A DNA stretch of 64,000 nt, taken from contig JBCLDE010000003.1 in the NCBI GenBank assembly GCA_038915165.1, positions 12,008 through 76,007 on the forward strand, written 5' to 3'. Source of the stretch: Candidatus Limnocylindrales bacterium (GTDB lineage Bacteria > Chloroflexota > Limnocylindria > Limnocylindrales > CSP1-4). Position 1 is the first letter of the stretch. Every line of letters begins with the position of its first letter. This document shows positions 1 through 64,000 of the stretch, one piece after another. The position numbers were made by a program, and so were the translations under genes. Below the pieces are notes generated by a model, which did no database searches, was not told where the DNA came from, and worked only from the letters and a program-made list of their open reading frames with translations.

Positions 1-2116
1 CGGGCGGAGCTAGATCGAGCCCAGACAGGGACGACCGCAGCGTCGCGATCAGCTCGGACCCCTCCTTCGGCCCCATCGGGCGACTCGCCGTCGCGTCCCT
101 GGCGAACCGTCGGGTCGCGCTCGCCACTGCGGCCTTGGCAACCTCAATCTCTCGCTCGTGCCTGATCCGAGTGTTCTTCCATGCCAGCTCCTCCGCATCC
201 GACTTCTTCTGGGCAAAGAGGAGCGAAGTCTTGGTGGGCGTCCACGGCTCAAAGGCAAGCCTTGGGAGGCCGACCACAGCTCTCACATTGAAGTGGTTGA
301 AGAGGAACAAGCGAGCGTTCAGATTCTCCTTCGTCGCGAAGAAGCTCTCCGGGAGCACCACCCCAAGGCGGCCTCCCGGCTTCAGCAGCTGGTACCACCT
401 CTCGAGAAACAAGTTCTCCGAGTTTGCGCTTGCAGCGAGCTCGAATGTGGAGGCAAGTGTCGCAGCAGTTGCAGGCACAAGGGTGATGCTGAACGGAGGA
501 TTCGACACCACGGCATCGAAGGCGACAGCGACCTTCTTCGAATACACGGCGGCGTCAGCCGGGTCGCGACCTTTCAAACGCTGGTCCCGGAATCGGTCCA
601 GCGCCGAAAGCCCGTCAGCTTGGTACACGTGCGTGTTGCCATCGCGGTGAAGGACCATGTTGACTTTCGTTGCCATTGACAGCAACTCCGAGTCATCGAT
701 CCCGAAGATGAAGTCCTTTGCCCATCGATTGGCATGTTCGGAGGGAGCCTTATCCCTCAAGAGCTCTCTCACATCTTCGTTGCGCGAGATCGCTGCTCTT
801 TCGCCCTCGATCCGCTGGGTGATGAGATGCATCGCCGATAGGAGGAAGGTCCCGGAGCCGCAAGACGGATCGATGATGTAGGGGAATCGATCGTCGTAGT
901 GCGCGTTGCTCGTGATCTTCTCGATGGCTAGTTCATCTAGCTCGAGCGCCATGATCACGAACGCCGCGATGTTGGCGTGCGTAAAGAAGAGCCCCTTCGA
1001 CTGCTTGAAGCCGTCGCGGGTGATCCCCTCAAAGAAGCCGCCAAGTACGTCTCCACCGCGAGTTGACGTCAGCGAGATCCCCTGGAGAAGCTCGACTACG
1101 AACGCAGTTTGGTCAGGACTGAACTTCCTTCCGTCGAGCTCACTTGTCGCGCCACCTTCGCCGGGATTGAGATAGCGCGCGTAGCCGCGCTTGTAGAGGT
1201 CGTTGATCCTCTGGAACGTGCGGAGAGTAGTCTCTGGCTGAACACCCACGTAGCAGCGCTGGAATTCGTAGCGTTCTCCGCCATTGGTCGTCTTCTCGTC
1301 GTAGATCTTGGCGAGGAACAGCTTGACGACATGCTCGTAGATGTCGTTGTCGGGCGTCGACCCCCTCCAAAGCACGTCATGCAGCCGCTTGCGGAGGCGC
1401 TCCAGCTCAGCGCCTCCAACGTCAACCCGCAAGTCAACCCCTCCTCCGTTGACAAGGTGCTCGTGGGTGGCATCTCCGTAGCTGACGGGGAACTCGGCAG
1501 CCGCGGGTCTTCCATTGCTGACCCAAGTCGAGTACTTGTCTCCATCGGTGAAGCCGATGGCTAGGACAACGGGGCTAGCAGTCTCGGAGACCCGCACGGT
1601 GGTGTAGGCGAGAACGCGACTGCCCTTCTCGTGAGGCGCGATGTTGAACAGCTGGCCCTCGATGAACCTGTCCGGGTCCACTCCGAACTCGACCGGACTC
1701 TTGACTTCGATGAGCGCATATGGCGTGCCATCCGGATAGTTCACAAGAATGTCGAGTCGAGCACCGAGCTTCGGCCGTCCGATGGAATACGCCTTCTCGA
1801 GTTCGATGTTGGCGGGGAGGTACCCACCCTTAGTGCACAGCCAAGCCACGAGGTAGGCGCGGGCCGGTTCCTCCTCGCCCACGTAGGTACTGATGGCCGA
1901 GTGCAGGATGATCTCGTCGCCATAGCGTACGGTGCCGGTTGAGACGTCGAGCTGGACGTGCCGCCCCTCGGGGTCTAGCTCGAGAATCGCCTCCCGCAAG
2001 CGTGCGAGGCCGTCGGGTCCCATCACTCCGAGAGGCGCGATGGCCGAACCTCGTGGCGAACGCCGTCGGCGAGTCCTTGCCTTCGCTTGGGTCAACTCAG
2101 TTCGTCCGCGTGGCAC
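1..2116 (-). CDS. PD-(D/E)xK (HsdR_N-like) + N6-adenine DNA methyltransferase fusion, copy 1; 3' end outside the window
   Basis: Mirror of 50281..52396. The frame is open to nt 1. Motif I IIDPSCGSGTFLL and motif IV VVSNPPFS lie inside this part. Confidence 0.8.
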   Translation of the reverse strand, partial: MPRGRTELTQAKARTRRRRSPRGSAIAPLGVMGPDGLARLREAILELDPEGRHVQLDVSTGTVRYGDEIILHSAISTYVGEEEPARAYLVAWLCTKGGYLPANIELEKAYSIGRPKLGARLDILVNYPDGTPYALIEVKSPVEFGVDPDRFIEGQLFNIAPHEKGSRVLAYTTVRVSETASPVVLAIGFTDGDKYSTWVSNGRPAAAEFPVSYGDATHEHLVNGGGVDLRVDVGGAELERLRKRLHDVLWRGSTPDNDIYEHVVKLFLAKIYDEKTTNGGERYEFQRCYVGVQPETTLRTFQRINDLYKRGYARYLNPGEGGATSELDGRKFSPDQTAFVVELLQGISLTSTRGGDVLGGFFEGITRDGFKQSKGLFFTHANIAAFVIMALELDELAIEKITSNAHYDDRFPYIIDPSCGSGTFLLSAMHLITQRIEGERAAISRNEDVRELLRDKAPSEHANRWAKDFIFGIDDSELLSMATKVNMVLHRDGNTHVYQADGLSALDRFRDQRLKGRDPADAAVYSKKVAVAFDAVVSNPPFSITLVPATAATLASTFELAASANSENLFLERWYQLLKPGGRLGVVLPESFFATKENLNARLFLFNHFNVRAVVGLPRLAFEPWTPTKTSLLFAQKKSDAEELAWKNTRIRHEREIEVAKAAVASATRRFARDATASRPMGPKEGSELIATLRSSLSGLDLAPP

Positions 2117-2309
2117 TCGCCCCTCCCATCACCATCGTCGCGATAGTACCAACCGGCTTCGACGATCGAGAGCCGGTGGGGATGGGACTCAAGGTCCGTC
2201 GGTTGCTGGCGCGTGAGAGCGTCCTGTCCTGCCTGAACCCCGCTGGCCTTCATGGAGGCCGCGTTCGACGAGCCCCATCAGGCTCCCTTGTCAGGAGCCT
2301 GCTCGTGAA

Positions 2310-3395
2310 TCACATCGAGCTCGTGAGATGGCGCTGGCGCAGCACGTCGACGAAGGCCAGGCTTCCGTCCGCGTCTCGGAAGCGCCAAAAGGTCCAGCCG
2401 TTGGTCGGTTGGAACTCGCGGCCTGGTGGCGCGCCCACGATCGACTTGCGTGCCATCGCCCCGGCCATCGAGATCGAGCCGTAGCTGGTGCCGCTCCACG
2501 TCACGGTGCCGTCTGTCTCTATGCGTGCGGTGAGCTGGTGGCCCTTGTACGTCGTCTCGATGTCGAGCGGCAGCGCGATCGTGCCCGACGCGATCAGATC
2601 CTTGAGGGTCACGTGGCGCCACGGCGTCTTGTCAGGGCCGGGGTCCTTGTCCCCCACGTCCTTGACGGCCGGCGGGACGGTGGCCGGCGGGCTGACCGGC
2701 GCCTTCGCGCCAACCGGGAGGGTCGGCGCCAACTTGAGGGTCCCGTAGTCCAGCGAGAGCGTGGCGCGTCCCAGACTCTGCCGAACCTCGGCCGTGGATA
2801 GCGCGGGAACCCGCTTGCGAACAAGGTTGACGAAGTCTGTCGGGGCATCAAGTCCGGCGAGATCCTGGACGACCTTCTTCACCTGCCGGTCGACGAAGTA
2901 GGCGCGCCACAGGTCATCGATCACCGTGCTCTGGAGCTGCGCCTTCGACAGGAGCCCGAGGGTCTCCGCGAGTCCGGGCTCGTCCGAAGCGACAACGACC
3001 CGCTTGAAGAGCTTCTGGTCGATGTGGACGGGGGCGTAGGCGTTGTAGATGCGGTACTCATTCCCGTCCGTGAGCACAATCCACTCGACGATGCCCGCTA
3101 CGCCGGCGTAGCCCATGATCTGATGAGCCGACTTGGACAGATTCTCCCCGAGCGCCTTCGCCTCGACGAGTAGGCGCAGCCCCCCGTTCACGAACAGGGC
3201 GTAGTCGACTGGGTTGTCAGCCTGCTTGAGCTTGTACTCGCAGCGCACTTCGTCGAGGTCTCCCACATCCCAGCCGAGGGCTCGCAACACCGGCTCGATC
3301 AGGGCGTGCTTGGTGTTCTCCTCGCCGATCGTCTGCCCCCCGAACTTCGCAATCCGAGCGCGCACGTTCGTGAGCGCCAGCGCCAGGTCGTTCAT
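2310..3395 (-). CDS. HsdR_N-type PD-(D/E)xK nuclease domain protein with DUF4357-like C-terminus, copy 1
   Basis: Mirror of 49002..50087, identical translation. The start is trimmed from the ORF-track 3596 to the RBS-supported ATG. Confidence 0.7.
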   Translation of the reverse strand: MNDLALALTNVRARIAKFGGQTIGEENTKHALIEPVLRALGWDVGDLDEVRCEYKLKQADNPVDYALFVNGGLRLLVEAKALGENLSKSAHQIMGYAGVAGIVEWIVLTDGNEYRIYNAYAPVHIDQKLFKRVVVASDEPGLAETLGLLSKAQLQSTVIDDLWRAYFVDRQVKKVVQDLAGLDAPTDFVNLVRKRVPALSTAEVRQSLGRATLSLDYGTLKLAPTLPVGAKAPVSPPATVPPAVKDVGDKDPGPDKTPWRHVTLKDLIASGTIALPLDIETTYKGHQLTARIETDGTVTWSGTSYGSISMAGAMARKSIVGAPPGREFQPTNGWTFWRFRDADGSLAFVDVLRQRHLTSSM

Positions 3396-3592
3396 CAGTG
3401 CGCGCACCTCCGTCGGGAGAGTGTACAAGCCGCGGTAGGCGCGGCGGCGGAAGCTGAGGGGGCAGGCTCCGCCCGGACACGACGTGGTCATCGTGCCGTC
3501 GATGGGGCCACACCAGGTGGCACGCGATGTCGCCCGTCGACCGGCGCGCGGACGCACCGGCGCGCGGACGCCGTGGTCCGGCCGCAGCCAAG

Positions 3593-4483
3593 TCAATCGA
3601 GGCAGACGACTCCGTCTTGGTTGACCGTGACCTGAAGGATCTCTTCCGCCGTCACCAGGCCCGCAAGGCGGGCGGTTCCCACCCTCAAGACGCCAGATCG
3701 CTCCCGATCGGGACCAAACCTTGGGTTGTACTGGACAACCATCTCCTCGCCGCGGAGGTCTATTCGAACTCGTCCGACCTGCTGAGGGAGGACCGACTTT
3801 GCGTCGCTGCTACTCCGCGCGGGTACTCGGATGCGCCCAGCGCGAAGGTCAGCATGGGTGACCCGCTGAGTCGGACCCACGGCCGACTGAGCGACCAAGG
3901 GCGGTGCCGGCGTCACGTCCGGGTCCTGGCGAGGCAATGGGTGCGGGTCGGCCCCGGGTGGGCCATGCTGCGTTCGTAGATCGCGGATGACGGCCAAGAG
4001 TCCGACGTCGATCGCCGCGGCGACTTGCCTGGGTGCATAGGGCGGTGACAGGAGGAACGTCGGGACGCCCTCGAAGTCGGGGCCGCGCCCTGATGCGATG
4101 CTCTTGCCAAGGAGCGCCTCCGCCGGGGGACGGAACGCAAAGAGAAGCAGGCCTGGTCGCCAGCCACGGACGTTGGCCACCAAGGCGGTTCGTCCGGTGG
4201 CGAGCTCTTCCGCTGAGAGCTGGTTCGCGGCGCCAGTCGGCCGTTTGACGAGATCGGTGAGGCCGTTGCCAGCCGCGACGAACTCGTCGTCCTCCCAGGT
4301 GCCGGAACCCTTGTTCAGAGCCTCAAGGCCACGAAGGCGGCCCCAGAGCCGCTTGCCAAGCCGACCCTGATAGTAGTGGCCAGCGGCGACGGACACCGGA
4401 GTCGGGTTGATGCCGACCAACAGGATGCCGCCTGGCTGACAAGGGCGGTCCGGAAGCGTGAGCCGGGATCCATTCGATTCCAT
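3593..4483 (-). CDS. MUG/UDG-superfamily glycosylase-like domain fused to an uncharacterised C-terminal domain, copy 1
   Basis: Mirror of 47914..48804, identical 296-aa translation. Confidence 0.65.
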   Translation of the reverse strand: MESNGSRLTLPDRPCQPGGILLVGINPTPVSVAAGHYYQGRLGKRLWGRLRGLEALNKGSGTWEDDEFVAAGNGLTDLVKRPTGAANQLSAEELATGRTALVANVRGWRPGLLLFAFRPPAEALLGKSIASGRGPDFEGVPTFLLSPPYAPRQVAAAIDVGLLAVIRDLRTQHGPPGADPHPLPRQDPDVTPAPPLVAQSAVGPTQRVTHADLRAGRIRVPARSSSDAKSVLPQQVGRVRIDLRGEEMVVQYNPRFGPDRERSGVLRVGTARLAGLVTAEEILQVTVNQDGVVCLD

Positions 4484-4845
4484 GAGTGCCGAGCGTAGTT
4501 GGGTGGAGCCTGCCGATCAAGCGTGAACCGCAGGCTCGTCGCCTCGGCGCGGGTGGCCCGCAGCGGGAGTAGGACCCCGACTACGACCCGTGGGCCGGCA
4601 ACGAATGGCCGGATCGCGCCGGGCAGGCCGAGCGGGCCCTGCGTAAACGCCCCGGGGCCTGAACAGACGAGCACTCGGGTCCGATGACCTGAATCGACCT
4701 GGGCGAGTGTCCTCTCCAGGCAGTGACCTTAGCCGTCATACGAGCGACCGAGGGGCGCCGCAGCGGCCGGGCTCCCCTGCCGACCGCGCGCGGCGCCGCG
4801 CCTCGGCTCCAAAGGCTGGGCCTCGGCCGCGGCGCCGACGGGCAA

Positions 4846-4932
4846 CGAACGCACACCAAGAGCATCTACGCCAAGCTCGGCGTGAACAACCGTCGGGCAG
4901 CGGTCCGACGCTCGGGTTGGGCATGGCTGTCG
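4846..4932 (+). pseudogene. LuxR-type HTH C-terminal fragment, copy 1
   Basis: ..RTHTKSIYAKLGVNNRRAAVRR.. is the recognition-helix region of LuxR/FixJ HTH domains. No receiver or N-terminal part is present. Confidence 0.4.
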
Positions 4933-5126
4933 GATCGGGGTGAGCGCAGCGCCACGAAGTTGGGGTTTGCCGACACACCCTGTGTGCCGCACGCCATCAA
5001 TACCATCGTGCGGATCTCGGTCGCAGCGACCGTCGTGCTCACGGCCGTGACGACCGCCACAGAGGTGCGGCGGCTGGTCCAGATGTCCAAGGAGACCGGC
5101 TGAGGAGGGACCCGCGTTGTCAGGCG

Positions 5127-5276
5127 GCTCGTTGAGGCGCCGAGGGCAGGGTCGGCGCCCCGCTCGGCCTGGATGCGAGCGAAGCGGCGGCCGATCATCT
5201 GATACCAGTCGAGCGTCTTCGGCGCGAGGCCGCTGGGCCCGGTAGCGGCGGTCACCTGATTCGGGGTCAGGAGCAC
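5127..5276 (-). pseudogene. Integrase N-terminal (SAM-like) fragment, copy 1
   Basis: Mirror of 47121..47270. Confidence 0.3.
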
Positions 5277-5317
5277 CGCACGGCGAACGAGTCAGGGGAC
5301 CGTCGGTTCGACGAGTG

Positions 5318-5422
5318 CGGCGCAGCCCGGCCCGGCGCAGCCCGGCGCAGCCTGGCGCAGCCCGGCCCGGCCCGCCCGGCCCGGCGCAGCCCGGCGCAGC
5401 CCGGCCCGCCCCGGCCCGCCCG
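5318..5422. repeat. GC-only tandem array of GGCGCAGCCC / GGCCCGGCCC-type decamers, copy 1
   Basis: Read directly: gcggcgcagcccggcccggcgcagcccggcgcagcctggcgcagcccggcccggcccgcccggcccggcgcagcccggcgcagcccggcccgccccggcccgcccg. Confidence 0.85.
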
Positions 5423-5428
5423 ATTGTT

Positions 5429-5610
5429 CCGCAATTCTCACCCCGGTGGCGTTACGCACGGACCCGCCTGTGCGGACCGCTCGCGGGGCGTCAGTCGTTG
5501 CCTTACGTCCACCCGGAGGCCATTAACCACCGAATCGCAGCGCCGGGGGCGTGGATGAGTGACGACGGCAACTCCGGCGTTGCCTAACGCCCACCAGGGG
5601 AGAATTGCGG
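5429..5610. repeat. About 180-bp element bounded by imperfect 27-28-nt inverted repeats (MITE-like or structured RNA), copy 1
   Basis: 5429..5456 is ccgcaattctcaccccggtggcgttacg. The reverse complement of 5584..5610 is ccgcaattctcccctggtgggcgttag. The first 11 nt are identical and the rest matches with 1-nt indels. Confidence 0.6.
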
Positions 5611-5785
5611 GAAGACAGCGGGGTGAGGGGCGCGGCGAGCGTGACCGGCGCGGCGACACTCCCGGGAATGGGCAGGAGTGCTGGGCAACGGCGGGGCGGG
5701 CGCGGCGAGGGTCGCGCCGGCGCGGCGACGGCGGGGCGAGCGAGGCACCTCGCGTGTAGCCCGCGAGCGACGCTATTCTCCGCGG

Positions 5786-5980
5786 ATGGGCGACCTGACG
5801 ATCACGGCCGGCGATCTCCACTTCCGCGCCCGCTGGGAATCCGCCGCGCCCCGGACGATCGAGGCCATCCGCGGGCTCCTTCCGCTGCGCAGCCAGTTCA
5901 TCCACGTGCGCTGGAGCGGGAGGGCGTCTGGATCGCGGGGCCAACGCGGGCCCGTGACCGACCTCATATCCCCTGTCTGA
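5786..5980 (+). pseudogene. DUF3830-like (cyclophilin-like) protein, N-terminal fragment with frameshift, copy 1
   Basis: MGDLTITAGDLHFRARWESAAPRTIEAIRGLLPLRSQFIHVRWSG, then the frame is lost at GGG 5918..5920 (EGVWIAG continues in another frame). The rest of the gene is absent. Confidence 0.45.
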
Positions 5981-5999
5981 GCCACGTCTCCAGGCGGCG

Positions 6000-6872
6000 T
6001 CACGGCAGGATGGACGGTGTCGACGCGACGTTCCGCCGGAGCCCGGCGCCCGCCGGTGTCCGGGCGCCCGCGGCGGCGAGCGGGAGGAGCGCCACGAGGA
6101 TCGTCGGCGAGTTCAACCATACGATCGGCAGGGACAGGAGGACGCCGACCGGGAGGACCCATCGCCGATCCGTGGCGGCGCCCCAGGCGATGAGTGCCGC
6201 CGCGACGAGGAGGCGGAACCCGAGCGGGAGGGGCAGGAACCAGAGGTCGCCGCCCAACTCCGGGAAGTCCATCCGCATGAGCATCGCGAGCCAGCCGGCC
6301 CAGCCGGCCGGATCCAGCGCCGCCGATGCGGCCGCCACTGCGAGCGTCGCGACGAGCGCGATCGCGAGCGACCGCCACTCCCCCCGGATGAGGAACCAGA
6401 GGAGGCCGATCCCGGGCGTGACCTTGGTCAGGATGGGCAGCGCCCAGACGGCCGGCCAGCGCCGCCCGAGGAGGACGACGACCGCGAACAGGATGTCCAG
6501 CTGGCCGAGCGCCACGCTCATGAAGACCGGCGGGAGGATCAGCAGGGCAATCGCGTACCGTCCAGCGAGCCAGATGAGCGGAGCGGCGATCAGGGCCGTC
6601 CACACGCCCGCGAAGACCGGCCACGGGAGCGCCGTCAGCGGGGCGATCAATTGGGCGAAGACCGGTGAGTACAGGTAGGCGCCCGTGGCGCCCGGCCGGG
6701 TGGCCGCGTAATCGAAGCCGTCGCGGGTCGTCCAGTACGCGTACACGTCGTATGCGGGCATCGCCCAGGGTTCGACGCTCAGCAGGCGCAGACCGGAGAA
6801 CACGGCGACGACCACGACGAAGGAGGGGATCGCAAGGCGGCGAAGGTCGATGCGGCCGGCGCATTTGTCCAT
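6000..6872 (-). CDS. Polytopic membrane protein, DUF2029 / GT87-like glycosyltransferase family, copy 1
   Basis: Mirror of 45525..46397. Confidence 0.55.
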   Translation of the reverse strand: MDKCAGRIDLRRLAIPSFVVVVAVFSGLRLLSVEPWAMPAYDVYAYWTTRDGFDYAATRPGATGAYLYSPVFAQLIAPLTALPWPVFAGVWTALIAAPLIWLAGRYAIALLILPPVFMSVALGQLDILFAVVVLLGRRWPAVWALPILTKVTPGIGLLWFLIRGEWRSLAIALVATLAVAAASAALDPAGWAGWLAMLMRMDFPELGGDLWFLPLPLGFRLLVAAALIAWGAATDRRWVLPVGVLLSLPIVWLNSPTILVALLPLAAAGARTPAGAGLRRNVASTPSILP

Positions 6873-7099
6873 TGGATTCTCACCCCCACGACGCGGAGCC
6901 AATAATGCCTGCTTCACGGATTCGGCGCGCGATTCTGCGATCCGACGATGCGCGTGATCTCGATGGCGCTCATCACTCTGGTATCGCGTCAGGGTCAACC
7001 TCACTCAGGTCCCGGAGCGCGAACGCCCGCTGCAGGAGCCCCTTGACCCGGTCTCTCAGACACGATCTCGGCATGGTGTTGCTTTCTCCCGCCGCCTGA

Positions 7100-8074
7100 G
7101 TGACTCATGTGGGCACCAACCACACGATGAGGTGCCCGATGACCGCTCAGCCTCTTCCCGCACTCCCGTCCGGCGACCCATCAACCTGGGACCAGGCGCT
7201 CTACGCCTTCTTGGTCGAGAAGGGGAACCGCTCGGGTTCCCGGCGGACCGTCGAGGGCTACAGCCGGATGCTCTGGCCGTTCTTTGCCAGACTCGGCAAG
7301 ACGCCCGACCGGGTCGTCCCCCCGGACGTCATGGGTTGGGCGCACGGGATCGGGCTCTCGGGTCGGGTCCCCTCCTCGACCACGATCGGCGCCCGGATCG
7401 CCTGCCTGTCCTCCTTCTATCGCTTCCTCATCCGGATGGGCCTGGTCATCGGGAACCCGTGCGACGCCCTCGAGCGACCACGGTCCGTCCCGGCTCCGGC
7501 TCGGGGCCTGTCGGCCGACGAGGTCCGCCGGCTTCTGGCCGTCGTCCCCGACACCGTCCCTGGTCGCCGGGATCGGGCGATCCTGCTGACGCTCTTCCTG
7601 ACCGGGCGACGGCGGGCCGAGGTGATCGGCCTGACCGCCGGGGACATCAGCGTCGAGGACGGAACGCCCTTCTACTCGTATCGCGGCAAGGGCGGCCGGC
7701 GCGGCCGGCGCGAGCTGCCACGTCCCGCCTACGAGGCGCTCCGGGCCACGCTGGCGGACGCTGGGCTCGAGCTGGCGCAGATGGGCCAGCCGGCCTCGCT
7801 CTGGCAAGGTGGGGCGGGATCGCGGGGCGTTACCTCGTCGACGTTCTACGCGCGCTTCCAGCGGTACCTCCGGGATGCCGGTCTGGCGCCGTCGGGCGTC
7901 CACATCACCCGCCACACCGCGGCCAAGCTCCGCCGGGACGCCGGCGAGACGATCGAGGCGGTGAGCGCATTCCTCGACCACTCCTCCCTCGCGGTGACGA
8001 CCGTCTACCTCCGTCGGCTCGAGGGCGAGACCGATCGGGCGTGGGTCGATGTGGCGGCGGCCATCGGGGTGTAG
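7100..8074 (+). CDS. Tyrosine recombinase / phage-type integrase, copy 1
   Basis: 324 aa. N-terminal SAM-like domain. Catalytic pattern ..TGRRRAEV.., ..HITRHTAAK.., ..LAVTTVYL.. (R..HxxR..Y). Confidence 0.9.
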   Translation: MTHVGTNHTMRCPMTAQPLPALPSGDPSTWDQALYAFLVEKGNRSGSRRTVEGYSRMLWPFFARLGKTPDRVVPPDVMGWAHGIGLSGRVPSSTTIGARIACLSSFYRFLIRMGLVIGNPCDALERPRSVPAPARGLSADEVRRLLAVVPDTVPGRRDRAILLTLFLTGRRRAEVIGLTAGDISVEDGTPFYSYRGKGGRRGRRELPRPAYEALRATLADAGLELAQMGQPASLWQGGAGSRGVTSSTFYARFQRYLRDAGLAPSGVHITRHTAAKLRRDAGETIEAVSAFLDHSSLAVTTVYLRRLEGETDRAWVDVAAAIGV

Positions 8075-8121
8075 ATCCAGTCGTATTCGACCTCGGGCGC
8101 AGGCGCGGTCCCGAGCCTGGC

Positions 8122-8388
8122 TCACTCGTCCGAAGACGGCGTTGACTCGCCTCCTGCCCGCGCCTCCGCATCGCCGATGAGGTCTCGCATCGAGACCTCC
8201 AGGGCCGTGGCCAGGCGCTCGATGTTGTACAGACTGACATTCCGGCGGCCAAGCTCCACCTCGGTGATGTACGTCCGATGGAGCTGGGCCCGCTCGGCCA
8301 GGGCTTCCTGCGTCAAGCCGCGATGAGTCCGGAGTGCCCGGACCGCGGCGCCGAAGGCACGGAACAGCGGATCGGAGGCGGGGGGCAT
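8122..8388 (-). CDS. XRE-family helix-turn-helix regulator, copy 1
   Basis: 88 aa; ..LTQEALAERAQLHRTYITEVELGRRNVSLYNIERLATAL.. Confidence 0.85.
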   Translation of the reverse strand: MPPASDPLFRAFGAAVRALRTHRGLTQEALAERAQLHRTYITEVELGRRNVSLYNIERLATALEVSMRDLIGDAEARAGGESTPSSDE

Positions 8389-8528
8389 GCCGCGACGCTA
8401 GGGCCGGGTCACGTCTGTGGTCTAGCAGACTCTGAGTGACATCGCAGCTCGGTCTCAGATACGATGCCCCACGCAGGGCCCCGCCAATCCCCGAGTCGCA
8501 CCGGGCCCAAACCGACGGAGCCCCCAGG

Positions 8529-9413
8529 ATGCCCGAGCCTAGCTCGATCGACGATCTGCCCCTCACCGTGCTCGTGCCAGCCTCGACCCGACTTCCGATT
8601 GTTCTGTACGACCCGCGGGGGGCGCTTCGACTGGCCGTGGTGGAGCAGGGGAGCACAGCGTCCCTCGACGACTCGTGGGACAGCGCCGGAGTGTACATCC
8701 TCCTCTGGCCGCCCAACACCGCTGTAGATCAACCGCCAACGGTGTATGTCGGTCAAGCTGAGGGCCTCCGCAAGCGGATCGGGCGGCACGTGGCAGGCAA
8801 GCCTGGCTGGCGCCGGGCCGTCCTGGTCGATCGCGGCAACGCGCGGTTCGGGTTCACGTCGGCCCAAGTAGGCTGGCTCGAGGGCCGCCTGTGGCGTCTA
8901 GCGATGGACGCCAAGGCGGTCCAGCTGGCGAACAAGGTGGAGCCGAGGGACGAGACGCTACCCGACTACGAACGCCCCGGCCTCGAGATGGATGTCACCG
9001 TCATCCGGCGGGTGTTGCGTCTCCTTGGCTACCCGCTCGATCCGCCCGGCGATAAGGGCCACGGGCGGAAGAAGAGCTACGCCGTGACGGTCACGGACCT
9101 CATCGCCGCGGGCGCCCTGACCGTGGGGGACGTGCTCGTCTTCACCGACCCGGATCTCAATGCGGAGGCCACGGTTGGCAGCGATGGGCAGCTCGAGGTC
9201 CACGGCACCAGCTACGCCTCCCCGAGCGCCGCCGCGGCGGTCGTCCGGGGGCGTCCGACCAACGGCTGGGCCGACTGGGCGCTCGTTGGGGCGAACGGGC
9301 CCGTCACGCTGATGACGCTGCGCGCACGGTTCCCAAAGCCGTCAAAGCCCGAGCAGGACCAACCGACCGAACTCCCGGATCCGCGTCCGTCGCGGCCGGG
9401 TTCTGGTCGGTGA
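8529..9413 (+). CDS. GIY-YIG nuclease-like protein with DUF4357-like C-terminus, copy 1
   Basis: Mirror of 42984..43868. ATG 8529 chosen inside ORF 8436..9413. Confidence 0.65.
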   Translation: MPEPSSIDDLPLTVLVPASTRLPIVLYDPRGALRLAVVEQGSTASLDDSWDSAGVYILLWPPNTAVDQPPTVYVGQAEGLRKRIGRHVAGKPGWRRAVLVDRGNARFGFTSAQVGWLEGRLWRLAMDAKAVQLANKVEPRDETLPDYERPGLEMDVTVIRRVLRLLGYPLDPPGDKGHGRKKSYAVTVTDLIAAGALTVGDVLVFTDPDLNAEATVGSDGQLEVHGTSYASPSAAAAVVRGRPTNGWADWALVGANGPVTLMTLRARFPKPSKPEQDQPTELPDPRPSRPGSGR

Positions 9414-10045
9414 TCCGCGTCGGCCATTTCCAGCGAGACGCCCGCCTGTTCCTCGCCTACGCCGTGGCCCCGGTCGGGATGTCTCCATTTGGAGACACGA
9501 CGGCAGCGGGGCCGTTCTACGTCCTGCACTGGCCACGGGTGCCACTCCACGTGCTCCCGGCCGCCCTGGGGCCAGCATCCCGCCACGGAGACGCCCTGGA
9601 ACCGATCGAGCGGCACTTGTGTTGCCCACTCGGCTGCGGCTTCGGGGCCATGCGCCGCGGAGGAACGCCCGTCCCCACTCCTGCTCCGCGGGCGGCATCA
9701 GGTCGATGTAGTCGGCGGGCGCGACCTTGGCGGCTCGGGCTGCGAGGATCGGGTCGGGGCGGGGACGGAAGCCGGGGTAGGACTTGCCGTCCTGGCCGGT
9801 GACGGTCTCAGGTGTTCGGTCCTGAACACGTGCGATATCTGCATGGACCGTGCCGACGCTCGCGCCTGGGCAAGTGACCGGGCGTCCGGTTGCCGCTCCC
9901 CTGGTCGAATGGTCACGCAATGGTCACGGACGCCCCAGGATGAGCTGGGACAGGTGGTGGCAGCGAGGGAGGACAATCGACCCGGCTGAGGTCGGAGCGG
10001 CACCGCCGGGTACGGCGCGTGACAGGCCGGGGCGGCACGTGCTAA

Positions 10046-10091
10046 GCTCATAACCCGAAGGTCAGAGGTTCGAATCCTCTCCCCGCAACCA
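10046..10091 (+). pseudogene. 3' fragment of initiator tRNA-Met (anticodon loop to CCA); att-site remnant, not a complete tRNA, copy 1
   Basis: GCTCATAACCCGAAGGTCAGAGGTTCGAATCCTCTCCCCGCAACCA. This contains the CAT anticodon loop, the CCC side of the initiator-specific anticodon stem, the T arm, the 3' acceptor strand and CCA. The upstream 35 nt cannot form the anticodon-stem 5' side, the D arm or the acceptor 5' strand. Confidence 0.75.
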
Positions 10092-10162
10092 AGACCGCTT
10101 TCACCTTGAACCCCGGGCCCGACCACCCGGGGTTCTTCCTTGTCCGACGATCGGCCGAGATG

Positions 10163-10666
10163 TCAGAGGGTCACCTCGAGACCGTAGCGGGCAGCCAGGT
10201 CGTGCACCCAGTCCATCGAGACCGTCGTTCCATACTCCTCCGCCAGCGCGCCCATGACCTCGTCGGTCAGCTCGTCCTTCGACGCCAGTTCGACCGTGCG
10301 GCGGAAGAAGTACTCGAAGCGCCCGGGCGTCAGCAACTCGATGATCCGAGCCGACTCCGGACCGGCGTTCCAGAAGGTGTGCATCACGCCGCGCGGCTTG
10401 AGGATCCAGGATCCGGGCTCGGCGGTGAACTCGTCCTCCCCAACACGCGCCCCGACCCGACCCTCAAGGACGTATGACCATTCGTCCGTGTCGTGATGCG
10501 TGTGCGGCGGGACCATGTACCCCGCAGCCATCGGCATCTCGCAGATGGACAGGGCGCCGCCCGTGGACTCGGTCGAAACCTTGACGGACGTTCCGATCGG
10601 CCCATCCCAGATGACGTCGCCGCCGTCCGGCGGGACCAGGAACCGAGTGCGCTCGACGACCGGCAT
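10163..10666 (-). CDS. Cupin-domain protein, copy 1
   Basis: 167 aa; ..PPHTHHDTDEWSYVLEGRVGARVGEDEF..ILKPRGVMHTFWN.. two-motif cupin pattern. Confidence 0.8.
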   Translation of the reverse strand: MPVVERTRFLVPPDGGDVIWDGPIGTSVKVSTESTGGALSICEMPMAAGYMVPPHTHHDTDEWSYVLEGRVGARVGEDEFTAEPGSWILKPRGVMHTFWNAGPESARIIELLTPGRFEYFFRRTVELASKDELTDEVMGALAEEYGTTVSMDWVHDLAARYGLEVTL

Positions 10667-10767
10667 GATGGCACCTCCACGCGACTATGACTACACATCC
10701 GTGTGCAATTGATAACGCGGACCGAAGGTAGCGCGGAACGCCCCTGTCGTCAATACTTTCGCTGCAC

Positions 10768-11406
10768 ATGACTGAGCAACCGACTCCTTTGCCCAGACGT
10801 CGTCCATACCGCATGCGCCGACGCCTTGAGTCATTCGAGGACACGCGCCGACGGATCACGGCCGCCGCCTTCGACCTGCACGCGACCGTGGGCCCATCGC
10901 GGACGACCATCCGGGCGATCGCCGACGGCGCCGGCGTCCAACGCCACACCGTCTACGCCCACTTCCCCGATCTGGGTACGCTGTACCTCGCCTGCACCGA
11001 GCACGGGATCCGGGTGACCGGCATGCCGGCGCCGGATCCCTGGGCGAGGATCGCAGATCCGACCGATCGCCTGCGCCTCGGACTCACCGAGCTGTTCGGT
11101 TGGTATCGGGCGAACGAGAGGATGCTCCGCAATGTCCTGTACGACGTGGATCCAACCGCGCCGCCGCCGACCGCGCCGGACCTCTTCGACCTCCGGATGG
11201 CGAGCCTGTTCGATGCGATCAGTAGCGGATGGTCGGTCGCGGTCGAGGGCACGCGACCGACCCTGTTGGTCGTGCTGGCGCACGCGATGGCATTCGAGAC
11301 GTGGCGCTCGCTGACCGGCGCAGGCCTGACCGACGAACAGGCCGTCGATCTGCTCTTGTCGATCGTGAGCGGTCTCGCTGGAGGGTCGATCGCCGTTCGC
11401 GACTAG
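10768..11406 (+). CDS. TetR-family transcriptional regulator, copy 1
   Basis: 212 aa; N-terminal HTH ..TTIRAIADGAGVQRHTVYAHFPD..; divergent from the cupin gene. Confidence 0.85.
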   Translation: MTEQPTPLPRRRPYRMRRRLESFEDTRRRITAAAFDLHATVGPSRTTIRAIADGAGVQRHTVYAHFPDLGTLYLACTEHGIRVTGMPAPDPWARIADPTDRLRLGLTELFGWYRANERMLRNVLYDVDPTAPPPTAPDLFDLRMASLFDAISSGWSVAVEGTRPTLLVVLAHAMAFETWRSLTGAGLTDEQAVDLLLSIVSGLAGGSIAVRD

Positions 11407-11531
11407 CGAGCGCTCGGTAGGAGGGACGGTCCGTACGTTGACGGAAGGACCGTCGTGCCCGCCCCGTTGGGGCCGAGCAATCCGAGGATCGTGCCCTCGG
11501 GAACCTCGAGGTCGACGTCGTCGAGTCTGCG
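11403..11531 (-). pseudogene. ABC-transporter ATPase N-terminal remnant, copy 1
   Basis: Mirror of 40866..40994. Confidence 0.45.
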
Positions 11532-11930
11532 CCGGTCAGCTCCGGGCCCGCCGCGCCGGTCGGCGGCGCGTTCCGTGGGGTGCGTAACACGTTTCCTACA
11601 GCTGAGCGTGGATGGATCCGCAGATTGGCGAGATCTGTCGCCTGGGGCCGCGTCCACGAGGGGTTCATCGCAATCTCGTTCCCAAGCGGAACACCCGCCA
11701 GGGCGATGGCCAGCGAGGGCGATGGCCCGCGAGGGCGAGGGCCAGCGGACGGTTTTTGGCAGATGTGCATAAGGCGAGCGGTGGGCGCATCCAGATCGTC
11801 CAGAGCCCGATGATCGACCCGTGAACGTGCTGGAGTCACGCTCATAGCGGTACGGACACCCGATCCACTGGTCGCGAATCGGGCTTGGCAGGTGCCTTAC
11901 GCTCGCCACACGCGCATTTGACAGGATCCT

Positions 11931-12014
11931 CGCCCGCCAGCTCGCCCGCCCTCGCCCGCCCCGCCAGCTCGCCCGCCCCGCCAGCTCGCCCGCCCCGCCC
12001 TCGCTCCGCCAGCT
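11931..12014. repeat. Imperfect GC-rich tandem array (CGCCCGCC[CCGCC]AGCT units), copy 1
   Basis: Contains two exact tandem 17-mers cgcccgccccgccagct at 11953..11986, flanked by degenerate units. Confidence 0.85.
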
Positions 12015-12030
12015 GCCCCGGAAGGACCCC

Positions 12031-13587
12031 TCAGGCCCTGGCGCGGTCCTTGAGGATCCGTTCCGCAGCGAGCTTGCCCGGCGCGCCCATGACGCAGCCG
12101 CCCGGGTGCGTGCCCGACCCGCACTGGTAGTAGCCGTCGATCGGCGTCCGGTACTGGCTCCAGCCGGGTGCCGGGCGGAAGAAGTACATCTGCGGGGCGA
12201 GGAATTCGCCCGCGAAGATGTTGCCCTCGCTCAGCCCGACCGTGCGCTCGATGTCAAGCGGTGTGACGACCTCGCGATGAAGGATGAGGTCGCTGAACCC
12301 CGGGAAGAACGACTCCAGCGTCCGCTGGACGGTGTCGCCAAGGTTGTGGCGCTCCGTGTCCCAGTCGCTCTCGCGCAGCTGGTAGGGCGTGTACTGGATG
12401 AAGCAGCTCATGACGTGCTTGCCGGGCGGCGCCATGTCCGGATCGATCGTCGACTGGATGGCACCATCGATATACGGACGCGAGCTGTACCAGCCGTACT
12501 TGGCCTCGTCGAAGGCGCGCTCCAGGTAATCCATGGACGGACCGATGTTCGTGAATCCACGGAACTGATCGCCTCGATCGCCCAGCGCCGGGTATTTCGG
12601 CAGACCGTCGAGCGCGAAGTTGACTTTCGACGAGGTGCCCTGGAAGCGGAAGCGGTTGATGTCCTCGACGAGGTCTGTCGGCAGTTCGCGCGGGTTCACC
12701 AGCTCCAGGAACGTGCGTCGCGGATCGAGCGCGCTGACCACGGTGGCGGCGTGGTACTCGCTGCCGTCGCTGAGGGCGACGCCGGTCGCCCGGCCGCTCT
12801 TCTGGAAGGCCCACGCACCGAACTCACCGTCGTGTTCGCCCATCGAGTGGTACAGGAGCACGAGCCCCGAACCCTGAGATCGGGGTCCGACCTTCGTCCC
12901 GATGATGCTCGACGAAGCCAGGTAGCCCTTGAGGATCTCCGAGTCGAAATAGTCGTCGAGGAAGTCGGCCGCGCTGCCGGTCAGCAGCCGGACTGCGTTG
13001 TGGAGCACGCGCTTGTCCATCCTGCGAAGGCGCGAGCCGAGCGAAGCGAGCGCGAGCAGCTCCTCGGGCTCGTCGCTGAAGAGGTCGGGCGGCGCGGCGT
13101 CCAGCAGCGGCTTGAGGGCCTGGCAGACTTGCTCCATGTCGTGCGAGTACTGCTCGTACGCGTCCGCGTCGTGCTGGCTGTGGCGCGCGATCTCCTTGAG
13201 ATTCTGGCCGTGGTCCTGGCCGAGCCACAGGTAGTCGCCATTCTCCATCGGCGCGAAGGTGGACGACATCAGCAGCGGCATGAAACCGTGCTTGGTGAGC
13301 TCCAGATCGTGGATGATCGCCGGCGGCAGCAGGCTCAGCGCCTACGAGAACGTGGTGAACGAGAAGCCCGGGTGCAGCTCCTCCGTGATGGCCGCGCCGC
13401 CGACCAGTCCTCGCCGCTCCAGGATGAGGGTCTTGAGCCCCGACTTCGCGAGATACGCACCGTTGACCAGGCCGTTGTGCCCGCCCCCGATGACGATCGC
13501 GTCGTAGGTCCGGTCACTCGGCGCGGTCTTCGTGGTCGCCTTCGGCCCCGGCCCGGCGGTCTTCGTCGAACGCTTCTTCGTCGTCAT
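12031..13587 (-). pseudogene. CrtI-family FAD-dependent oxidoreductase interrupted by an in-frame TAG, copy 1
   Basis: Mirror of 38810..40366. TAG at 13342..13344. Confidence 0.7.
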
Positions 13588-13588
13588 G

Positions 13589-14231
13589 TCAGGCCGTCTT
13601 TCGAGCGGGGTCGTAGAGCGGCGATCGAGCGGTCCGGGCCGCGACGTACTCATATCGATGGTTCACGTCGATCTCCAGGCGGACCGGCGTCCCGGCCGTG
13701 GCGAGTCCCGGCCGGACCCGGGCGAGAGCGATATGGCGCTGAAGGATGGGGGAGTACATGAAGCTCGTGGCATAGCCGACCTGGTGACCCGCATCGCCGT
13801 ACACGAACATCTCCTCCTGTACCGGCGTGTGGTCCTTCGGCGGGATCAGGCCGGCGCCGCCATAGATCCGGTCGTAGTCCGCCCAGTCCACCAGCAGGCC
13901 GGTCAGCCCTGGCGGGCCGGAGGATGACGCCGTCCTCCACGACGAAGCCACGGTCGTCGCACCAGACGGTGTACTGCGCGTTGCCCGGGGCACAGGTGCG
14001 GATGTCGCGGGCCAGCACGCCAGCCAGGAAACGCTCCGCGTCGCGGCCGTGGATCCGGTACTTGTAGAGCGGCGACGTGTCGAAGACGCCGGCCGAGTTA
14101 CGGACCGCGAAGTACTCGAACTTGTCCGACATCTGGTAGCGATCGGCGGCCAGGTGGCCGGACCAGTGGCTCCACAGTCCGGTCTTGTTGAGCGCGCTCG
14201 TCCGCTCGTGGAACGGTGACGTCAGGATCAT
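13589..14231 (-). pseudogene. GcvT/aminomethyltransferase-family gene with a large internal deletion and frameshift, copy 1
   Basis: Mirror of 38166..38808. Confidence 0.6.
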
Positions 14232-14338
14232 GCGGGCCTCGCTGGTGTGCGTCCGACGCGGCGAGGATAGTCGGGTGGCGTGCGCTGGAGGACACGCGGT
14301 CCCGGGCCTTGGGACGACCGACAACGGACGATGCCCGC

Positions 14339-15088
14339 CTACTCCCAGCGGAACGTCCGCGCCGCGAGCAGCACGGACCCGACGCCCCAGGCGAGTAGGA
14401 CCGCGATCGAGCTTGCGGCGTCGCCGCCCTGCCCAAGCGCCACGCGGAACGCATCGGCGAGGGCTGCCGCGGGCAGGATCGAGGCGATGCCCTGGAGCGC
14501 CACCGGAAGGTGGTCTACCGGCAGGACGATCCCGCCGAGTAGCAGGAACGCGATGAACAGAACGTTCGCGAGGGCGAGTGTCGCCTCCGCCCGGAGTGCA
14601 CCGGCAAGCAGCAGGCCGAGGCCGGCGAACGTGAACGTCCCGAGCATCAGCACGACCGCGACGAGGAGTGGTGAGACGGTCGGGCCCGGCCGCCAGCCCA
14701 GCACGGCCGCCGCGACCGCGACGAGCAGGACGACCTGGGCGATCTCCACGGCCAGGACCGCCAGCATCTTCGCCGCGATGAGACCGCCCCGTGTCATGGG
14801 CGAGCCACCCAGCCGTTTCAGCACCCCGTAGTGCCGCTCGTATGCCGTCGCGATGCCGAGATTCACGAGGCTTGTCGCGATGACTGCCAGCGCCAGTGCG
14901 CCAGGCAGGAGGAAGTCGACCGGCGAGCCACCCCCGGTCGGCAGCACGCTGACCGAGGCAGAGAACAGCAGCACGACGACCGGGATGACGGCCGTGACGA
15001 GGACGTTCTCGCCGCGCCGGGCGGTGAGGCGCAGCTCCATCGCGGCCTGGGCGAGCGTTGCCGCGAGGGGGGAGGCCGGGCGGCTCAT
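14339..15088 (-). CDS. ABC-2 type transporter permease, copy 1
   Basis: Mirror of 37309..38058. Confidence 0.8.
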   Translation of the reverse strand: MSRPASPLAATLAQAAMELRLTARRGENVLVTAVIPVVVLLFSASVSVLPTGGGSPVDFLLPGALALAVIATSLVNLGIATAYERHYGVLKRLGGSPMTRGGLIAAKMLAVLAVEIAQVVLLVAVAAAVLGWRPGPTVSPLLVAVVLMLGTFTFAGLGLLLAGALRAEATLALANVLFIAFLLLGGIVLPVDHLPVALQGIASILPAAALADAFRVALGQGGDAASSIAVLLAWGVGSVLLAARTFRWE

Positions 15089-16086
15089 GCCGGGATCACC
15101 GACTCGCCGGCGGCATCGCCCGCCGCGGCGTCGTCGCCCGGTGTCGGCCCGACAAGTGCGAGGTAGGTTTCCTCCAGCGTCCCGCCACCCGTTCGCAACT
15201 CGACGATCAGCCGATCGGCCGTGGCGCACCAGGCTGCGAGGCTCGCCACGAGTGCCGCGTCCGGCTCAACGCCATCCACCCGATGATGGGCCCCGTCGGG
15301 TTCGATCGCGAGCATGGCGCCGGGCCGCTGGGCGGCGAGCGCCCGTCCCAGCACCGCCGCTTCGGTCGGGCCGAGCGGGCGGTCAAGGCGGAACCGCAGC
15401 CTGGGTGCGACCCCGGCGGCCAGCTCCGCGGCCGTGCCGGAGGCGACGATCCGGCCCCGGTCCAGGACGCAGATCCGGTCGGCCAGCCGCTCGACATCGG
15501 TCAGGTCGTGGCTCGTCAGGAGGATCGCGGCCCCCTCCGTCCGAAGGTCCGCGACGATCGCCCGCGTGGCGGCCCGCGCTTCCGGATCCATCCCGGCGGT
15601 CGGTTCGTCCAGGACGACGACCTCCGGCCGGCCGACCAGCGCGAGCGCCAGACCGAGCCGTTGGCGCTCGCCCCCGGACAGTCGTCGATAAGGTGTCCCA
15701 GCGACCGCCCGGAGTCCGACCAGGTCGATCAGCTCGTTCGCGTCGCGGGGATCCCGGTGAAAGCGCCCGTATTGGCGGATGGTCTCGAGCGGCTTGGCGC
15801 GCGGGTCCACCCCGCCACCCTGGAGCATGAGTCCGACCCGCGCGCGCAGGGCGGGCCCGCCGGTCGCCGGATCGACGCCCAGGACGCGCACGCGGCCTCC
15901 ATCGGCTTTGCGGTACCCCTCGATGATCTCGACCGTCGTGGTCTTGCCGGCCCCGTTCGGGCCGAGGACGGCCACGAGTTCGCCGGCCGCGATCGACATG
16001 GACACGCCGTCCAGGACGGTCCGGGCGCCGTACCGCTTGACCAGCTCGTCGACGACGACCGCGGGCTCGCCAGTCGAGCCGCTCAC
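15085..16086 (-). CDS. ABC transporter ATP-binding protein (DrrA-like), copy 1
   Basis: Mirror of 36311..37312. Confidence 0.9.
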   Translation of the reverse strand: MSGSTGEPAVVVDELVKRYGARTVLDGVSMSIAAGELVAVLGPNGAGKTTTVEIIEGYRKADGGRVRVLGVDPATGGPALRARVGLMLQGGGVDPRAKPLETIRQYGRFHRDPRDANELIDLVGLRAVAGTPYRRLSGGERQRLGLALALVGRPEVVVLDEPTAGMDPEARAATRAIVADLRTEGAAILLTSHDLTDVERLADRICVLDRGRIVASGTAAELAAGVAPRLRFRLDRPLGPTEAAVLGRALAAQRPGAMLAIEPDGAHHRVDGVEPDAALVASLAAWCATADRLIVELRTGGGTLEETYLALVGPTPGDDAAAGDAAGESVIPA

Positions 16087-16568
16087 GGCGCGGTCGTCGC
16101 GATCCTGGCGTACTGGCGCTCGAAGTCCGCGTCGGTCAGTTCGCCGACCTGGATGGACCGCACGACGCCGGAGCGATCCACGAAGTACGTCTGGGGTCGG
16201 GCGGCGACCCGATAGACCGTCCTGATCGCCTTGTCCGGGTCGACGACCGTGGGCCAGGTCGCGTGATAGTCGGCCACGAAGTCGCGGGCGGGCTGCGCTG
16301 GGTCGTCGGTCAGGATCCCGACGATGGCCAGCCCATCGGTCGCGTGCTCGGCGAGCTTCGCCTGGAACAGCGGGAACTCGTCACGGCACGGCACGCAGCT
16401 GGGCCCCCAGAAGTTGATGATGACCGGCTTGCCGGCGAGGCTCGCCAGATCGAACGGTGCACCATCGAGCGTGGTCCCGATGATCGGCGGCGCGACCTCG
16501 CCGACCGCCACCCGCGGCCCGCCCTGGCCCGATCGCACGAGCAGCAGGACGCCGACGGTCGTGAGCAC
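16083..16568 (-). CDS. TlpA/ResA-like thiol-disulfide oxidoreductase, copy 1
   Basis: Mirror of 35829..36314. Confidence 0.85.
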   Translation of the reverse strand: MLTTVGVLLLVRSGQGGPRVAVGEVAPPIIGTTLDGAPFDLASLAGKPVIINFWGPSCVPCRDEFPLFQAKLAEHATDGLAIVGILTDDPAQPARDFVADYHATWPTVVDPDKAIRTVYRVAARPQTYFVDRSGVVRSIQVGELTDADFERQYARIATTAP

Positions 16569-16619
16569 AGCGAGGAGCAGCGCGAGGAGGATCGGTCGAC
16601 GCGGCGTGGTCGTGCCCGG

Positions 16620-17714
16620 CTATTCCAGCGTCGCGGTCCCCGTCATCGACGGGTGGACGATGCAGATGAAGGTGTACTTGCCGGCCGCCAGTGGCGGGAT
16701 GTCGTAGACCTTCGTCGCGACGCCGGGGAAGATCTCCCCCTTGAAGACGATCGCCCCGCTCGAGTCGTTCAATTCCACGTTGTGCGGTGTCCCCGGATCC
16801 TGATTGTCGAACGCGATGGTGAACGCCTTGTTCGCCGGGGCGACGATCGATGACTGCAGGAACTTCACTCCCTGCGCCTGGATCAGGACATCGGCCACCG
16901 GCGCCTGGCTGGCCGCCGGTCCGCCGGAAGCGGGCGGACCCGAGGCCGGTGCGCCTGAGGCGGCGGCTCCACCGGTCGCGCCATCGGCCTGCCTGGACGC
17001 AAAGACGCCGGACTGGATGATCACCGCCCCGATGAGCAGGACGGTCAGGGTCCCCAGCAGGCGCGAGGGGGTCCTGGCGGCAGGGATGTTCTCGAGATGG
17101 CCGGTCCTGTCCGCCTCGACGGTCTTGGCGTATTCCTTGCGGGCGTCCCCGAGCCAGCCGAGGAGCGTCGCGACCAGCGCGATCACACCCACCAGCAGGA
17201 GCCAGCTGCCGAAGACCAGTCCGAGCATCAACAGCGAGACGCCCACGGCGCCGAGGAACGGTCGCCAGGACGGCCCGGGCATGTGGACTCCGGGTGGCGG
17301 CCCGTCGTGGATGACCGCAGGCACGACCGTCGCCGTCGCCCGGATGTCGCGGTCGTACAGACGAAGCGCCTCGGCCAGCCAGTACAGCAATGTCAGCACG
17401 AGCGCGATGGCACCCAGGATGAGGACCATGCCGTCGAAGACCAGGCCCAGCAACAGCAGACTCACGCCGATGGCCGCGAACACCGGGGCGAACGACGGGC
17501 CAGGCATATGGATGCCGGTCGGCGTCCTGGGCGGAACCCGACCCATGCCGCGGCGAGGCTTCGGCGCCGTCAGCAGCGTGCGGAAGGTCCGGAACAGGAC
17601 GACCACGATGAGGATGGACAGACCGACCGGGATCAGGGCGATCAGCGCACCCCAGTCGGGGGTCACGATCGTCGCGAGCAGCTCCAGGATGCTGGTCCAG
17701 ATCCGTTCGAGCAT
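16620..17714 (-). CDS. Membrane protein with duplicated HMPGPS(F/W) motif and C-terminal cupredoxin, copy 1
   Basis: Mirror of 34683..35777. Confidence 0.8.
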   Translation of the reverse strand: MLERIWTSILELLATIVTPDWGALIALIPVGLSILIVVVLFRTFRTLLTAPKPRRGMGRVPPRTPTGIHMPGPSFAPVFAAIGVSLLLLGLVFDGMVLILGAIALVLTLLYWLAEALRLYDRDIRATATVVPAVIHDGPPPGVHMPGPSWRPFLGAVGVSLLMLGLVFGSWLLLVGVIALVATLLGWLGDARKEYAKTVEADRTGHLENIPAARTPSRLLGTLTVLLIGAVIIQSGVFASRQADGATGGAAASGAPASGPPASGGPAASQAPVADVLIQAQGVKFLQSSIVAPANKAFTIAFDNQDPGTPHNVELNDSSGAIVFKGEIFPGVATKVYDIPPLAAGKYTFICIVHPSMTGTATLE

Positions 17715-17756
17715 CGGTCAGCCGAGGTCAGGTCGCGCGGGCGCGAGCGATCCCGG

Positions 17757-17951
17757 TCACTCCCCGGAGGATCCGGCGACGAGGACGTAGGCCAGGAGGG
17801 CCGTCGCCGCCCCCAGGAAGATGAGCATCGTCGTGCCGGCGTAGTCCACGTGCCAGCCACCGAAGTACGGGACGGCCCAGAAGATGAGGCCGATGACCAG
17901 GAACAGGATCCCGACAAGGGCGGCGTTACGGGGATGACGGAGGGGATGCAT
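17757..17951 (-). CDS. Small 2-TM membrane protein in the cox operon (possible oxidase subunit IV), copy 1
   Basis: Mirror of 34446..34640. Confidence 0.55.
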   Translation of the reverse strand: MHPLRHPRNAALVGILFLVIGLIFWAVPYFGGWHVDYAGTTMLIFLGAATALLAYVLVAGSSGE

Positions 17952-17963
17952 GGCGGTCGCCTC

Positions 17964-18611
17964 CTATTTCCCGGGCAGCAGGTAGAGGAGCGAGAACAGC
18001 AGGATCCAGACGACATCGACGAAGTGCCAGTAGAGCGAAGCCCCCTCGACGGCATCGTAGTGCCTGGCCGAGAACTGGCCGGCCATCCCTCGGTAGAGCA
18101 CGACGCTCAGCATGATGACGCCGCCCAGGACGTGCGCCCCGTGGAAGCCGGTCAGCGTGTAATAGGTGGTCCCGTACGTCCCGGACGAGAGGGTCAGGCC
18201 CTCCTGGCCCAGGAGCGCGTAGTCCGTCACCTGTATCGCCAGGAACACGATTCCCAGGATGACGGTCACGGTCATGCTGCGAAGGAACCCGACGCGGTCG
18301 TCGCGCCGGATCGCCCAGACGGCGAACTGGCAGGTGACCGAGCTCAGGATCAGCAGGATGGTGGCTGGGCCGACGAACGGCAGGATCGCCAAGTGGAACG
18401 GCTCGCTGGTCTCCGGGTTGATCGGCGGCCACTGCGGCGTGTTGGCCCGGATGCTGAAGTAGGCGGCGAACAGGCCGCCGAAGAACATCACCTCGGAGGT
18501 GATGAACAGGAGCATCCCGAGGACCGGGTTGCTGATGCCTCCATGGGTGTCGTGGGGCATCGAGGTCAGCGGGTCGTGCTCGACGGGCACCACGTTGCTA
18601 TCGGTCGTCAT
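17964..18611 (-). CDS. ctaE: Cytochrome c oxidase subunit III, copy 1
   Basis: Mirror of 33786..34433. Confidence 0.9.
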   Translation of the reverse strand: MTTDSNVVPVEHDPLTSMPHDTHGGISNPVLGMLLFITSEVMFFGGLFAAYFSIRANTPQWPPINPETSEPFHLAILPFVGPATILLILSSVTCQFAVWAIRRDDRVGFLRSMTVTVILGIVFLAIQVTDYALLGQEGLTLSSGTYGTTYYTLTGFHGAHVLGGVIMLSVVLYRGMAGQFSARHYDAVEGASLYWHFVDVVWILLFSLLYLLPGK

Positions 18612-18618
18612 CGTCCGC

Positions 18619-20247
18619 TCAGCGCTCGTCCGTCCGACCGTGTCGAAGGTCGAACAGCGGGCGCTCCGACCGGATCTCGGGCAGGCGGTCGAAGTTGTAG
18701 GCGGGCGGCGGTGAGCTGGTCGCCCACTCGAGGGTGTTGCCCTCCCATGGGTCATCGCCGGCCGGCGCCCCGCTGCGCAGCGACAGGAAGACGTTCCAGA
18801 GGAACGGCAGCATGCTCGCGGCGATGGTGAAGCCGCCGACAGTGGCGAGCAGGTTGAGGTCGTTCCAGCCGGCCGTCGACGAGTAGTCGGCGATCCGTCG
18901 CGGCATCCCGGCCAGACCCAGTTCGTGCATCGGGAAGAAGGTCAGGTTGAAGCCGATGAACATGAGGACGAAGTGCGCCTTGCCGACTGTCTCGTTCATC
19001 ATCTTGCCGGTCATCTTGGGAAACCAGTAGTAGAAGCCGCCCATGATCCCGAAGACTGATCCACCGAACAGCACGTAGTGCAGGTGGGCGACCACCCAGT
19101 AGGTGTCATGGAGCGCGAAGTCGACCGGCACCGAGGCGCTGAAGGCGCCGTTGAGGCCACCGATGAGGAACATCGACAGGAAGCCGATGGCGAACAGCAG
19201 GGGCGTCTTGAGCACCAGCTGGCCACGCCACATCGTGGCGATCCAGTTGAACATCTTCACCCCGGTCGGGACCGAGATGAGGAAGGTCATGACGCTGAAG
19301 AACGGCAGGTAGACCGCGCCGGTCGTGAACATGTGGTGGGCCCACACGGAGAAGCCGAGCGCCCCGATCCCCGCCGTCGCGAAGATGAAGGCCTTGTAGC
19401 CGAACAGCGGTTTGCGGCTGAAGACCGGCAGGATCTCGCTGATCATGCCCATCGCCGGCAGGACCATGATGTAGACGGCCGGGTGCGAGTAGAACCAGAA
19501 GATGTTCTGGTAGAGGATCGAATCGCCACCGCGGGCCGGGTCGAAGAAGGACCCACCGTAGTTGCGATCGATGAACAGCATGATCAGCGCGCTCGTGATG
19601 ACCGGGGTCGCCATCAGCACCAGGACCGAGGTGACCAGCATGGTCCAGACCATGATCGGCATCCGGAAGAGGGTCATGCCGGGGGCTCGCATCTTGAAGA
19701 TCGTCACGAGGAAGTTGATGGCGCCCAGGATGGAACTCGTCCCGATCAGCGCGAGCGCGACGATCCACAGGTCCTGCCCTGACCCGGTCGAGGCGAGCGG
19801 CCGGTCCAGCGAGAGCGGTGCGTAGCTCGTCCAGCCGGCCGCTGCCGTGCCGCCCGTGATGAACCCGAGGAGGAGCAGGACGCCGGCCAGCGGCAACATC
19901 CAGAACGACATCGCGTTGATTCGCGGGAAGGCCATGTCCGGGGCGCCGATCTGGAGCGGCACGACGTAGTTGCCGAAGCCAGCCAGCATCGGGATCACGA
20001 ACAGGAAGATCATGAACGTGGCGTGCATCGTGAACATCTCGTTGTAGGTCTGGTCGGTGACGAACTGCAGGCCGGGCATCGCCAGCTCGGTCCGGACGCC
20101 GATGGCCAACAGGCCACCGATGAAGAAGAACACGAACGAATTGATGATGTAGAGGATCCCGATCTTCTTGTGATCGGTCGTCGTCACCCAGTCGTACAGG
20201 GTGCTCCCGTAGGCAGGGGCCGTCCGTCTCACCTTCGTGGTCGCCAT
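18619..20247 (-). CDS. ctaD: Cytochrome c oxidase subunit I, copy 1
   Basis: Mirror of 32150..33778. Confidence 0.97.
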   Translation of the reverse strand: MATTKVRRTAPAYGSTLYDWVTTTDHKKIGILYIINSFVFFFIGGLLAIGVRTELAMPGLQFVTDQTYNEMFTMHATFMIFLFVIPMLAGFGNYVVPLQIGAPDMAFPRINAMSFWMLPLAGVLLLLGFITGGTAAAGWTSYAPLSLDRPLASTGSGQDLWIVALALIGTSSILGAINFLVTIFKMRAPGMTLFRMPIMVWTMLVTSVLVLMATPVITSALIMLFIDRNYGGSFFDPARGGDSILYQNIFWFYSHPAVYIMVLPAMGMISEILPVFSRKPLFGYKAFIFATAGIGALGFSVWAHHMFTTGAVYLPFFSVMTFLISVPTGVKMFNWIATMWRGQLVLKTPLLFAIGFLSMFLIGGLNGAFSASVPVDFALHDTYWVVAHLHYVLFGGSVFGIMGGFYYWFPKMTGKMMNETVGKAHFVLMFIGFNLTFFPMHELGLAGMPRRIADYSSTAGWNDLNLLATVGGFTIAASMLPFLWNVFLSLRSGAPAGDDPWEGNTLEWATSSPPPAYNFDRLPEIRSERPLFDLRHGRTDER

Positions 20248-20257
20248 CGGCGGCTCC

Positions 20258-21406
20258 TTACTGGACCGTCAGGGTGCCGGTCATCGTCGGATGGACCGTA
20301 CACACGAATGCATAGGTTCCGGCCGGCAGGGCCGGTACGTCGTAGGTCTTCTTGGCCACGCCATTGAAGAGCTCGCCCTTGAAGACTTCCTTGCCCGTCG
20401 CCGAGCCCTCGCGGATGGCTACATCGTGTGGGGTGCCTGCGTCCTTGTTCTCGAACTCGATTCGGAAGTGCTTGCCGGCCGGGGCGCTGATGGTCGTCTG
20501 CTCGAACTTCACGCCGCTCGCCGTCACGTTGATCGTGGGGCCGGCTTCGCCGCTGGGTGTGGGAGGCGGCGTGGCGTTGGGTATGGCGACCTTGGCCGCC
20601 AGCCAGGTGTCGAATTCGGCGCCGGTGAGGGCGTGGACCTCGAACAGCATGATCCGGTGGCCGACGCCGCACAGCTCCGCGCATTGGCCGCGGAACGTCT
20701 GCCCCGCCTCCTTGTCGCTGACCTTGAATTCGAAGCTGTTGACCCGACCCGGCACGACATCGCGCTTGAACAGGAACTGCGGCACGTAGAAGGCGTGGAT
20801 GACGTCCTGGCTGACCAGTGTCAGCTGGACGGTCCGACCGGCTGGCACCACCATGCCGCCGTCCTCGCCGGTGGGGACGAGTTGGGTGTAGAGGATCGTC
20901 TTGCCATCCGCGGACAGGTAGTCGAACTGCCACTGGAACTGACCGGCGACAGCCCGGATCCGCTGTTGCGGCTCAGCCGAATGGGTGTCGACCACATTGA
21001 GCGTCTGCCACGAGATGACGAACAGGAAGATGACGATGAGCGTCGGTACGACCGTCCAGACGATCTCGGCGATCTTGTTGCCATGTGTCTGCGCCGGCAG
21101 GGTGTCATCGCCGGGCTTGCGTCGGTAGCGCACGACCGTCCAGATGATCAGGCCCTCGACGAGCAGGAAGATGGCCGCTGAGATCAGGAAGACGATGGTG
21201 TACAGGTCGCGGATCTGGGCGCCCTGGTCGGTGACGGCGATGGGCGGGTAGAGGCCCGTCACGAAGGCTTGGCCAGCCTTGAGCAGGTCACTGCCCGCGA
21301 CGATCGCGATCAGCGTGCCGATGACCAGGGCAGCACCGATCGCGAGGGCGAAGGTGGCGGTCTGCGAGGGGCCCGACCTTTGGGAGCTGGACATCAACGT
21401 CCTCAA
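20258..21406 (-). CDS. ctaC: Cytochrome c oxidase subunit II with extra C-terminal cupredoxin, copy 1
   Basis: Mirror of 30991..32139. Confidence 0.95.
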   Translation of the reverse strand: MRTLMSSSQRSGPSQTATFALAIGAALVIGTLIAIVAGSDLLKAGQAFVTGLYPPIAVTDQGAQIRDLYTIVFLISAAIFLLVEGLIIWTVVRYRRKPGDDTLPAQTHGNKIAEIVWTVVPTLIVIFLFVISWQTLNVVDTHSAEPQQRIRAVAGQFQWQFDYLSADGKTILYTQLVPTGEDGGMVVPAGRTVQLTLVSQDVIHAFYVPQFLFKRDVVPGRVNSFEFKVSDKEAGQTFRGQCAELCGVGHRIMLFEVHALTGAEFDTWLAAKVAIPNATPPPTPSGEAGPTINVTASGVKFEQTTISAPAGKHFRIEFENKDAGTPHDVAIREGSATGKEVFKGELFNGVAKKTYDVPALPAGTYAFVCTVHPTMTGTLTVQ

Positions 21407-21586
21407 GGATGGTCGTCGCGGCCGGAAGGAGCGCGACGACCGATGAGTCAGCAGGCACGGTCGACCGCCGGGGCCGAACCGCGGCCATTCTACCCGGCCC
21501 GCGTTCGTCTCGTGCGTCAGCGCCGGGCGCGGCCGTATCAGGTGCGGTCGTGCGCGCTGGGCGCGTTGGGCTCGCTTGTCTCGTGC

Positions 21587-21652
21587 GTCCCCGCTGGCTG
21601 GCGTGGCCGTCCCGGGTGCGGCCGTCCCCGCTGGCTGGCGTGGCCGTCCCGG
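21587..21652. repeat. Tandem duplication (29-nt unit, 37-nt period, 2 copies) in the ctaC/ctaG divergent intergenic region, copy 1
   Basis: gtccccgctggctggcgtggccgtcccgg occurs at 21587..21615 and again at 21624..21652. Confidence 0.9.
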
Positions 21653-21682
21653 CTGGCGACTTGAACGCCGGTTCGTGCGACG

Positions 21683-22729
21683 ATGCGGCCGATGTTCCGA
21701 CGGCGGTCTCTCCTGGCGATGACGGGTGTCGTTGCCTCGACTGTCGTGACGCTACTTGCGTCAGCCGCGTTCGCCGGCCCGGTCGCGGCTCACGGGCCCG
21801 TCCCGACGGAGCCGCCGACCATCGGGTCGCTCCTCCTGGGCTGGACCTTCGAACCACTGCCGACCCTGGCCATCCTGGTCTCCATCGGCTGGTGGCTGTG
21901 GGCCGTCCGGCGGGTAGACGCGGCCCATCCCGCCAATCCAGTGCCCCGCCGTCGGACCGTCGCGTTCATGCTCGGGATGCTGGCCATCGCGTTCGCGCTG
22001 ATCTCGGGCATCGCCCGCTACGACACGGCGTTCTTCTCGGTCCACATGGTGCAGCACGTCCTGCTCACGCTCGTGGCCGCCCCACTCATCGCGATGGCTG
22101 CGCCCGTGACGCTGCTCCTGCGGGTCTCTTCGGTCGAAACGCGGCGGCGGCGGTGGTTGCCCGCGCTGCACTCGCGGGTCATGCGCGTCCTGGCCAATCC
22201 GGTGGCGGCTTGGATCATATTCGCCGGGATGATGTGGGCGGCCCATTTCTCGCCGCTCTTCAACGCGTCGCTGGAGGACCCGCTCGTCCACCAGATGGAG
22301 CACATCCTGTTTCTGATCGGTGCGCTCCTGTTCTGGTGGCCGGCGGTCGCGCTCGATCCCGCGCCGTGGCGGATGAGCCACCCCGCCAGGATCGGCTACA
22401 CGTTCCTGCAGATGACCCAGAACACATTCCTGGCGGTCGTCATCCTCAACGCGTCGACCGTGCTCTATCCGCATTACGCCACCGTCGTCGGACCGTGGGG
22501 GCTGGCCGCCCTGGATGACCAGCGGCTGGCAGCGGGGATCATGTGGATTGTCGGAGACGTCGTCTTCCTGACCGCCACCCTTGCTCTCGTCGCAGGTTGG
22601 ATGTGGGCCGAGGCGCGTGATTCACGCCGGGCGGACCGACGAGCCGATGCGGAGATGGCGCAGATCCGAATCCGCGAACGCCGCCTCGCCGAGCGCATGT
22701 CTGAGGAGCGCAGAGAGTCGCAGGGCTAG
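21683..22729 (+). CDS. ctaG: Cytochrome c oxidase assembly factor CtaG (Caa3_CtaG type), copy 1
   Basis: Mirror of 29668..30714. Confidence 0.8.
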   Translation: MRPMFRRRSLLAMTGVVASTVVTLLASAAFAGPVAAHGPVPTEPPTIGSLLLGWTFEPLPTLAILVSIGWWLWAVRRVDAAHPANPVPRRRTVAFMLGMLAIAFALISGIARYDTAFFSVHMVQHVLLTLVAAPLIAMAAPVTLLLRVSSVETRRRRWLPALHSRVMRVLANPVAAWIIFAGMMWAAHFSPLFNASLEDPLVHQMEHILFLIGALLFWWPAVALDPAPWRMSHPARIGYTFLQMTQNTFLAVVILNASTVLYPHYATVVGPWGLAALDDQRLAAGIMWIVGDVVFLTATLALVAGWMWAEARDSRRADRRADAEMAQIRIRERRLAERMSEERRESQG

Positions 22730-23197
22730 AACCCGGGACGTGGGGCCGTTGGGCGCGCGGCGTGGGGCCGTTGGGCGCTGCCCGCGACCTGGGCGCTGAT
22801 GAGGCTCACTCATCAGGAAGGCCTCGGGTGAGCGTGGCGGCGCACGGTTGTCGACAGAATCGGTGCACCGCCAAGCGTGCAAACCCCATAGTTGATGAGC
22901 CAGCATCATCACGGGGTCGCCGCACGAGGTCTCGGCCAGCGCGGCGGCCTGCGCGGCCTGCGCGGCGCCCGTCGCGGCACCCGGCGGCCGGACCCGTGTC
23001 CGGGCCCGGGCTGATGTTCCGCCTGGGAACGGATTCGCGATGAACGCCTCGTGGACCGATCCGCAGACAGCAGTTCATGACGGTTTGGGCGATGCACCAC
23101 GAGGGACTCATTCGAAAGGCGTTCCAAGGGGGAACGGCCCGGCATTCGGCCCGCGCGGCCGGCCGCGCATTCGGCCCGCGCGAACGGCCGCGTTGCC

Positions 23198-24199
23198 TCA
23201 GCCCTCGGGCGGGATCGGGGCGACGAGATACTCGAGGTAGCGGTCCGGGTCGACGTTCCCGCCGCTGACGATGGCCACGATGGAGCCGTCTCGTGGATCC
23301 AGCCCGGCCTCCGCAGCATGGAACGCGAGCGCGGCGATGGCCAGGGCGCCGGATGGCTCGGCGACGAGCCGGCTGCGCTCGGCGGCCAGACGGACCGCTG
23401 CAGCGATCTCTGCCTCGGAGACGGTGACCACGGAATCGAGATAGGCGCGCAGGTGCGCGAACGTCCGTCTTCCAAGCGCCTGGGTGCGCGTCCCGTCGGC
23501 GATCGTGCGCGAGACCAGTTCGGTCGGCCAGCGGACGATCTCGCCGCACAGGAGGGAGTCGCGGGCGTCGGCAGCCAGTTCTGGCTCCACGCCGATCACT
23601 CGTACCATCGGGCGCATGGCCTTGAGTGCGGTCGCCACGCCGCTGGCCAGTCCGCCGCCGCCGATCGGGACGAGGACCACGGCCAGGTCAGGCAGGTCCT
23701 GGACCAGCTCCAGGCCGATCGTGCCCTGGCCGGCGATGATCCGGTCGTCGTCGTAGGGCGGGATGACCGTCAGGCCGCGTTCAGCGGCGATCGCTTCAGC
23801 CACGCGCTGGCGCTCCTCGCTGGCGGTCCCGACCGTCACGATCTCGGCGCCATCCGCCGCGACCCGGGCGCGCTTGATGGCCGGTGCGTCGGACGGCATG
23901 ACGACCACGGCCGGGGCCCCCAGCAACAGGGCCGCGCGCGCAACGCCCTGGGCGTGGTTGCCCGACGAGTACGTGATGACCCCGCGGGCGAGCGCCTCGG
24001 CCGTCATCGTCGACATGGCCGCGTAGGCTCCGCGGAGCTTGAATGCGCCGATCGGCTGGAGCGATTCTGACTTCAGGAAGCGGCGCGCCTCCGGCGGCCC
24101 GAACGCGACGAGCGGGGTGTGCACGGCGACGCCAAGCAATCGTGCCGCTGCCGCCTGGATCGCGGCGAGATCGACGAGGGCCGCAGGTTCGGTGGCCAT
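23198..24199 (-). CDS. PLP-dependent threonine/serine dehydratase, copy 1
   Basis: Mirror of 28198..29199. Confidence 0.88.
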   Translation of the reverse strand: MATEPAALVDLAAIQAAAARLLGVAVHTPLVAFGPPEARRFLKSESLQPIGAFKLRGAYAAMSTMTAEALARGVITYSSGNHAQGVARAALLLGAPAVVVMPSDAPAIKRARVAADGAEIVTVGTASEERQRVAEAIAAERGLTVIPPYDDDRIIAGQGTIGLELVQDLPDLAVVLVPIGGGGLASGVATALKAMRPMVRVIGVEPELAADARDSLLCGEIVRWPTELVSRTIADGTRTQALGRRTFAHLRAYLDSVVTVSEAEIAAAVRLAAERSRLVAEPSGALAIAALAFHAAEAGLDPRDGSIVAIVSGGNVDPDRYLEYLVAPIPPEG

Positions 24200-24540
24200 C
24201 AGCGTTCGCGCCCGGCGAGGCGCTGGCATGCGATACATCGTGCCGCCCAGGGGAGCGCTTCAAGTCGTTCGGGCGCGATCCGCTTGCCGCAGCGCACGCA
24301 GGTACCGAACCTGCCGGCTTCGAGCCTCGCCAGCGCCTCGTCGACGAGAGCCAGCTGATGGTCCGCGCGCTCGCGCAGGGCGAGATCCCGCTGCTGGGCG
24401 AAGACCTCGCTGGCGGCGGTGGCCTGCGACCCGTAGGTCATCTGGGCAGGTGCCACGATCGCCTCCCCGATCTCATCGACCAGCCGGAGTCGCTCAGCCT
24501 GGAGGGTATCGCGCATGACGCTGAGGTCGGGCGCATCCAT
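24199..24540 (-). CDS. DksA/TraR-family C4 zinc-finger protein, copy 1
   Basis: Mirror of 27857..28198. Confidence 0.85.
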   Translation of the reverse strand: MDAPDLSVMRDTLQAERLRLVDEIGEAIVAPAQMTYGSQATAASEVFAQQRDLALRERADHQLALVDEALARLEAGRFGTCVRCGKRIAPERLEALPWAARCIACQRLAGRER

Positions 24541-24637
24541 CGTCGGATGGTACGTGACCAGGCTGTCCGACTACCACGAGGCGGCGATGCCAGGTTCGCC
24601 CGCTAGACTCAGGGGAGTACCAAGATGAGGAGACAAG

Positions 24638-24808
24638 ATGGCGATCGAGATCGATCCGGTGTGCGGCATGGAGGTCGATACGTCGACGAGCCAGCTGTCG
24701 CTGGAACACGACGGGAAGACGTACTGGTTGTGCGGCAAGGGCTGCCTGCTCGAGTTCCGCGACGACCCCGAGCGGTACCTGTCGCCCGACCACACGCCCT
24801 CGATGTAG
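24638..24808 (+). CDS. YHS-domain (TRASH-like metal-binding) small protein, copy 1
   Basis: 56 aa, below the ORF-track cutoff. GAGGAG lies 5-6 nt upstream of the ATG. MAIEIDPVCGMEVDTSTSQLSLEHDGKTYWLCGKGCLLEFRDDPERYLSPDHTPSM. Confidence 0.8.
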   Translation: MAIEIDPVCGMEVDTSTSQLSLEHDGKTYWLCGKGCLLEFRDDPERYLSPDHTPSM

Positions 24809-24815
24809 GCGTCAG

Positions 24816-24830
24816 GTAAGTCGCAGCTAA
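24816..24830 (-). repeat. Exact 15-mer TTAGCTGCGACTTAC (reverse orientation here)
   Basis: gtaagtcgcagctaa at 24816..24830. The same 15-mer occurs at 27567..27581 (mirror) and independently at 55088..55102. Confidence 0.95.
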
Positions 24831-25029
24831 GCGCTCGTCGCGACACTGGACGCGGCGGTCCTGGACCGGGCACTCCCTGGAGGGGTCAGCCGCCGATCGT
24901 GTGCCGGCGACCCGCCGGCGGAGGTGCCTCGTGCGTCAGTTGTTCGCCGCGCTCGTCGAGTTCGCCGGGCCGTTGGTCTTCTCGATCCTGGGCATCAAGT
25001 GGTAGGGCCGGCGTTCGGTCTTCGTTGGG

Positions 25030-25777
25030 TCAGCGGCGTGCCCCCGGTACGGCTGCCGGGTCGGCGGTGAGTCGAGCCGCGAGATAGACCGGGATGATGG
25101 AGGCCACCAGGACCAGGACGGCCGCCACGTTCACGAGCGGGAGCTGGTTCGGGCGTGAGTAGTTGCTGAAGATCCAGATCGGCAGCGTCTGGACGCCCGG
25201 ACCCGCCAGGAAGTTCGTGACGATGATCTCGTCGAAGGACAGCGCGAAGGCCAGCGCGAAGGCCAGCAATGCGCCGGCCACCAGCGCAGTTCGGAGCGCG
25301 GGGAACGTCACGCGCCGGAAGGTCGTGAACGTGTCGGCGCCGAGGTCGGCCGACGCCTCCTCGAATGTCCGGGAGGTCCGGCGGAGCCGCGCGATCGCGT
25401 TGTTGTACATCACCACGACGCAGAACGTGGCGTGGCCGATGATGATCGTCAGGATCCCGAAGTCGAAGCCGATCGTCCGGAATGCCGTGTTCAGCGCGAG
25501 GCCGGTCACGATGCCCGGCAGCGCCAGGGGCAGGATGACGATGAACGCGATCGTCTCGTGCCCGAAGAACCGGTGGCGAGCCACGGCCAGGGCCAGGAGC
25601 GAGCCGAGGACGAGCGCGAGGAGGGTCGCACCGACGGCGGCCTGGACCGAAGTGGCCATCGCCGCCCGGATCCCCTGGTCGTTGAACGCCTTGACATACC
25701 AGTCGATCGTGGATGAAGCCCAGAACGGCGACGGTCGTCGCCCGGAGCGCGATGGCGACCCAGCGCGGGATGCCCAT
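25030..25777 (-). pseudogene. PotC-type ABC permease with N-terminal deletion/frameshift, copy 1
   Basis: Mirror of 26620..27367. Confidence 0.65.
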
Positions 25778-25938
25778 CACAGCGCCCCGAAGGCGCCGAG
25801 GCGCCGCGCGACGAACAGGAACAGCAGCATGATCGTGACCGGGACCATCGTGTAGGCGGCGGCCAGCGGCTGGTTGCCGGCGACCCCGACGAGGTCGTAC
25901 ACGACGTTGCCGATGAACTTCGTGTTCGAGACGAGCGT
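25777..25938 (-). pseudogene. C-terminal 53 aa of a PotB-type ABC permease, fused in frame to the solute-binding-protein remnant, copy 1
   Basis: ..TLVSNTKFIGNVVYDLVGVAGNQPLAAAYTMVPVTIMLLFLFVARRLGAFGAL*. The stop overlaps the next ATG (ATGA). Confidence 0.6.
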
Positions 25939-26369
25939 GGGCGTGATGTAGTAGTAGACGTTCTTGAAGTAGTTCTCGTCGTTGGCGTGGAACGCCTCGC
26001 AGTGGCGGGAGTCGCAGTGGCGGGGGCTCTGCTTGTCCACCTCCACGCACGCGGCAGCGCTGACGGGTGACTCACCGAAGTAGACGGTGACGTCCGCGTT
26101 CGCCTTCGGCGAGATGATGTAGTCCATCCACTTGTACATGCAGTTCGGGTTGGCCGCCTTGGACGAGATCATCCAGGTGTCGGACCAGCCGGTCGCGCCT
26201 TCTTTGGGCAGGACGGCCACCATCTTGTCGCCACCTGCCGCGTTGAGCGTGTTGACCTGGTACTGCCACGCCGTCCCGACGACCATGTCGCCGTTGGCGA
26301 AGCCGTCGATTTCCTCCTGGGGCGGTGCCCCAGTACTTCCCGATCAGCGTCTTCTGGACCTTGAGCAGT
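25939..26369 (-). pseudogene. Polyamine-type (PotD/PotF-like) periplasmic solute-binding protein, internal and C-terminal remnant with frameshift
   Basis: ..LLKVQKTLIGKYWGTAP, frameshift at GGGG 26319..26322, then PQEEIDGFANGDMVVGTAWQYQVNTLNAAGGDKMVAVLPKEGATGWSDTWMISSKAANPNCMYKWMDYIISPKANADVTVYFGESPVSAAAC..HCEAFHANDENYFKNVYYYITP. No N-terminus is present. It spans the spacer and the end of the left arm. Confidence 0.65.
26028..26369. other. Unique 342-bp spacer at the palindrome centre (internal piece of a solute-binding-protein gene)
   Basis: Complementarity between the arms stops at 26027/26370 (26028 t versus complement of 26369 t). The minus strand of the spacer encodes ..LLKVQKTLIGKYWGTAP and, in another frame, PQEEIDGFANGDMVVGTAWQYQVN..VEVDKQS. 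Confidence 0.9.
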
Positions 26370-26370
26370 G

Positions 26371-26620
26371 CCCCCGCCACTGCGACTCCCGCCACTGCGA
26401 GGCGTTCCACGCCAACGACGAGAACTACTTCAAGAACGTCTACTACTACATCACGCCCACGCTCGTCTCGAACACGAAGTTCATCGGCAACGTCGTGTAC
26501 GACCTCGTCGGGGTCGCCGGCAACCAGCCGCTGGCCGCCGCCTACACGATGGTCCCGGTCACGATCATGCTGCTGTTCCTGTTCGTCGCGCGGCGCCTCG
26601 GCGCCTTCGGGGCGCTGTGA
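26371..26620 (+). pseudogene. Right-arm copy of the SBP tail fused to the PotB-type C-terminus
   Basis: PRHCDSRHCEAFHANDENYFKNVYYYITP + TLVSNTKFIGN..RRLGAFGAL*. No own start. The upstream part of ORF 26132..26620 is antisense spacer sequence. Confidence 0.6.
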
Positions 26621-27367
26621 TGGGCATCCCGCGCTGGGTCGCCATCGCGCTCCGGGCGACGACCGTCGCCGTTCTGGGCTTCATCCACGATCGACTGGTA
26701 TGTCAAGGCGTTCAACGACCAGGGGATCCGGGCGGCGATGGCCACTTCGGTCCAGGCCGCCGTCGGTGCGACCCTCCTCGCGCTCGTCCTCGGCTCGCTC
26801 CTGGCCCTGGCCGTGGCTCGCCACCGGTTCTTCGGGCACGAGACGATCGCGTTCATCGTCATCCTGCCCCTGGCGCTGCCGGGCATCGTGACCGGCCTCG
26901 CGCTGAACACGGCATTCCGGACGATCGGCTTCGACTTCGGGATCCTGACGATCATCATCGGCCACGCCACGTTCTGCGTCGTGGTGATGTACAACAACGC
27001 GATCGCGCGGCTCCGCCGGACCTCCCGGACATTCGAGGAGGCGTCGGCCGACCTCGGCGCCGACACGTTCACGACCTTCCGGCGCGTGACGTTCCCCGCG
27101 CTCCGAACTGCGCTGGTGGCCGGCGCATTGCTGGCCTTCGCGCTGGCCTTCGCGCTGTCCTTCGACGAGATCATCGTCACGAACTTCCTGGCGGGTCCGG
27201 GCGTCCAGACGCTGCCGATCTGGATCTTCAGCAACTACTCACGCCCGAACCAGCTCCCGCTCGTGAACGTGGCGGCCGTCCTGGTCCTGGTGGCCTCCAT
27301 CATCCCGGTCTATCTCGCGGCTCGACTCACCGCCGACCCGGCAGCCGTACCGGGGGCACGCCGCTGA
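26620..27367 (+). pseudogene. PotC-type ABC permease with N-terminal deletion/frameshift, copy 2
   Basis: ATG 26620 overlaps the upstream TGA. MGIPRWVAIALRATTVAVLGF (TM1) is in one frame. The body ..STIDWYVKAFNDQGIRAAMATSVQ.. to the stop (ORF 26738..27367) is in another. EAA-loop-like ..EEASADLGADTFTTFRRVTFP.. is present. About 20 aa normally found between TM1 and the WY motif appear to be missing. Confidence 0.65.
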
Positions 27368-27566
27368 CCCAACGAAGACCGAACGCCGGCCCTACCACTT
27401 GATGCCCAGGATCGAGAAGACCAACGGCCCGGCGAACTCGACGAGCGCGGCGAACAACTGACGCACGAGGCACCTCCGCCGGCGGGTCGCCGGCACACGA
27501 TCGGCGGCTGACCCCTCCAGGGAGTGCCCGGTCCAGGACCGCCGCGTCCAGTGTCGCGACGAGCGC

Positions 27567-27581
27567 TTAGCTGCGACTTAC
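27567..27581 (+). repeat. Exact 15-mer TTAGCTGCGACTTAC
   Basis: Read directly; flanks differ from the 55088 copy on both sides. Confidence 0.95.
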
Positions 27582-27588
27582 CTGACGC

Positions 27589-27759
27589 CTACATCGAGGG
27601 CGTGTGGTCGGGCGACAGGTACCGCTCGGGGTCGTCGCGGAACTCGAGCAGGCAGCCCTTGCCGCACAACCAGTACGTCTTCCCGTCGTGTTCCAGCGAC
27701 AGCTGGCTCGTCGACGTATCGACCTCCATGCCGCACACCGGATCGATCTCGATCGCCAT
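27589..27759 (-). CDS. YHS-domain small protein, copy 2
   Basis: Mirror of 24638..24808. Confidence 0.8.
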   Translation of the reverse strand: MAIEIDPVCGMEVDTSTSQLSLEHDGKTYWLCGKGCLLEFRDDPERYLSPDHTPSM

Positions 27760-27856
27760 CTTGTCTCCTCATCTTGGTACTCCCCTGAGTCTAGCGGGCG
27801 AACCTGGCATCGCCGCCTCGTGGTAGTCGGACAGCCTGGTCACGTACCATCCGACG

Positions 27857-28198
27857 ATGGATGCGCCCGACCTCAGCGTCATGCGCGATACCCTCCAGGC
27901 TGAGCGACTCCGGCTGGTCGATGAGATCGGGGAGGCGATCGTGGCACCTGCCCAGATGACCTACGGGTCGCAGGCCACCGCCGCCAGCGAGGTCTTCGCC
28001 CAGCAGCGGGATCTCGCCCTGCGCGAGCGCGCGGACCATCAGCTGGCTCTCGTCGACGAGGCGCTGGCGAGGCTCGAAGCCGGCAGGTTCGGTACCTGCG
28101 TGCGCTGCGGCAAGCGGATCGCGCCCGAACGACTTGAAGCGCTCCCCTGGGCGGCACGATGTATCGCATGCCAGCGCCTCGCCGGGCGCGAACGCTGA
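27857..28198 (+). CDS. DksA/TraR-family C4 zinc-finger protein, copy 2
   Basis: 113 aa; coiled-coil N-terminus and CVRCGKRIAPERLEALPWAARCIAC zinc finger. Confidence 0.85.
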   Translation: MDAPDLSVMRDTLQAERLRLVDEIGEAIVAPAQMTYGSQATAASEVFAQQRDLALRERADHQLALVDEALARLEAGRFGTCVRCGKRIAPERLEALPWAARCIACQRLAGRER

Positions 28199-29199
28199 TG
28201 GCCACCGAACCTGCGGCCCTCGTCGATCTCGCCGCGATCCAGGCGGCAGCGGCACGATTGCTTGGCGTCGCCGTGCACACCCCGCTCGTCGCGTTCGGGC
28301 CGCCGGAGGCGCGCCGCTTCCTGAAGTCAGAATCGCTCCAGCCGATCGGCGCATTCAAGCTCCGCGGAGCCTACGCGGCCATGTCGACGATGACGGCCGA
28401 GGCGCTCGCCCGCGGGGTCATCACGTACTCGTCGGGCAACCACGCCCAGGGCGTTGCGCGCGCGGCCCTGTTGCTGGGGGCCCCGGCCGTGGTCGTCATG
28501 CCGTCCGACGCACCGGCCATCAAGCGCGCCCGGGTCGCGGCGGATGGCGCCGAGATCGTGACGGTCGGGACCGCCAGCGAGGAGCGCCAGCGCGTGGCTG
28601 AAGCGATCGCCGCTGAACGCGGCCTGACGGTCATCCCGCCCTACGACGACGACCGGATCATCGCCGGCCAGGGCACGATCGGCCTGGAGCTGGTCCAGGA
28701 CCTGCCTGACCTGGCCGTGGTCCTCGTCCCGATCGGCGGCGGCGGACTGGCCAGCGGCGTGGCGACCGCACTCAAGGCCATGCGCCCGATGGTACGAGTG
28801 ATCGGCGTGGAGCCAGAACTGGCTGCCGACGCCCGCGACTCCCTCCTGTGCGGCGAGATCGTCCGCTGGCCGACCGAACTGGTCTCGCGCACGATCGCCG
28901 ACGGGACGCGCACCCAGGCGCTTGGAAGACGGACGTTCGCGCACCTGCGCGCCTATCTCGATTCCGTGGTCACCGTCTCCGAGGCAGAGATCGCTGCAGC
29001 GGTCCGTCTGGCCGCCGAGCGCAGCCGGCTCGTCGCCGAGCCATCCGGCGCCCTGGCCATCGCCGCGCTCGCGTTCCATGCTGCGGAGGCCGGGCTGGAT
29101 CCACGAGACGGCTCCATCGTGGCCATCGTCAGCGGCGGGAACGTCGACCCGGACCGCTACCTCGAGTATCTCGTCGCCCCGATCCCGCCCGAGGGCTGA
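28198..29199 (+). CDS. PLP-dependent threonine/serine dehydratase, copy 2
   Basis: ATG 28198 overlaps the upstream stop (ATGA). PLP-lysine motif ..SESLQPIGAFKLRGA.. and glycine loop ..PIGGGGLASG... ORF-track start 28159 is probably too early. Confidence 0.88.
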   Translation: MATEPAALVDLAAIQAAAARLLGVAVHTPLVAFGPPEARRFLKSESLQPIGAFKLRGAYAAMSTMTAEALARGVITYSSGNHAQGVARAALLLGAPAVVVMPSDAPAIKRARVAADGAEIVTVGTASEERQRVAEAIAAERGLTVIPPYDDDRIIAGQGTIGLELVQDLPDLAVVLVPIGGGGLASGVATALKAMRPMVRVIGVEPELAADARDSLLCGEIVRWPTELVSRTIADGTRTQALGRRTFAHLRAYLDSVVTVSEAEIAAAVRLAAERSRLVAEPSGALAIAALAFHAAEAGLDPRDGSIVAIVSGGNVDPDRYLEYLVAPIPPEG

Positions 29200-29667
29200 G
29201 GCAACGCGGCCGTTCGCGCGGGCCGAATGCGCGGCCGGCCGCGCGGGCCGAATGCCGGGCCGTTCCCCCTTGGAACGCCTTTCGAATGAGTCCCTCGTGG
29301 TGCATCGCCCAAACCGTCATGAACTGCTGTCTGCGGATCGGTCCACGAGGCGTTCATCGCGAATCCGTTCCCAGGCGGAACATCAGCCCGGGCCCGGACA
29401 CGGGTCCGGCCGCCGGGTGCCGCGACGGGCGCCGCGCAGGCCGCGCAGGCCGCCGCGCTGGCCGAGACCTCGTGCGGCGACCCCGTGATGATGCTGGCTC
29501 ATCAACTATGGGGTTTGCACGCTTGGCGGTGCACCGATTCTGTCGACAACCGTGCGCCGCCACGCTCACCCGAGGCCTTCCTGATGAGTGAGCCTCATCA
29601 GCGCCCAGGTCGCGGGCAGCGCCCAACGGCCCCACGCCGCGCGCCCAACGGCCCCACGTCCCGGGTT

Positions 29668-30714
29668 CTAGCCCTGCGACTCTCTGCGCTCCTCAGACAT
29701 GCGCTCGGCGAGGCGGCGTTCGCGGATTCGGATCTGCGCCATCTCCGCATCGGCTCGTCGGTCCGCCCGGCGTGAATCACGCGCCTCGGCCCACATCCAA
29801 CCTGCGACGAGAGCAAGGGTGGCGGTCAGGAAGACGACGTCTCCGACAATCCACATGATCCCCGCTGCCAGCCGCTGGTCATCCAGGGCGGCCAGCCCCC
29901 ACGGTCCGACGACGGTGGCGTAATGCGGATAGAGCACGGTCGACGCGTTGAGGATGACGACCGCCAGGAATGTGTTCTGGGTCATCTGCAGGAACGTGTA
30001 GCCGATCCTGGCGGGGTGGCTCATCCGCCACGGCGCGGGATCGAGCGCGACCGCCGGCCACCAGAACAGGAGCGCACCGATCAGAAACAGGATGTGCTCC
30101 ATCTGGTGGACGAGCGGGTCCTCCAGCGACGCGTTGAAGAGCGGCGAGAAATGGGCCGCCCACATCATCCCGGCGAATATGATCCAAGCCGCCACCGGAT
30201 TGGCCAGGACGCGCATGACCCGCGAGTGCAGCGCGGGCAACCACCGCCGCCGCCGCGTTTCGACCGAAGAGACCCGCAGGAGCAGCGTCACGGGCGCAGC
30301 CATCGCGATGAGTGGGGCGGCCACGAGCGTGAGCAGGACGTGCTGCACCATGTGGACCGAGAAGAACGCCGTGTCGTAGCGGGCGATGCCCGAGATCAGC
30401 GCGAACGCGATGGCCAGCATCCCGAGCATGAACGCGACGGTCCGACGGCGGGGCACTGGATTGGCGGGATGGGCCGCGTCTACCCGCCGGACGGCCCACA
30501 GCCACCAGCCGATGGAGACCAGGATGGCCAGGGTCGGCAGTGGTTCGAAGGTCCAGCCCAGGAGGAGCGACCCGATGGTCGGCGGCTCCGTCGGGACGGG
30601 CCCGTGAGCCGCGACCGGGCCGGCGAACGCGGCTGACGCAAGTAGCGTCACGACAGTCGAGGCAACGACACCCGTCATCGCCAGGAGAGACCGCCGTCGG
30701 AACATCGGCCGCAT
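29668..30714 (-). CDS. ctaG: Cytochrome c oxidase assembly factor CtaG (Caa3_CtaG type), copy 2
   Basis: 348 aa, polytopic. ..FFSVHMVQHVLLTLVAAPL.. and ..HQMEHILFLIGALLFWWP... Divergent from ctaC. Confidence 0.8.
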   Translation of the reverse strand: MRPMFRRRSLLAMTGVVASTVVTLLASAAFAGPVAAHGPVPTEPPTIGSLLLGWTFEPLPTLAILVSIGWWLWAVRRVDAAHPANPVPRRRTVAFMLGMLAIAFALISGIARYDTAFFSVHMVQHVLLTLVAAPLIAMAAPVTLLLRVSSVETRRRRWLPALHSRVMRVLANPVAAWIIFAGMMWAAHFSPLFNASLEDPLVHQMEHILFLIGALLFWWPAVALDPAPWRMSHPARIGYTFLQMTQNTFLAVVILNASTVLYPHYATVVGPWGLAALDDQRLAAGIMWIVGDVVFLTATLALVAGWMWAEARDSRRADRRADAEMAQIRIRERRLAERMSEERRESQG

Positions 30715-30744
30715 CGTCGCACGAACCGGCGTTCAAGTCGCCAG

Positions 30745-30810
30745 CCGGGACGGCCACGCCAGCCAGCGGGGACGGCCGCACCCGGGACGGCCACGCCAGC
30801 CAGCGGGGAC
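30745..30810. repeat. Tandem duplication in the ctaG/ctaC divergent intergenic region, copy 2
   Basis: Mirror of 21587..21652. Confidence 0.9.
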
Positions 30811-30990
30811 GCACGAGACAAGCGAGCCCAACGCGCCCAGCGCGCACGACCGCACCTGATACGGCCGCGCCCGGCGCTGACGCACGAGACGAACGCGGGC
30901 CGGGTAGAATGGCCGCGGTTCGGCCCCGGCGGTCGACCGTGCCTGCTGACTCATCGGTCGTCGCGCTCCTTCCGGCCGCGACGACCATCC

Positions 30991-32139
30991 TTGAGGACGT
31001 TGATGTCCAGCTCCCAAAGGTCGGGCCCCTCGCAGACCGCCACCTTCGCCCTCGCGATCGGTGCTGCCCTGGTCATCGGCACGCTGATCGCGATCGTCGC
31101 GGGCAGTGACCTGCTCAAGGCTGGCCAAGCCTTCGTGACGGGCCTCTACCCGCCCATCGCCGTCACCGACCAGGGCGCCCAGATCCGCGACCTGTACACC
31201 ATCGTCTTCCTGATCTCAGCGGCCATCTTCCTGCTCGTCGAGGGCCTGATCATCTGGACGGTCGTGCGCTACCGACGCAAGCCCGGCGATGACACCCTGC
31301 CGGCGCAGACACATGGCAACAAGATCGCCGAGATCGTCTGGACGGTCGTACCGACGCTCATCGTCATCTTCCTGTTCGTCATCTCGTGGCAGACGCTCAA
31401 TGTGGTCGACACCCATTCGGCTGAGCCGCAACAGCGGATCCGGGCTGTCGCCGGTCAGTTCCAGTGGCAGTTCGACTACCTGTCCGCGGATGGCAAGACG
31501 ATCCTCTACACCCAACTCGTCCCCACCGGCGAGGACGGCGGCATGGTGGTGCCAGCCGGTCGGACCGTCCAGCTGACACTGGTCAGCCAGGACGTCATCC
31601 ACGCCTTCTACGTGCCGCAGTTCCTGTTCAAGCGCGATGTCGTGCCGGGTCGGGTCAACAGCTTCGAATTCAAGGTCAGCGACAAGGAGGCGGGGCAGAC
31701 GTTCCGCGGCCAATGCGCGGAGCTGTGCGGCGTCGGCCACCGGATCATGCTGTTCGAGGTCCACGCCCTCACCGGCGCCGAATTCGACACCTGGCTGGCG
31801 GCCAAGGTCGCCATACCCAACGCCACGCCGCCTCCCACACCCAGCGGCGAAGCCGGCCCCACGATCAACGTGACGGCGAGCGGCGTGAAGTTCGAGCAGA
31901 CGACCATCAGCGCCCCGGCCGGCAAGCACTTCCGAATCGAGTTCGAGAACAAGGACGCAGGCACCCCACACGATGTAGCCATCCGCGAGGGCTCGGCGAC
32001 GGGCAAGGAAGTCTTCAAGGGCGAGCTCTTCAATGGCGTGGCCAAGAAGACCTACGACGTACCGGCCCTGCCGGCCGGAACCTATGCATTCGTGTGTACG
32101 GTCCATCCGACGATGACCGGCACCCTGACGGTCCAGTAA
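30991..32139 (+). CDS. ctaC: Cytochrome c oxidase subunit II with extra C-terminal cupredoxin, copy 2
   Basis: 382 aa. Two N-terminal TM helices. CuA site ..GQCAELCGVGHRIM... The added C-terminal domain has a type-1 Cu ligand pattern ..TPHDV..FVCTVHPTM... Confidence 0.95.
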   Translation: MRTLMSSSQRSGPSQTATFALAIGAALVIGTLIAIVAGSDLLKAGQAFVTGLYPPIAVTDQGAQIRDLYTIVFLISAAIFLLVEGLIIWTVVRYRRKPGDDTLPAQTHGNKIAEIVWTVVPTLIVIFLFVISWQTLNVVDTHSAEPQQRIRAVAGQFQWQFDYLSADGKTILYTQLVPTGEDGGMVVPAGRTVQLTLVSQDVIHAFYVPQFLFKRDVVPGRVNSFEFKVSDKEAGQTFRGQCAELCGVGHRIMLFEVHALTGAEFDTWLAAKVAIPNATPPPTPSGEAGPTINVTASGVKFEQTTISAPAGKHFRIEFENKDAGTPHDVAIREGSATGKEVFKGELFNGVAKKTYDVPALPAGTYAFVCTVHPTMTGTLTVQ

Positions 32140-32149
32140 GGAGCCGCCG

Positions 32150-33778
32150 ATGGCGACCACGAAGGTGAGACGGACGGCCCCTGCCTACGGGAGCACCCTG
32201 TACGACTGGGTGACGACGACCGATCACAAGAAGATCGGGATCCTCTACATCATCAATTCGTTCGTGTTCTTCTTCATCGGTGGCCTGTTGGCCATCGGCG
32301 TCCGGACCGAGCTGGCGATGCCCGGCCTGCAGTTCGTCACCGACCAGACCTACAACGAGATGTTCACGATGCACGCCACGTTCATGATCTTCCTGTTCGT
32401 GATCCCGATGCTGGCTGGCTTCGGCAACTACGTCGTGCCGCTCCAGATCGGCGCCCCGGACATGGCCTTCCCGCGAATCAACGCGATGTCGTTCTGGATG
32501 TTGCCGCTGGCCGGCGTCCTGCTCCTCCTCGGGTTCATCACGGGCGGCACGGCAGCGGCCGGCTGGACGAGCTACGCACCGCTCTCGCTGGACCGGCCGC
32601 TCGCCTCGACCGGGTCAGGGCAGGACCTGTGGATCGTCGCGCTCGCGCTGATCGGGACGAGTTCCATCCTGGGCGCCATCAACTTCCTCGTGACGATCTT
32701 CAAGATGCGAGCCCCCGGCATGACCCTCTTCCGGATGCCGATCATGGTCTGGACCATGCTGGTCACCTCGGTCCTGGTGCTGATGGCGACCCCGGTCATC
32801 ACGAGCGCGCTGATCATGCTGTTCATCGATCGCAACTACGGTGGGTCCTTCTTCGACCCGGCCCGCGGTGGCGATTCGATCCTCTACCAGAACATCTTCT
32901 GGTTCTACTCGCACCCGGCCGTCTACATCATGGTCCTGCCGGCGATGGGCATGATCAGCGAGATCCTGCCGGTCTTCAGCCGCAAACCGCTGTTCGGCTA
33001 CAAGGCCTTCATCTTCGCGACGGCGGGGATCGGGGCGCTCGGCTTCTCCGTGTGGGCCCACCACATGTTCACGACCGGCGCGGTCTACCTGCCGTTCTTC
33101 AGCGTCATGACCTTCCTCATCTCGGTCCCGACCGGGGTGAAGATGTTCAACTGGATCGCCACGATGTGGCGTGGCCAGCTGGTGCTCAAGACGCCCCTGC
33201 TGTTCGCCATCGGCTTCCTGTCGATGTTCCTCATCGGTGGCCTCAACGGCGCCTTCAGCGCCTCGGTGCCGGTCGACTTCGCGCTCCATGACACCTACTG
33301 GGTGGTCGCCCACCTGCACTACGTGCTGTTCGGTGGATCAGTCTTCGGGATCATGGGCGGCTTCTACTACTGGTTTCCCAAGATGACCGGCAAGATGATG
33401 AACGAGACAGTCGGCAAGGCGCACTTCGTCCTCATGTTCATCGGCTTCAACCTGACCTTCTTCCCGATGCACGAACTGGGTCTGGCCGGGATGCCGCGAC
33501 GGATCGCCGACTACTCGTCGACGGCCGGCTGGAACGACCTCAACCTGCTCGCCACTGTCGGCGGCTTCACCATCGCCGCGAGCATGCTGCCGTTCCTCTG
33601 GAACGTCTTCCTGTCGCTGCGCAGCGGGGCGCCGGCCGGCGATGACCCATGGGAGGGCAACACCCTCGAGTGGGCGACCAGCTCACCGCCGCCCGCCTAC
33701 AACTTCGACCGCCTGCCCGAGATCCGGTCGGAGCGCCCGCTGTTCGACCTTCGACACGGTCGGACGGACGAGCGCTGA
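32150..33778 (+). CDS. ctaD: Cytochrome c oxidase subunit I, copy 2
   Basis: 542 aa; ..WFYSHPAVYIMVLPAMG.., ..WAHHMFTTG.., ..VVAHLHYVLFGG... Confidence 0.97.
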   Translation: MATTKVRRTAPAYGSTLYDWVTTTDHKKIGILYIINSFVFFFIGGLLAIGVRTELAMPGLQFVTDQTYNEMFTMHATFMIFLFVIPMLAGFGNYVVPLQIGAPDMAFPRINAMSFWMLPLAGVLLLLGFITGGTAAAGWTSYAPLSLDRPLASTGSGQDLWIVALALIGTSSILGAINFLVTIFKMRAPGMTLFRMPIMVWTMLVTSVLVLMATPVITSALIMLFIDRNYGGSFFDPARGGDSILYQNIFWFYSHPAVYIMVLPAMGMISEILPVFSRKPLFGYKAFIFATAGIGALGFSVWAHHMFTTGAVYLPFFSVMTFLISVPTGVKMFNWIATMWRGQLVLKTPLLFAIGFLSMFLIGGLNGAFSASVPVDFALHDTYWVVAHLHYVLFGGSVFGIMGGFYYWFPKMTGKMMNETVGKAHFVLMFIGFNLTFFPMHELGLAGMPRRIADYSSTAGWNDLNLLATVGGFTIAASMLPFLWNVFLSLRSGAPAGDDPWEGNTLEWATSSPPPAYNFDRLPEIRSERPLFDLRHGRTDER

Positions 33779-33785
33779 GCGGACG

Positions 33786-34433
33786 ATGACGACCGATAGC
33801 AACGTGGTGCCCGTCGAGCACGACCCGCTGACCTCGATGCCCCACGACACCCATGGAGGCATCAGCAACCCGGTCCTCGGGATGCTCCTGTTCATCACCT
33901 CCGAGGTGATGTTCTTCGGCGGCCTGTTCGCCGCCTACTTCAGCATCCGGGCCAACACGCCGCAGTGGCCGCCGATCAACCCGGAGACCAGCGAGCCGTT
34001 CCACTTGGCGATCCTGCCGTTCGTCGGCCCAGCCACCATCCTGCTGATCCTGAGCTCGGTCACCTGCCAGTTCGCCGTCTGGGCGATCCGGCGCGACGAC
34101 CGCGTCGGGTTCCTTCGCAGCATGACCGTGACCGTCATCCTGGGAATCGTGTTCCTGGCGATACAGGTGACGGACTACGCGCTCCTGGGCCAGGAGGGCC
34201 TGACCCTCTCGTCCGGGACGTACGGGACCACCTATTACACGCTGACCGGCTTCCACGGGGCGCACGTCCTGGGCGGCGTCATCATGCTGAGCGTCGTGCT
34301 CTACCGAGGGATGGCCGGCCAGTTCTCGGCCAGGCACTACGATGCCGTCGAGGGGGCTTCGCTCTACTGGCACTTCGTCGATGTCGTCTGGATCCTGCTG
34401 TTCTCGCTCCTCTACCTGCTGCCCGGGAAATAG
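33786..34433 (+). CDS. ctaE: Cytochrome c oxidase subunit III, copy 2
   Basis: 215 aa from ATG 33786 (ORF-track start 33642 overlaps ctaD). ..LFITSEVMFFGGLFAAYF.. and ..LYWHFVDVVWILLF... Confidence 0.9.
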   Translation: MTTDSNVVPVEHDPLTSMPHDTHGGISNPVLGMLLFITSEVMFFGGLFAAYFSIRANTPQWPPINPETSEPFHLAILPFVGPATILLILSSVTCQFAVWAIRRDDRVGFLRSMTVTVILGIVFLAIQVTDYALLGQEGLTLSSGTYGTTYYTLTGFHGAHVLGGVIMLSVVLYRGMAGQFSARHYDAVEGASLYWHFVDVVWILLFSLLYLLPGK

Positions 34434-34445
34434 GAGGCGACCGCC

Positions 34446-34640
34446 ATGCATCCCCTCCGTCATCCCCGTAACGCCGCCCTTGTCGGGATCCTGTTCCTGG
34501 TCATCGGCCTCATCTTCTGGGCCGTCCCGTACTTCGGTGGCTGGCACGTGGACTACGCCGGCACGACGATGCTCATCTTCCTGGGGGCGGCGACGGCCCT
34601 CCTGGCCTACGTCCTCGTCGCCGGATCCTCCGGGGAGTGA
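34446..34640 (+). CDS. Small 2-TM membrane protein in the cox operon (possible oxidase subunit IV), copy 2
   Basis: 64 aa and hydrophobic (..LVGILFLVIGLIFWAV.. and ..MLIFLGAATALLAYVLVA..). Lies 12 nt after ctaE. The function is inferred from position only. Confidence 0.55.
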   Translation: MHPLRHPRNAALVGILFLVIGLIFWAVPYFGGWHVDYAGTTMLIFLGAATALLAYVLVAGSSGE

Positions 34641-34682
34641 CCGGGATCGCTCGCGCCCGCGCGACCTGACCTCGGCTGACCG

Positions 34683-35777
34683 ATGCTCGAACGGATCTGG
34701 ACCAGCATCCTGGAGCTGCTCGCGACGATCGTGACCCCCGACTGGGGTGCGCTGATCGCCCTGATCCCGGTCGGTCTGTCCATCCTCATCGTGGTCGTCC
34801 TGTTCCGGACCTTCCGCACGCTGCTGACGGCGCCGAAGCCTCGCCGCGGCATGGGTCGGGTTCCGCCCAGGACGCCGACCGGCATCCATATGCCTGGCCC
34901 GTCGTTCGCCCCGGTGTTCGCGGCCATCGGCGTGAGTCTGCTGTTGCTGGGCCTGGTCTTCGACGGCATGGTCCTCATCCTGGGTGCCATCGCGCTCGTG
35001 CTGACATTGCTGTACTGGCTGGCCGAGGCGCTTCGTCTGTACGACCGCGACATCCGGGCGACGGCGACGGTCGTGCCTGCGGTCATCCACGACGGGCCGC
35101 CACCCGGAGTCCACATGCCCGGGCCGTCCTGGCGACCGTTCCTCGGCGCCGTGGGCGTCTCGCTGTTGATGCTCGGACTGGTCTTCGGCAGCTGGCTCCT
35201 GCTGGTGGGTGTGATCGCGCTGGTCGCGACGCTCCTCGGCTGGCTCGGGGACGCCCGCAAGGAATACGCCAAGACCGTCGAGGCGGACAGGACCGGCCAT
35301 CTCGAGAACATCCCTGCCGCCAGGACCCCCTCGCGCCTGCTGGGGACCCTGACCGTCCTGCTCATCGGGGCGGTGATCATCCAGTCCGGCGTCTTTGCGT
35401 CCAGGCAGGCCGATGGCGCGACCGGTGGAGCCGCCGCCTCAGGCGCACCGGCCTCGGGTCCGCCCGCTTCCGGCGGACCGGCGGCCAGCCAGGCGCCGGT
35501 GGCCGATGTCCTGATCCAGGCGCAGGGAGTGAAGTTCCTGCAGTCATCGATCGTCGCCCCGGCGAACAAGGCGTTCACCATCGCGTTCGACAATCAGGAT
35601 CCGGGGACACCGCACAACGTGGAATTGAACGACTCGAGCGGGGCGATCGTCTTCAAGGGGGAGATCTTCCCCGGCGTCGCGACGAAGGTCTACGACATCC
35701 CGCCACTGGCGGCCGGCAAGTACACCTTCATCTGCATCGTCCACCCGTCGATGACGGGGACCGCGACGCTGGAATAG
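34683..35777 (+). CDS. Membrane protein with duplicated HMPGPS(F/W) motif and C-terminal cupredoxin, copy 2
   Basis: 364 aa. GIHMPGPSFAPVFAAIG and GVHMPGPSWRPFLGAVG each precede a TM pair. A Gly/Ala/Ser linker follows, then a cupredoxin ..TPHNV..FICIVHPSM.. paralogous to the CtaC tail. Confidence 0.8.
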   Translation: MLERIWTSILELLATIVTPDWGALIALIPVGLSILIVVVLFRTFRTLLTAPKPRRGMGRVPPRTPTGIHMPGPSFAPVFAAIGVSLLLLGLVFDGMVLILGAIALVLTLLYWLAEALRLYDRDIRATATVVPAVIHDGPPPGVHMPGPSWRPFLGAVGVSLLMLGLVFGSWLLLVGVIALVATLLGWLGDARKEYAKTVEADRTGHLENIPAARTPSRLLGTLTVLLIGAVIIQSGVFASRQADGATGGAAASGAPASGPPASGGPAASQAPVADVLIQAQGVKFLQSSIVAPANKAFTIAFDNQDPGTPHNVELNDSSGAIVFKGEIFPGVATKVYDIPPLAAGKYTFICIVHPSMTGTATLE

Positions 35778-35828
35778 CCGGGCACGACCACGCCGCGTCG
35801 ACCGATCCTCCTCGCGCTGCTCCTCGCT

Positions 35829-36314
35829 GTGCTCACGACCGTCGGCGTCCTGCTGCTCGTGCGATCGGGCCAGGGCGGGCCGCGGGTGGCGGTCGGCGAG
35901 GTCGCGCCGCCGATCATCGGGACCACGCTCGATGGTGCACCGTTCGATCTGGCGAGCCTCGCCGGCAAGCCGGTCATCATCAACTTCTGGGGGCCCAGCT
36001 GCGTGCCGTGCCGTGACGAGTTCCCGCTGTTCCAGGCGAAGCTCGCCGAGCACGCGACCGATGGGCTGGCCATCGTCGGGATCCTGACCGACGACCCAGC
36101 GCAGCCCGCCCGCGACTTCGTGGCCGACTATCACGCGACCTGGCCCACGGTCGTCGACCCGGACAAGGCGATCAGGACGGTCTATCGGGTCGCCGCCCGA
36201 CCCCAGACGTACTTCGTGGATCGCTCCGGCGTCGTGCGGTCCATCCAGGTCGGCGAACTGACCGACGCGGACTTCGAGCGCCAGTACGCCAGGATCGCGA
36301 CGACCGCGCCGTGA
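35829..36314 (+). CDS. TlpA/ResA-like thiol-disulfide oxidoreductase, copy 2
   Basis: 161 aa; membrane anchor and thioredoxin fold with WGPSCVPCRDEFP (CxxC). Confidence 0.85.
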   Translation: MLTTVGVLLLVRSGQGGPRVAVGEVAPPIIGTTLDGAPFDLASLAGKPVIINFWGPSCVPCRDEFPLFQAKLAEHATDGLAIVGILTDDPAQPARDFVADYHATWPTVVDPDKAIRTVYRVAARPQTYFVDRSGVVRSIQVGELTDADFERQYARIATTAP

Positions 36315-37312
36315 GCGGCTCGACTGGCGAGCCCGCGGTCGTCGTCGACGAGCTGGTCAAGCGGTACGGCGCCCGGACCGTCCTGGACGGCGTGTCCATG
36401 TCGATCGCGGCCGGCGAACTCGTGGCCGTCCTCGGCCCGAACGGGGCCGGCAAGACCACGACGGTCGAGATCATCGAGGGGTACCGCAAAGCCGATGGAG
36501 GCCGCGTGCGCGTCCTGGGCGTCGATCCGGCGACCGGCGGGCCCGCCCTGCGCGCGCGGGTCGGACTCATGCTCCAGGGTGGCGGGGTGGACCCGCGCGC
36601 CAAGCCGCTCGAGACCATCCGCCAATACGGGCGCTTTCACCGGGATCCCCGCGACGCGAACGAGCTGATCGACCTGGTCGGACTCCGGGCGGTCGCTGGG
36701 ACACCTTATCGACGACTGTCCGGGGGCGAGCGCCAACGGCTCGGTCTGGCGCTCGCGCTGGTCGGCCGGCCGGAGGTCGTCGTCCTGGACGAACCGACCG
36801 CCGGGATGGATCCGGAAGCGCGGGCCGCCACGCGGGCGATCGTCGCGGACCTTCGGACGGAGGGGGCCGCGATCCTCCTGACGAGCCACGACCTGACCGA
36901 TGTCGAGCGGCTGGCCGACCGGATCTGCGTCCTGGACCGGGGCCGGATCGTCGCCTCCGGCACGGCCGCGGAGCTGGCCGCCGGGGTCGCACCCAGGCTG
37001 CGGTTCCGCCTTGACCGCCCGCTCGGCCCGACCGAAGCGGCGGTGCTGGGACGGGCGCTCGCCGCCCAGCGGCCCGGCGCCATGCTCGCGATCGAACCCG
37101 ACGGGGCCCATCATCGGGTGGATGGCGTTGAGCCGGACGCGGCACTCGTGGCGAGCCTCGCAGCCTGGTGCGCCACGGCCGATCGGCTGATCGTCGAGTT
37201 GCGAACGGGTGGCGGGACGCTGGAGGAAACCTACCTCGCACTTGTCGGGCCGACACCGGGCGACGACGCCGCGGCGGGCGATGCCGCCGGCGAGTCGGTG
37301 ATCCCGGCATGA
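36311..37312 (+). CDS. ABC transporter ATP-binding protein (DrrA-like), copy 2
   Basis: Walker A GPNGAGKTTT, signature LSGGERQRL, Walker B VVVLDEPTAGMD. Confidence 0.9.
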   Translation: MSGSTGEPAVVVDELVKRYGARTVLDGVSMSIAAGELVAVLGPNGAGKTTTVEIIEGYRKADGGRVRVLGVDPATGGPALRARVGLMLQGGGVDPRAKPLETIRQYGRFHRDPRDANELIDLVGLRAVAGTPYRRLSGGERQRLGLALALVGRPEVVVLDEPTAGMDPEARAATRAIVADLRTEGAAILLTSHDLTDVERLADRICVLDRGRIVASGTAAELAAGVAPRLRFRLDRPLGPTEAAVLGRALAAQRPGAMLAIEPDGAHHRVDGVEPDAALVASLAAWCATADRLIVELRTGGGTLEETYLALVGPTPGDDAAAGDAAGESVIPA

Positions 37313-38058
37313 GCCGCCCGGCCTCCCCCCTCGCGGCAACGCTCGCCCAGGCCGCGATGGAGCTGCGCCTCACCGCCCGGCGCGGCGAGAACGTCCTCGT
37401 CACGGCCGTCATCCCGGTCGTCGTGCTGCTGTTCTCTGCCTCGGTCAGCGTGCTGCCGACCGGGGGTGGCTCGCCGGTCGACTTCCTCCTGCCTGGCGCA
37501 CTGGCGCTGGCAGTCATCGCGACAAGCCTCGTGAATCTCGGCATCGCGACGGCATACGAGCGGCACTACGGGGTGCTGAAACGGCTGGGTGGCTCGCCCA
37601 TGACACGGGGCGGTCTCATCGCGGCGAAGATGCTGGCGGTCCTGGCCGTGGAGATCGCCCAGGTCGTCCTGCTCGTCGCGGTCGCGGCGGCCGTGCTGGG
37701 CTGGCGGCCGGGCCCGACCGTCTCACCACTCCTCGTCGCGGTCGTGCTGATGCTCGGGACGTTCACGTTCGCCGGCCTCGGCCTGCTGCTTGCCGGTGCA
37801 CTCCGGGCGGAGGCGACACTCGCCCTCGCGAACGTTCTGTTCATCGCGTTCCTGCTACTCGGCGGGATCGTCCTGCCGGTAGACCACCTTCCGGTGGCGC
37901 TCCAGGGCATCGCCTCGATCCTGCCCGCGGCAGCCCTCGCCGATGCGTTCCGCGTGGCGCTTGGGCAGGGCGGCGACGCCGCAAGCTCGATCGCGGTCCT
38001 ACTCGCCTGGGGCGTCGGGTCCGTGCTGCTCGCGGCGCGGACGTTCCGCTGGGAGTAG
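37309..38058 (+). CDS. ABC-2 type transporter permease, copy 2
   Basis: ATG 37309 overlaps the ATPase stop (ATGA). 249 aa, multi-TM. The ORF-track start 37168 adds an Arg-rich out-of-context N-terminus. Confidence 0.8.
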   Translation: MSRPASPLAATLAQAAMELRLTARRGENVLVTAVIPVVVLLFSASVSVLPTGGGSPVDFLLPGALALAVIATSLVNLGIATAYERHYGVLKRLGGSPMTRGGLIAAKMLAVLAVEIAQVVLLVAVAAAVLGWRPGPTVSPLLVAVVLMLGTFTFAGLGLLLAGALRAEATLALANVLFIAFLLLGGIVLPVDHLPVALQGIASILPAAALADAFRVALGQGGDAASSIAVLLAWGVGSVLLAARTFRWE

Positions 38059-38165
38059 GCGGGCATCGTCCGTTGTCGGTCGTCCCAAGGCCCGGGACCG
38101 CGTGTCCTCCAGCGCACGCCACCCGACTATCCTCGCCGCGTCGGACGCACACCAGCGAGGCCCGC

Positions 38166-38808
38166 ATGATCCTGACGTCACCGTTCCACGAGCGGACGAG
38201 CGCGCTCAACAAGACCGGACTGTGGAGCCACTGGTCCGGCCACCTGGCCGCCGATCGCTACCAGATGTCGGACAAGTTCGAGTACTTCGCGGTCCGTAAC
38301 TCGGCCGGCGTCTTCGACACGTCGCCGCTCTACAAGTACCGGATCCACGGCCGCGACGCGGAGCGTTTCCTGGCTGGCGTGCTGGCCCGCGACATCCGCA
38401 CCTGTGCCCCGGGCAACGCGCAGTACACCGTCTGGTGCGACGACCGTGGCTTCGTCGTGGAGGACGGCGTCATCCTCCGGCCCGCCAGGGCTGACCGGCC
38501 TGCTGGTGGACTGGGCGGACTACGACCGGATCTATGGCGGCGCCGGCCTGATCCCGCCGAAGGACCACACGCCGGTACAGGAGGAGATGTTCGTGTACGG
38601 CGATGCGGGTCACCAGGTCGGCTATGCCACGAGCTTCATGTACTCCCCCATCCTTCAGCGCCATATCGCTCTCGCCCGGGTCCGGCCGGGACTCGCCACG
38701 GCCGGGACGCCGGTCCGCCTGGAGATCGACGTGAACCATCGATATGAGTACGTCGCGGCCCGGACCGCTCGATCGCCGCTCTACGACCCCGCTCGAAAGA
38801 CGGCCTGA
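38166..38808 (+). pseudogene. GcvT/aminomethyltransferase-family gene with a large internal deletion and frameshift, copy 2
   Basis: The N-terminal ~105 aa are MILTSPFHERTSALNKTGLWSHWSGHLAADRYQMSDKFEYFAVRNSAGVFDTSPLYKYRIHGRDAERFLAGVLARDIR..FVVEDGVILR. The frame then switches near 38480 to the C-terminal ~100 aa ..[55 protein letters not shown]. The family is normally about 360-380 aa. Confidence 0.6.
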
Positions 38809-38809
38809 C

Positions 38810-40366
38810 ATGACGACGAAGAAGCGTTCGACGAAGACCGCCGGGCCGGGGCCGAAGGCGACCACGAAGACCGCGCCGAGTGACCGGACCTACGACGCGA
38901 TCGTCATCGGGGGCGGGCACAACGGCCTGGTCAACGGTGCGTATCTCGCGAAGTCGGGGCTCAAGACCCTCATCCTGGAGCGGCGAGGACTGGTCGGCGG
39001 CGCGGCCATCACGGAGGAGCTGCACCCGGGCTTCTCGTTCACCACGTTCTCGTAGGCGCTGAGCCTGCTGCCGCCGGCGATCATCCACGATCTGGAGCTC
39101 ACCAAGCACGGTTTCATGCCGCTGCTGATGTCGTCCACCTTCGCGCCGATGGAGAATGGCGACTACCTGTGGCTCGGCCAGGACCACGGCCAGAATCTCA
39201 AGGAGATCGCGCGCCACAGCCAGCACGACGCGGACGCGTACGAGCAGTACTCGCACGACATGGAGCAAGTCTGCCAGGCCCTCAAGCCGCTGCTGGACGC
39301 CGCGCCGCCCGACCTCTTCAGCGACGAGCCCGAGGAGCTGCTCGCGCTCGCTTCGCTCGGCTCGCGCCTTCGCAGGATGGACAAGCGCGTGCTCCACAAC
39401 GCAGTCCGGCTGCTGACCGGCAGCGCGGCCGACTTCCTCGACGACTATTTCGACTCGGAGATCCTCAAGGGCTACCTGGCTTCGTCGAGCATCATCGGGA
39501 CGAAGGTCGGACCCCGATCTCAGGGTTCGGGGCTCGTGCTCCTGTACCACTCGATGGGCGAACACGACGGTGAGTTCGGTGCGTGGGCCTTCCAGAAGAG
39601 CGGCCGGGCGACCGGCGTCGCCCTCAGCGACGGCAGCGAGTACCACGCCGCCACCGTGGTCAGCGCGCTCGATCCGCGACGCACGTTCCTGGAGCTGGTG
39701 AACCCGCGCGAACTGCCGACAGACCTCGTCGAGGACATCAACCGCTTCCGCTTCCAGGGCACCTCGTCGAAAGTCAACTTCGCGCTCGACGGTCTGCCGA
39801 AATACCCGGCGCTGGGCGATCGAGGCGATCAGTTCCGTGGATTCACGAACATCGGTCCGTCCATGGATTACCTGGAGCGCGCCTTCGACGAGGCCAAGTA
39901 CGGCTGGTACAGCTCGCGTCCGTATATCGATGGTGCCATCCAGTCGACGATCGATCCGGACATGGCGCCGCCCGGCAAGCACGTCATGAGCTGCTTCATC
40001 CAGTACACGCCCTACCAGCTGCGCGAGAGCGACTGGGACACGGAGCGCCACAACCTTGGCGACACCGTCCAGCGGACGCTGGAGTCGTTCTTCCCGGGGT
40101 TCAGCGACCTCATCCTTCATCGCGAGGTCGTCACACCGCTTGACATCGAGCGCACGGTCGGGCTGAGCGAGGGCAACATCTTCGCGGGCGAATTCCTCGC
40201 CCCGCAGATGTACTTCTTCCGCCCGGCACCCGGCTGGAGCCAGTACCGGACGCCGATCGACGGCTACTACCAGTGCGGGTCGGGCACGCACCCGGGCGGC
40301 TGCGTCATGGGCGCGCCGGGCAAGCTCGCTGCGGAACGGATCCTCAAGGACCGCGCCAGGGCCTGA
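38810..40366 (+). pseudogene. CrtI-family FAD-dependent oxidoreductase interrupted by an in-frame TAG, copy 2
   Basis: Dinucleotide-binding motif [23 protein letters not shown]. ORFs 38744..39055 and 39116..40366 share one frame and are joined by TAG 39053..39055 (..FSFTTFS*ALSLLPP..). A GGMG-containing segment expected between ..GAWAFQK and SGRATGV.. seems absent. Confidence 0.7.
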
Positions 40367-40382
40367 GGGGTCCTTCCGGGGC

Positions 40383-40466
40383 AGCTGGCGGAGCGAGGGC
40401 GGGGCGGGCGAGCTGGCGGGGCGGGCGAGCTGGCGGGGCGGGCGAGGGCGGGCGAGCTGGCGGGCG
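40383..40466. repeat. Imperfect GC-rich tandem array, copy 2
   Basis: Mirror of 11931..12014. Confidence 0.85.
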
Positions 40467-40865
40467 AGGATCCTGTCAAATGCGCGTGTGGCGAGCGTAA
40501 GGCACCTGCCAAGCCCGATTCGCGACCAGTGGATCGGGTGTCCGTACCGCTATGAGCGTGACTCCAGCACGTTCACGGGTCGATCATCGGGCTCTGGACG
40601 ATCTGGATGCGCCCACCGCTCGCCTTATGCACATCTGCCAAAAACCGTCCGCTGGCCCTCGCCCTCGCGGGCCATCGCCCTCGCTGGCCATCGCCCTGGC
40701 GGGTGTTCCGCTTGGGAACGAGATTGCGATGAACCCCTCGTGGACGCGGCCCCAGGCGACAGATCTCGCCAATCTGCGGATCCATCCACGCTCAGCTGTA
40801 GGAAACGTGTTACGCACCCCACGGAACGCGCCGCCGACCGGCGCGGCGGGCCCGGAGCTGACCGG

Positions 40866-40994
40866 CGCAGACTCGACGACGTCGACCTCGAGGTTCCCGA
40901 GGGCACGATCCTCGGATTGCTCGGCCCCAACGGGGCGGGCACGACGGTCCTTCCGTCAACGTACGGACCGTCCCTCCTACCGAGCGCTCGCTAG
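40866..40994 (+). pseudogene. ABC-transporter ATPase N-terminal remnant, copy 2
   Basis: ..RRLDDVDLEVPEGTILGLLGPNGAGTTVL.. The Walker A has lost its Lys (GPNGAG-TT), and a stop follows 15 codons later. Confidence 0.45.
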
Positions 40995-41629
40995 TCGCGA
41001 ACGGCGATCGACCCTCCAGCGAGACCGCTCACGATCGACAAGAGCAGATCGACGGCCTGTTCGTCGGTCAGGCCTGCGCCGGTCAGCGAGCGCCACGTCT
41101 CGAATGCCATCGCGTGCGCCAGCACGACCAACAGGGTCGGTCGCGTGCCCTCGACCGCGACCGACCATCCGCTACTGATCGCATCGAACAGGCTCGCCAT
41201 CCGGAGGTCGAAGAGGTCCGGCGCGGTCGGCGGCGGCGCGGTTGGATCCACGTCGTACAGGACATTGCGGAGCATCCTCTCGTTCGCCCGATACCAACCG
41301 AACAGCTCGGTGAGTCCGAGGCGCAGGCGATCGGTCGGATCTGCGATCCTCGCCCAGGGATCCGGCGCCGGCATGCCGGTCACCCGGATCCCGTGCTCGG
41401 TGCAGGCGAGGTACAGCGTACCCAGATCGGGGAAGTGGGCGTAGACGGTGTGGCGTTGGACGCCGGCGCCGTCGGCGATCGCCCGGATGGTCGTCCGCGA
41501 TGGGCCCACGGTCGCGTGCAGGTCGAAGGCGGCGGCCGTGATCCGTCGGCGCGTGTCCTCGAATGACTCAAGGCGTCGGCGCATGCGGTATGGACGACGT
41601 CTGGGCAAAGGAGTCGGTTGCTCAGTCAT
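40991..41629 (-). CDS. TetR-family transcriptional regulator, copy 2
   Basis: Mirror of 10768..11406. Confidence 0.85.
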   Translation of the reverse strand: MTEQPTPLPRRRPYRMRRRLESFEDTRRRITAAAFDLHATVGPSRTTIRAIADGAGVQRHTVYAHFPDLGTLYLACTEHGIRVTGMPAPDPWARIADPTDRLRLGLTELFGWYRANERMLRNVLYDVDPTAPPPTAPDLFDLRMASLFDAISSGWSVAVEGTRPTLLVVLAHAMAFETWRSLTGAGLTDEQAVDLLLSIVSGLAGGSIAVRD

Positions 41630-41730
41630 GTGCAGCGAAAGTATTGACGACAGGGGCGTTCCGCGCTACCTTCGGTCCGCGTTATCAATTGCACACGGAT
41701 GTGTAGTCATAGTCGCGTGGAGGTGCCATC

Positions 41731-42234
41731 ATGCCGGTCGTCGAGCGCACTCGGTTCCTGGTCCCGCCGGACGGCGGCGACGTCATCTGGGATGGGCCGA
41801 TCGGAACGTCCGTCAAGGTTTCGACCGAGTCCACGGGCGGCGCCCTGTCCATCTGCGAGATGCCGATGGCTGCGGGGTACATGGTCCCGCCGCACACGCA
41901 TCACGACACGGACGAATGGTCATACGTCCTTGAGGGTCGGGTCGGGGCGCGTGTTGGGGAGGACGAGTTCACCGCCGAGCCCGGATCCTGGATCCTCAAG
42001 CCGCGCGGCGTGATGCACACCTTCTGGAACGCCGGTCCGGAGTCGGCTCGGATCATCGAGTTGCTGACGCCCGGGCGCTTCGAGTACTTCTTCCGCCGCA
42101 CGGTCGAACTGGCGTCGAAGGACGAGCTGACCGACGAGGTCATGGGCGCGCTGGCGGAGGAGTATGGAACGACGGTCTCGATGGACTGGGTGCACGACCT
42201 GGCTGCCCGCTACGGTCTCGAGGTGACCCTCTGA
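41731..42234 (+). CDS. Cupin-domain protein, copy 2
   Basis: Mirror of 10163..10666. Confidence 0.8.
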   Translation: MPVVERTRFLVPPDGGDVIWDGPIGTSVKVSTESTGGALSICEMPMAAGYMVPPHTHHDTDEWSYVLEGRVGARVGEDEFTAEPGSWILKPRGVMHTFWNAGPESARIIELLTPGRFEYFFRRTVELASKDELTDEVMGALAEEYGTTVSMDWVHDLAARYGLEVTL

Positions 42235-42305
42235 CATCTCGGCCGATCGTCGGACAAGGAAGAACCCCGGGTGGTCGGGCCCGGGGTTCAAGGTGAAAGC
42301 GGTCT

Positions 42306-42351
42306 TGGTTGCGGGGAGAGGATTCGAACCTCTGACCTTCGGGTTATGAGC
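42306..42351 (-). pseudogene. 3' fragment of initiator tRNA-Met (att-site remnant), copy 2
   Basis: Mirror of 10046..10091. Confidence 0.75.
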
Positions 42352-42983
42352 TTAGCACGTGCCGCCCCGGCCTGTCACGCGCCGTACCCGGCGGTGCCGC
42401 TCCGACCTCAGCCGGGTCGATTGTCCTCCCTCGCTGCCACCACCTGTCCCAGCTCATCCTGGGGCGTCCGTGACCATTGCGTGACCATTCGACCAGGGGA
42501 GCGGCAACCGGACGCCCGGTCACTTGCCCAGGCGCGAGCGTCGGCACGGTCCATGCAGATATCGCACGTGTTCAGGACCGAACACCTGAGACCGTCACCG
42601 GCCAGGACGGCAAGTCCTACCCCGGCTTCCGTCCCCGCCCCGACCCGATCCTCGCAGCCCGAGCCGCCAAGGTCGCGCCCGCCGACTACATCGACCTGAT
42701 GCCGCCCGCGGAGCAGGAGTGGGGACGGGCGTTCCTCCGCGGCGCATGGCCCCGAAGCCGCAGCCGAGTGGGCAACACAAGTGCCGCTCGATCGGTTCCA
42801 GGGCGTCTCCGTGGCGGGATGCTGGCCCCAGGGCGGCCGGGAGCACGTGGAGTGGCACCCGTGGCCAGTGCAGGACGTAGAACGGCCCCGCTGCCGTCGT
42901 GTCTCCAAATGGAGACATCCCGACCGGGGCCACGGCGTAGGCGAGGAACAGGCGGGCGTCTCGCTGGAAATGGCCGACGCGGA

Positions 42984-43868
42984 TCACCGACCAGAACCCG
43001 GCCGCGACGGACGCGGATCCGGGAGTTCGGTCGGTTGGTCCTGCTCGGGCTTTGACGGCTTTGGGAACCGTGCGCGCAGCGTCATCAGCGTGACGGGCCC
43101 GTTCGCCCCAACGAGCGCCCAGTCGGCCCAGCCGTTGGTCGGACGCCCCCGGACGACCGCCGCGGCGGCGCTCGGGGAGGCGTAGCTGGTGCCGTGGACC
43201 TCGAGCTGCCCATCGCTGCCAACCGTGGCCTCCGCATTGAGATCCGGGTCGGTGAAGACGAGCACGTCCCCCACGGTCAGGGCGCCCGCGGCGATGAGGT
43301 CCGTGACCGTCACGGCGTAGCTCTTCTTCCGCCCGTGGCCCTTATCGCCGGGCGGATCGAGCGGGTAGCCAAGGAGACGCAACACCCGCCGGATGACGGT
43401 GACATCCATCTCGAGGCCGGGGCGTTCGTAGTCGGGTAGCGTCTCGTCCCTCGGCTCCACCTTGTTCGCCAGCTGGACCGCCTTGGCGTCCATCGCTAGA
43501 CGCCACAGGCGGCCCTCGAGCCAGCCTACTTGGGCCGACGTGAACCCGAACCGCGCGTTGCCGCGATCGACCAGGACGGCCCGGCGCCAGCCAGGCTTGC
43601 CTGCCACGTGCCGCCCGATCCGCTTGCGGAGGCCCTCAGCTTGACCGACATACACCGTTGGCGGTTGATCTACAGCGGTGTTGGGCGGCCAGAGGAGGAT
43701 GTACACTCCGGCGCTGTCCCACGAGTCGTCGAGGGACGCTGTGCTCCCCTGCTCCACCACGGCCAGTCGAAGCGCCCCCCGCGGGTCGTACAGAACAATC
43801 GGAAGTCGGGTCGAGGCTGGCACGAGCACGGTGAGGGGCAGATCGTCGATCGAGCTAGGCTCGGGCAT
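42984..43868 (-). CDS. GIY-YIG nuclease-like protein with DUF4357-like C-terminus, copy 2
   Basis: 294 aa from ATG 43868. ..GVYILLWPP..TVYVGQAEGLRKRIGRH.. (GIY..YIG..R pattern). C-terminus ..VHGTSYASPSAAAAVVRGRPTNGWADWAL... Confidence 0.65.
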   Translation of the reverse strand: MPEPSSIDDLPLTVLVPASTRLPIVLYDPRGALRLAVVEQGSTASLDDSWDSAGVYILLWPPNTAVDQPPTVYVGQAEGLRKRIGRHVAGKPGWRRAVLVDRGNARFGFTSAQVGWLEGRLWRLAMDAKAVQLANKVEPRDETLPDYERPGLEMDVTVIRRVLRLLGYPLDPPGDKGHGRKKSYAVTVTDLIAAGALTVGDVLVFTDPDLNAEATVGSDGQLEVHGTSYASPSAAAAVVRGRPTNGWADWALVGANGPVTLMTLRARFPKPSKPEQDQPTELPDPRPSRPGSGR

Positions 43869-44008
43869 CCTGGGGGCTCCGTCGGTTTGGGCCCGGTGCG
43901 ACTCGGGGATTGGCGGGGCCCTGCGTGGGGCATCGTATCTGAGACCGAGCTGCGATGTCACTCAGAGTCTGCTAGACCACAGACGTGACCCGGCCCTAGC
44001 GTCGCGGC

Positions 44009-44275
44009 ATGCCCCCCGCCTCCGATCCGCTGTTCCGTGCCTTCGGCGCCGCGGTCCGGGCACTCCGGACTCATCGCGGCTTGACGCAGGAAGCCCTGGC
44101 CGAGCGGGCCCAGCTCCATCGGACGTACATCACCGAGGTGGAGCTTGGCCGCCGGAATGTCAGTCTGTACAACATCGAGCGCCTGGCCACGGCCCTGGAG
44201 GTCTCGATGCGAGACCTCATCGGCGATGCGGAGGCGCGGGCAGGAGGCGAGTCAACGCCGTCTTCGGACGAGTGA
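44009..44275 (+). CDS. XRE-family helix-turn-helix regulator, copy 2
   Basis: Mirror of 8122..8388. Confidence 0.85.
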   Translation: MPPASDPLFRAFGAAVRALRTHRGLTQEALAERAQLHRTYITEVELGRRNVSLYNIERLATALEVSMRDLIGDAEARAGGESTPSSDE

Positions 44276-44322
44276 GCCAGGCTCGGGACCGCGCCTGCGC
44301 CCGAGGTCGAATACGACTGGAT

Positions 44323-45297
44323 CTACACCCCGATGGCCGCCGCCACATCGACCCACGCCCGATCGGTCTCGCCCTCGAGCCGACGGAGGTAGACGGTCGT
44401 CACCGCGAGGGAGGAGTGGTCGAGGAATGCGCTCACCGCCTCGATCGTCTCGCCGGCGTCCCGGCGGAGCTTGGCCGCGGTGTGGCGGGTGATGTGGACG
44501 CCCGACGGCGCCAGACCGGCATCCCGGAGGTACCGCTGGAAGCGCGCGTAGAACGTCGACGAGGTAACGCCCCGCGATCCCGCCCCACCTTGCCAGAGCG
44601 AGGCCGGCTGGCCCATCTGCGCCAGCTCGAGCCCAGCGTCCGCCAGCGTGGCCCGGAGCGCCTCGTAGGCGGGACGTGGCAGCTCGCGCCGGCCGCGCCG
44701 GCCGCCCTTGCCGCGATACGAGTAGAAGGGCGTTCCGTCCTCGACGCTGATGTCCCCGGCGGTCAGGCCGATCACCTCGGCCCGCCGTCGCCCGGTCAGG
44801 AAGAGCGTCAGCAGGATCGCCCGATCCCGGCGACCAGGGACGGTGTCGGGGACGACGGCCAGAAGCCGGCGGACCTCGTCGGCCGACAGGCCCCGAGCCG
44901 GAGCCGGGACGGACCGTGGTCGCTCGAGGGCGTCGCACGGGTTCCCGATGACCAGGCCCATCCGGATGAGGAAGCGATAGAAGGAGGACAGGCAGGCGAT
45001 CCGGGCGCCGATCGTGGTCGAGGAGGGGACCCGACCCGAGAGCCCGATCCCGTGCGCCCAACCCATGACGTCCGGGGGGACGACCCGGTCGGGCGTCTTG
45101 CCGAGTCTGGCAAAGAACGGCCAGAGCATCCGGCTGTAGCCCTCGACGGTCCGCCGGGAACCCGAGCGGTTCCCCTTCTCGACCAAGAAGGCGTAGAGCG
45201 CCTGGTCCCAGGTTGATGGGTCGCCGGACGGGAGTGCGGGAAGAGGCTGAGCGGTCATCGGGCACCTCATCGTGTGGTTGGTGCCCACATGAGTCAC
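44323..45297 (-). CDS. Tyrosine recombinase / phage-type integrase, copy 2
   Basis: Mirror of 7100..8074. Confidence 0.9.
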   Translation of the reverse strand: MTHVGTNHTMRCPMTAQPLPALPSGDPSTWDQALYAFLVEKGNRSGSRRTVEGYSRMLWPFFARLGKTPDRVVPPDVMGWAHGIGLSGRVPSSTTIGARIACLSSFYRFLIRMGLVIGNPCDALERPRSVPAPARGLSADEVRRLLAVVPDTVPGRRDRAILLTLFLTGRRRAEVIGLTAGDISVEDGTPFYSYRGKGGRRGRRELPRPAYEALRATLADAGLELAQMGQPASLWQGGAGSRGVTSSTFYARFQRYLRDAGLAPSGVHITRHTAAKLRRDAGETIEAVSAFLDHSSLAVTTVYLRRLEGETDRAWVDVAAAIGV

Positions 45298-45524
45298 TCA
45301 GGCGGCGGGAGAAAGCAACACCATGCCGAGATCGTGTCTGAGAGACCGGGTCAAGGGGCTCCTGCAGCGGGCGTTCGCGCTCCGGGACCTGAGTGAGGTT
45401 GACCCTGACGCGATACCAGAGTGATGAGCGCCATCGAGATCACGCGCATCGTCGGATCGCAGAATCGCGCGCCGAATCCGTGAAGCAGGCATTATTGGCT
45501 CCGCGTCGTGGGGGTGAGAATCCA

Positions 45525-46397
45525 ATGGACAAATGCGCCGGCCGCATCGACCTTCGCCGCCTTGCGATCCCCTCCTTCGTCGTGGTCGTCGCCGTGTTCT
45601 CCGGTCTGCGCCTGCTGAGCGTCGAACCCTGGGCGATGCCCGCATACGACGTGTACGCGTACTGGACGACCCGCGACGGCTTCGATTACGCGGCCACCCG
45701 GCCGGGCGCCACGGGCGCCTACCTGTACTCACCGGTCTTCGCCCAATTGATCGCCCCGCTGACGGCGCTCCCGTGGCCGGTCTTCGCGGGCGTGTGGACG
45801 GCCCTGATCGCCGCTCCGCTCATCTGGCTCGCTGGACGGTACGCGATTGCCCTGCTGATCCTCCCGCCGGTCTTCATGAGCGTGGCGCTCGGCCAGCTGG
45901 ACATCCTGTTCGCGGTCGTCGTCCTCCTCGGGCGGCGCTGGCCGGCCGTCTGGGCGCTGCCCATCCTGACCAAGGTCACGCCCGGGATCGGCCTCCTCTG
46001 GTTCCTCATCCGGGGGGAGTGGCGGTCGCTCGCGATCGCGCTCGTCGCGACGCTCGCAGTGGCGGCCGCATCGGCGGCGCTGGATCCGGCCGGCTGGGCC
46101 GGCTGGCTCGCGATGCTCATGCGGATGGACTTCCCGGAGTTGGGCGGCGACCTCTGGTTCCTGCCCCTCCCGCTCGGGTTCCGCCTCCTCGTCGCGGCGG
46201 CACTCATCGCCTGGGGCGCCGCCACGGATCGGCGATGGGTCCTCCCGGTCGGCGTCCTCCTGTCCCTGCCGATCGTATGGTTGAACTCGCCGACGATCCT
46301 CGTGGCGCTCCTCCCGCTCGCCGCCGCGGGCGCCCGGACACCGGCGGGCGCCGGGCTCCGGCGGAACGTCGCGTCGACACCGTCCATCCTGCCGTGA
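45525..46397 (+). CDS. Polytopic membrane protein, DUF2029 / GT87-like glycosyltransferase family, copy 2
   Basis: 290 aa from ATG 45525 (GGGGGTGAG upstream). ..YLYSPVFAQLIAPL.., ..GQLDILFAVVVLLG.., ..KVTPGIGLLWFL... Shorter than usual for the family. Confidence 0.55.
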   Translation: MDKCAGRIDLRRLAIPSFVVVVAVFSGLRLLSVEPWAMPAYDVYAYWTTRDGFDYAATRPGATGAYLYSPVFAQLIAPLTALPWPVFAGVWTALIAAPLIWLAGRYAIALLILPPVFMSVALGQLDILFAVVVLLGRRWPAVWALPILTKVTPGIGLLWFLIRGEWRSLAIALVATLAVAAASAALDPAGWAGWLAMLMRMDFPELGGDLWFLPLPLGFRLLVAAALIAWGAATDRRWVLPVGVLLSLPIVWLNSPTILVALLPLAAAGARTPAGAGLRRNVASTPSILP

Positions 46398-46416
46398 CGC
46401 CGCCTGGAGACGTGGC

Positions 46417-46611
46417 TCAGACAGGGGATATGAGGTCGGTCACGGGCCCGCGTTGGCCCCGCGATCCAGACGCCCTCCCGCTCCAGCGCACGTGGATGAA
46501 CTGGCTGCGCAGCGGAAGGAGCCCGCGGATGGCCTCGATCGTCCGGGGCGCGGCGGATTCCCAGCGGGCGCGGAAGTGGAGATCGCCGGCCGTGATCGTC
46601 AGGTCGCCCAT
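46417..46611 (-). pseudogene. DUF3830-like protein, N-terminal fragment with frameshift, copy 2
   Basis: Mirror of 5786..5980. Confidence 0.45.
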
Positions 46612-46786
46612 CCGCGGAGAATAGCGTCGCTCGCGGGCTACACGCGAGGTGCCTCGCTCGCCCCGCCGTCGCCGCGCCGGCGCGACCCTCGCCGCGCCCG
46701 CCCCGCCGTTGCCCAGCACTCCTGCCCATTCCCGGGAGTGTCGCCGCGCCGGTCACGCTCGCCGCGCCCCTCACCCCGCTGTCTTC

Positions 46787-46968
46787 CCGCAATTCTCCCC
46801 TGGTGGGCGTTAGGCAACGCCGGAGTTGCCGTCGTCACTCATCCACGCCCCCGGCGCTGCGATTCGGTGGTTAATGGCCTCCGGGTGGACGTAAGGCAAC
46901 GACTGACGCCCCGCGAGCGGTCCGCACAGGCGGGTCCGTGCGTAACGCCACCGGGGTGAGAATTGCGG
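46787..46968. repeat. Inverted-repeat-bounded ~180-bp element, copy 2
   Basis: Mirror of 5429..5610. Confidence 0.6.
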
Positions 46969-46974
46969 AACAAT

Positions 46975-47079
46975 CGGGCGGGCCGGGGCGGGCCGGGCTG
47001 CGCCGGGCTGCGCCGGGCCGGGCGGGCCGGGCCGGGCTGCGCCAGGCTGCGCCGGGCTGCGCCGGGCCGGGCTGCGCCG
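46975..47079. repeat. GC-only decamer tandem array, copy 2
   Basis: Mirror of 5318..5422. Confidence 0.85.
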
Positions 47080-47120
47080 CACTCGTCGAACCGACGGTCC
47101 CCTGACTCGTTCGCCGTGCG

Positions 47121-47270
47121 GTGCTCCTGACCCCGAATCAGGTGACCGCCGCTACCGGGCCCAGCGGCCTCGCGCCGAAGACGCTCGACTGGTATCAGAT
47201 GATCGGCCGCCGCTTCGCTCGCATCCAGGCCGAGCGGGGCGCCGACCCTGCCCTCGGCGCCTCAACGAGC
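47121..47270 (+). pseudogene. Integrase N-terminal (SAM-like) fragment, copy 2
   Basis: ..LLTPNQVTAATGPSGLAPKTLDWYQMIGRRFARIQAERGADPAL.. resembles the LSPxTxxxY N-terminal module of tyrosine integrases. No catalytic domain follows. Confidence 0.3.
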
Positions 47271-47464
47271 CGCCTGACAACGCGGGTCCCTCCTCAGCCG
47301 GTCTCCTTGGACATCTGGACCAGCCGCCGCACCTCTGTGGCGGTCGTCACGGCCGTGAGCACGACGGTCGCTGCGACCGAGATCCGCACGATGGTATTGA
47401 TGGCGTGCGGCACACAGGGTGTGTCGGCAAACCCCAACTTCGTGGCGCTGCGCTCACCCCGATC

Positions 47465-47551
47465 CGACAGCCATGCCCAACCCGAGCGTCGGACCGCTGC
47501 CCGACGGTTGTTCACGCCGAGCTTGGCGTAGATGCTCTTGGTGTGCGTTCG
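47465..47551 (-). pseudogene. LuxR-type HTH C-terminal fragment, copy 2
   Basis: Mirror of 4846..4932. Confidence 0.4.
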
Positions 47552-47913
47552 TTGCCCGTCGGCGCCGCGGCCGAGGCCCAGCCTTTGGAGCCGAGGCGCG
47601 GCGCCGCGCGCGGTCGGCAGGGGAGCCCGGCCGCTGCGGCGCCCCTCGGTCGCTCGTATGACGGCTAAGGTCACTGCCTGGAGAGGACACTCGCCCAGGT
47701 CGATTCAGGTCATCGGACCCGAGTGCTCGTCTGTTCAGGCCCCGGGGCGTTTACGCAGGGCCCGCTCGGCCTGCCCGGCGCGATCCGGCCATTCGTTGCC
47801 GGCCCACGGGTCGTAGTCGGGGTCCTACTCCCGCTGCGGGCCACCCGCGCCGAGGCGACGAGCCTGCGGTTCACGCTTGATCGGCAGGCTCCACCCAACT
47901 ACGCTCGGCACTC

Positions 47914-48804
47914 ATGGAATCGAATGGATCCCGGCTCACGCTTCCGGACCGCCCTTGTCAGCCAGGCGGCATCCTGTTGGTCGGCATCAACCCGACTCCG
48001 GTGTCCGTCGCCGCTGGCCACTACTATCAGGGTCGGCTTGGCAAGCGGCTCTGGGGCCGCCTTCGTGGCCTTGAGGCTCTGAACAAGGGTTCCGGCACCT
48101 GGGAGGACGACGAGTTCGTCGCGGCTGGCAACGGCCTCACCGATCTCGTCAAACGGCCGACTGGCGCCGCGAACCAGCTCTCAGCGGAAGAGCTCGCCAC
48201 CGGACGAACCGCCTTGGTGGCCAACGTCCGTGGCTGGCGACCAGGCCTGCTTCTCTTTGCGTTCCGTCCCCCGGCGGAGGCGCTCCTTGGCAAGAGCATC
48301 GCATCAGGGCGCGGCCCCGACTTCGAGGGCGTCCCGACGTTCCTCCTGTCACCGCCCTATGCACCCAGGCAAGTCGCCGCGGCGATCGACGTCGGACTCT
48401 TGGCCGTCATCCGCGATCTACGAACGCAGCATGGCCCACCCGGGGCCGACCCGCACCCATTGCCTCGCCAGGACCCGGACGTGACGCCGGCACCGCCCTT
48501 GGTCGCTCAGTCGGCCGTGGGTCCGACTCAGCGGGTCACCCATGCTGACCTTCGCGCTGGGCGCATCCGAGTACCCGCGCGGAGTAGCAGCGACGCAAAG
48601 TCGGTCCTCCCTCAGCAGGTCGGACGAGTTCGAATAGACCTCCGCGGCGAGGAGATGGTTGTCCAGTACAACCCAAGGTTTGGTCCCGATCGGGAGCGAT
48701 CTGGCGTCTTGAGGGTGGGAACCGCCCGCCTTGCGGGCCTGGTGACGGCGGAAGAGATCCTTCAGGTCACGGTCAACCAAGACGGAGTCGTCTGCCTCGA
48801 TTGA
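47914..48804 (+). CDS. MUG/UDG-superfamily glycosylase-like domain fused to an uncharacterised C-terminal domain, copy 2
   Basis: 296 aa. ..ILLVGINPTPVSVAAGHYYQGRLGKRLWGRL.. (GINP motif as in mismatch uracil glycosylases), ..GLTDLVKRPT.., ..FLLSPPYAP... About 110 aa of the C-terminus (..THADLRAGRIRVP..VVQYNPRFGPDRERSGVL..) have no family I can name. Confidence 0.65.
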   Translation: MESNGSRLTLPDRPCQPGGILLVGINPTPVSVAAGHYYQGRLGKRLWGRLRGLEALNKGSGTWEDDEFVAAGNGLTDLVKRPTGAANQLSAEELATGRTALVANVRGWRPGLLLFAFRPPAEALLGKSIASGRGPDFEGVPTFLLSPPYAPRQVAAAIDVGLLAVIRDLRTQHGPPGADPHPLPRQDPDVTPAPPLVAQSAVGPTQRVTHADLRAGRIRVPARSSSDAKSVLPQQVGRVRIDLRGEEMVVQYNPRFGPDRERSGVLRVGTARLAGLVTAEEILQVTVNQDGVVCLD

Positions 48805-49001
48805 CTTGGCTGCGGCCGGACCACGGCGTCCGCGCGCCGGTGCGTCCGCGCGCCGGTCGACGGGCGACATCGCGTGCCACCTGGTGTGGCCCCATCGACG
48901 GCACGATGACCACGTCGTGTCCGGGCGGAGCCTGCCCCCTCAGCTTCCGCCGCCGCGCCTACCGCGGCTTGTACACTCTCCCGACGGAGGTGCGCGCACT
49001 G

Positions 49002-50087
49002 ATGAACGACCTGGCGCTGGCGCTCACGAACGTGCGCGCTCGGATTGCGAAGTTCGGGGGGCAGACGATCGGCGAGGAGAACACCAAGCACGCCCTGATC
49101 GAGCCGGTGTTGCGAGCCCTCGGCTGGGATGTGGGAGACCTCGACGAAGTGCGCTGCGAGTACAAGCTCAAGCAGGCTGACAACCCAGTCGACTACGCCC
49201 TGTTCGTGAACGGGGGGCTGCGCCTACTCGTCGAGGCGAAGGCGCTCGGGGAGAATCTGTCCAAGTCGGCTCATCAGATCATGGGCTACGCCGGCGTAGC
49301 GGGCATCGTCGAGTGGATTGTGCTCACGGACGGGAATGAGTACCGCATCTACAACGCCTACGCCCCCGTCCACATCGACCAGAAGCTCTTCAAGCGGGTC
49401 GTTGTCGCTTCGGACGAGCCCGGACTCGCGGAGACCCTCGGGCTCCTGTCGAAGGCGCAGCTCCAGAGCACGGTGATCGATGACCTGTGGCGCGCCTACT
49501 TCGTCGACCGGCAGGTGAAGAAGGTCGTCCAGGATCTCGCCGGACTTGATGCCCCGACAGACTTCGTCAACCTTGTTCGCAAGCGGGTTCCCGCGCTATC
49601 CACGGCCGAGGTTCGGCAGAGTCTGGGACGCGCCACGCTCTCGCTGGACTACGGGACCCTCAAGTTGGCGCCGACCCTCCCGGTTGGCGCGAAGGCGCCG
49701 GTCAGCCCGCCGGCCACCGTCCCGCCGGCCGTCAAGGACGTGGGGGACAAGGACCCCGGCCCTGACAAGACGCCGTGGCGCCACGTGACCCTCAAGGATC
49801 TGATCGCGTCGGGCACGATCGCGCTGCCGCTCGACATCGAGACGACGTACAAGGGCCACCAGCTCACCGCACGCATAGAGACAGACGGCACCGTGACGTG
49901 GAGCGGCACCAGCTACGGCTCGATCTCGATGGCCGGGGCGATGGCACGCAAGTCGATCGTGGGCGCGCCACCAGGCCGCGAGTTCCAACCGACCAACGGC
50001 TGGACCTTTTGGCGCTTCCGAGACGCGGACGGAAGCCTGGCCTTCGTCGACGTGCTGCGCCAGCGCCATCTCACGAGCTCGATGTGA
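49002..50087 (+). CDS. HsdR_N-type PD-(D/E)xK nuclease domain protein with DUF4357-like C-terminus, copy 2
   Basis: 361 aa from ATG 49002 (GGAGG 11 nt upstream). ..NTKHALIEPVLRALGWD..PVDYALFVNGGLRLLVEAKALG.. (D..ExK). C-terminus ..WSGTSYGSISMAGAMARKS..PTNGWTFWRF.. is paralogous to the 42984..43868 tail. Confidence 0.7.
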   Translation: MNDLALALTNVRARIAKFGGQTIGEENTKHALIEPVLRALGWDVGDLDEVRCEYKLKQADNPVDYALFVNGGLRLLVEAKALGENLSKSAHQIMGYAGVAGIVEWIVLTDGNEYRIYNAYAPVHIDQKLFKRVVVASDEPGLAETLGLLSKAQLQSTVIDDLWRAYFVDRQVKKVVQDLAGLDAPTDFVNLVRKRVPALSTAEVRQSLGRATLSLDYGTLKLAPTLPVGAKAPVSPPATVPPAVKDVGDKDPGPDKTPWRHVTLKDLIASGTIALPLDIETTYKGHQLTARIETDGTVTWSGTSYGSISMAGAMARKSIVGAPPGREFQPTNGWTFWRFRDADGSLAFVDVLRQRHLTSSM

Positions 50088-50280
50088 TTCACGAGCAGGC
50101 TCCTGACAAGGGAGCCTGATGGGGCTCGTCGAACGCGGCCTCCATGAAGGCCAGCGGGGTTCAGGCAGGACAGGACGCTCTCACGCGCCAGCAACCGACG
50201 GACCTTGAGTCCCATCCCCACCGGCTCTCGATCGTCGAAGCCGGTTGGTACTATCGCGACGATGGTGATGGGAGGGGCGA

Positions 50281-52722
50281 GTGCCACGCGGACGAACTGA
50301 GTTGACCCAAGCGAAGGCAAGGACTCGCCGACGGCGTTCGCCACGAGGTTCGGCCATCGCGCCTCTCGGAGTGATGGGACCCGACGGCCTCGCACGCTTG
50401 CGGGAGGCGATTCTCGAGCTAGACCCCGAGGGGCGGCACGTCCAGCTCGACGTCTCAACCGGCACCGTACGCTATGGCGACGAGATCATCCTGCACTCGG
50501 CCATCAGTACCTACGTGGGCGAGGAGGAACCGGCCCGCGCCTACCTCGTGGCTTGGCTGTGCACTAAGGGTGGGTACCTCCCCGCCAACATCGAACTCGA
50601 GAAGGCGTATTCCATCGGACGGCCGAAGCTCGGTGCTCGACTCGACATTCTTGTGAACTATCCGGATGGCACGCCATATGCGCTCATCGAAGTCAAGAGT
50701 CCGGTCGAGTTCGGAGTGGACCCGGACAGGTTCATCGAGGGCCAGCTGTTCAACATCGCGCCTCACGAGAAGGGCAGTCGCGTTCTCGCCTACACCACCG
50801 TGCGGGTCTCCGAGACTGCTAGCCCCGTTGTCCTAGCCATCGGCTTCACCGATGGAGACAAGTACTCGACTTGGGTCAGCAATGGAAGACCCGCGGCTGC
50901 CGAGTTCCCCGTCAGCTACGGAGATGCCACCCACGAGCACCTTGTCAACGGAGGAGGGGTTGACTTGCGGGTTGACGTTGGAGGCGCTGAGCTGGAGCGC
51001 CTCCGCAAGCGGCTGCATGACGTGCTTTGGAGGGGGTCGACGCCCGACAACGACATCTACGAGCATGTCGTCAAGCTGTTCCTCGCCAAGATCTACGACG
51101 AGAAGACGACCAATGGCGGAGAACGCTACGAATTCCAGCGCTGCTACGTGGGTGTTCAGCCAGAGACTACTCTCCGCACGTTCCAGAGGATCAACGACCT
51201 CTACAAGCGCGGCTACGCGCGCTATCTCAATCCCGGCGAAGGTGGCGCGACAAGTGAGCTCGACGGAAGGAAGTTCAGTCCTGACCAAACTGCGTTCGTA
51301 GTCGAGCTTCTCCAGGGGATCTCGCTGACGTCAACTCGCGGTGGAGACGTACTTGGCGGCTTCTTTGAGGGGATCACCCGCGACGGCTTCAAGCAGTCGA
51401 AGGGGCTCTTCTTTACGCACGCCAACATCGCGGCGTTCGTGATCATGGCGCTCGAGCTAGATGAACTAGCCATCGAGAAGATCACGAGCAACGCGCACTA
51501 CGACGATCGATTCCCCTACATCATCGATCCGTCTTGCGGCTCCGGGACCTTCCTCCTATCGGCGATGCATCTCATCACCCAGCGGATCGAGGGCGAAAGA
51601 GCAGCGATCTCGCGCAACGAAGATGTGAGAGAGCTCTTGAGGGATAAGGCTCCCTCCGAACATGCCAATCGATGGGCAAAGGACTTCATCTTCGGGATCG
51701 ATGACTCGGAGTTGCTGTCAATGGCAACGAAAGTCAACATGGTCCTTCACCGCGATGGCAACACGCACGTGTACCAAGCTGACGGGCTTTCGGCGCTGGA
51801 CCGATTCCGGGACCAGCGTTTGAAAGGTCGCGACCCGGCTGACGCCGCCGTGTATTCGAAGAAGGTCGCTGTCGCCTTCGATGCCGTGGTGTCGAATCCT
51901 CCGTTCAGCATCACCCTTGTGCCTGCAACTGCTGCGACACTTGCCTCCACATTCGAGCTCGCTGCAAGCGCAAACTCGGAGAACTTGTTTCTCGAGAGGT
52001 GGTACCAGCTGCTGAAGCCGGGAGGCCGCCTTGGGGTGGTGCTCCCGGAGAGCTTCTTCGCGACGAAGGAGAATCTGAACGCTCGCTTGTTCCTCTTCAA
52101 CCACTTCAATGTGAGAGCTGTGGTCGGCCTCCCAAGGCTTGCCTTTGAGCCGTGGACGCCCACCAAGACTTCGCTCCTCTTTGCCCAGAAGAAGTCGGAT
52201 GCGGAGGAGCTGGCATGGAAGAACACTCGGATCAGGCACGAGCGAGAGATTGAGGTTGCCAAGGCCGCAGTGGCGAGCGCGACCCGACGGTTCGCCAGGG
52301 ACGCGACGGCGAGTCGCCCGATGGGGCCGAAGGAGGGGTCCGAGCTGATCGCGACGCTGCGGTCGTCCCTGTCTGGGCTCGATCTAGCTCCGCCCGACGA
52401 CACCGGGGAGCTTATGGCGAAGCTGCCGGCTCTAGCCAAGGTCAGCAAGGCTGTGAACACGACTGTGCTTGCAGTCCAGAGAACTGCGCGAGAGTTGGAC
52501 CTCGACTTCCTGGTAATCAGTGTCAGTATGATCGGCTACAAGCGGACGAAACGCACTGAGTACGACCGACCAAACGAGCTATTCCAGGCGATGGCGGGAC
52601 GGCGTCGTCGCCGGGCAAGAGTCCTGAACTTGAATAGGACGACGGCCGATTGGTCTATCGAGACGCCTCGCCGGGGCGCGGACGCGCTGAGTATCCTCCG
52701 ACGTTCACGAATCTGGCAATGA
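50281..52722 (+). CDS. PD-(D/E)xK (HsdR_N-like) + gamma-class N6-adenine DNA methyltransferase fusion (type IIB/BcgIA-like or type I HsdM-like), copy 2, complete
   Basis: 813 aa. N-terminus ..RLDILVNYPDGTPYALIEVKSP... HsdM-like helix bundle ..VVKLFLAKIYDEK... Motif I IIDPSCGSGTFLL and motif IV VVSNPPFS. The stop overlaps the S-subunit ATG. The start is uncertain (GTG 50281 or ATG 50374). Confidence 0.85.
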   Translation: MPRGRTELTQAKARTRRRRSPRGSAIAPLGVMGPDGLARLREAILELDPEGRHVQLDVSTGTVRYGDEIILHSAISTYVGEEEPARAYLVAWLCTKGGYLPANIELEKAYSIGRPKLGARLDILVNYPDGTPYALIEVKSPVEFGVDPDRFIEGQLFNIAPHEKGSRVLAYTTVRVSETASPVVLAIGFTDGDKYSTWVSNGRPAAAEFPVSYGDATHEHLVNGGGVDLRVDVGGAELERLRKRLHDVLWRGSTPDNDIYEHVVKLFLAKIYDEKTTNGGERYEFQRCYVGVQPETTLRTFQRINDLYKRGYARYLNPGEGGATSELDGRKFSPDQTAFVVELLQGISLTSTRGGDVLGGFFEGITRDGFKQSKGLFFTHANIAAFVIMALELDELAIEKITSNAHYDDRFPYIIDPSCGSGTFLLSAMHLITQRIEGERAAISRNEDVRELLRDKAPSEHANRWAKDFIFGIDDSELLSMATKVNMVLHRDGNTHVYQADGLSALDRFRDQRLKGRDPADAAVYSKKVAVAFDAVVSNPPFSITLVPATAATLASTFELAASANSENLFLERWYQLLKPGGRLGVVLPESFFATKENLNARLFLFNHFNVRAVVGLPRLAFEPWTPTKTSLLFAQKKSDAEELAWKNTRIRHEREIEVAKAAVASATRRFARDATASRPMGPKEGSELIATLRSSLSGLDLAPPDDTGELMAKLPALAKVSKAVNTTVLAVQRTARELDLDFLVISVSMIGYKRTKRTEYDRPNELFQAMAGRRRRRARVLNLNRTTADWSIETPRRGADALSILRRSRIWQ

Positions 52723-54278
52723 TCCGCTCGCAGCACGTGCGGCTTAGCACCGCCGTTGAGACGTCCGCCGCGCGGATCGATCCCCACTTCTTCACGCTCA
52801 TTCGGCAGATCGGCGGGATAGTCGATTCGCTTCGCTCCGGCATTCGTCTGATGTACCCCGCGACGACGGCGATCAGCAATGGGTTGAATCTCCCGGAGGA
52901 CGCCTACGATTACCTGACCACAACGCCGGATCTGCTCTACGTATCGGTCGGCGCGATCTCACAGTACGCGCTCAGACGAGACCGGGCGATAGCTATCAAA
53001 GATCCGCTTGAGTATGCGTACGCATCGGACCCAACGGCCGTCGCTTGCACGGCTGCAGAGATACTGGTGACTCGGTCAGGGACGCCTGGGATCGCGTGGC
53101 CAGCCGCAGAGATCGTCGAAACGGCGGATGCACCGAGGATCGTGCCGTCCGGGTTCGTTATCCGAGTCTCAATCGATCCACTTGTGGCTGACCCGTTCTT
53201 CGTCGCGGCGATCCTGAATCATCCCGTTTGGCGTACCTGGACGACCGCTCTCGCAACGGGCAAGAGCCAGCTCAATCTGTCGCAGGATCAGCTTGGCGAG
53301 GTCTTGATCCCAGCGGTCCCGCTGGAGCGGCAGTCAGAGATCGGGTCCGCCTACAGACGATTCCTGGGATCCATCTCTGCACTCCATGGCTCAGGTGCCG
53401 ACCTCGAAGGCTCTTGTGACGCGATCGTTTGTGAGGTGCTAGGCCGCGACCTTCCACGACTGGCGCGATCGAGCATGACAGTTGACCGCCTCAACCTGTC
53501 CGACGCTCTCTCCAGATCCTCCCAATTGAGAATCGACTGTCGCTTCCAGAGCGGAGAGGTGCGAGACATCCTTGCTCCGCTGCAATCTCTCGATGTCGTG
53601 GCTTTGCGCGACCTGGTGGCAGGGGATCCGGTCAAGGGACGACAGCCAACCATCCTCGACGAGACGGAGGCGGACGAGTTGTCGCCTCGCGTGGTGTCGA
53701 CTGCCGCCGTTCAGGCTGGAGTTGTCCGGCAGGAGCTGACAAAGCCGACGACCGAGGCGGAGGTTGCCCATGCCGGGGACCGCTTGATCCTGCCTGGTGA
53801 CCTATTGGTGACCATGGATGGGGAGGGGTCGATAGGCAAAGCAGCTGTCTTCGAGAGTGGCTACGAGGCGGTGCCTGACTCTCATGTGATAATTCTGCGG
53901 CTTCGTGACCCATCCACCGCACCCACCCTAGCCTGCATGATCAACAGCGGCCTCGGCCAGGCGCAAATCGATCTCTGCATCTCCGGGTCAACAGGACAGA
54001 CTCAACTTTCGAAGTCGGATCTCCTCGATCTCCGAGTTCCTGTGGCGATGCTGGATGACCCAGGGCTCGTGGCGCTCCGGTACACCGCCGTCACGGCGGC
54101 CTTCCAGGACGCATCCGATGCAATTCGGACGCTTCTGGTCGAGCAGGCGCAGCGGGTCTCCGAAGCCGTGGTTGCCAGTGGCGTACTTCCGGCCAACTGC
54201 GCCGCGGAACTTGAGGCAATGTCGCGCACGGAGAGTCTCGAGCTCCTCCTCGACGCGATCAGAGGGGCTGCTGCCTAA
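52719..54278 (+). CDS. Restriction-modification specificity (S) subunit with two target-recognition domains
   Basis: 519 aa from ATG 52719 (ATGA overlap with the methyltransferase stop). Two repeats of the conserved S-subunit junction are present: ..GKSQLNLSQDQLGEVLIPAVPLERQSEIGSAY.. and ..GSTGQTQLSKSDLLDLRVPVAML... Confidence 0.8.
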   Translation: MIRSQHVRLSTAVETSAARIDPHFFTLIRQIGGIVDSLRSGIRLMYPATTAISNGLNLPEDAYDYLTTTPDLLYVSVGAISQYALRRDRAIAIKDPLEYAYASDPTAVACTAAEILVTRSGTPGIAWPAAEIVETADAPRIVPSGFVIRVSIDPLVADPFFVAAILNHPVWRTWTTALATGKSQLNLSQDQLGEVLIPAVPLERQSEIGSAYRRFLGSISALHGSGADLEGSCDAIVCEVLGRDLPRLARSSMTVDRLNLSDALSRSSQLRIDCRFQSGEVRDILAPLQSLDVVALRDLVAGDPVKGRQPTILDETEADELSPRVVSTAAVQAGVVRQELTKPTTEAEVAHAGDRLILPGDLLVTMDGEGSIGKAAVFESGYEAVPDSHVIILRLRDPSTAPTLACMINSGLGQAQIDLCISGSTGQTQLSKSDLLDLRVPVAMLDDPGLVALRYTAVTAAFQDASDAIRTLLVEQAQRVSEAVVASGVLPANCAAELEAMSRTESLELLLDAIRGAAA

Positions 54279-54502
54279 CCGGCGATCCCGTCCGCCAGAT
54301 GCCGCGCGACGTCCTCGCCCAGCGACCACAGGGCGAGCAGGACGGCGAGGCCCGGGTCCGTCGAGACGCCGATCTCGGGTGTGCCGGCGAGGTCCGCCAC
54401 GGCCAGCCACGTCCTGTCGAACTGGCGCATCCGGACGTCGACCCAGAAGTCGAGCTCAGGGTCGGTAAGGCGTAACTCGGTAGGGAGGGAACGAAGCGAC
54501 AT
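54275..54502 (-). CDS. Hypothetical 75-aa protein
   Basis: MSLRSLPTELRLTDPELDFWVDVRMRQFDRTWLAVADLAGTPEIGVSTDPGLAVLLALWSLGEDVARHLADGIAG. Third codon positions are almost all G/C and the composition is not Arg/Pro-biased. No recognisable family. Confidence 0.45.
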   Translation of the reverse strand: MSLRSLPTELRLTDPELDFWVDVRMRQFDRTWLAVADLAGTPEIGVSTDPGLAVLLALWSLGEDVARHLADGIAG

Positions 54503-54869
54503 GACCGATTACCTGCCATTCGCCCGGTACACGGAAGCCGGCCGGACAATCCTGCCACGACCGCGACAGCGTGACGGGACCGCCCGCCACGGCTACGGGC
54601 TCGACGTCTTCGCCCAGTGCGGCTACACGTGCGTCTACTGCGGGCTGGACATGGCGGAGACCTTCGAGTCCTGGCTCCAGCTCTCGGTCGACCACGTCGT
54701 ACCGCACCAGATGGCGGACCACGGCTACGACCGCAAGTACGTGGAGAGCATCTCCAATCTCGTGACCTGCTGCCGCGCCTGCAACGACCTCGGCAACCGC
54801 TTCACCATCGACAATCCTCCGCCGACCACCGACGAGGCGTTCCTGGCACTCCGCGACGCCGTCATTTGA
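54501..54869 (+). CDS. HNH endonuclease (possibly truncated by a 1-nt frameshift at the stop)
   Basis: 122 aa from ATG 54501 (GGGAGGGAA upstream). ..CGYTCVYCGLD..LSVDHVVPH..LVTCCRACNDLGN... After TTT 54865..54867 the +1 frame continues as a plausible ..EKRRDLILRRRAEERAVYAKLIG... Confidence 0.8.
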   Translation: MTDYLPFARYTEAGRTILPRPRQRDGTARHGYGLDVFAQCGYTCVYCGLDMAETFESWLQLSVDHVVPHQMADHGYDRKYVESISNLVTCCRACNDLGNRFTIDNPPPTTDEAFLALRDAVI

Positions 54870-55087
54870 GAAACGTCGTGACCTGATCCTGCGGCGCCGG
54901 GCAGAAGAACGGGCCGTCTACGCGAAGCTCATCGGATCGCTCCCCACGATCGGCTCCCGAATCGGCGCGCCAGAACACGGTCAAGGCACGGACTTCTCAC
55001 AGCCGCCCCCGTCGCCGTCCGTCAGGCTGTCACGACGCAGCGAACGCGCGGAGCGGGGGCCGCCAGGGACACCGTAGCGGGCGCCCA

Positions 55088-55102
55088 TTAGCTGCGACTT
55101 AC
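55088..55102 (+). repeat. Exact 15-mer TTAGCTGCGACTTAC (third copy, outside the palindrome)
   Basis: Read directly in the intergenic sequence downstream of the HNH gene. Confidence 0.95.
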
Positions 55103-55183
55103 GCTGGATGTGCCCGCGACGCGCCTCGGGGAGTCGAGCCACGTCGCGGCCTGTGCCAGCCGCATACGGTTCGGTTGCTAACC

Positions 55184-55503
55184 TCAGTTCGTCCGCCTCC
55201 GGTAGCGCCGAATGTGCTTGCGTTGGAGCTGGCCGAACTCGTGGATCTCCTCGGCGGTCAGCCCCGCGGCTGCGATCAGGTGAGCAAGTTGCGGTTGAGG
55301 TCCACCTCGCTGCCCAGCATCTCGTTCGCGCCGACCTCGCCCTCCGCCTGGGCCAGGACGAAGCCGTCGGAGGTGACGACCAGCTCGGAGATGGCCGGCT
55401 CGCTGAAGCGCTCGTCGAGGATGTAGCCGACGATGGCCGCCATCTTCCCGCTCATAGCCGTGAAGCGATCGGGCCTCAGCTTCGCGACGAGTTGTTCTCT
55501 CAC
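55184..55503 (-). pseudogene. Hypothetical protein with a 1-nt frameshift near 55279-55295
   Basis: GTG 55503 is preceded by GGGAGGA. VREQLVAKLRPDRFTAMSGKMAAIVGYILDERFSEPAISELVVTSDGFVLAQAEGEVGANEMLGSEVDLNRNLL, then a stop. Another frame continues ..LAHLIAAAGLTAEEIHEFGQLQRKHIRRYRRRTN*. Confidence 0.5.
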
Positions 55504-55751
55504 AGCAACGATCCTCCCACAACCGGCTGGCCGGCAGCGGCTGCGGATGCGCGGACTCAGCGCGACTGCCTGCGGCACACGTGCGGCTCCGTCGTAGGGC
55601 CCCTGTCAGGGCGTCATGCAGGCGGGACACGGCAGGTCGTCCGCCACGCTGGTGTCCACGACGACCTCGGACCAGAAGTGCATCTCGACAAGGAACTCGA
55701 CGTTGCACAAGGCAGCCGACCGTGAGGCCCGGCGCGTGGTCGGCGGGGCCG

Positions 55752-56330
55752 GACCTCGTCCGCGAGGCGGCCCTGGAAGCCGGCGGCTACTTCGACGTCC
55801 TCGTCGTGTGCGGCTTCGCCTTCGACGCCCGGGCCGACGAGGAGACCGGCAAGGCGATGCGCTTCGGCAAGCTGACCGTCCTGGCCGCGCGGATGAACCC
55901 CGACCTCGCGATGGCCGAGGAGCTGCTCAAGAAGACCCGGAGCGGCAACCTGTTCACCGTCTTCGGTCAGCCCGACATCGACATCCGCCCGGCCGGCGAC
56001 GGGGAGCTCCAGGTCGAGATCCACGGCCTCGACGTCTACGACCCGACGACCGGTGTCGTCCGCAGCGACTCGACCGACGACATCGCCTGCTGGTTCATCG
56101 ATACCGCCTACGACGACCAGCAGTTCTTCGTCCGCCACGCCTACTTCCTCGGCGCCGACGACCCCTACGACAAGCTCAAGCGCGCCCTCCGGGCCGACAT
56201 CGACGAGGCCGCCTGGGCCTCGCTCAACTCGACCGTCTCACGCCCGTTCCCGCGACCCGCCAGCGGCCAGATTGCCGTCAAGGTCATCAACCACTACGGC
56301 GACGAGATCCTCAAGGTATATGGGGTCTGA
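55752..56330 (+). pseudogene. C-terminal ~190 aa of a DNA methyltransferase-associated domain; catalytic N-terminus missing
   Basis: ..DLVREAALEAGGYFDVLVVCGFAFDARADEE..LAARMNPDLAMAEELLKKTRSGNLFTVFGQPDIDI..IACWFIDTAYDDQQFFVRHAYFLGADDPYDKLKRAL..IAVKVINHYGDEILKVYGV*. This matches, from memory, the tail of large adenine-specific DNA methylases. No MTase motifs lie upstream. Confidence 0.5.
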
Positions 56331-56413
56331 GACGAGCGACCGCAAGCGGCCGCACCTCGCGGTATCGTGCCCCGACTCCCGCTTCCGTTCCCACACGATG
56401 GAAGCATCGTGTG

Positions 56414-57556
56414 CTACGCGTCCCATGAGCAGCGCGGCGGCAGTGTGGGCCTCCTGGATGATGCCGCTCTCGTCGAGCAGGATGATGGCATCCCCTGCCG
56501 TTTCGAAGTCGGTCCGGTACTTGTCCTCGGATGCTTGTCGCTCGCGGCAGGAACGCCGCTCAGAGCCGGACCGAAGAACTCGGCCATCCGTCGCTCGTAC
56601 TCGTCCGGATGGAGGGTGAGGGCCTGAGTGTGCCCGGCGCCCTCGACCCGCCATGCCTCGACCGAGCCGCCGGCCGCGCGGACGCCGGCCACGAGCGTGT
56701 CGAGATAGCGCGGGCTGAGCCGTTCGTCCGCGGAACCCATCGTGAGGAAGATCGGGCGGCCGTTCAGCTTCGCGGTGGCCTCGAGCGGACTGCGCGCCGC
56801 GATGTCGTCGCCGACGAGGACCCTGCCTACGAGGATCCCGCCCTCAGCGAGGAACGTCGGGTATCCGGTCCGGATCAACTCGTCGCGGATGGACTCTCGG
56901 ATGTCGGCGAAGCTGCTGTCCGCCCAGACCGCCGCGATCCCCTGCTCTTCACCAACGGCGATCATCACCACCGCCGCGCCGAGCGAGAAACCGAGGACGC
57001 CGATCCGCGCCGCCGGCACGCCCTGGGCGCGCAGCCAGTCGAACGCGCCGAGGACGTCGAGATACTCGTCGGTCCCGCCGGCGAAGCGGCCGTCCTCGAT
57101 CGTCGAATCGCCGTGGTCCCGCAGGTCGATCAGGAGCACCGAGATGCCATGCCGGTGGAGCATCCCGGCCGCGAGCAGGTTCGTACCGCTCCGGCGGCAG
57201 CCGTCGAGCCCGTGGACGAGGATCACCGTCGGGGCATCGGGGCTGGCGGCGCGAACCCACCACGCGGCAATCGCGATGTCCGGGTCGCCGCGCGCGGGGA
57301 AGGTTGCCGTCTGCGGCGCGGGCATCCGGTAGGGAACGGTATCGATGCCCTCGACGGCGAACGACGTCGGATCGTTGGCGGCGGTCCCGGGGCACTCGGC
57401 GTCGGCACGCGACAGCTGGTCGTAGACGTACGCGCTCGCCCCGAAGTAGCCGACCGCGGCCACGACGATGACGCCCACGATCGGCGCGAGGAGTCGGCGC
57501 CGGCGACCGGGAGGCCTGTCCCGCGTCCACGCCCTTGTCGGGTGGTCCCGATTCAT
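56414..57556 (-). CDS. Membrane-anchored alpha/beta hydrolase (C-terminus probably fused to neighbouring remnant sequence)
   Basis: ATG 57556. TM anchor ..LLAPIVGVIVVAAVGYFGA... ..VILVHGLDG.., nucleophile elbow ..GFSLGA.., ..GAGHTQ... The last ~45 aa (..SDKHPRTSTGPTSKRQG..) look non-native. Confidence 0.75.
   Translation of the reverse strand: MNRDHPTRAWTRDRPPGRRRRLLAPIVGVIVVAAVGYFGASAYVYDQLSRADAECPGTAANDPTSFAVEGIDTVPYRMPAPQTATFPARGDPDIAIAAWWVRAASPDAPTVILVHGLDGCRRSGTNLLAAGMLHRHGISVLLIDLRDHGDSTIEDGRFAGGTDEYLDVLGAFDWLRAQGVPAARIGVLGFSLGAAVVMIAVGEEQGIAAVWADSSFADIRESIRDELIRTGYPTFLAEGGILVGRVLVGDDIAARSPLEATAKLNGRPIFLTMGSADERLSPRYLDTLVAGVRAAGGSVEAWRVEGAGHTQALTLHPDEYERRMAEFFGPALSGVPAASDKHPRTSTGPTSKRQGMPSSCSTRAASSRRPTLPPRCSWDA
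56415..56543 (-). pseudogene. PAS-domain N-terminal fragment
   Basis: ..RERQASEDKYRTDFETAGDAIILLDESGIIQEAHTAAALLMGRV.. is typical of a PAS start. It breaks off after about 40 aa. Confidence 0.4.
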
Positions 57557-58159
57557 GCCATCACGGTGGTCCCGTTTTCGGTTGACCTTCGCACGACGGT
57601 CCAGGTCGGGGGGCACGCGGACCGGCAAGCTCGGCGCAGACGAGACGTGCGAGCATCCCAGACACAATGGCCATCCCGGAGCTGATTGTGCGCGCGATCA
57701 CGATCGTGGTGCTAGCCGCGGCGGTCGTCCTTGCCTATCTCTACGTTACCCAGTCTCGACGAGGGCCGATGATCCGATGATCGACACGATCTGGTGATAG
57801 TGACGGTGCCGTAGCCTGGCGAGACGGGGCACATTGCGGTTGGCGCGAGGCCGGACGCCACGGTCATCGCAAAGGAGATGACGCCCCGCTGTGAACGTGC
57901 CGACGGTTCGTTTGGGTCACGCGTAAGCCGGAGATAACGTGCCAGAGGTAGAGTCTCCCTGGCTCCCGCTCCGTGGTCTCGCGACGATCCCGGCTGACGG
58001 GCTGGCCAGTTCGATGGGGCGCGTCGGGAGTCACTCTTCGGCCTCCTGCGCGGGCGGCAGTCTGTGGCCGGGACGCCGGTCCGCCGCCCGACCTTTGTCG
58101 AGCGACAGCTCGTCGCAGCCGGCCCGGTCGGATTAAGGTCGCTGCTCGACTACGGACTG

Positions 58160-59785
58160 TCATCGACCCGCCACCTGTTCGTCATCTGCCCCTTGCTCCG
58201 AGGAGCGCACCTCCTGATCCGCCCGGGGCTGGTCCGCGATCGGCCGCGCAATCATGAACTCGGGTGGTTGGCAGGGCCCCGCGGCTCCCGGAAGCCCCCG
58301 GGTTCCCCAGAACTGGGCGACTCGTGACGTCCATGCCGCGCGGGACGAGGCGCCGAGGAGCACGCGATCAACGTCAAGGCTTGCATTTCCCTTCCTGTTG
58401 CCGAGTGGCCAGGCGGGGCTCGAACCGTAGCCGAGCGCGATTCGGGCGATGATCGCGCGGCGTAGCAGGTCGCGCCATCGATCGAGTGCGAGAAGGAATT
58501 GCTCGCCTTTCCACTCCGTGGCGTCACTGCCGGTTACCGCAGCGATCTTCTCGTCGATCTTCTCCCTCGACATCGTCGCGCCGTGGACGAAGGTGGACCG
58601 CAGCTCATACAGGATCTTCACGTCCTCGTAGATGGCTTCCGGCGGATCCTGCTCAGTGCCGAGCAGGTGAGCGGCGCGCGACCGCAGCCGAAGGGCGATA
58701 TCGTTCCGCGCGGTCCCTGCTAGGGCAGCCTCGAGCCCGACCGCAAGATCGACCGCTTGATCCACGAGCGACTGCATCGTCCCATCAAGTGAGCGCCCGA
58801 GGCGACCGAGGGCAATGGTGAGCGGCGAGTCCCATCGGCCCGGCGTCACCAGCTCATCGAGAAGCGCGACGAGGGACTCGATGCCGGGCACGACGACTTC
58901 GTCGAGCGTCACCGGTCTGTGAACGAAGCGGAAGCCCCAGTGCGGAAGCCTGGTGACGTTTGGGGGATGTGCATGAACCAGGCCAGGCTGTCCGGCGATG
59001 TCGACGAGAGCGTGGAGAGTCGACGCGGTCGCGAGTCGAATCGCCGATGTGACCAGCCAGACCCTGCGACGTGCGTGGTGCTGGAGTTCCTCGTACTTCG
59101 CCCGCCCGATCTCCTCGGCCAGCAGGAGCGCGGTCGGACCGGGCCAGGCGAAAGCGTCGGACCGAGCGATGTCGAATCCGGCCGACGGAACCTCACGCTC
59201 GACGAAGCGCTCGGCCTGATTGCCGACGCGAATGACCTTGACGCCGGCGATAGTCAGCTCTTCACCGAAGCGGTCGCCGTGACCCTCGCCCGCCTCGTGG
59301 GCGACGTCGATGTCCGACACGATCTGAACCACCTTCGCGCGGGGAAGTGCCTGGACGGTAAGCACCAGTTCGGCGACGCACTTCTGGACTGACGGGCTCT
59401 TCGGGTCGTACGCCTCGCCTGCTCTCGTGGCGGCAGCTACAGCCGCCTCGAGGAGGGCGGTCGGATAGGACCAGGGCAAGTCGATCCCGCTGTTGCGGTG
59501 TAGGTCGAAGCGGTCAGGAAGCGCCTCGGCCAGTCTCTTCGCCAGAGTCCCCTCGCTTCCCTCGATCGCCCAGCCCTCGTAGTCGGTCCCGACGCGAATC
59601 CAGCGCTCGTATCGCGACCTGGGCAGGACTCGCTCCTGCCTCAGAATGGCGAAGGAGCGAGCGAGCGCGGCCTCCGCAGCCGCCCGAATTGCCGCCTCAT
59701 CCGCCGGCGTCAGCGGGAACGGCGTTGCGATCGGATCGGTCACCTCGATCCCCTCGTTGGCTTCGGATTCGCTCGACCTTGTCAT
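58160..59785 (-). CDS. HEPN-like (Rx4H) domain protein, 541 aa, large uncharacterised N-terminal region
   Basis: C-terminal module ..AVDLAVGLEAALAG..ALRLRSRAAHLLG..IYEDVKILYELRSTFVHG.. with RSTFVH = Rx4H. Paralogous to the C-terminus of 62912..64000. Confidence 0.6.
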   Translation of the reverse strand: MTRSSESEANEGIEVTDPIATPFPLTPADEAAIRAAAEAALARSFAILRQERVLPRSRYERWIRVGTDYEGWAIEGSEGTLAKRLAEALPDRFDLHRNSGIDLPWSYPTALLEAAVAAATRAGEAYDPKSPSVQKCVAELVLTVQALPRAKVVQIVSDIDVAHEAGEGHGDRFGEELTIAGVKVIRVGNQAERFVEREVPSAGFDIARSDAFAWPGPTALLLAEEIGRAKYEELQHHARRRVWLVTSAIRLATASTLHALVDIAGQPGLVHAHPPNVTRLPHWGFRFVHRPVTLDEVVVPGIESLVALLDELVTPGRWDSPLTIALGRLGRSLDGTMQSLVDQAVDLAVGLEAALAGTARNDIALRLRSRAAHLLGTEQDPPEAIYEDVKILYELRSTFVHGATMSREKIDEKIAAVTGSDATEWKGEQFLLALDRWRDLLRRAIIARIALGYGSSPAWPLGNRKGNASLDVDRVLLGASSRAAWTSRVAQFWGTRGLPGAAGPCQPPEFMIARPIADQPRADQEVRSSEQGADDEQVAGR

Positions 59786-60101
59786 CGTCGAATGCTACCG
59801 GTCGCAGGGCTCTCGTCCACAGCCGTCCCTCCCCTCTCCACGGTCATCAACTCCTCGCTCGGACCGACGTCGACCCGCCCGTGCGAGGCGTGGGATGTTG
59901 GGTCCTCCCTGCAGGTCGGGCCCCCGTGCGCACATGACCGGCGAGGCGGCTGGTCGGGTGCCGTCGCGATACCGACACGGGGGTTCACACTCCCTCCACC
60001 ATCGCCCGATCGTGTCGTGTTCGGATAGCGTGTTCGTCGCAAGGCCCTCGACTCGGCGGACTCGACAAACGTCCGGGACCCGCCTTCTGAGCGTCGCACG
60101 C

Positions 60102-61940
60102 TCAGCGTCTGCTTGCCACGCTCCACAGTCTATCCGCCACGCTGAGGTAGTCGTCCGACCACGACAGCGCCTCGTTCTCCTCGGCCGATAGTGGGTTGCC
60201 CAGTTCCTGCCAGGCCCCCGCCAGTCGTTCCGCAATCACCGCCGCCTGACCGCCCGGCTCGGCCAGCAGGTACGTGGGAATCCCGCGCTGGCGGGCGATG
60301 TGCCACTCTTCATCGACCCCGGGCGAATGGCCGCCTCCCTCGCTGGTCCGGCCGCCGACGATCACCGCGAGGTCGGCTCGGCTTGGCTGGATCATCGCCT
60401 CCCTCATCGCGGTGAGAGAGGCTACAAGCGTGTCGCCCCTTGGCACCTCGACGACGGTCGCCTGCGCCGCCAGGGAGACGACGAACGCAGGCGTCGTGAA
60501 CCAGGCCGACTGGTAGATGGTGAGCCGCTTAGCACCGTCCTCACCGACAGTTGCCCTGGCGACCTCGAGCAGAAGTGGCGTGAAGGTGGGATGGCCGCCG
60601 AAGATGATGGCTCCGCCGAGCTCGAGCCAGCGACGGCAGACCGAGTTGACCGCAGCGATCACGCGGGGGTGGGTCCGAGGATCTGCAGGAAAGGCGCCGA
60701 GGAGAAGCAGACTCGGTCGCTCGGCGACGCTCTCTGGACTGGCTTCCGCTCTGGTCAGGTTGCCGACGTACCGCTCCGCGGATTCGACGAGCGACCACTC
60801 GTTCAGGGGCTGTGCGCGAGCCACGCCGGGCCGAAGCAGGAGCGACGCATCGAATCCTCGGCAGCCCGTCGCGTGCTCAAGATAGCCGTTGGCGCCCAGC
60901 CACCCCCTGAGCTGCTCCCAGTCCTCGGACGCTGGGCAGCGCCCGTACAGCTGCACGATATGCACCCGTCGTCGGTTGGGGTATGGGCCAATCCCATCAT
61001 CGAGCGAGACCGCGTAGATCAGCTGTCGCTGGTCCAGCGCCTGCACCTCCGCCCCGGCCGCGTCCGCCCAGCTTTTGAGACGCTCGAAGGCATGGGTGGT
61101 CGCCGAGACATGGAGCCGGACTTCGTCGAGGGCAGCATCGAGCACGTCGCGGGCGAGGTCGCCTGCCGCACCCGGGGTCCCGGCCATCAGCTGAGGCCCT
61201 CCTGCAGGGCAGACGGCCAGAGGGACGCGCCCGTCGGCCGGCCCGACCCGGATCCACACGATGGGAATATTCTGGCCCAGGGCGACGCTCAGCTCCTTCG
61301 CGATCCAGTCGGACTCCCCCGCGCGTAACGTGTCGATGAAGACGAGGACATCGGCGGTCGTGAGCTTGGCCTCGATGACGTCTTGCGCTGGGTCGCCGAC
61401 CTGGATGTCGATGAGGTCCCTGAACACGTGCTCGTGATGCACGCTGAGCTCACGATCCAGATCTGCCGCCTCGACTTCACCGTCCGCGCGCCGATATGTG
61501 ATGAACAGACGCAGGCGGTCCTTGTAGAACGTGGGCGCCACCCGAGCGAGGGCTGCGTGCGCGAACCACCGCGCCGCGATGTCGAGGCGAGTCGGGGCGT
61601 GTCCCGAGCGCCGAAGTTGTTCGGTGACGTCGAAGCTCTGGGCAGCCCCGATAGACGTCGGAGGCGCCCGGTGATCAGCGTCAAGGGCGACCGGCAGCAG
61701 CACCGCGCCAGCCGTTGCCGCCTGCTCGAGGAAGGCGTCGACATCGGGGTCCAGCGGGCCGGCGCCGATCACCAGAGCGACGCCGTCCGCCGGCCCGACG
61801 GTGCGGCCCGTTGCGGCCGCCGGGCTCGCAATCCAGGAAGTCGGGTGGAATTCGCGGAGGCGCCGGTCCGACCGCTCGAGGAACTCGCGAGCGACCGGGC
61901 CGTCCGCTCCCGTCAGGCGGGGGTCCACCAGGTACAGCAT
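60102..61940 (-). CDS. TIR-SLOG protein (ThsA-like sensor/effector lacking SIR2)
   Basis: 612 aa; GGAGA 8 nt upstream of the ATG. Central TIR ..RLFITYRRADGEVEAADLDRELS..VFRDLIDIQVGD..ADVLVFIDT..ESDWIAKELSVAL..IPIVWIRV... C-terminal SLOG-like Rossmann module ..SLLLLGAF..GGAIIFGGHPTFTP..LTIYQS..DLAVIVGGRTSEGGGHSPGVDEEWHIARQRGIPTYLLAEPGGQAAVIA... No SIR2 GAGxS motif was found. Confidence 0.7.
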   Translation of the reverse strand: MLYLVDPRLTGADGPVAREFLERSDRRLREFHPTSWIASPAAATGRTVGPADGVALVIGAGPLDPDVDAFLEQAATAGAVLLPVALDADHRAPPTSIGAAQSFDVTEQLRRSGHAPTRLDIAARWFAHAALARVAPTFYKDRLRLFITYRRADGEVEAADLDRELSVHHEHVFRDLIDIQVGDPAQDVIEAKLTTADVLVFIDTLRAGESDWIAKELSVALGQNIPIVWIRVGPADGRVPLAVCPAGGPQLMAGTPGAAGDLARDVLDAALDEVRLHVSATTHAFERLKSWADAAGAEVQALDQRQLIYAVSLDDGIGPYPNRRRVHIVQLYGRCPASEDWEQLRGWLGANGYLEHATGCRGFDASLLLRPGVARAQPLNEWSLVESAERYVGNLTRAEASPESVAERPSLLLLGAFPADPRTHPRVIAAVNSVCRRWLELGGAIIFGGHPTFTPLLLEVARATVGEDGAKRLTIYQSAWFTTPAFVVSLAAQATVVEVPRGDTLVASLTAMREAMIQPSRADLAVIVGGRTSEGGGHSPGVDEEWHIARQRGIPTYLLAEPGGQAAVIAERLAGAWQELGNPLSAEENEALSWSDDYLSVADRLWSVASRR

Positions 61941-61967
61941 CGCCCCGTCTCCGCCGACTCGTCCAGG

Positions 61968-62417
61968 CTACTTGCCCACCTTCTTAGCCGCCTTCTCGAC
62001 CCAGTCGCCGAAGTTGTTGTAGCCGTTATCGCTCACCCAATCGTAGACCGGGTACGTGCTCGGCAGGGGGTTTGGGCCGTCAGTGTCCGTGTTGCCAACC
62101 TGATCCTTGATCCGGTGAATGCGGACGCCTAGGAGCCCGTTTCCGCGGGCGATGCTCTGGGTGATCTCGTACTGAACGTACTCGCGGCGGGCTGTCTGTG
62201 CCCCGATCAGCACCGCCGTGACAGTGGTGCCTACGAGGGCACCGTCGATCATCCTCTCGATGGCTTGCTGACCCTTCTTCTTGGCCTCTTCCCAGATGCC
62301 CGCGTCGAAGAAGCCGGCGGCCTCGCGATCCGCCTTCGTCACCCAGCTGTTGCGCACGACGCTGGCCCGCCACACGTCGCGCTCGTAGTGGAAGCTGAAG
62401 AACACCCGTCTGGCCAT
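61968..62417 (-). CDS. thsB: ThsB-like TIR-domain protein (DUF1863-type)
   Basis: 149 aa from ATG 62417 (GGAGG 6 nt upstream; ORF-track start 62540 adds an Arg-rich leader). MARRVFFSFHYERDVWRASVVRNSWVTK..AGFFDAGIWEEAKKK..VTAVLIGAQTARREYVQYEITQSI..GPNPLP..YPVYDWVSDNGYNNFGDWV closely parallels my recollection of Bacillus cereus ThsB. The stop lies 27 nt before the TIR-SLOG start. Confidence 0.8.
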   Translation of the reverse strand: MARRVFFSFHYERDVWRASVVRNSWVTKADREAAGFFDAGIWEEAKKKGQQAIERMIDGALVGTTVTAVLIGAQTARREYVQYEITQSIARGNGLLGVRIHRIKDQVGNTDTDGPNPLPSTYPVYDWVSDNGYNNFGDWVEKAAKKVGK

Positions 62418-62911
62418 GACCTGCCTCCGTCCTCTGCGGCTCGGCGTCTGCCGCTTGCCGCTCGTCGCCCTGACCGTCTTGCGGACGTTGACCTTGGTCC
62501 GGTTGCCAACCGTTGCGCTTCGGGCACGGGCACGCTTCACGGGCTCGCGTATGCCTGATACCTCAAGAATCCGGTGCCAGAGTCGATTTAGCAGGCTCCG
62601 GAATGACGCGCTCGTCGGTTGCTCTCAGTCTGCGAGTAGTCCATCTACTGTAGACCATCGAGCCGCGTGTGACCTAGCTCCACCCGCGCGGGGCGCTCGA
62701 TCGCGGCTCAGGGTCATCCAGCGGAGCACCCCCCGGTGTCACCGAGAGGCAATCGTGGCGCTCTGCGCTGTGTTCGCTGCGTAGGCCACCTCAGCGGGGG
62801 CTTGGGCGTGGGTCGCCGCGGGCGCGCCGGGGGGTGCCGGGACGAACACGATCTTGCCATCGTGGCGTTCGTCGGGTTCGTCGTCTGGGGGCCAGCTGCG
62901 TCCCGCACGCG

Positions 62912-64000
62912 TTACTCGCGCGCCGCGCCTGGTGCGGCGAAGATCGATTCATCCCAATCGAAGAATGGGCTCTTGCTGCGGTTTGCCGCCGAGAGGGCGA
63001 GAGCTTGTTGGATTGCGCGACGCATGTCCCCTTCGATCGCCGAGGTGAACTCGTCGAGTGTCACAGGCTTGTGCTCGCTACTTCCCCAGGTTTCCGGCGT
63101 TGGGGTCCCACCATGGACGATGGCGCTCCGCGTGTCGTAGGCCCTGCGCATTCGCTTTGCGAGGGTCATCCGCTCGCTTGTCGTGCTGCCAAGCAGGTGG
63201 GCCGCGTGGAGTGCCAGTCGGAACCGCAGTTCCCCTCCGTGGTCCGTCATGTGCCCAAGGAATAGAGACTCGGCCGCGATCATGAGGTCGAGGAGGCGGT
63301 CGTCGGCTCGGTGACGCTCACTGGCAAAGGAGAAGCGGCGAGCCGCGTTCTCGACGTATGGGCGCCGTTGGACCCCACGCGACGCCAGGGCGGACGCCAG
63401 CGTCTCGATTCCAGGACGGTCCGCCTCGGTCACTTCATAGGTGCTGAAGCCGATGTAGCCCGGTGCGAGGAATCCTGACGTGGTGGATTGTCCAGGGCCG
63501 AGATCCACGGTGAACGACATGTAGCCGACTCCAGCGATTGCCCCGGCTCTGTGCACACGAAGCGCGACCAATCCGCGCTCGAGTTCAGCCGATGCGCGCT
63601 CGTAGTACCTACTGGGTTGCGTGCCACCCTGGAGACGCTCGAACGCCGCTGCCCCTACGACCTTCGGCAGCCTCTGACGGACGCGGATGCCCCATACGGC
63701 CGGTTCATTCTGGAAGATGGCCAGCGTTCCGATGCCTCGGACCACGCCGACGCTCAGTGATCGCGCGATCTCGGCATCGGTCAGCCGGTCAACCTCGGTC
63801 ACATCGCTCAGGACGAAGGGCGCATCGGCGGTTCCAGCGAACCCCGCCAATGGCATCAATGTGACTTGCTCCACGGTCTCGGCCGCGAACACAGCCATGA
63901 CCTCGCCAAGACGCTCATCGAACAAGTCGGCCCGGAAGTCGAACGGGCTGTGAGAATCGGAGGCGGCGGCGATCAGACTCCAAAGGAACTGCGAGATCTG
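62912..64000 (-). CDS. HEPN-like (Rx4H) domain protein; 5' end outside the window
   Basis: The track gives 337 aa from TTG 63925, but the frame stays open to nt 64000 (..QISQFLWSLIAAASDSHSPFDFRADLFDERLG..). C-terminal module ..LDLMIAAESLFLG..ELRFRLALHAAHLLG..MRRAYDTRSAIVHGG.. with RSAIVH = Rx4H. Confidence 0.6.
   Translation of the reverse strand, partial: QISQFLWSLIAAASDSHSPFDFRADLFDERLGEVMAVFAAETVEQVTLMPLAGFAGTADAPFVLSDVTEVDRLTDAEIARSLSVGVVRGIGTLAIFQNEPAVWGIRVRQRLPKVVGAAAFERLQGGTQPSRYYERASAELERGLVALRVHRAGAIAGVGYMSFTVDLGPGQSTTSGFLAPGYIGFSTYEVTEADRPGIETLASALASRGVQRRPYVENAARRFSFASERHRADDRLLDLMIAAESLFLGHMTDHGGELRFRLALHAAHLLGSTTSERMTLAKRMRRAYDTRSAIVHGGTPTPETWGSSEHKPVTLDEFTSAIEGDMRRAIQQALALSAANRSKSPFFDWDESIFAAPGAARE

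Follow-up and report, generated by a model that had tools for sequence, protein, structure and literature searches.

Does a bacterium of the Limnocylindria carry its aa3 oxidase genes on the arms of a very long chromosomal palindrome, or does the palindrome exist only in the assembly? The question is raised by a window of 64,000 nucleotides from contig JBCLDE010000003.1 of Candidatus Limnocylindrales bacterium (Chloroflexota), in which one stretch of DNA is followed, after a short spacer, by its own reverse complement. The palindrome is present in the sequence, and it is best read as a fold-back chimera that was walked by an assembler, a reading which we consider probable on comparison with related genomes (probability a little under 0.8). 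Less probable alternatives, including a genuine duplication in the chromosome, are weighed against it below.

Extent and centre of the palindrome

The sequence-only reading had described positions 1..26027 as the reverse complement of 26370..52396 under x -> 52397-x, and this is confirmed with 0 mismatches in 26,027 positions; chance is unable to yield an exact palindrome of this length. A base-by-base complement check places the end of the pairing between the arms exactly at 26028/26369, and the 342-nt spacer thus delimited is self-complementary at 126 of its 342 positions, which is the chance level. The parts of the structure are as follows:

1..26027, no strand assigned: left arm, the exact reverse complement of 26370..52396; with the spacer, the native chromosome in reverse
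26028..26369, minus strand: spacer, the middle of a PotD/F-like solute-binding-protein (SBP) pseudogene, present once and in the orientation of the left arm
26370..52396, no strand assigned: right arm, the same DNA in native orientation, running unbroken into 52397..64000

The left arm had been thought to be truncated by the window, and the outer edge bears this out: position 52396 lies inside the ORF of an 813-aa N6-methyltransferase (50281..52722), which is uninterrupted across it, so the edge is no biological boundary and the left arm is merely cut by the start of the window. The source contig has 76,410 bp, of which at most 12,410 bp lie beyond the window, and each arm therefore measures between 26,027 and ~38,034 bp.

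Synteny with close relatives, to which the sequence-only reading had also pointed, proved informative, as the region is single-copy in four sister contigs (95-99.8% identity) and has another upstream flank there. Sister contig JBCLDI010000001.1 (99.7-99.8% identical) has the same pseudogene remnant and is collinear with the left arm and spacer; it remains so through the spacer and a further 9 nt, and then continues into PotA' and ~9 kb of genes that are absent from the window. Housekeeping genes are found in this upstream flank, among them proC and ferredoxin. With PotA' it occupies 1-9760 of the sister contig, and it also includes HpcH, DinB, DUF5317, an S9 peptidase, a methyltransferase and Peripla_BP_2. 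Sister contigs JBCLDD, JBCLDG and JBCLDN likewise have the upstream flank beside PotC...cta in single copy, and more distant Limnocylindria MAGs are also single-copy, with the order U-flank - pot remnant - PotC...cta. The SBP genes of the outgroup align with the upstream sequence of the sister and not with that of the window, hence the state of the window is derived. A literature search on the sister accessions gave no match.

Judged against JBCLDI010000001.1, the sole novel junction is 26369/26370, and the left arm and spacer are native sequence read backwards. A fusion ORF, identical in that sister contig, leads to the same side of the palindrome: as it is complete only across left arm and spacer, these form the native continuous sequence. 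This ORF and an older junction nearby are placed as follows:

25777..26127, minus strand: ORF P0089, an SBP'-'PotB fusion of 116 aa, complete only on the side of the left arm and spacer
26445..26460, plus strand: older deletion junction (mirror copy 25937-25952), located by overlapping alignments and a three-way sequence comparison

The spacer matches SBP_bac_6/8 (Pfam) and aligns to the SBP gene of relatives on the strand opposite to the right arm. The pseudogene is frameshifted by an extra C (+1) within the run 26316-26323, and once the frameshift is corrected the remnant is 74-78% identical to intact SBPs. A long-read homopolymer error was considered as the source of the frameshift and rejected, since the identical extra C is present in the sister strain and there are 0 indels in 11.8 kb between the two strains; the frameshift is an inherited lesion of the pseudogene. 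In the older deletion ~0.87 kb was lost at ~10-16 nt of microhomology, and the 3' end of SBP now reads in frame into the final ~50 codons of PotB. The deletion lies only 76 nt from the junction of the palindrome, and its membership of the same chimeric event was rejected because it is present in the sister strain, which marks it as a real inherited event. In all, the pot remnant has two inherited deletions, and nested deletions are found in the sisters. Reciprocal deletions are also seen in this lineage in a GCV_T-like gene.

The centre had been said to hold no recombinase, and it does not: it is a remnant of a pot-operon pseudogene, and one has to go 18 kb to reach the first recombinase gene, that of a tyrosine integrase (44323-45297). 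Within several kb of the centre there are only the pot remnants, PotC, a YHS protein and a DksA-like protein. Up to 18 kb from the centre the sequence is free of IS, of transposase and recombinase genes and of target-site duplications, and a repeat search gave no repeats relevant to an IS- or recombinase-mediated inverted duplication.

The fold-back junction

The novel junction coincides with a short inverted repeat, whose elements are:

26019..26027, plus strand: left 9-nt inverted-repeat element GGCGGGGGC, paired with 26370-26378 in the MFE and centroid DNA folds
26370..26378, plus strand: right 9-nt element GCCCCCGCC, the junction microhomology; the sister alignment reaches 26378, 9 nt past the spacer
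26029..26033, plus strand: CTGCT, which pairs with AGCAG at 26364-26368, so that the repeat grows to 14/15

The 9 nt of GCCCCCGCC are common to the native upstream sequence of the sister and to the arm, which puts the strand switch within these 9 nt. The longer 14/15 inverted repeat contains one T.T mismatch, at 26028/26369, and the probability of that 9-mer at a given site is ~6e-5. When 26005-26378 is folded as ssDNA, the structure closes with exactly the stem of this repeat in both the MFE and the centroid prediction (z = -3.9), and the predicted stem has the classic geometry of snap-back self-priming. The two junctions can be told apart in reads by their signatures, ...CTTGAGCAGTGCCCCCGCC being followed directly by ACTGCGACTCC in the fold-back and by GCGGCCAGCCGGTCGCTCAT in the native sequence, as in the sister. 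An exact 23-mer common to the native and fold-back junctions had no match in JGI metagenome contigs.

A fold-back of this kind could have produced the contig in a few steps. The true chromosome order would be U-flank - PotA' - SBP' - 'PotB - PotC - YHS - DksA - PALP - cta genes onward. A DNA strand with its 3' end at the PotA'/SBP' border would fold back on itself, its terminal GCCCCCGCC annealing to GGCGGGGGC 342 nt upstream in a stem of 15 bp with one mismatch; GGCGGGGGC would be the template site for the annealing 3' end, and a polymerase would then extend that end, with the strand serving as its own template. A single molecule or read of this kind, or a few of them, would let the assembler pass from the spacer into the reverse complement of what it had already read. 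By re-walking the same graph edges or reads in the opposite direction it would arrive at a palindromic contig, and the identity of the arms would follow from the way in which they were built. The fold-back molecule itself may have been a library-preparation chimera or a rare dead-end hairpin product formed in vivo, and the arm would have been duplicated by the assembler, not by the genome.

This assembled chimera is favoured by the single novel junction, by the 9-nt inverted-repeat microhomology and by the size of the sister contigs, which are only 5-66 kb. Such contig sizes suggest fragmented short-read MAGs, and it is from them that we infer the platform and the type of assembler. A perfect repeat of at least 26 kb is irresolvable from short reads. 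With a contig of 76,410 bp and sister contigs of 5-66 kb, the arms were probably never observed independently, so their zero divergence is uninformative, and most likely the palindrome represents one fold-back junction, not two independently observed copies. The choice originally put forward, between an assembly or fold-back artefact and a very recent inverted duplication, is supported as a choice, and it is the artefact side that gains from the new evidence. A missed adapter or a read-through hairpin, which had been offered as one form of artefact, is a poorer fit, since the 342 nt of the spacer come from the genome itself and not from an adapter.

Some considerations speak against an artefact. 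A de Bruijn assembler usually prunes a rare chimeric branch when the native branch is well covered, hence the fold-back would have survived only with appreciable support or if the native path was broken. Real microhomology-mediated rearrangements have also demonstrably taken place at the same locus, so that a fold-back in vivo would not be far-fetched, and the pseudogene at the junction would tolerate a real rearrangement.

Known palindromes and rival explanations

Similar structures have been reported as errors of assembly or library preparation. In SPAdes assemblies of clonal M. bovis, 81 whole-contig palindromes were judged to be assembly errors (PMC9455707), as were the palindromic contigs of SAG assemblies (bioRxiv 10.1101/2023.06.06.543983). 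Fold-back artefact reads make up ~0.55-0.6% of ONT gDNA reads, stem from library preparation, recur at the same sites and may have up to ~2 kb between their two segments (PMC12870357), and palindromes arising in WGA are corrected by Pacasus (PMC6218980). As in these palindromic contigs and fold-back reads, the mirror halves here are identical, the genes are doubled letter for letter and the duplication is absent from close relatives; the assembly is a fragmented draft, and the inversion has a single junction with little or no spacer. Unlike the cited palindromic contigs, which were reported without junction anatomy, the present case has a junction pinned to a 9-nt inverted repeat and a 342-nt genomic loop. 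In comparison with the whole-contig palindromes, full symmetry of the 76,410-bp contig would need arms of 38,034 bp.

The junction also resembles the chimeras of MDA (phi29), which Lasken and Stockwell reportedly found in 2007 to be inverted, with a few to ~20 nt of microhomology at the junction and hundreds of bases between the two segments. Inverted orientation, junction microhomology and an intervening segment of hundreds of bases are all seen here. In contrast to MDA chimeras, there is no sign of sample amplification, and the sister MAGs resemble ordinary metagenome bins.

Palindromes initiated at short inverted repeats are also formed in vivo, in E. coli (Darmon et al., 2010; PMC3315005), in yeast by ODIRA (PMC10766183) and, as cited in PMC12870357, in mammalian cells (Tanaka et al., 2002). 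In sbcCD recA mutants of E. coli, palindrome-seeded inverted duplications of the chromosome arise via degradation and hairpin formation (PMC3315005). The present palindrome is like these in having a short inverted repeat beside a DNA end, a predicted snap-back stem that would prime copying of the same strand, an asymmetric centre made up of the sequence between the repeat elements, and a switch point inside the repeat. However, the in vivo cases have physical proof from Southern blots, hairpin-capped fragments and microscopy, while the palindrome here is known from sequence alone. They also come mostly from nuclease or recombination mutants or from selection for amplification, whereas the present sequence shows neither traces of selection nor a second junction or closure.

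That the chromosome of the strain has very recently undergone a real and heritable inverted duplication is unlikely, although more probable than the other alternatives. Resection would follow a break, or the stalling of a fork, at the PotA'/SBP' border, and the 3' tail would snap back at the 15-nt inverted repeat and prime synthesis; replication would convert the hairpin-capped end into a palindrome, and the replicon would regain viability by a further rearrangement beyond the window. A spacer of 342 bp reduces hairpin and cruciform toxicity relative to an unspaced palindrome. The geometry of the junction is exactly that of palindromes initiated at short inverted repeats, the pathway exists in E. 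coli sbcCD recA mutants (PMC3315005), and real microhomology deletions have already occurred in the pseudogene at this locus. Against this, the duplication is absent from the 99.7%-identical strain and from three other sisters. One junction alone cannot close a circular chromosome, so a real structure would require a second, unseen junction, and the housekeeping flank, with proC and ferredoxin among its genes, would need a new point of attachment. Nor does zero divergence say anything here if the two arms were never told apart, and stable perfect inverted repeats of at least 26 kb with sub-kb spacers are, to our knowledge, essentially unreported in bacterial chromosomes. Were the contig nonetheless to hold a genuine, just-formed inverted duplication of 26-38 kb, which we doubt, an uncultured Limnocylindria-type Chloroflexota would have two copies of its aa3 oxidase operon and of part of a defence island integrated at tRNA-Met, and snap-back priming at the 15-nt inverted repeat of the decaying pot operon would have made them. 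The contig would then offer a natural bacterial case of the pathway described in E. coli mutants, in yeast and in tumour cells, and a rare view of a palindrome forming in a wild bacterium, with neither divergence nor resolution yet begun.

It is decidedly improbable that the fold-back was real but non-heritable, with hairpin-capped or palindromic dimers coming from a minority of broken or dying cells and the stable genome single-copy. The junction geometry is identical to that of short-inverted-repeat palindromes, and Darmon et al. found such products as a minority species in E. coli (PMC3315005), but on the sequence at hand they are indistinguishable from an in vitro snap-back, and minority molecules would assemble only if the native path were broken in the graph. 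The consequences for annotation are the same as for an artefact.

A purely computational join (by k-mer overlap, or by a scaffolding or submission error) and a recombinase- or IS-mediated inverted duplication are both very improbable. K-mer sizes in common use are 21 or more, and a purely k-mer-graph join is rejected because only 9 nt perfect (14/15) are common at the junction, too short for a k-mer or read overlap. Palindromic contigs are a known output of assemblers (PMC9455707; bioRxiv 10.1101/2023.06.06.543983), but an arbitrary duplication would not fall on an inverted repeat (P ~6e-5); a synthetic or planted duplication is unlikely for the same reason, the arm boundary coinciding with a native inverted repeat (P ~6e-5). 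The tyrosine integrase does lie in the arms, but no such element or target-site duplication is found within 18 kb of the centre, and gene content and synteny lead us to reject an IS- or recombinase-mediated origin.

Joined terminal inverted repeats or the hairpin telomere of a linear replicon, read around its end, are scarcely credible and are rejected on the same grounds: long reads through a hairpin telomere do yield palindromic contig ends, as in Borrelia assemblies, but here a fragment of a pseudogene surrounds the centre, the 342-nt loop is coding sequence that does not pair with itself, and four sister contigs and many distant relatives continue through the point with chromosomal synteny on both sides, unbroken in all relatives examined, where a chromosome end would have to lie.

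Gene content and copy number

The left arm contains the defence island, a tRNA-Met fragment, a cupin, TetR, an ABC-2 transporter, a redoxin, the aa3 oxidase genes, CtaG, the PALP enzyme, the DksA-like protein, PotC, the 'PotB remnant and the SBP 3' remnant. If the palindrome is an assembled fold-back chimera, as we favour, genes in the arms are to be counted once, 1..26027 being a second printing of the same DNA, and the same caution applies to 52397..64000, whose mirror may also lie beyond the left edge of the window. On this count there would be one copy each of the aa3 oxidase operon, PDC-S14, the tyrosine integrase, the HSDR_N/RAMA gene and the beginning of the methyltransferase. The true unique length of the contig would be ~38-50 kb, not 76 kb, and the completeness, contamination and duplication statistics of the MAG would likewise be affected. 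The locus may also serve as a worked example in which the junction, a single empirical datum, is separable from the arms, which would be the extrapolation of the assembler, and in which the native sequence is obtained via a sister strain.

The tRNA fragment in the arms was located by alignment with the sister contig:

42306..42351, minus strand: 3' fragment of tRNA-Met(CAT), 46 nt (mirror copy 10046-10091)

The fragment marks the edge of the integrated island, a boundary that both arms cross. There is no complete tRNA anywhere in the 64-kb window, and an intact tRNA-Met lies at 16310-16384 in contig L082.

Geometry and gene content of the palindrome

Compared base by base, positions 1..26027 and 26370..52396 are exact reverse complements under x -> 52397-x, with 0 mismatches, as the sequence-only reading had held, and complementarity ends sharply at 26028/26369. 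The 342-nt spacer is not self-complementary (126/342 positions), and the arm ends show no compositional break in a window of 68% G+C. Position 52396 sits within an unbroken ORF for an 813-aa methyltransferase (50281..52722) and is therefore the mirror of the window's first base, not a junction; the earlier view that the window start cuts the left arm is thus correct. By exact look-ups, the proteins of the window map to one NCBI contig of 76,410 bp, so at most 12,410 bp lie outside it. A contig symmetric from end to end would need arms of 38,034 bp and would extend past the window by 12,007 bp on the left and 403 bp on the right; this is compatible with that length rather than proven by it.

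Genes around the centre, placed by Pfam and listed outward along the right arm
Spanning the centre: solute-binding-protein (SBP) fragment
Right arm, next outward after the SBP fragment: PotC-type permease
Outward of PotC: DksA/TraR zinc-finger protein
Outward of the DksA/TraR protein: PLP enzyme
Outward of the PLP enzyme: CtaG, COX2, COX1, COX3 and a CoxIV-cupredoxin protein
Outward of the cta genes: redoxin
Outward of the redoxin: ABC-2 transporter

Among the genes outward from the centre, Pfam placed no recombinase or transposase nearby, in keeping with what had been noted from the sequence; the closest is a tyrosine integrase (44323-45297), 18 kb off. A cupredoxin extension sits at the C terminus of COX2, and a second cupredoxin domain is joined to the CoxIV-like segment (30646-32139 and 34680-35777, +), the two cupredoxin regions being ~68% identical at the DNA level.

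Synteny with relatives and decay of the pot locus

When one genome per species was scanned with the permease as query, 80 loci came up, nearly all in Chloroflexota MAGs ('Candidatus Limnocylindrales/Limnocylindria'), at 60-87% protein identity. Their gene order is PotA - SBP - PotB - PotC - (YHS) - DksA - PALP - CtaG - COX2 - COX1 and onward, and the right arm is collinear with it starting at PotC. The spacer corresponds to the middle of the relatives' SBP gene on the opposite strand, and is hence oriented like the left arm. The initial ~76 nt of each arm continue SBP, after which ~0.87 kb present in relatives (the SBP 3' end and most of PotB) is absent.

After frameshift correction, the SBP fragment matched intact SBPs at 74-78% identity in a protein search, and also P0089, a 116-aa ORF identical to the SBP'-'PotB fusion of the window and encoded by contig JBCLDI010000001.1 (GCA_038914945.1, 65,927 bp). 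Two loci of this contig (L081 and L082) are 99.7-99.8% identical to the window with 0 indels, and the 32 substitutions in 11.8 kb are a mixture of synonymous and non-synonymous changes, which identifies it as another strain of the same species and not the same assembly. Synteny with close relatives, proposed earlier as a check, was compared here: this sister strain has no palindrome, and its equivalent of the left arm and spacer runs unbroken into a truncated PotA (PotA') and ~9 kb of genes missing from the window (ferredoxin, Peripla_BP_2, methyltransferase, proC, S9 peptidase, DUF5317, DinB and HpcH). Window and sister diverge only at 26369/26370. In outgroups, the SBP genes align to the bases found upstream in the sister (GACCAGCTGGCCGCGGCGG...) rather than to those of the window, so the sister is ancestral and the window derived at this point.

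Three lesions are common to both strains: a ~1.2-kb PotA/SBP deletion at a 14-nt microhomology (seen in the sister; in the window its junction falls just past the fold-back point), the SBP/PotB deletion of ~0.87 kb, and an SBP frameshift caused by one added C. Three further sister contigs of the same WGS accession series (JBCLDD, 40 kb; JBCLDG, 5 kb; JBCLDN, 35 kb; 95-98% identity) carry bigger, nested deletions of the pot remnant. Together with the lesions common to the two strains, this shows the deletions to be real and inherited. In all three contigs the upstream flank directly adjoins PotC/YHS/DksA/PALP/cta in single copy, so that the fold-back is found in the window alone. The pot operon (PotA-SBP-PotB-PotC) shows stepwise erasure across the species group (window 25937-26460; L081 9181-10771; L083, L084 and L085), by nested, strain-specific deletions, each at 10-16-nt microhomologies, plus the +1 frameshift, and from its sequence the locus looks like a hotspot of microhomology-mediated deletion.

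The fold-back junction and its origin

The alignment with the sister extends 9 nt past the spacer into the right arm, ending at window position 26378. The native sequence, GGCGGGGGC-A-CTGCT ... (330 nt) ... AGCAG-A-GCCCCCGCC, contains an inverted repeat of 15 nt, perfect over its 9 outer bases and broken by one central mismatch. On the window + strand, ...AGCAGT-GCCCCCGCC is followed not by PotA' but by the complement of the sequence following GGCGGGGGC at 26019-26027. If a strand ended at 26378, its 9 terminal nt could pair with 26019-26027 and 5 further pairs could form past a T.T mismatch, so that the strand could act as its own primer and template. The predicted ssDNA fold of 26005-26378 closes with exactly this stem in both MFE and centroid structures (-90.2 kcal/mol, z = -3.9 vs shuffles). 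The probability of this 9-mer at a given site is ~6e-5, and the 38-kb unique half contains just two occurrences of GCCCCCGCC. The sequences that meet at the junction share only 9 nt (14/15), which makes an overlap join by computation alone unlikely; there must have been a physical fold-back molecule or read.

Snap-back priming at a short inverted repeat, whether in the course of library preparation or in a small number of broken molecules, would generate a single fold-back junction; an assembler traversing it would walk the same edges twice and yield a palindromic contig, while the stable genome would hold the arm DNA once. We favour this origin, with a single-copy genome, at a probability of roughly 0.78. 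The zero divergence of the arms is uninformative if the same edges were traversed twice. The sister MAG contigs are only 5-66 kb, which points to ordinary metagenome bins that are fragmented and probably short-read, and in fragmented short-read assemblies a perfect repeat of at least 26 kb is not resolvable from reads. Clonal M. bovis SPAdes assemblies contained 81 whole-contig palindromes deemed assembly errors (PMC9455707), and SAG assemblies show the same palindromic-contig artefact (bioRxiv 10.1101/2023.06.06.543983). In ONT gDNA, fold-back artefact reads make up ~0.55-0.6% of reads, recur at the same sites with <= ~2 kb between segments, and were ascribed to library preparation (PMC12870357).

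A real, heritable inverted duplication is unlikely. In E. coli sbcCD recA mutants, inverted chromosome duplications start from the same geometry (PMC3315005), and microhomology-mediated rearrangements clearly occur at this locus in the lineage. However, a duplication would require a second, unseen junction and re-attachment of the housekeeping upstream flank elsewhere, and it is absent from a strain of 99.7% identity. If real (doubled arm depth, no native junction), it would be a noteworthy case of natural palindrome formation at a short inverted repeat in a bacterium. Less probable still is a non-heritable hairpin product formed in vivo, whose consequences for annotation would equal those of an artefact. 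Synteny, gene content and the short microhomology (9 nt, 14/15) jointly contradict a telomere or TIR, an IS or recombinase, and a purely computational origin. The earlier choice between assembly artefact and very recent inverted duplication is supported and sharpened to one novel junction at a 9-nt inverted repeat, which is the sole empirical novelty of the sequence; in the arms, the assembler has most likely repeated single-copy DNA.

The tRNA-Met island and other arm loci

An in-frame stop divides an NAD_binding_8 N-terminal piece (38735-39055, +) from an amine-oxidase-like C-terminal one (39056-40366, +), and the sister annotation is also split (81 aa + 416 aa); the pieces are either distinct genes or parts of a flavin amine oxidase interrupted by a nonsense codon. 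In a GCV_T-like aminomethyltransferase gene, the two strains have reciprocal deletions at short microhomologies (window 38140-38321 and 38490/38491, mirror about 13907-14257; sister L082 11829/11830 and 11992-12548), with 182 bp of the window absent from the sister and 557 bp of the sister absent from the window. Given a deletion in each, it is probably a pseudogene in both strains.

An integrated island of >21.6 kb (42352 to at least 64000, its far end beyond the window) begins within tRNA-Met(CAT), of which the window holds a 46-nt 3' part only (42306-42351, mirror 10046-10091). In the sister the tRNA-Met is intact (L082 16310-16384), and after it come genes for MFS, S51 peptidase, methyltransferase and PEP carboxylase. 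The tyrosine integrase (- strand) and an HTH gene lie 2 kb into the island.

Defence-type genes of the island, in coordinate series
42984-43961, -: PDC-S14 (E = 2e-77)
48588-50087: HSDR_N + RAMA protein
50281-52722: N6-methyltransferase, 813 aa, type IIG/I-like
52650-54278: type I specificity-like protein, 542 aa
54279-54869: HNH protein
60102-61940, -: TIR + SLOG fusion, 612 aa
61968-62624, -: ThsB-like TIR protein, adjoining the TIR + SLOG fusion

Of these genes, the palindrome 'duplicates' only the ones lying left of 52396. The last two form a Thoeris-like pair with no obvious ThsA. An intergenic G+C-rich tandem array of ~10-nt period, with GGGCTGCGCC/GGGCCGGGC-type units, lies within the island at 46966-47082 (mirror 5315-5431).

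Follow-up and report, generated by a model that had tools for sequence, protein, structure and literature searches.

The four adjacent HEPN-like and TIR genes at the end of the 64,000-nucleotide window (the whole stretch of DNA analyzed) are best read, with a probability of roughly 60%, as a patch of a defense island that holds three probably independent modules: a HEPN-like gene (gene A), a ThsB and TIR-SLOG pair, and a second HEPN-like gene (gene B). The patch is uncharacterized and of an ordinary kind. All four genes are co-directional on the minus strand. Gene A (58160..59785) is an open reading frame encoding a HEPN-like protein of 541 aa (P0075), followed at increasing coordinates by an open reading frame of 612 aa that encodes a TIR and SLOG fusion (TIR-SLOG, 60102..61940), a ThsB-type TIR gene (61968..62417) and the HEPN-like gene B (62912..>64000), which is cut by the window end. 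The ThsB open reading frame spans 61968..62540, reaching a GTG at 62540; a start at the ATG at 62417 gives 149 aa, equal to the called ThsB length in three homologous loci. With this start, the layout proposed in the first-pass annotation was reproduced exactly, including the gaps of 494 bp between B and ThsB (62418-62911), 27 bp between ThsB and TIR-SLOG (61941-61967) and 316 bp between TIR-SLOG and A (59786..60101). Gene B does run past the window, as had been proposed: no stop codon interrupts its reading frame up to base 64000, and the full product, taken from the 76,410-bp contig, is 444 aa (P0001), with its first 107 residues outside the window. In the 494-bp gap, searches for promoter and terminator consensus sequences and for RNA families were negative; in the 316-bp gap they gave neither a promoter or terminator consensus nor an Rfam match or repeat. 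Part of the 494-bp gap, close to ThsB on its upstream side, is less GC-rich (GC 0.61 at 62560-62700).

Judged from sequence and gene order, the central pair is a conserved two-gene Thoeris-like unit. ThsB matches Pfam ThsB_TIR (PF08937, 3.6e-22) and the PADLOC profiles ThsB1 (1.3e-61) and PDC-M50B (1.3e-57), and TIR-SLOG carries Pfam TIR_2 (residues 146-233) and SLOG LD_cluster3 (residues 443-580), bearing out the identity first given to the pair. We collected 104 homologues of TIR-SLOG with the same architecture. A ThsB_TIR gene lies immediately upstream of TIR-SLOG in seven of eight homologous loci, ending 3-13 bp before it in six of the eight and 27 bp before it in one, and the outer flanks of these loci vary, with RM, BREX, JetD, GmrSD and integrase genes. 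The pair thus has the Thoeris arrangement of a ThsB-type TIR adjoining an effector with a signal-binding domain (SLOG or Macro), although it falls below the NCBIfam equivalog thresholds for the type III proteins ThcA (66.2 bits, cut-off 110) and ThcB4 (60.2 bits, cut-off 220). It resembles Thoeris type I (SIR2-SLOG ThsA plus ThsB) in having a ThsB-family TIR directly upstream of a SLOG-domain protein, and differs in that the SLOG domain is here fused to TIR rather than to SIR2. Type III consists of several TIR proteins and a SLOG effector whose signaling is unknown (bioRxiv 10.64898/2025.12.03.692087); the sub-threshold matches of the SLOG and TIR parts to ThcA and ThcB4 constitute a likeness to this type, whereas the SLOG domain is not free-standing here, as the 184-position ThcA model suggests it is there. 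By this reading, infection would be sensed by the small ThsB-type TIR, which would then produce a signal derived from ADP-ribose; the SLOG domain of TIR-SLOG would bind this signal, and the TIR domain fused to it, probably an NADase, would be the effector.

The outer proteins A and B are distantly related homologues, with a similarity beyond chance at the sequence level. Three motifs follow in the same order in both: AAESLFLG, LRFRLALHAAHLLG and YDTRSAIVHG in B, and GLEAALAG, LRLRSRAAHLLG and YELRSTFVHG in A. The C-terminal similarity is detectable by BLASTP (E=5e-6, ~91 aa, 27% identity) and is strong between the two family alignments (hhalign probability 98.9, E=1.9e-17) and between the C-terminal parts alone (profile-profile score 102, E=1.6e-16). 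It can be followed back only to about residue 216 in B and 236 in A, the stretch from these positions scoring 30.0 vs a shuffle null of 13.4 +/- 2.7 (max 23.5). These results agree with the earlier description of a shared C-terminal module behind differing N-termini. The N-terminal and middle part of each protein, ~300 aa in front of the module, is mixed alpha/beta in the models and has no detectable relative; in the model of A this alpha/beta region is followed by the helical, HEPN-like module. The first-pass annotation had also called the two proteins paralogous. Their homology stands, but local duplication does not: A and B have different closest relatives and belong to two separate families, both old and large. 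For gene A, 75 homologues of ~500-520 aa were collected.

Conserved residues, their positions in predicted helices and profile similarity to the HEPN domain of ApeA support, but do not prove, a HEPN fold for the shared module, which lies at 58421..58825 in A (residues ~321-455) and at 62939..63361 in B (residues ~296-436). Within family alignments of 43 sequences each (~25-55% identity), D316, D320, E326, E339, R343, R373 and H378 are invariant in B, as are the columns of E352, R370, R396 and H401 in A. The HEPN Rx4H motif is present in the translations as RSAIVH in B (R373...H378; 63113..63130) and RSTFVH in A (R396...H401; 58583..58600). The helix-2 motif Ex3[KR] of HEPN domains occurs in B as the invariant E339-x3-R343, with D362-x3-R366 at the aligned position in A, and the invariant glutamate of the module (E326 in B, E352 in A) lies in the preceding helix. 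The AF2 models predict four consecutive helices for the module of each protein, with helices at 314-330, 340-352, 356-377 and 397-421 in B (pLDDT 86.8) and at 321-334, 340-355, 364-375, 382-400 and 426-453 in A (pLDDT 88.4). The arginine of Rx4H falls inside helix 356-377 (B) or 382-400 (A), the histidine is the first loop residue, and E/Dx3R is located at the start of the helix preceding the catalytic one. In HEPN domains helix 3 carries Rx4H and helix 2 the upstream acidic motif (PMC3710099), and the motif positions in A and B match these two helices. The HEPN-like reading first proposed is supported by these positions together with the profile similarity to ApeA.

By analogy with characterized HEPN proteins, A and B are each probably a candidate single-gene abortive-infection nuclease, with both RNase activity and a defense role still putative. 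Rx4H and E/Dx3R would form a metal-independent RNase site in a C-terminal four-helix HEPN domain, composite across a dimer if other HEPN proteins are a guide, and the N-terminal and middle region would presumably be the sensor or regulatory part. An infection cue may switch the protein on, as in ApeA; once activated, it would cut cellular RNA, possibly at tRNA anticodon loops, resulting in growth arrest before phage release.

The suggestion that A and B could be independent Abi genes in a defense island was one of the alternatives initially raised, and it fits the data. Elsewhere in the window (50.3-54.9 kb) there is an N6-methylase/Eco57I-like gene together with an HNH gene, and the neighborhoods of some A-family genes contain RM type ISP/IIG, HerA and PD-T4-6-like genes. 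Around both genes we found no conserved neighbor among 94 loci, near-duplicate contigs aside, about half of these loci offering <1.5 kb of flanking DNA on a given side; the lack of a conserved partner is a property of single-gene ApeA systems. As a separate observation, some relatives adjoin RM, HerA or PD-T4-6-like genes or occupy prophage-like regions.

We consider it unlikely that A and B have the HEPN fold but serve some purpose other than phage defense, for example as unrecognized TA toxins, as nucleases of RNA processing or the stress response, or as nucleotide-binding proteins without catalytic activity, and that they adjoin defense genes merely through the variability of the region. 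Such a role would suit families that are very large and uniform in length (12,157 representatives of 50%-identity clusters matched by the B-family profile at E<=1e-3), as for a broadly useful function, and that are essentially absent from sequenced plasmids. It would also suit the 12 long A-family loci, in which defense genes are mixed with many housekeeping genes, and the fact that A and B are unmatched by any defense-system model. The strict conservation of catalytic-type R, H and E residues, however, argues for an active nuclease, and no conserved small, antitoxin-like neighbor gene was found among the 94 loci. The surroundings point the same way, since the window combines RM-like genes with a Thoeris-like pair, some relatives have the defense or prophage-like settings noted above, and in the closest relative of B an IS element parts it from its neighbors, so that B behaves as mobile cargo.

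It is improbable that the shared module is another helical fold with a chance RxxxxH string and that A and B are not nucleases. Library searches would allow this reading: Pfam, PADLOC and NCBIfam returned nothing significant for A or B, gene A had no PDB sequence match, and Foldseek gave nothing at E<=0.001 for the full-length models of A and B against PDB or for B against BFVD. Silence in Pfam is nevertheless uninformative, because validated ApeA proteins likewise have no Pfam matches, and the top small-domain Foldseek matches of the B model, though weak, are HEPN toxins (8xdj, 8yuf and 8xeh; E ~3-6, TMt ~0.25-0.34, not significant). Comparison with the HEPN domain of ApeA (a 9-sequence reference alignment) gave two collinear hhalign blocks for B, scoring 31.1 and 22.3, and a catalytic block for A, scoring 28.3, vs 11.9 +/- 2.0 (max 19.7 for B and 19.8 for A) for 150 column shuffles, a lenient null. 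The corresponding P values were 4.8e-4 and 0.013 for B and 0.0018 for A, with low hhalign probabilities of 3-32%. The motif RRAYDTRSAIVH is placed against RRIYRTRNLIVH of Ec2ApeA, and R373...H378 of B against the catalytic R502...H507; the structure was solved with the catalytic R502 mutated (bioRxiv 10.64898/2026.01.26.701840). A plain ApeA-HEPN HMM recovered 56 of 74 B-family and 30 of 75 A-family proteins at E<=1 and none of 104 TIR-SLOG proteins used as negative controls. Against a non-HEPN fold, therefore, stand the specificity of this match, block scores far above shuffled controls, and the finding that in both families conservation is highest at R, H and the acidic/basic pair upstream, which sit at the HEPN helix 3 and helix 2 sites. 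Independent annotators have named some members 'HEPN domain-containing' or 'Apea-like HEPN'.

ApeA, among the closest described parallels, is a tRNA anticodon nuclease encoded by one gene and activated by a ligand. ApeA-type HEPN proteins are switched on by small nucleotide ligands, deoxydinucleotides in the case of ApeA, that bind in a pocket distant from the catalytic site, and ApeA itself is mostly alpha-helical, its N-domain being catenin-like (bioRxiv 10.64898/2026.01.26.701840). Its representatives include Ec1ApeA and Ec2ApeA (PDB 9HXB-9HXN), and the family is defined by PSI-BLAST from Ec1ApeA. Like ApeA, A and B are single polypeptides of ~450-600 aa with a C-terminal HEPN-like domain behind a non-catalytic region of ~300 aa, they have no conserved partner gene, and they lie in variable or mobile regions. 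Two motif blocks are also held in common with ApeA: the first HEPN helix carries (R/F)xxxxAxx...(W/I)xA(L/A)ES(L), and the catalytic helix carries R-x-Y-x-x-R-(N/S)-x-I-V-H. The differences are that ~110 residues separate the HEPN motif blocks in ApeA vs ~45 in A and B, and that the N-terminal and middle regions of A and B are predicted to be mixed alpha/beta whereas ApeA is mostly helical. A ligand pocket, an oligomeric doughnut and a tRNA target of the ApeA kind would all be putative in A and B.

We considered full-length membership in the ApeA family and rejected it: A and B had no PADLOC match at E<=1 in a collection presumed to include an ApeA model, their family profiles did not retrieve the ApeA chains (9hx*) from the PDB sequence set at E<=10, and full-length hhalign against ApeA gave a probability of 4-7%. 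An ApeA-type helical N-terminal domain, which in ApeA builds the conserved ligand pocket jointly with the HEPN domain, was likewise rejected, as the N-terminal regions scored 16.5 and 14.0 against the ApeA N-terminal/Mid region, not above the null of 12.6 +/- 2.5, and the models are alpha/beta. With minimal HEPN toxins (HepT of HepT-MntA/HEPN-MNT; 7AE8, 5YEP, 8XDJ, 8YUF), A and B share a predicted four-helix core and an Rx4H motif that ends helix 3, but they lack an adjacent MNT-type antitoxin gene, are three to four times as large and carry an additional N-terminal region.

The other alternative initially raised was a single four-gene system in which A, B or both would serve the Thoeris-like pair as additional effectors or sensors. 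In one form of it they would be HEPN RNases gated by the nucleotide that ThsB makes as a signal, much as ApeA is activated by deoxydinucleotides. The 94 loci that carry relatives of A or B contained no relative of either the TIR-SLOG or the ThsB of the window, as judged by single-sequence phmmer with the window's proteins, which would miss divergent TIR genes, and relatives of A or B were present in 0 of the seven TIR-SLOG loci with DNA (E<=1). The proposed co-occurrence of the HEPN genes with the TIR pair is therefore not conserved. The closest relative of B, a 92%-identical gene in GCA_038914675.1, is without the TIR pair; this assembly shares just 64000-62846 of the 64-kb window, the similarity ending 65 bp past the B stop codon and giving way to an IS21 IstB gene. 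Taken together, these results suggest that A and B are independent neighbors of the TIR pair and not parts of one four-gene machine. In the described Thoeris types we found no HEPN gene as a component in the literature. A four-gene system is thus very unlikely: the genes are adjacent and co-directional, neither long gap has a terminator-like site, and ApeA-type HEPN proteins do respond to small nucleotide ligands, but linkage fails in both directions and also beside the closest B relative, the TIR pair is separated from B and A by 494 and 316 bp, long distances vs the 27 bp inside it, and TIR-SLOG already has its own effector-type domain and conserved partner.

A narrower form of this idea is a long shot: in this organism A, B or both would be ligand-gated HEPN RNases answering the ADP-ribose-derived signal of the neighboring ThsB. 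If it were true, a Thoeris-like sensor would drive TIR-SLOG as an NADase and RNase effectors as well, and there would be cross-talk of a signaling system with otherwise standalone ApeA-like proteins.

The arrangement in which two HEPN-like genes bracket a ThsB/TIR-SLOG gene pair is best explained by independent modules of a defence island having come to lie together by chance. All four genes lie on the minus strand, and the ORF map reproduced exactly the gaps of 494, 27 and 316 bp reported in the first-pass annotation. The upstream HEPN-like gene, B, runs from 62912 to beyond 64000, with its frame open to the window's last base; its full product is a database entry of 444 aa (P0001) from a 76,410-bp contig. 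It is followed by the ThsB gene (ORF 61968-62540; Pfam ThsB_TIR, 3.6e-22; PADLOC ThsB1, 1.3e-61), which encodes 149 aa from the ATG at 62417, a length shared by the ThsB genes called at three homologous loci. The TIR-SLOG fusion gene (60102-61940; 612 aa; Pfam TIR_2 and SLOG cluster 3) and the downstream HEPN-like gene, A (58160-59785; 541 aa), complete the set. Spacing within the TIR pair is 27 bp, compared with 494 bp (62418-62911) on the side of B and 316 bp (59786-60101) on the side of A. None of the gaps showed anything informative about operon structure when 57.6-64 kb was scanned for promoter and terminator consensus sequences, Rfam families, repeats and tandem repeats. Within TIR-SLOG, the 5' portion of the coding sequence carries an imperfect 32-nt tandem repeat (61847-61909; 1.9 copies, 81% match), which is probably insignificant.

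The first-pass annotation had also raised the prospect of one larger system with the HEPN genes as accessories, and had proposed a co-occurrence comparison, which we ran on 94 HEPN-side and 7 TIR-SLOG loci and which revealed no conserved linkage. The HEPN-side set comprised 2 loci obtained by exact look-up, 12 A-family genome loci and 80 B-family metagenome loci, 27 of the 94 having at least 1.5 kb of flank on both sides. Six-frame ORFs were searched with the A and B family HMMs and with the window's own TIR-SLOG and ThsB proteins; none of the 94 loci contained a relative of either TIR gene, as judged by single-sequence phmmer, which would miss divergent TIR genes. Conversely, the A and B HMMs found no match at E<=1 in the 7 TIR-SLOG loci for which DNA was available, and neighbour clustering over the 94 loci gave no recurrent partner gene within 4 kb of the A and B relatives. 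Apart from the window, family members were paired in only one of the 94 loci (L071, WNGD01036842.1), where a divergent HEPN-family gene (756-2156) stands side by side with a B-like gene (2278-3765) on a 4-kb contig that has no TIR gene. The synteny of B, the most direct of these tests, points the same way. When the 21-kb locus of a 92%-identical B gene in GCA_038914675.1, the best relative of B, was compared with the entire window by blastn, only 64000-62846 matched; B thus travels separately from ThsB, TIR-SLOG and A. Similarity stops 65 bp past the B stop codon. At the place that ThsB occupies in the window, directly after B, this locus has an IS21 IstB gene (L002:11381-12133), and a rearrangement mediated by the IS element may account for the differing neighbours of B. 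Taken together, these results argue against a single four-gene system, and activation of A or B by a signal from the neighbouring ThsB is very improbable.

The TIR pair itself forms a unit in other genomes. The 104 homologues of TIR-SLOG have a constant architecture, and at 7 of 8 loci the gene immediately upstream is a ThsB_TIR gene. Its copy number varies (L110-L116, JGI 3300056388 contig): sometimes there is one copy upstream, sometimes there are two, and sometimes TIR-SLOG has one copy on either side. One TIR-SLOG locus has a CAP12-PCTIR TIR gene in place of ThsB, and at another (L111) TIR-SLOG is directly followed by an additional TIR protein of 950 aa. The outer flanks of these loci are different every time, and include RM, BREX PglZ/BrxL, JetD, GmrSD and integrase genes. 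The pair gave sub-threshold matches to the NCBIfam type III Thoeris models ThcA and ThcB4 and appears to be a modular multi-TIR system akin to type III Thoeris, whose signalling is still uncharacterised (bioRxiv 10.64898/2025.12.03.692087). It also resembles type I Thoeris, except that the presumed effector is a TIR domain in place of SIR2.

Upstream in the window, an RM-like block on the plus strand (50281-54869) consists of an N6_Mtase/Eco57I-type protein of 813 aa, a 542-aa ORF that overlaps it, has no Pfam match and is possibly a specificity subunit, and an HNH nuclease of 162 aa. GC content dips over this block to about 0.58-0.62, against about 0.68 in the flanking sequence, a sign that this segment of the island may have been acquired separately. 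Between the block and A lie a plus-strand ORF of 249 aa without a family match (55581-56330) and a minus-strand gene for a 417-aa alpha/beta hydrolase (Peptidase_S9/Abhydrolase; 56414-57667). At 11 A-family loci and 1 B-family locus, the surrounding genes were a mixture of defence types (type ISP/IIG RM, HerA, C5 methylase, PD-T4-6-like and PDC-S19) and housekeeping genes, a pattern compatible with variable-region cargo. A gene encoding HTH_3 and Peptidase_M78 domains (ImmA/IrrE-like), about 41% identical between loci, recurred less than 4 kb from B-family genes in L001, L018, L020, L037 and L079 but was never adjacent to them; it hints at prophage or mobile-element contexts.

A and B had been described as paralogues, and here the homology stood while the local duplication did not. 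BLASTP aligned the two proteins over about 91 residues at 27% identity (E=5e-6), a match that encloses all three of the shared motifs noted at first pass, and comparison of the A and B family alignments (43 sequences each) gave a profile-profile probability of 98.9 (E=1.9e-17), with the C-terminal parts alone scoring 102 (E=1.6e-16). Upstream of the shared module, similarity is detectable no further than about residue 216 in B and residue 236 in A (score 30.0 vs a shuffle null of 13.4 +/- 2.7); the first ~200 residues are unalignable, with a like order of predicted secondary structure in the AF2 models. Judged by sequence, A and B are thus distant homologues with a common C-terminal half and not recent duplicates; a local duplication was rejected on account of the mere 27% identity over 91 aa, their separate large families and their different nearest relatives. 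The best relatives of A are metagenomic proteins of about 55% identity, two of which NCBI names as Chloroflexota or Dehalococcoidia MAGs. At E<=1e-3 the B-family profile matched 12,157 representatives of 50%-identity clusters, of which 1,182 also passed E<=1e-30, and in nearly every case the length was about 450-470 aa. Members of both families come mostly from soil Chloroflexota, Actinomycetota and uncultured lineages related to them. One 861-aa relative (P0257) gives the impression of a B-like protein fused to penicillin amidase, but the matched ranges overlap and it was discarded as probably a chimeric or mis-called gene.

The reading of the shared module as HEPN proved reasonable, and we put the probability that A and B belong to the HEPN superfamily at roughly 85%. 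Invariant positions in the 43-sequence alignments are D316, D320, E326, E339, R343, R373 and H378 in the B family, and E352, R370, R396 and H401 in the A family. The AF2 models (pLDDT 86.8 for B and 88.4 for A) depict the module as a run of helices in which the Arg of Rx4H ends one helix, the His opens the next loop, and E/Dx3R starts the preceding helix. [quoted passage not shown]

The clearest similarity of the module is to the HEPN domain of the single-gene anti-phage protein ApeA, although neither protein is of the ApeA family proper. Full ApeA sequences were recovered from E. coli genomes via the cloned DNA in the supplement of the ApeA preprint (Ec2ApeA, L095:2605-4356; Ec1ApeA, L096:2651-4456) and aligned with six divergent plasmid homologues found by tblastn; a search of viral contigs gave near-identical copies only, or none. 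Ec2ApeA lies among the tail/baseplate genes of a P2-like prophage, and RefSeq labels it only as a hypothetical protein. Its catalytic stretch, RRIYRTRNLIVH, which includes R502, the residue mutated in the solved structure (bioRxiv 10.64898/2026.01.26.701840), corresponds in the alignments to RRAYDTRSAIVH in B and to LYELRSTFVH in A. The first helix of the ApeA HEPN domain (ExxxxxxWxALESL) is aligned with DRLLDLMIAAESLF in B. Against the ApeA profile the C-terminal module of B gave two collinear blocks (31.1 and 22.3) and that of A one (28.3), compared with a null of 11.9 +/- 2.0 that never exceeded 19.8 in 150 column shuffles. A plain ApeA-HEPN HMM matched, at E<=1, 56 of 74 B-family and 30 of 75 A-family proteins, and none of the 104 TIR-SLOG proteins used as negative controls. 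The N-terminal regions of A and B showed no similarity to ApeA. DARNA (PD-T7-3) was rejected as the closest relative, its HEPN domain being N-terminal.

Family libraries and structure searches returned nothing significant. Pfam, PADLOC and NCBIfam gave no match for A, B, 86 family members or the C-terminal modules scanned on their own, with thresholds as loose as E<=10, and the "Apea-like HEPN" names that JGI attaches to four homologues were not reproduced by these scans. The silence of Pfam is uninformative because the experimentally validated Ec1ApeA and Ec2ApeA also lack a Pfam-A match at E<=0.01 and so fall outside the Pfam "Apea-like HEPN" model. Searches of PDB sequences with single proteins and profiles gave chance matches only, and the family profiles did not retrieve the ApeA chains of that set. 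Foldseek found nothing at E<=0.001 for the full-length models of A and B against PDB, or of B against BFVD, with HEPN toxins listed only at E of about 3-6; the ApeA entries (9hx*) are possibly absent from the Foldseek set, and a missing ApeA match was therefore not counted against the HEPN assignment.

The activators of ApeA are 5'-phosphorylated deoxydinucleotides, and the RNA that it cuts is tRNA, at the anticodon loop (bioRxiv 10.64898/2026.01.26.701840). Beyond the observed layout, homology, residue conservation and the presence or lack of linkage, we infer activities, triggers and a defence role for A, B and the TIR pair. By analogy with ApeA, A and B would each be a single-gene, infection-triggered HEPN RNase, with the N-terminal half as putative sensor or regulator and an active site formed across a dimer, whose cleavage of RNA would halt growth. 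In the TIR pair, ThsB would produce a signal sensed by the SLOG domain, which would switch on the fused TIR domain in a Thoeris-like manner.

Defence islands routinely hold unrelated systems side by side, and HEPN nucleases encoded by one gene are well established as abortive-infection effectors. If the independent-module reading is true, the window adds nothing new in principle: what is observed is of a known kind, of which the two HEPN families are uncharacterised members. ThsB and TIR-SLOG constitute a well-conserved two-gene Thoeris-like architecture, below current type III cut-offs, that may deserve its own test. The A and B families are large, are without a Pfam, PADLOC or NCBIfam model and have an N-terminal half without a solved relative; they represent a sizeable pool of candidate HEPN defence genes whose sensor region may recognise a new trigger.

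Follow-up and report, generated by a model that had tools for sequence, protein, structure and literature searches.

A distant copy of type IX Thoeris, with a ThsB-type TIR gene directly upstream of a gene for a TIR-SLOG protein

The thsB-thsJ gene pair found in the 64,000 nucleotides of DNA analyzed (the window) is a real, intact and distant copy of the known type IX Thoeris, not a new kind of system. It is probable that the locus is a two-gene anti-phage system in which a signal made by ThsB reaches the SLOG domain of a ThsJ-like protein and turns on a TIR domain that consumes NAD+. The features on which this reading is based, all of them on the minus strand, are the following.

62424..62428, minus strand: Shine-Dalgarno-like GGAGG, 6 nt upstream of the thsB ATG, read from the sequence
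61968..62417, minus strand: thsB, coding for a 149-aa free-standing TIR protein of the ThsB_TIR/DUF1863 type, predicted infection sensor and signal synthase
61949..61952, minus strand: Shine-Dalgarno-like GGAG, 8 nt upstream of the thsJ ATG, within the 27-nt spacer, read from the sequence
60102..61940, minus strand: thsJ-like gene, coding for a 612-aa four-domain TIR-SLOG protein, predicted effector; stop codon at 60102-60104
61521..61940, minus strand: ThsJ N-terminal domain (aa 1-140), four-stranded α/β, flavodoxin/SIS-like fold
61191..61520, minus strand: ThsJ TIR domain (about aa 141-250), SARM1-like
60729..61190, minus strand: ThsJ middle domain (about aa 251-404), confidently modelled as a long helix (259-294) and, after it, a mixed β-sheet domain
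60105..60728, minus strand: ThsJ SLOG domain (aa 405-612), LD_cluster3 type, predicted to be the receptor of the nucleotide that ThsB makes

The two open reading frames that a first-pass annotation of this DNA had placed at 61968-62417 and 60102-61940 were both found, on the minus strand, and the peptide motifs quoted in it are all present in the translations of both genes. The distance that it gave between them was also correct: thsB is upstream of thsJ on the same strand, with a spacer of exactly 27 nt (61941-61967). An alternative, longer thsB reading frame starts at a GTG and extends to 62540. The start at 62417 was preferred because GGAGG lies 6 nt before its ATG, and the ATG-initiated ThsB matches the PADLOC ThsB profile from profile position 1. 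In simple scans of the spacer, no terminator-like or promoter-like site was found between the genes. To judge from the nucleotide sequence, the spacing and the Shine-Dalgarno-like sites are consistent with a single thsB-thsJ operon.

Concerning ThsB, the earlier description of a clear ThsB-type TIR is borne out by the matches to Pfam PF08937 ThsB_TIR (E 2e-22) and, over the whole model length, to the PADLOC ThsB model PDLC00431 (E 5.5e-62). Its identity is 54% with the TIR domain of B. cereus MSX-D12 ThsB, a type I protein, and 48% with 'TIR 2' of P. aeruginosa L0872, a type III one. The catalytic glutamate is kept: the putative catalytic residue of the window ThsB is E84, in the motif YVQYEI, which aligns with E85 of BcThsB, as expected from the catalytic position assigned earlier to the Glu of YEI. 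The E85Q mutation of BcThsB abolishes defense. The PADLOC candidate system PDC-M50 was considered too, as ThsB matches PDC-M50B (5e-58), but it was rejected because the 612-aa protein matches no PDC-M50A model.

The profile and structure searches proposed with the first-pass annotation gave for the 612-aa protein a TIR and a SLOG domain. Pfam matches were significant for TIR_2 (1.8e-9, residues 146-233) and, over residues 443-580, for the SLOG families LD_cluster3 (3.5e-13) and LD_cluster2 (9.6e-13). In Pfam, PADLOC and NCBIfam there was no match to SIR2 at E values up to 1 and none to a Macro domain, so that the claim of a second TIR in place of SIR2 stands. The AlphaFold2 model of the protein (pLDDT 93, pTM 0.90) has no transmembrane segment apparent in its secondary structure, and its best PDB matches in Foldseek were ThsA, including the BcThsA SLOG bound to 3′cADPR, and SARM1 TIR domains.

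The invariant residues of the ThsJ TIR are F146, R150-R151 (in 'FITYRR'), W212 and, at the catalytic position, E216, the last two forming a WxxxE motif (alignment A2). The ThsJ family profile matches the TIR structures of SARM1, AbTIR and TcpB, and the comparison of the model with the SARM1 TIR in Foldseek gave TMt values of 0.55-0.65. The SARM1 residue aligned with E216 is the Glu of the motif DWVHKEIV, which we take to be E642 in SARM1 numbering.

The N-terminal region of ~140 aa and the linker of ~150 aa, to which the first-pass annotation could assign no identity, turned out to be well-folded, conserved domains, neither of them with a Pfam match. The N-terminal domain, in which D52, R91, P93, Q101 and D104 are invariant and part of which is common to type III ThcB4, was also modelled separately (pLDDT 95.6). 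Its fold matches in Foldseek were weak (best E 0.011, TM about 0.5) and corresponded to SIS phosphosugar-binding domains, receiver domains and DNPH1; no significant assignment was obtained from a profile search of PDB sequences, from Pfam to E 10, or from Foldseek on the dedicated model. The middle domain, which conserves Q330, D340 and a C360-R361..D364-A365 motif, may act as a coupling or oligomerization module.

The SLOG domain, with invariant G415, G448-H450-P451-T452-F453, R513, G529-G530, G541 and E545, had been described earlier as ThsA-like. The SLOG assignment was confirmed by the LD_cluster3 match, while the ThsA kind was not recovered at the sequence level, where STALD scored below its 24-bit cut-off (E 0.012, 15.5 bits). 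Type III Thoeris was reportedly described in 2024 by van den Berg and colleagues as a SLOG protein, ThcA, together with the TIR proteins ThcB1-4, in P. aeruginosa L0872. By sequence, the ThsJ SLOG is nearer to the LD_cluster3 domain of ThcA (NCBIfam ThcA, E 2.9e-18) than to the STALD kind of ThsA. No match came from searching PDB sequences with the SLOG region as a single sequence, and ThsA was reached only by the family profile (8wc0, E 1.6e-5). In structure, the Foldseek match to the BcThsA SLOG bound to 3′cADPR (7uxs) had a probability of 1.0. When the BcThsA ligand contacts were mapped onto ThsJ, the correspondences were G289 to G415, R371 to R513, K388 to R531, G399 to G541, E403 to E545 and S290 to A416. 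Thus, five of the six mapped 3′cADPR contacts are conserved in ThsJ, with the adenine-stacking residues falling outside this mapping, and the replacement of the pocket residue S290 by Ala counts against the explanation favored here.

Comparative genomics had already brought TIR-SLOG fusions to light, and the Pfam name STALD ('Sir2- and TIR-associating SLOG') reflects this. The combination of ThsB with a 'TIR and SLOG' effector, ThsJ, was named type IX Thoeris by Yirmiya et al. (bioRxiv 10.64898/2025.12.03.692087, Dec 2025, Table S2). In the same preprint, the type IX system of B. cereus VD021 defends against phage SP82G, a second operon, from Paenibacillus macerans, gave no defense in B. subtilis, the B. 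cereus type IX ThsB makes 3′cADPR upon infection, and 3′cADPR in the medium was toxic to cells with type I and with one type V system, not to type IX cells. From this last result it follows that the true signal is some other molecule, or that a further input is required. The first-pass annotation knew of no experimental characterization of the architecture, which has already been tested as the ThsB and ThsJ of VD021. Its core reading, a Thoeris-type operon with a TIR-SLOG effector and a catalytic Glu in both TIRs, is supported by the domains and alignments.

The VD021 operon was recovered by way of the ThsB in Table S1 of the preprint, which led to a 100% identical protein (P0105) in one of the collected loci (L077). 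Its neighbor there, a 623-aa protein with TIR_2 and LD_cluster2/3, is the validated ThsJ. The window ThsJ aligns with it from end to end (32% identity over 613 aligned residues, window residues 3-603, E 2e-98) and has the TIR and C-terminal SLOG that define a type IX effector. Homologues of all three published type IX ThsBs adjoin ThsJ family members in the collected loci. PADLOC v2.0 includes no model specific to ThsJ, and not even the B. cereus protein has one there. The phage-defense function of the window pair is extrapolated from VD021, because the window ThsB is of another TIR family than the VD021 ThsB and the ThsJ proteins share only this level of identity.

In the most likely mechanism, ThsB would detect infection and convert NAD+ to an ADPR-derived cyclic nucleotide, most likely 3′cADPR, to be bound by the C-terminal SLOG of the ThsJ-like protein. 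Binding would alter the assembly state of ThsJ and switch on its SARM1-like TIR, the consumption of NAD+ by which would stop phage replication by growth arrest or abortive infection. We infer the identity of the window ThsB product, its binding to the SLOG, the role of the ThsJ TIR as the NAD+-depleting effector and any part played by the N-terminal and middle domains; in the literature searched, no report of NADase activity of any ThsJ was found. Residues E216, W212, R513, R531, G541 and E545, together with the conserved N-terminal and middle domains, are targets for mutagenesis, and they bear on the question raised in the preprint of what activates ThsJ, given that 3′cADPR alone fails.

It is rather unlikely that the ThsJ TIR, once the SLOG is occupied, serves mainly not to drain NAD+ but to produce a cyclic ADPR isomer, either more of the same, as positive feedback, or another; activation may also require a second input, sensed by the N-terminal SIS-like or the middle domain. 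In the ThsJ TIR the WxxxE motif (W212...E216) is invariant, and its Trp, in a motif common to TIRs that form cADPR, AbTir and SARM1 among them, is presumably the one that matters for cyclization. A conserved Trp has been reported to be key for ADPR cyclization in bacterial TIRs (Manik et al. preprint); however, TIRs that only deplete NAD+ have WxxxE too. The failure of exogenous 3′cADPR alone to trigger type IX toxicity would fit an amplifying role, and so would the presence of two conserved domains of no assigned function, the N-terminal one weakly like phosphosugar- and nucleotide-binding folds. In about 20 related loci, a small predicted membrane protein is encoded among the TIR genes and could be a downstream effector, but the window has no such gene, and the two-gene B. 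cereus operon suffices for defense, so that a separate effector is unnecessary.

Quite unlikely also is that ThsJ works as a coincidence detector or amplifier, its SLOG binding 3′cADPR, its N-terminal or middle domain taking a second input, and its TIR both making further cyclic ADPR isomer, as positive feedback, and consuming NAD+. If true, this would explain why 3′cADPR alone is non-toxic in type IX, and types III and IX would be a relay between two TIRs, of which type III, with ThcB4 plus ThcA, would be the split form.

That the SLOG is an enzyme and no receptor, a LOG-like phosphoribohydrolase that has a nucleotide or the ThsB product as its substrate, with the TIR as sensor or scaffold, is improbable. 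Its fold matches the LOG ('lonely guy') phosphoribohydrolase 5ajt in Foldseek, R513 and E545 are invariant and presumably sit at the positions of LOG catalytic residues, and the type III SLOG protein ThcA is called an effector in the literature. However, the BcThsA SLOG binds 3′cADPR at the same positions without catalysis, ThsA SLOG domains are the best structural matches, and a complete catalytic TIR in ThsJ needs no second enzyme.

The pairing of the two genes was surveyed in other genomes, as had been suggested earlier. About 100 full-length ThsJ homologues (610-635 aa) were found. The pairing is kept in 56 of the 69 genome loci with a full-length homologue, where one or more free-standing TIR genes lie within 3 kb; 36 of the 69 have a TIR gene at 150 bp or less, and two or more TIR genes occur in 33. 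Within the close ThsJ subfamily, 19 of 21 loci have the pairing, and several of the 13 loci in which no TIR neighbor was detected are truncated contigs. These loci come from Actinomycetota, Bacillota, Acidobacteriota, Nitrospirota and Pseudomonadota. In the whole window, only one TIR-cluster match was found besides ThsJ. The neighbors include an N6-methylase/Eco57I-like protein, a RAMA/HSDR_N protein and two R-x4-H proteins, and these methylase- and restriction-like genes make the locus look like a defense island. The flanking proteins of 541, 337, 249 and 542 aa were rejected as parts of the system, having no homologues beside ThsJ in other loci. A tblastn search of phage and plasmid collections with ThsJ gave no match, and a search of a viral fold library gave nothing meaningful. 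Defense genes do cluster in islands such as this one, but it is hardly credible that chance brought together two independent single-gene defense proteins here, given the common strand and 27-nt spacing of the genes for ThsB and the TIR-SLOG protein, the recurrence of the pairing in several phyla with the TIR drawn from different families, and the testing of TIR and effector as a pair in the type IX preprint (bioRxiv 10.64898/2025.12.03.692087).

Compared to other known systems, TIR-SAVED, TIR-STING (CBASS), the Pycsar TIR effectors and SARM1 likewise have a ligand-binding domain fused to a SARM1-like TIR with a catalytic Glu, and ThsJ gave weak PADLOC matches to SAVED_TIR models and a PDB match to TIR-SAVED 7qqk. 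In contrast to them, the sensor domain of ThsJ is a SLOG and not SAVED, STING or ARM, and, unlike in CBASS and Pycsar, the upstream signal generator is itself a TIR. No CD-NTase or Pycsar cyclase was matched by PADLOC in the two flanking genes or by Pfam in the neighbors scanned (50-64 kb). A CBASS or Pycsar TIR effector was thus rejected on the missing cyclase, the SLOG sensor and the restriction of the SAVED_TIR matches to the TIR part. Type II Thoeris, with its Macro-TM effector, was discarded on the Macro and transmembrane results given above.

Type I Thoeris shares with the window the predicted logic of a TIR-made signal acting on an NAD+-consuming effector, which has a C-terminal SLOG whose fold and most of whose 3′cADPR contacts match those of ThsJ. 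However, type I ThsA is a SIR2-SLOG protein, whereas ThsJ has a TIR as catalytic module, an LD_cluster3 rather than a STALD SLOG, and two extra domains. The PADLOC ThsA model matched the 612-aa protein only with E 0.042 and over the SLOG part alone, and type I with a divergent ThsA was ruled out by the lack of a SIR2 domain.

Type III Thoeris was represented in the comparisons by the NCBIfam models, the TIR sequences of Yirmiya Table S1 and two operons (L079 and L080) that score above the NCBIfam ThcB4 and ThcA cut-offs. Against the ThsJ profile, ThcA of these operons gave an hhalign probability of 97.7%, and ThcB4 one of 97.4% over ThsJ 51-236, that is, the N-terminal domain and TIR. ThcA belongs to the same LD_cluster3 subfamily as the ThsJ SLOG, with common GGHP(T/A)(F/I)TP and SL(T/E)AMR motifs, and the operons have ThcB4 directly before ThcA, which matches the domain order of ThsJ. 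Split ThsJ homologues were also found in two loci (L071 and L072). ThcB4 and ThcA are separate proteins, while the window has the two parts joined in a single polypeptide, whose middle domain is larger, and type III has three accessory TIR genes where the window has one. Membership of type III was rejected on the fused polypeptide, the single accessory TIR gene and the NCBIfam scores, which for the window ThsJ were 66.2 bits with ThcA (equivalog cut-off 110) and 60.2 bits with ThcB4 (cut-off 220). On these similarities, ThsJ appears to be a fusion of ThcB4 (N-terminal domain and TIR) with ThcA (SLOG), in which case types III and IX would probably be a single system in a split and a fused version. 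The 'SLOG effector' of type III would then probably act as a ThcB4-ThcA TIR/SLOG pair, and two separately named Thoeris types would be tied to one mechanism.

The type IX system of VD021 has the same layout as the window, with thsB directly upstream of the effector, and an effector of about 610-625 aa built from the same four domains (N-terminal domain, TIR, middle domain and LD_cluster3 SLOG), with the TIR and SLOG invariant residues common to both ThsJ proteins. The differences concern ThsB and the host: the VD021 ThsB has 258 aa and no match (E 7) to the 149-aa PF08937-type ThsB of the window, which is most like type I and III ThsBs, and the validated system comes from Bacillus, while the window is from a high-GC chromosome, to which it extends the catalogue of type IX Thoeris. 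The pairing of a type I-like ThsB with a ThsJ fits the published view of Thoeris sensors and effectors as modules that are exchanged.

The two genes of the system lie on the same strand of the window:

61968-62417, minus strand: thsB-like gene, 149 aa from its ATG, with a possible extension to a GTG at 62540
60102-61940, minus strand: gene of the 612-aa protein (ThsJ)

Both open reading frames are intact, and all the peptide motifs quoted in the first-pass annotation were present in their translations. The thsB stop is separated by a 27-nt gap from the ATG of the 612-aa gene, in agreement with the earlier placement of the partner 27 nt downstream on the same strand. Shine-Dalgarno-like sites were found before both genes (GGAGG 6 nt before the thsB ATG, GGAG 8 nt before the 612-aa ATG), and simple scans gave no promoter-like or terminator-like sites between them. 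This is the layout of a two-gene operon. The original observation is confirmed, and the structural interpretation that accompanied it is supported.

Concerning the smaller protein, its description as a ThsB-type TIR was borne out by matches to PF08937 (ThsB_TIR, 2e-22) and to the PADLOC ThsB model (5.5e-62), the latter covering its entire length. The glutamate of its YEI motif had been proposed to occupy the catalytic position, and indeed E84 (YVQYEI) aligned with E85 of BcThsB, the mutation of which (E85Q) abolishes defence.

In the 612-aa protein, residues 146-233 matched TIR_2 (1.8e-9) and residues 443-580 the SLOG families LD_cluster3 and LD_cluster2 (about 1e-13); SIR2 and Macro gave no match in the Pfam profile search. 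The effector part is thus a second TIR and not SIR2, as first read. The claim of a ThsA-like C-terminal SLOG stood in part: the region is a SLOG, but STALD, the SLOG family of ThsA, was matched only with an E-value of 0.012. The AlphaFold2 model obtained with 94 homologues as input (pLDDT 93, pTM 0.90) displayed four domains:

residues 1-140: N-terminal domain, α/β fold
residues about 141-250: TIR domain, SARM1-like
residues about 251-404: middle domain, a long helix plus a β-rich domain
residues 405-612: SLOG domain, LD_cluster3 type

In a Foldseek comparison of this model with the PDB, ThsA ranked first (6lhx, 8bto), the BcThsA SLOG bound to 3′cADPR (7uxs) was matched with probability 1.0 and TMt 0.61, and SARM1 TIR domains came next (TMt 0.55-0.65); ThsA SLOG and TIR structures were those with which the first-pass annotation had proposed to compare it. 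The N-terminal region of ~140 aa and the linker of ~150 aa, which had been left unassigned, gave no match in the Pfam search either. For the N-terminal domain modelled alone (pLDDT 95.6), fold matches were only weak (best E 0.011, TM about 0.5), to SIS phosphosugar-binding domains, receiver domains and DNPH1.

The family profile of the ThsJ TIR matched structures of SARM1, AbTIR, TcpB and TIR-SAVED. The ThsJ segments LFITYRR and SDWIAKE aligned with VFISYRR and KDWVHKE of SARM1, and E216 of ThsJ falls on E642, which we take to be the catalytic glutamate in SARM1 numbering. Residues F146, R150, R151, W212 and E216 were invariant in 94 sequences. A SLOG-only ThsJ profile was aligned to the ThsA sequences 8wc0 (1.6e-5), 7uxt (6e-4) and BcThsA (0.1), and the contacts of the BcThsA SLOG with 3′cADPR (Manik et al.) were transferred through this alignment:

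BcThsA G289: ThsJ G415, invariant in the ThsJ family
BcThsA S290: ThsJ A416, changed to Ala
BcThsA R371: ThsJ R513, invariant in the ThsJ family
BcThsA K388: ThsJ R531, nearly invariant (R or K)
BcThsA G399: ThsJ G541, invariant in the ThsJ family
BcThsA E403: ThsJ E545, invariant in the ThsJ family

The predicted pocket would be ThsA-like largely, not wholly, in a mapping that leaves the adenine-stacking residues outside.

The first-pass annotation was not aware of any experimental characterization of this architecture. This has to be corrected, since a preprint (Yirmiya et al., bioRxiv 10.64898/2025.12.03.692087) already describes and tests it as type IX Thoeris, with the effector annotated as "TIR and SLOG" in its Table S2 and named ThsJ. 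According to the same source (10.64898/2025.12.03.692087), the operon of Bacillus cereus VD021 defended B. subtilis, phage SP82G served as the trigger of VD021 ThsB, no defence was seen with another operon, that of Paenibacillus macerans, and type IX ThsB makes 3′cADPR upon infection. Type IX or ThsJ was mentioned in no other paper of the literature searched. As a kind, type IX rests so far on one preprint. VD021 ThsB was taken from Table S1, and the contigs of a 100% identical database protein (P0105) were retrieved. The gene directly downstream of it encodes a protein of 623 aa that matched TIR_2, LD_cluster2/3 and, weakly, STALD; the window protein aligned to it over residues 3-603 (32% identity, 49% positives, E 2e-98). 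As judged from this alignment, the window protein is a full-length homologue of VD021 ThsJ with the same domain order. The architecture was already known; what is new is the window pair as a divergent member of type IX Thoeris.

About 100 full-length homologues (610-635 aa, 32-66% identity to the window protein) were found by sequence search, and HMMER, run exhaustively over 1.84 billion representatives, yielded 100 clusters at E ≤ 1e-30, so the ThsJ family is rare but widespread. The genome scan gave 75 loci in Actinomycetota, Bacillota, Acidobacteriota, Nitrospiraceae and Acetobacteraceae. Neighbouring ORFs were clustered and then searched with HMMs made from the clusters. A full-length homologue was present in 69 loci. 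Of these, 56 had one or more free-standing TIR genes within 3 kb, 33 had two or more within that distance, and in 36 a TIR gene lay within 150 bp (34 on the same strand). The adjacency that the earlier annotation wanted surveyed is therefore frequent, and it extends to 19 of the 21 closest relatives with intact flanks. For each of the three type IX ThsB proteins published, clear homologues lie immediately beside ThsJ family members. The ThsB position is filled by several different TIR families, a swapping known for Thoeris.

Other features of these loci were recorded. A small predicted membrane protein (about 105-200 aa, no match in the Pfam search) occurs among the TIR genes beside ThsJ homologues in about 20 recovered loci (L001, L003, L004, L015, L018, L029-L032, L035-L038, L041, L043, L045, L051, L057, L061, L067 and L070) and could be an extra effector or accessory component; its gene is absent from the window. 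One distant subgroup, L041-L070, comes mostly from Lachnospiraceae and Clostridia and shares 24-28% identity with the window protein. In 9-11 of its loci the ThsJ gene adjoins that of an Nmad2 protein (Pfam 3e-61), and other neighbours resemble, by eye only, aGPT-pyrophosphorylase, thymidylate-synthase-like and dTMP-kinase-like proteins, which suggests a link of this subgroup to nucleotide/DNA hypermodification modules or prophages. In two Solirubrobacterales loci (L039 6019-7730 and L040 2-1551, 44-45% identity), the homologue is split into two overlapping ORFs, indicating a frameshift (pseudogene or sequencing error).

The surroundings of the pair in the window include the following genes:

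48801-50087, plus strand: RAMA + HSDR_N protein
50281-52722, plus strand: N6-methylase/Eco57I-like protein, 813 aa
58160-59785, minus strand: 541-aa flanking protein, C-terminal R-x4-H (LRSTFVHG)
62912-63925, minus strand: 337-aa flanking protein, C-terminal R-x4-H (TRSAIVHG)

The first two probably form a restriction-modification module (type IIG-like or of another kind), so the Thoeris locus looks like part of a defence island. The flanking proteins have no significant match in Pfam, PADLOC or NCBIfam, and share their C-terminal region (pairwise E 5e-6), the motif of which recalls HEPN nucleases; either could be the product of a defence gene not yet characterised. They do not recur beside ThsJ homologues in the other loci, so the window system is a minimal two-gene form. 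The restriction-modification module lies partly within a perfect (100%) inverted repeat of 26,033 nt (1-26033 versus 26364-52396, 330-nt spacer). Housekeeping genes of chromosomal type are found in the arms, for cytochrome c oxidase subunits I, II and IV, CtaG, a PLP enzyme and an ABC transporter. Since one arm runs up to base 1 of the window, the repeat may extend further. In the protein database, the contig of the window protein is listed at 76,410 nt, a length compatible with a palindrome that has the spacer at its centre; the whole contig may thus have arisen by fold-back during assembly or as a long-read artefact, with no real duplication. A fold-back assembly artefact is the most likely origin of the repeat, which within the window does not include the Thoeris locus.

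The most likely course of events is a ThsB signal read by the SLOG and leading to NAD+ depletion by the TIR. ThsB would sense infection and make a cADPR isomer, for which 3′cADPR is the best guess because the window ThsB resembles type I ThsB and because of the type IX data; the ThsJ SLOG would bind it, and the SARM1-like TIR would be activated, probably by a change in how ThsJ oligomerises, as known from ThsA and SARM1, so as to deplete NAD+. Anatomy and homology come from this analysis, while the mechanism is what we infer beyond them; defence and 3′cADPR production were shown by others in a homologue 32% identical (10.64898/2025.12.03.692087). What speaks most against the simple version is that exogenous 3′cADPR reportedly fails to trigger type IX toxicity (10.64898/2025.12.03.692087). 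Because of this, a relay or amplifier model stays under consideration, as does a requirement for a second input that the N-terminal or middle domains might read. A catalytic role of the SLOG and a merely fortuitous adjacency of ThsB and ThsJ are much less likely.

The main added value of the analysis lies in the residue and domain map of ThsJ and in a link between types III and IX. The two best NCBIfam matches of the window protein, both under the equivalog cut-offs, were ThcA (SLOG, residues 427-575, 2.9e-18) and ThcB4 (TIR, residues 141-230, 1.6e-16); B. cereus ThsJ covered model positions 37-266 of ThcB4 and 20-168 of ThcA. Split ThcB4-like and ThcA-like pairs were found in four loci:

L071, 5488-7419: distant locus
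L072, 5575-7424: distant locus
L079, 738-2565: above the NCBIfam type III cut-offs
L080, 7001-8247: above the NCBIfam type III cut-offs

In L079 and L080, thcB4 is directly upstream of thcA, with ThsB-type TIR genes alongside. The source ThcB4 gene calls lose the N-terminus (201 and 221 aa, versus a 368-aa ORF in L079). The full-length ThcB4 ORF aligned with ThsJ residues 51-236 (probability 97.4%) and ThcA with residues 429-574 (97.7%), so ThsJ looks like a ThcB4-ThcA fusion with a larger middle domain. In L071 and L072 the halves are on adjacent genes, with hhalign probabilities to the ThsJ profile of 98.8% and 98.1%; their scores are intermediate, with fused ThsJ on one side and the type III models on the other, suggesting that split and fused forms interconverted. 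From these alignments, type III looks like the split form of a single system, and type IX like its fused form. The fusion is not mentioned in the main text of the preprint.

Compared to type I, the window ThsB shares 54% identity with the TIR domain of ThsB from B. cereus MSX-D12, the classical form. Compared to type IX of VD021, the effector aligns end to end, and the window ThsB is of another type (E 7). Compared to type III, the window ThsB is 48% identical to "TIR 2", and ThsJ carries the ThcB4-like and ThcA-like parts in one protein.
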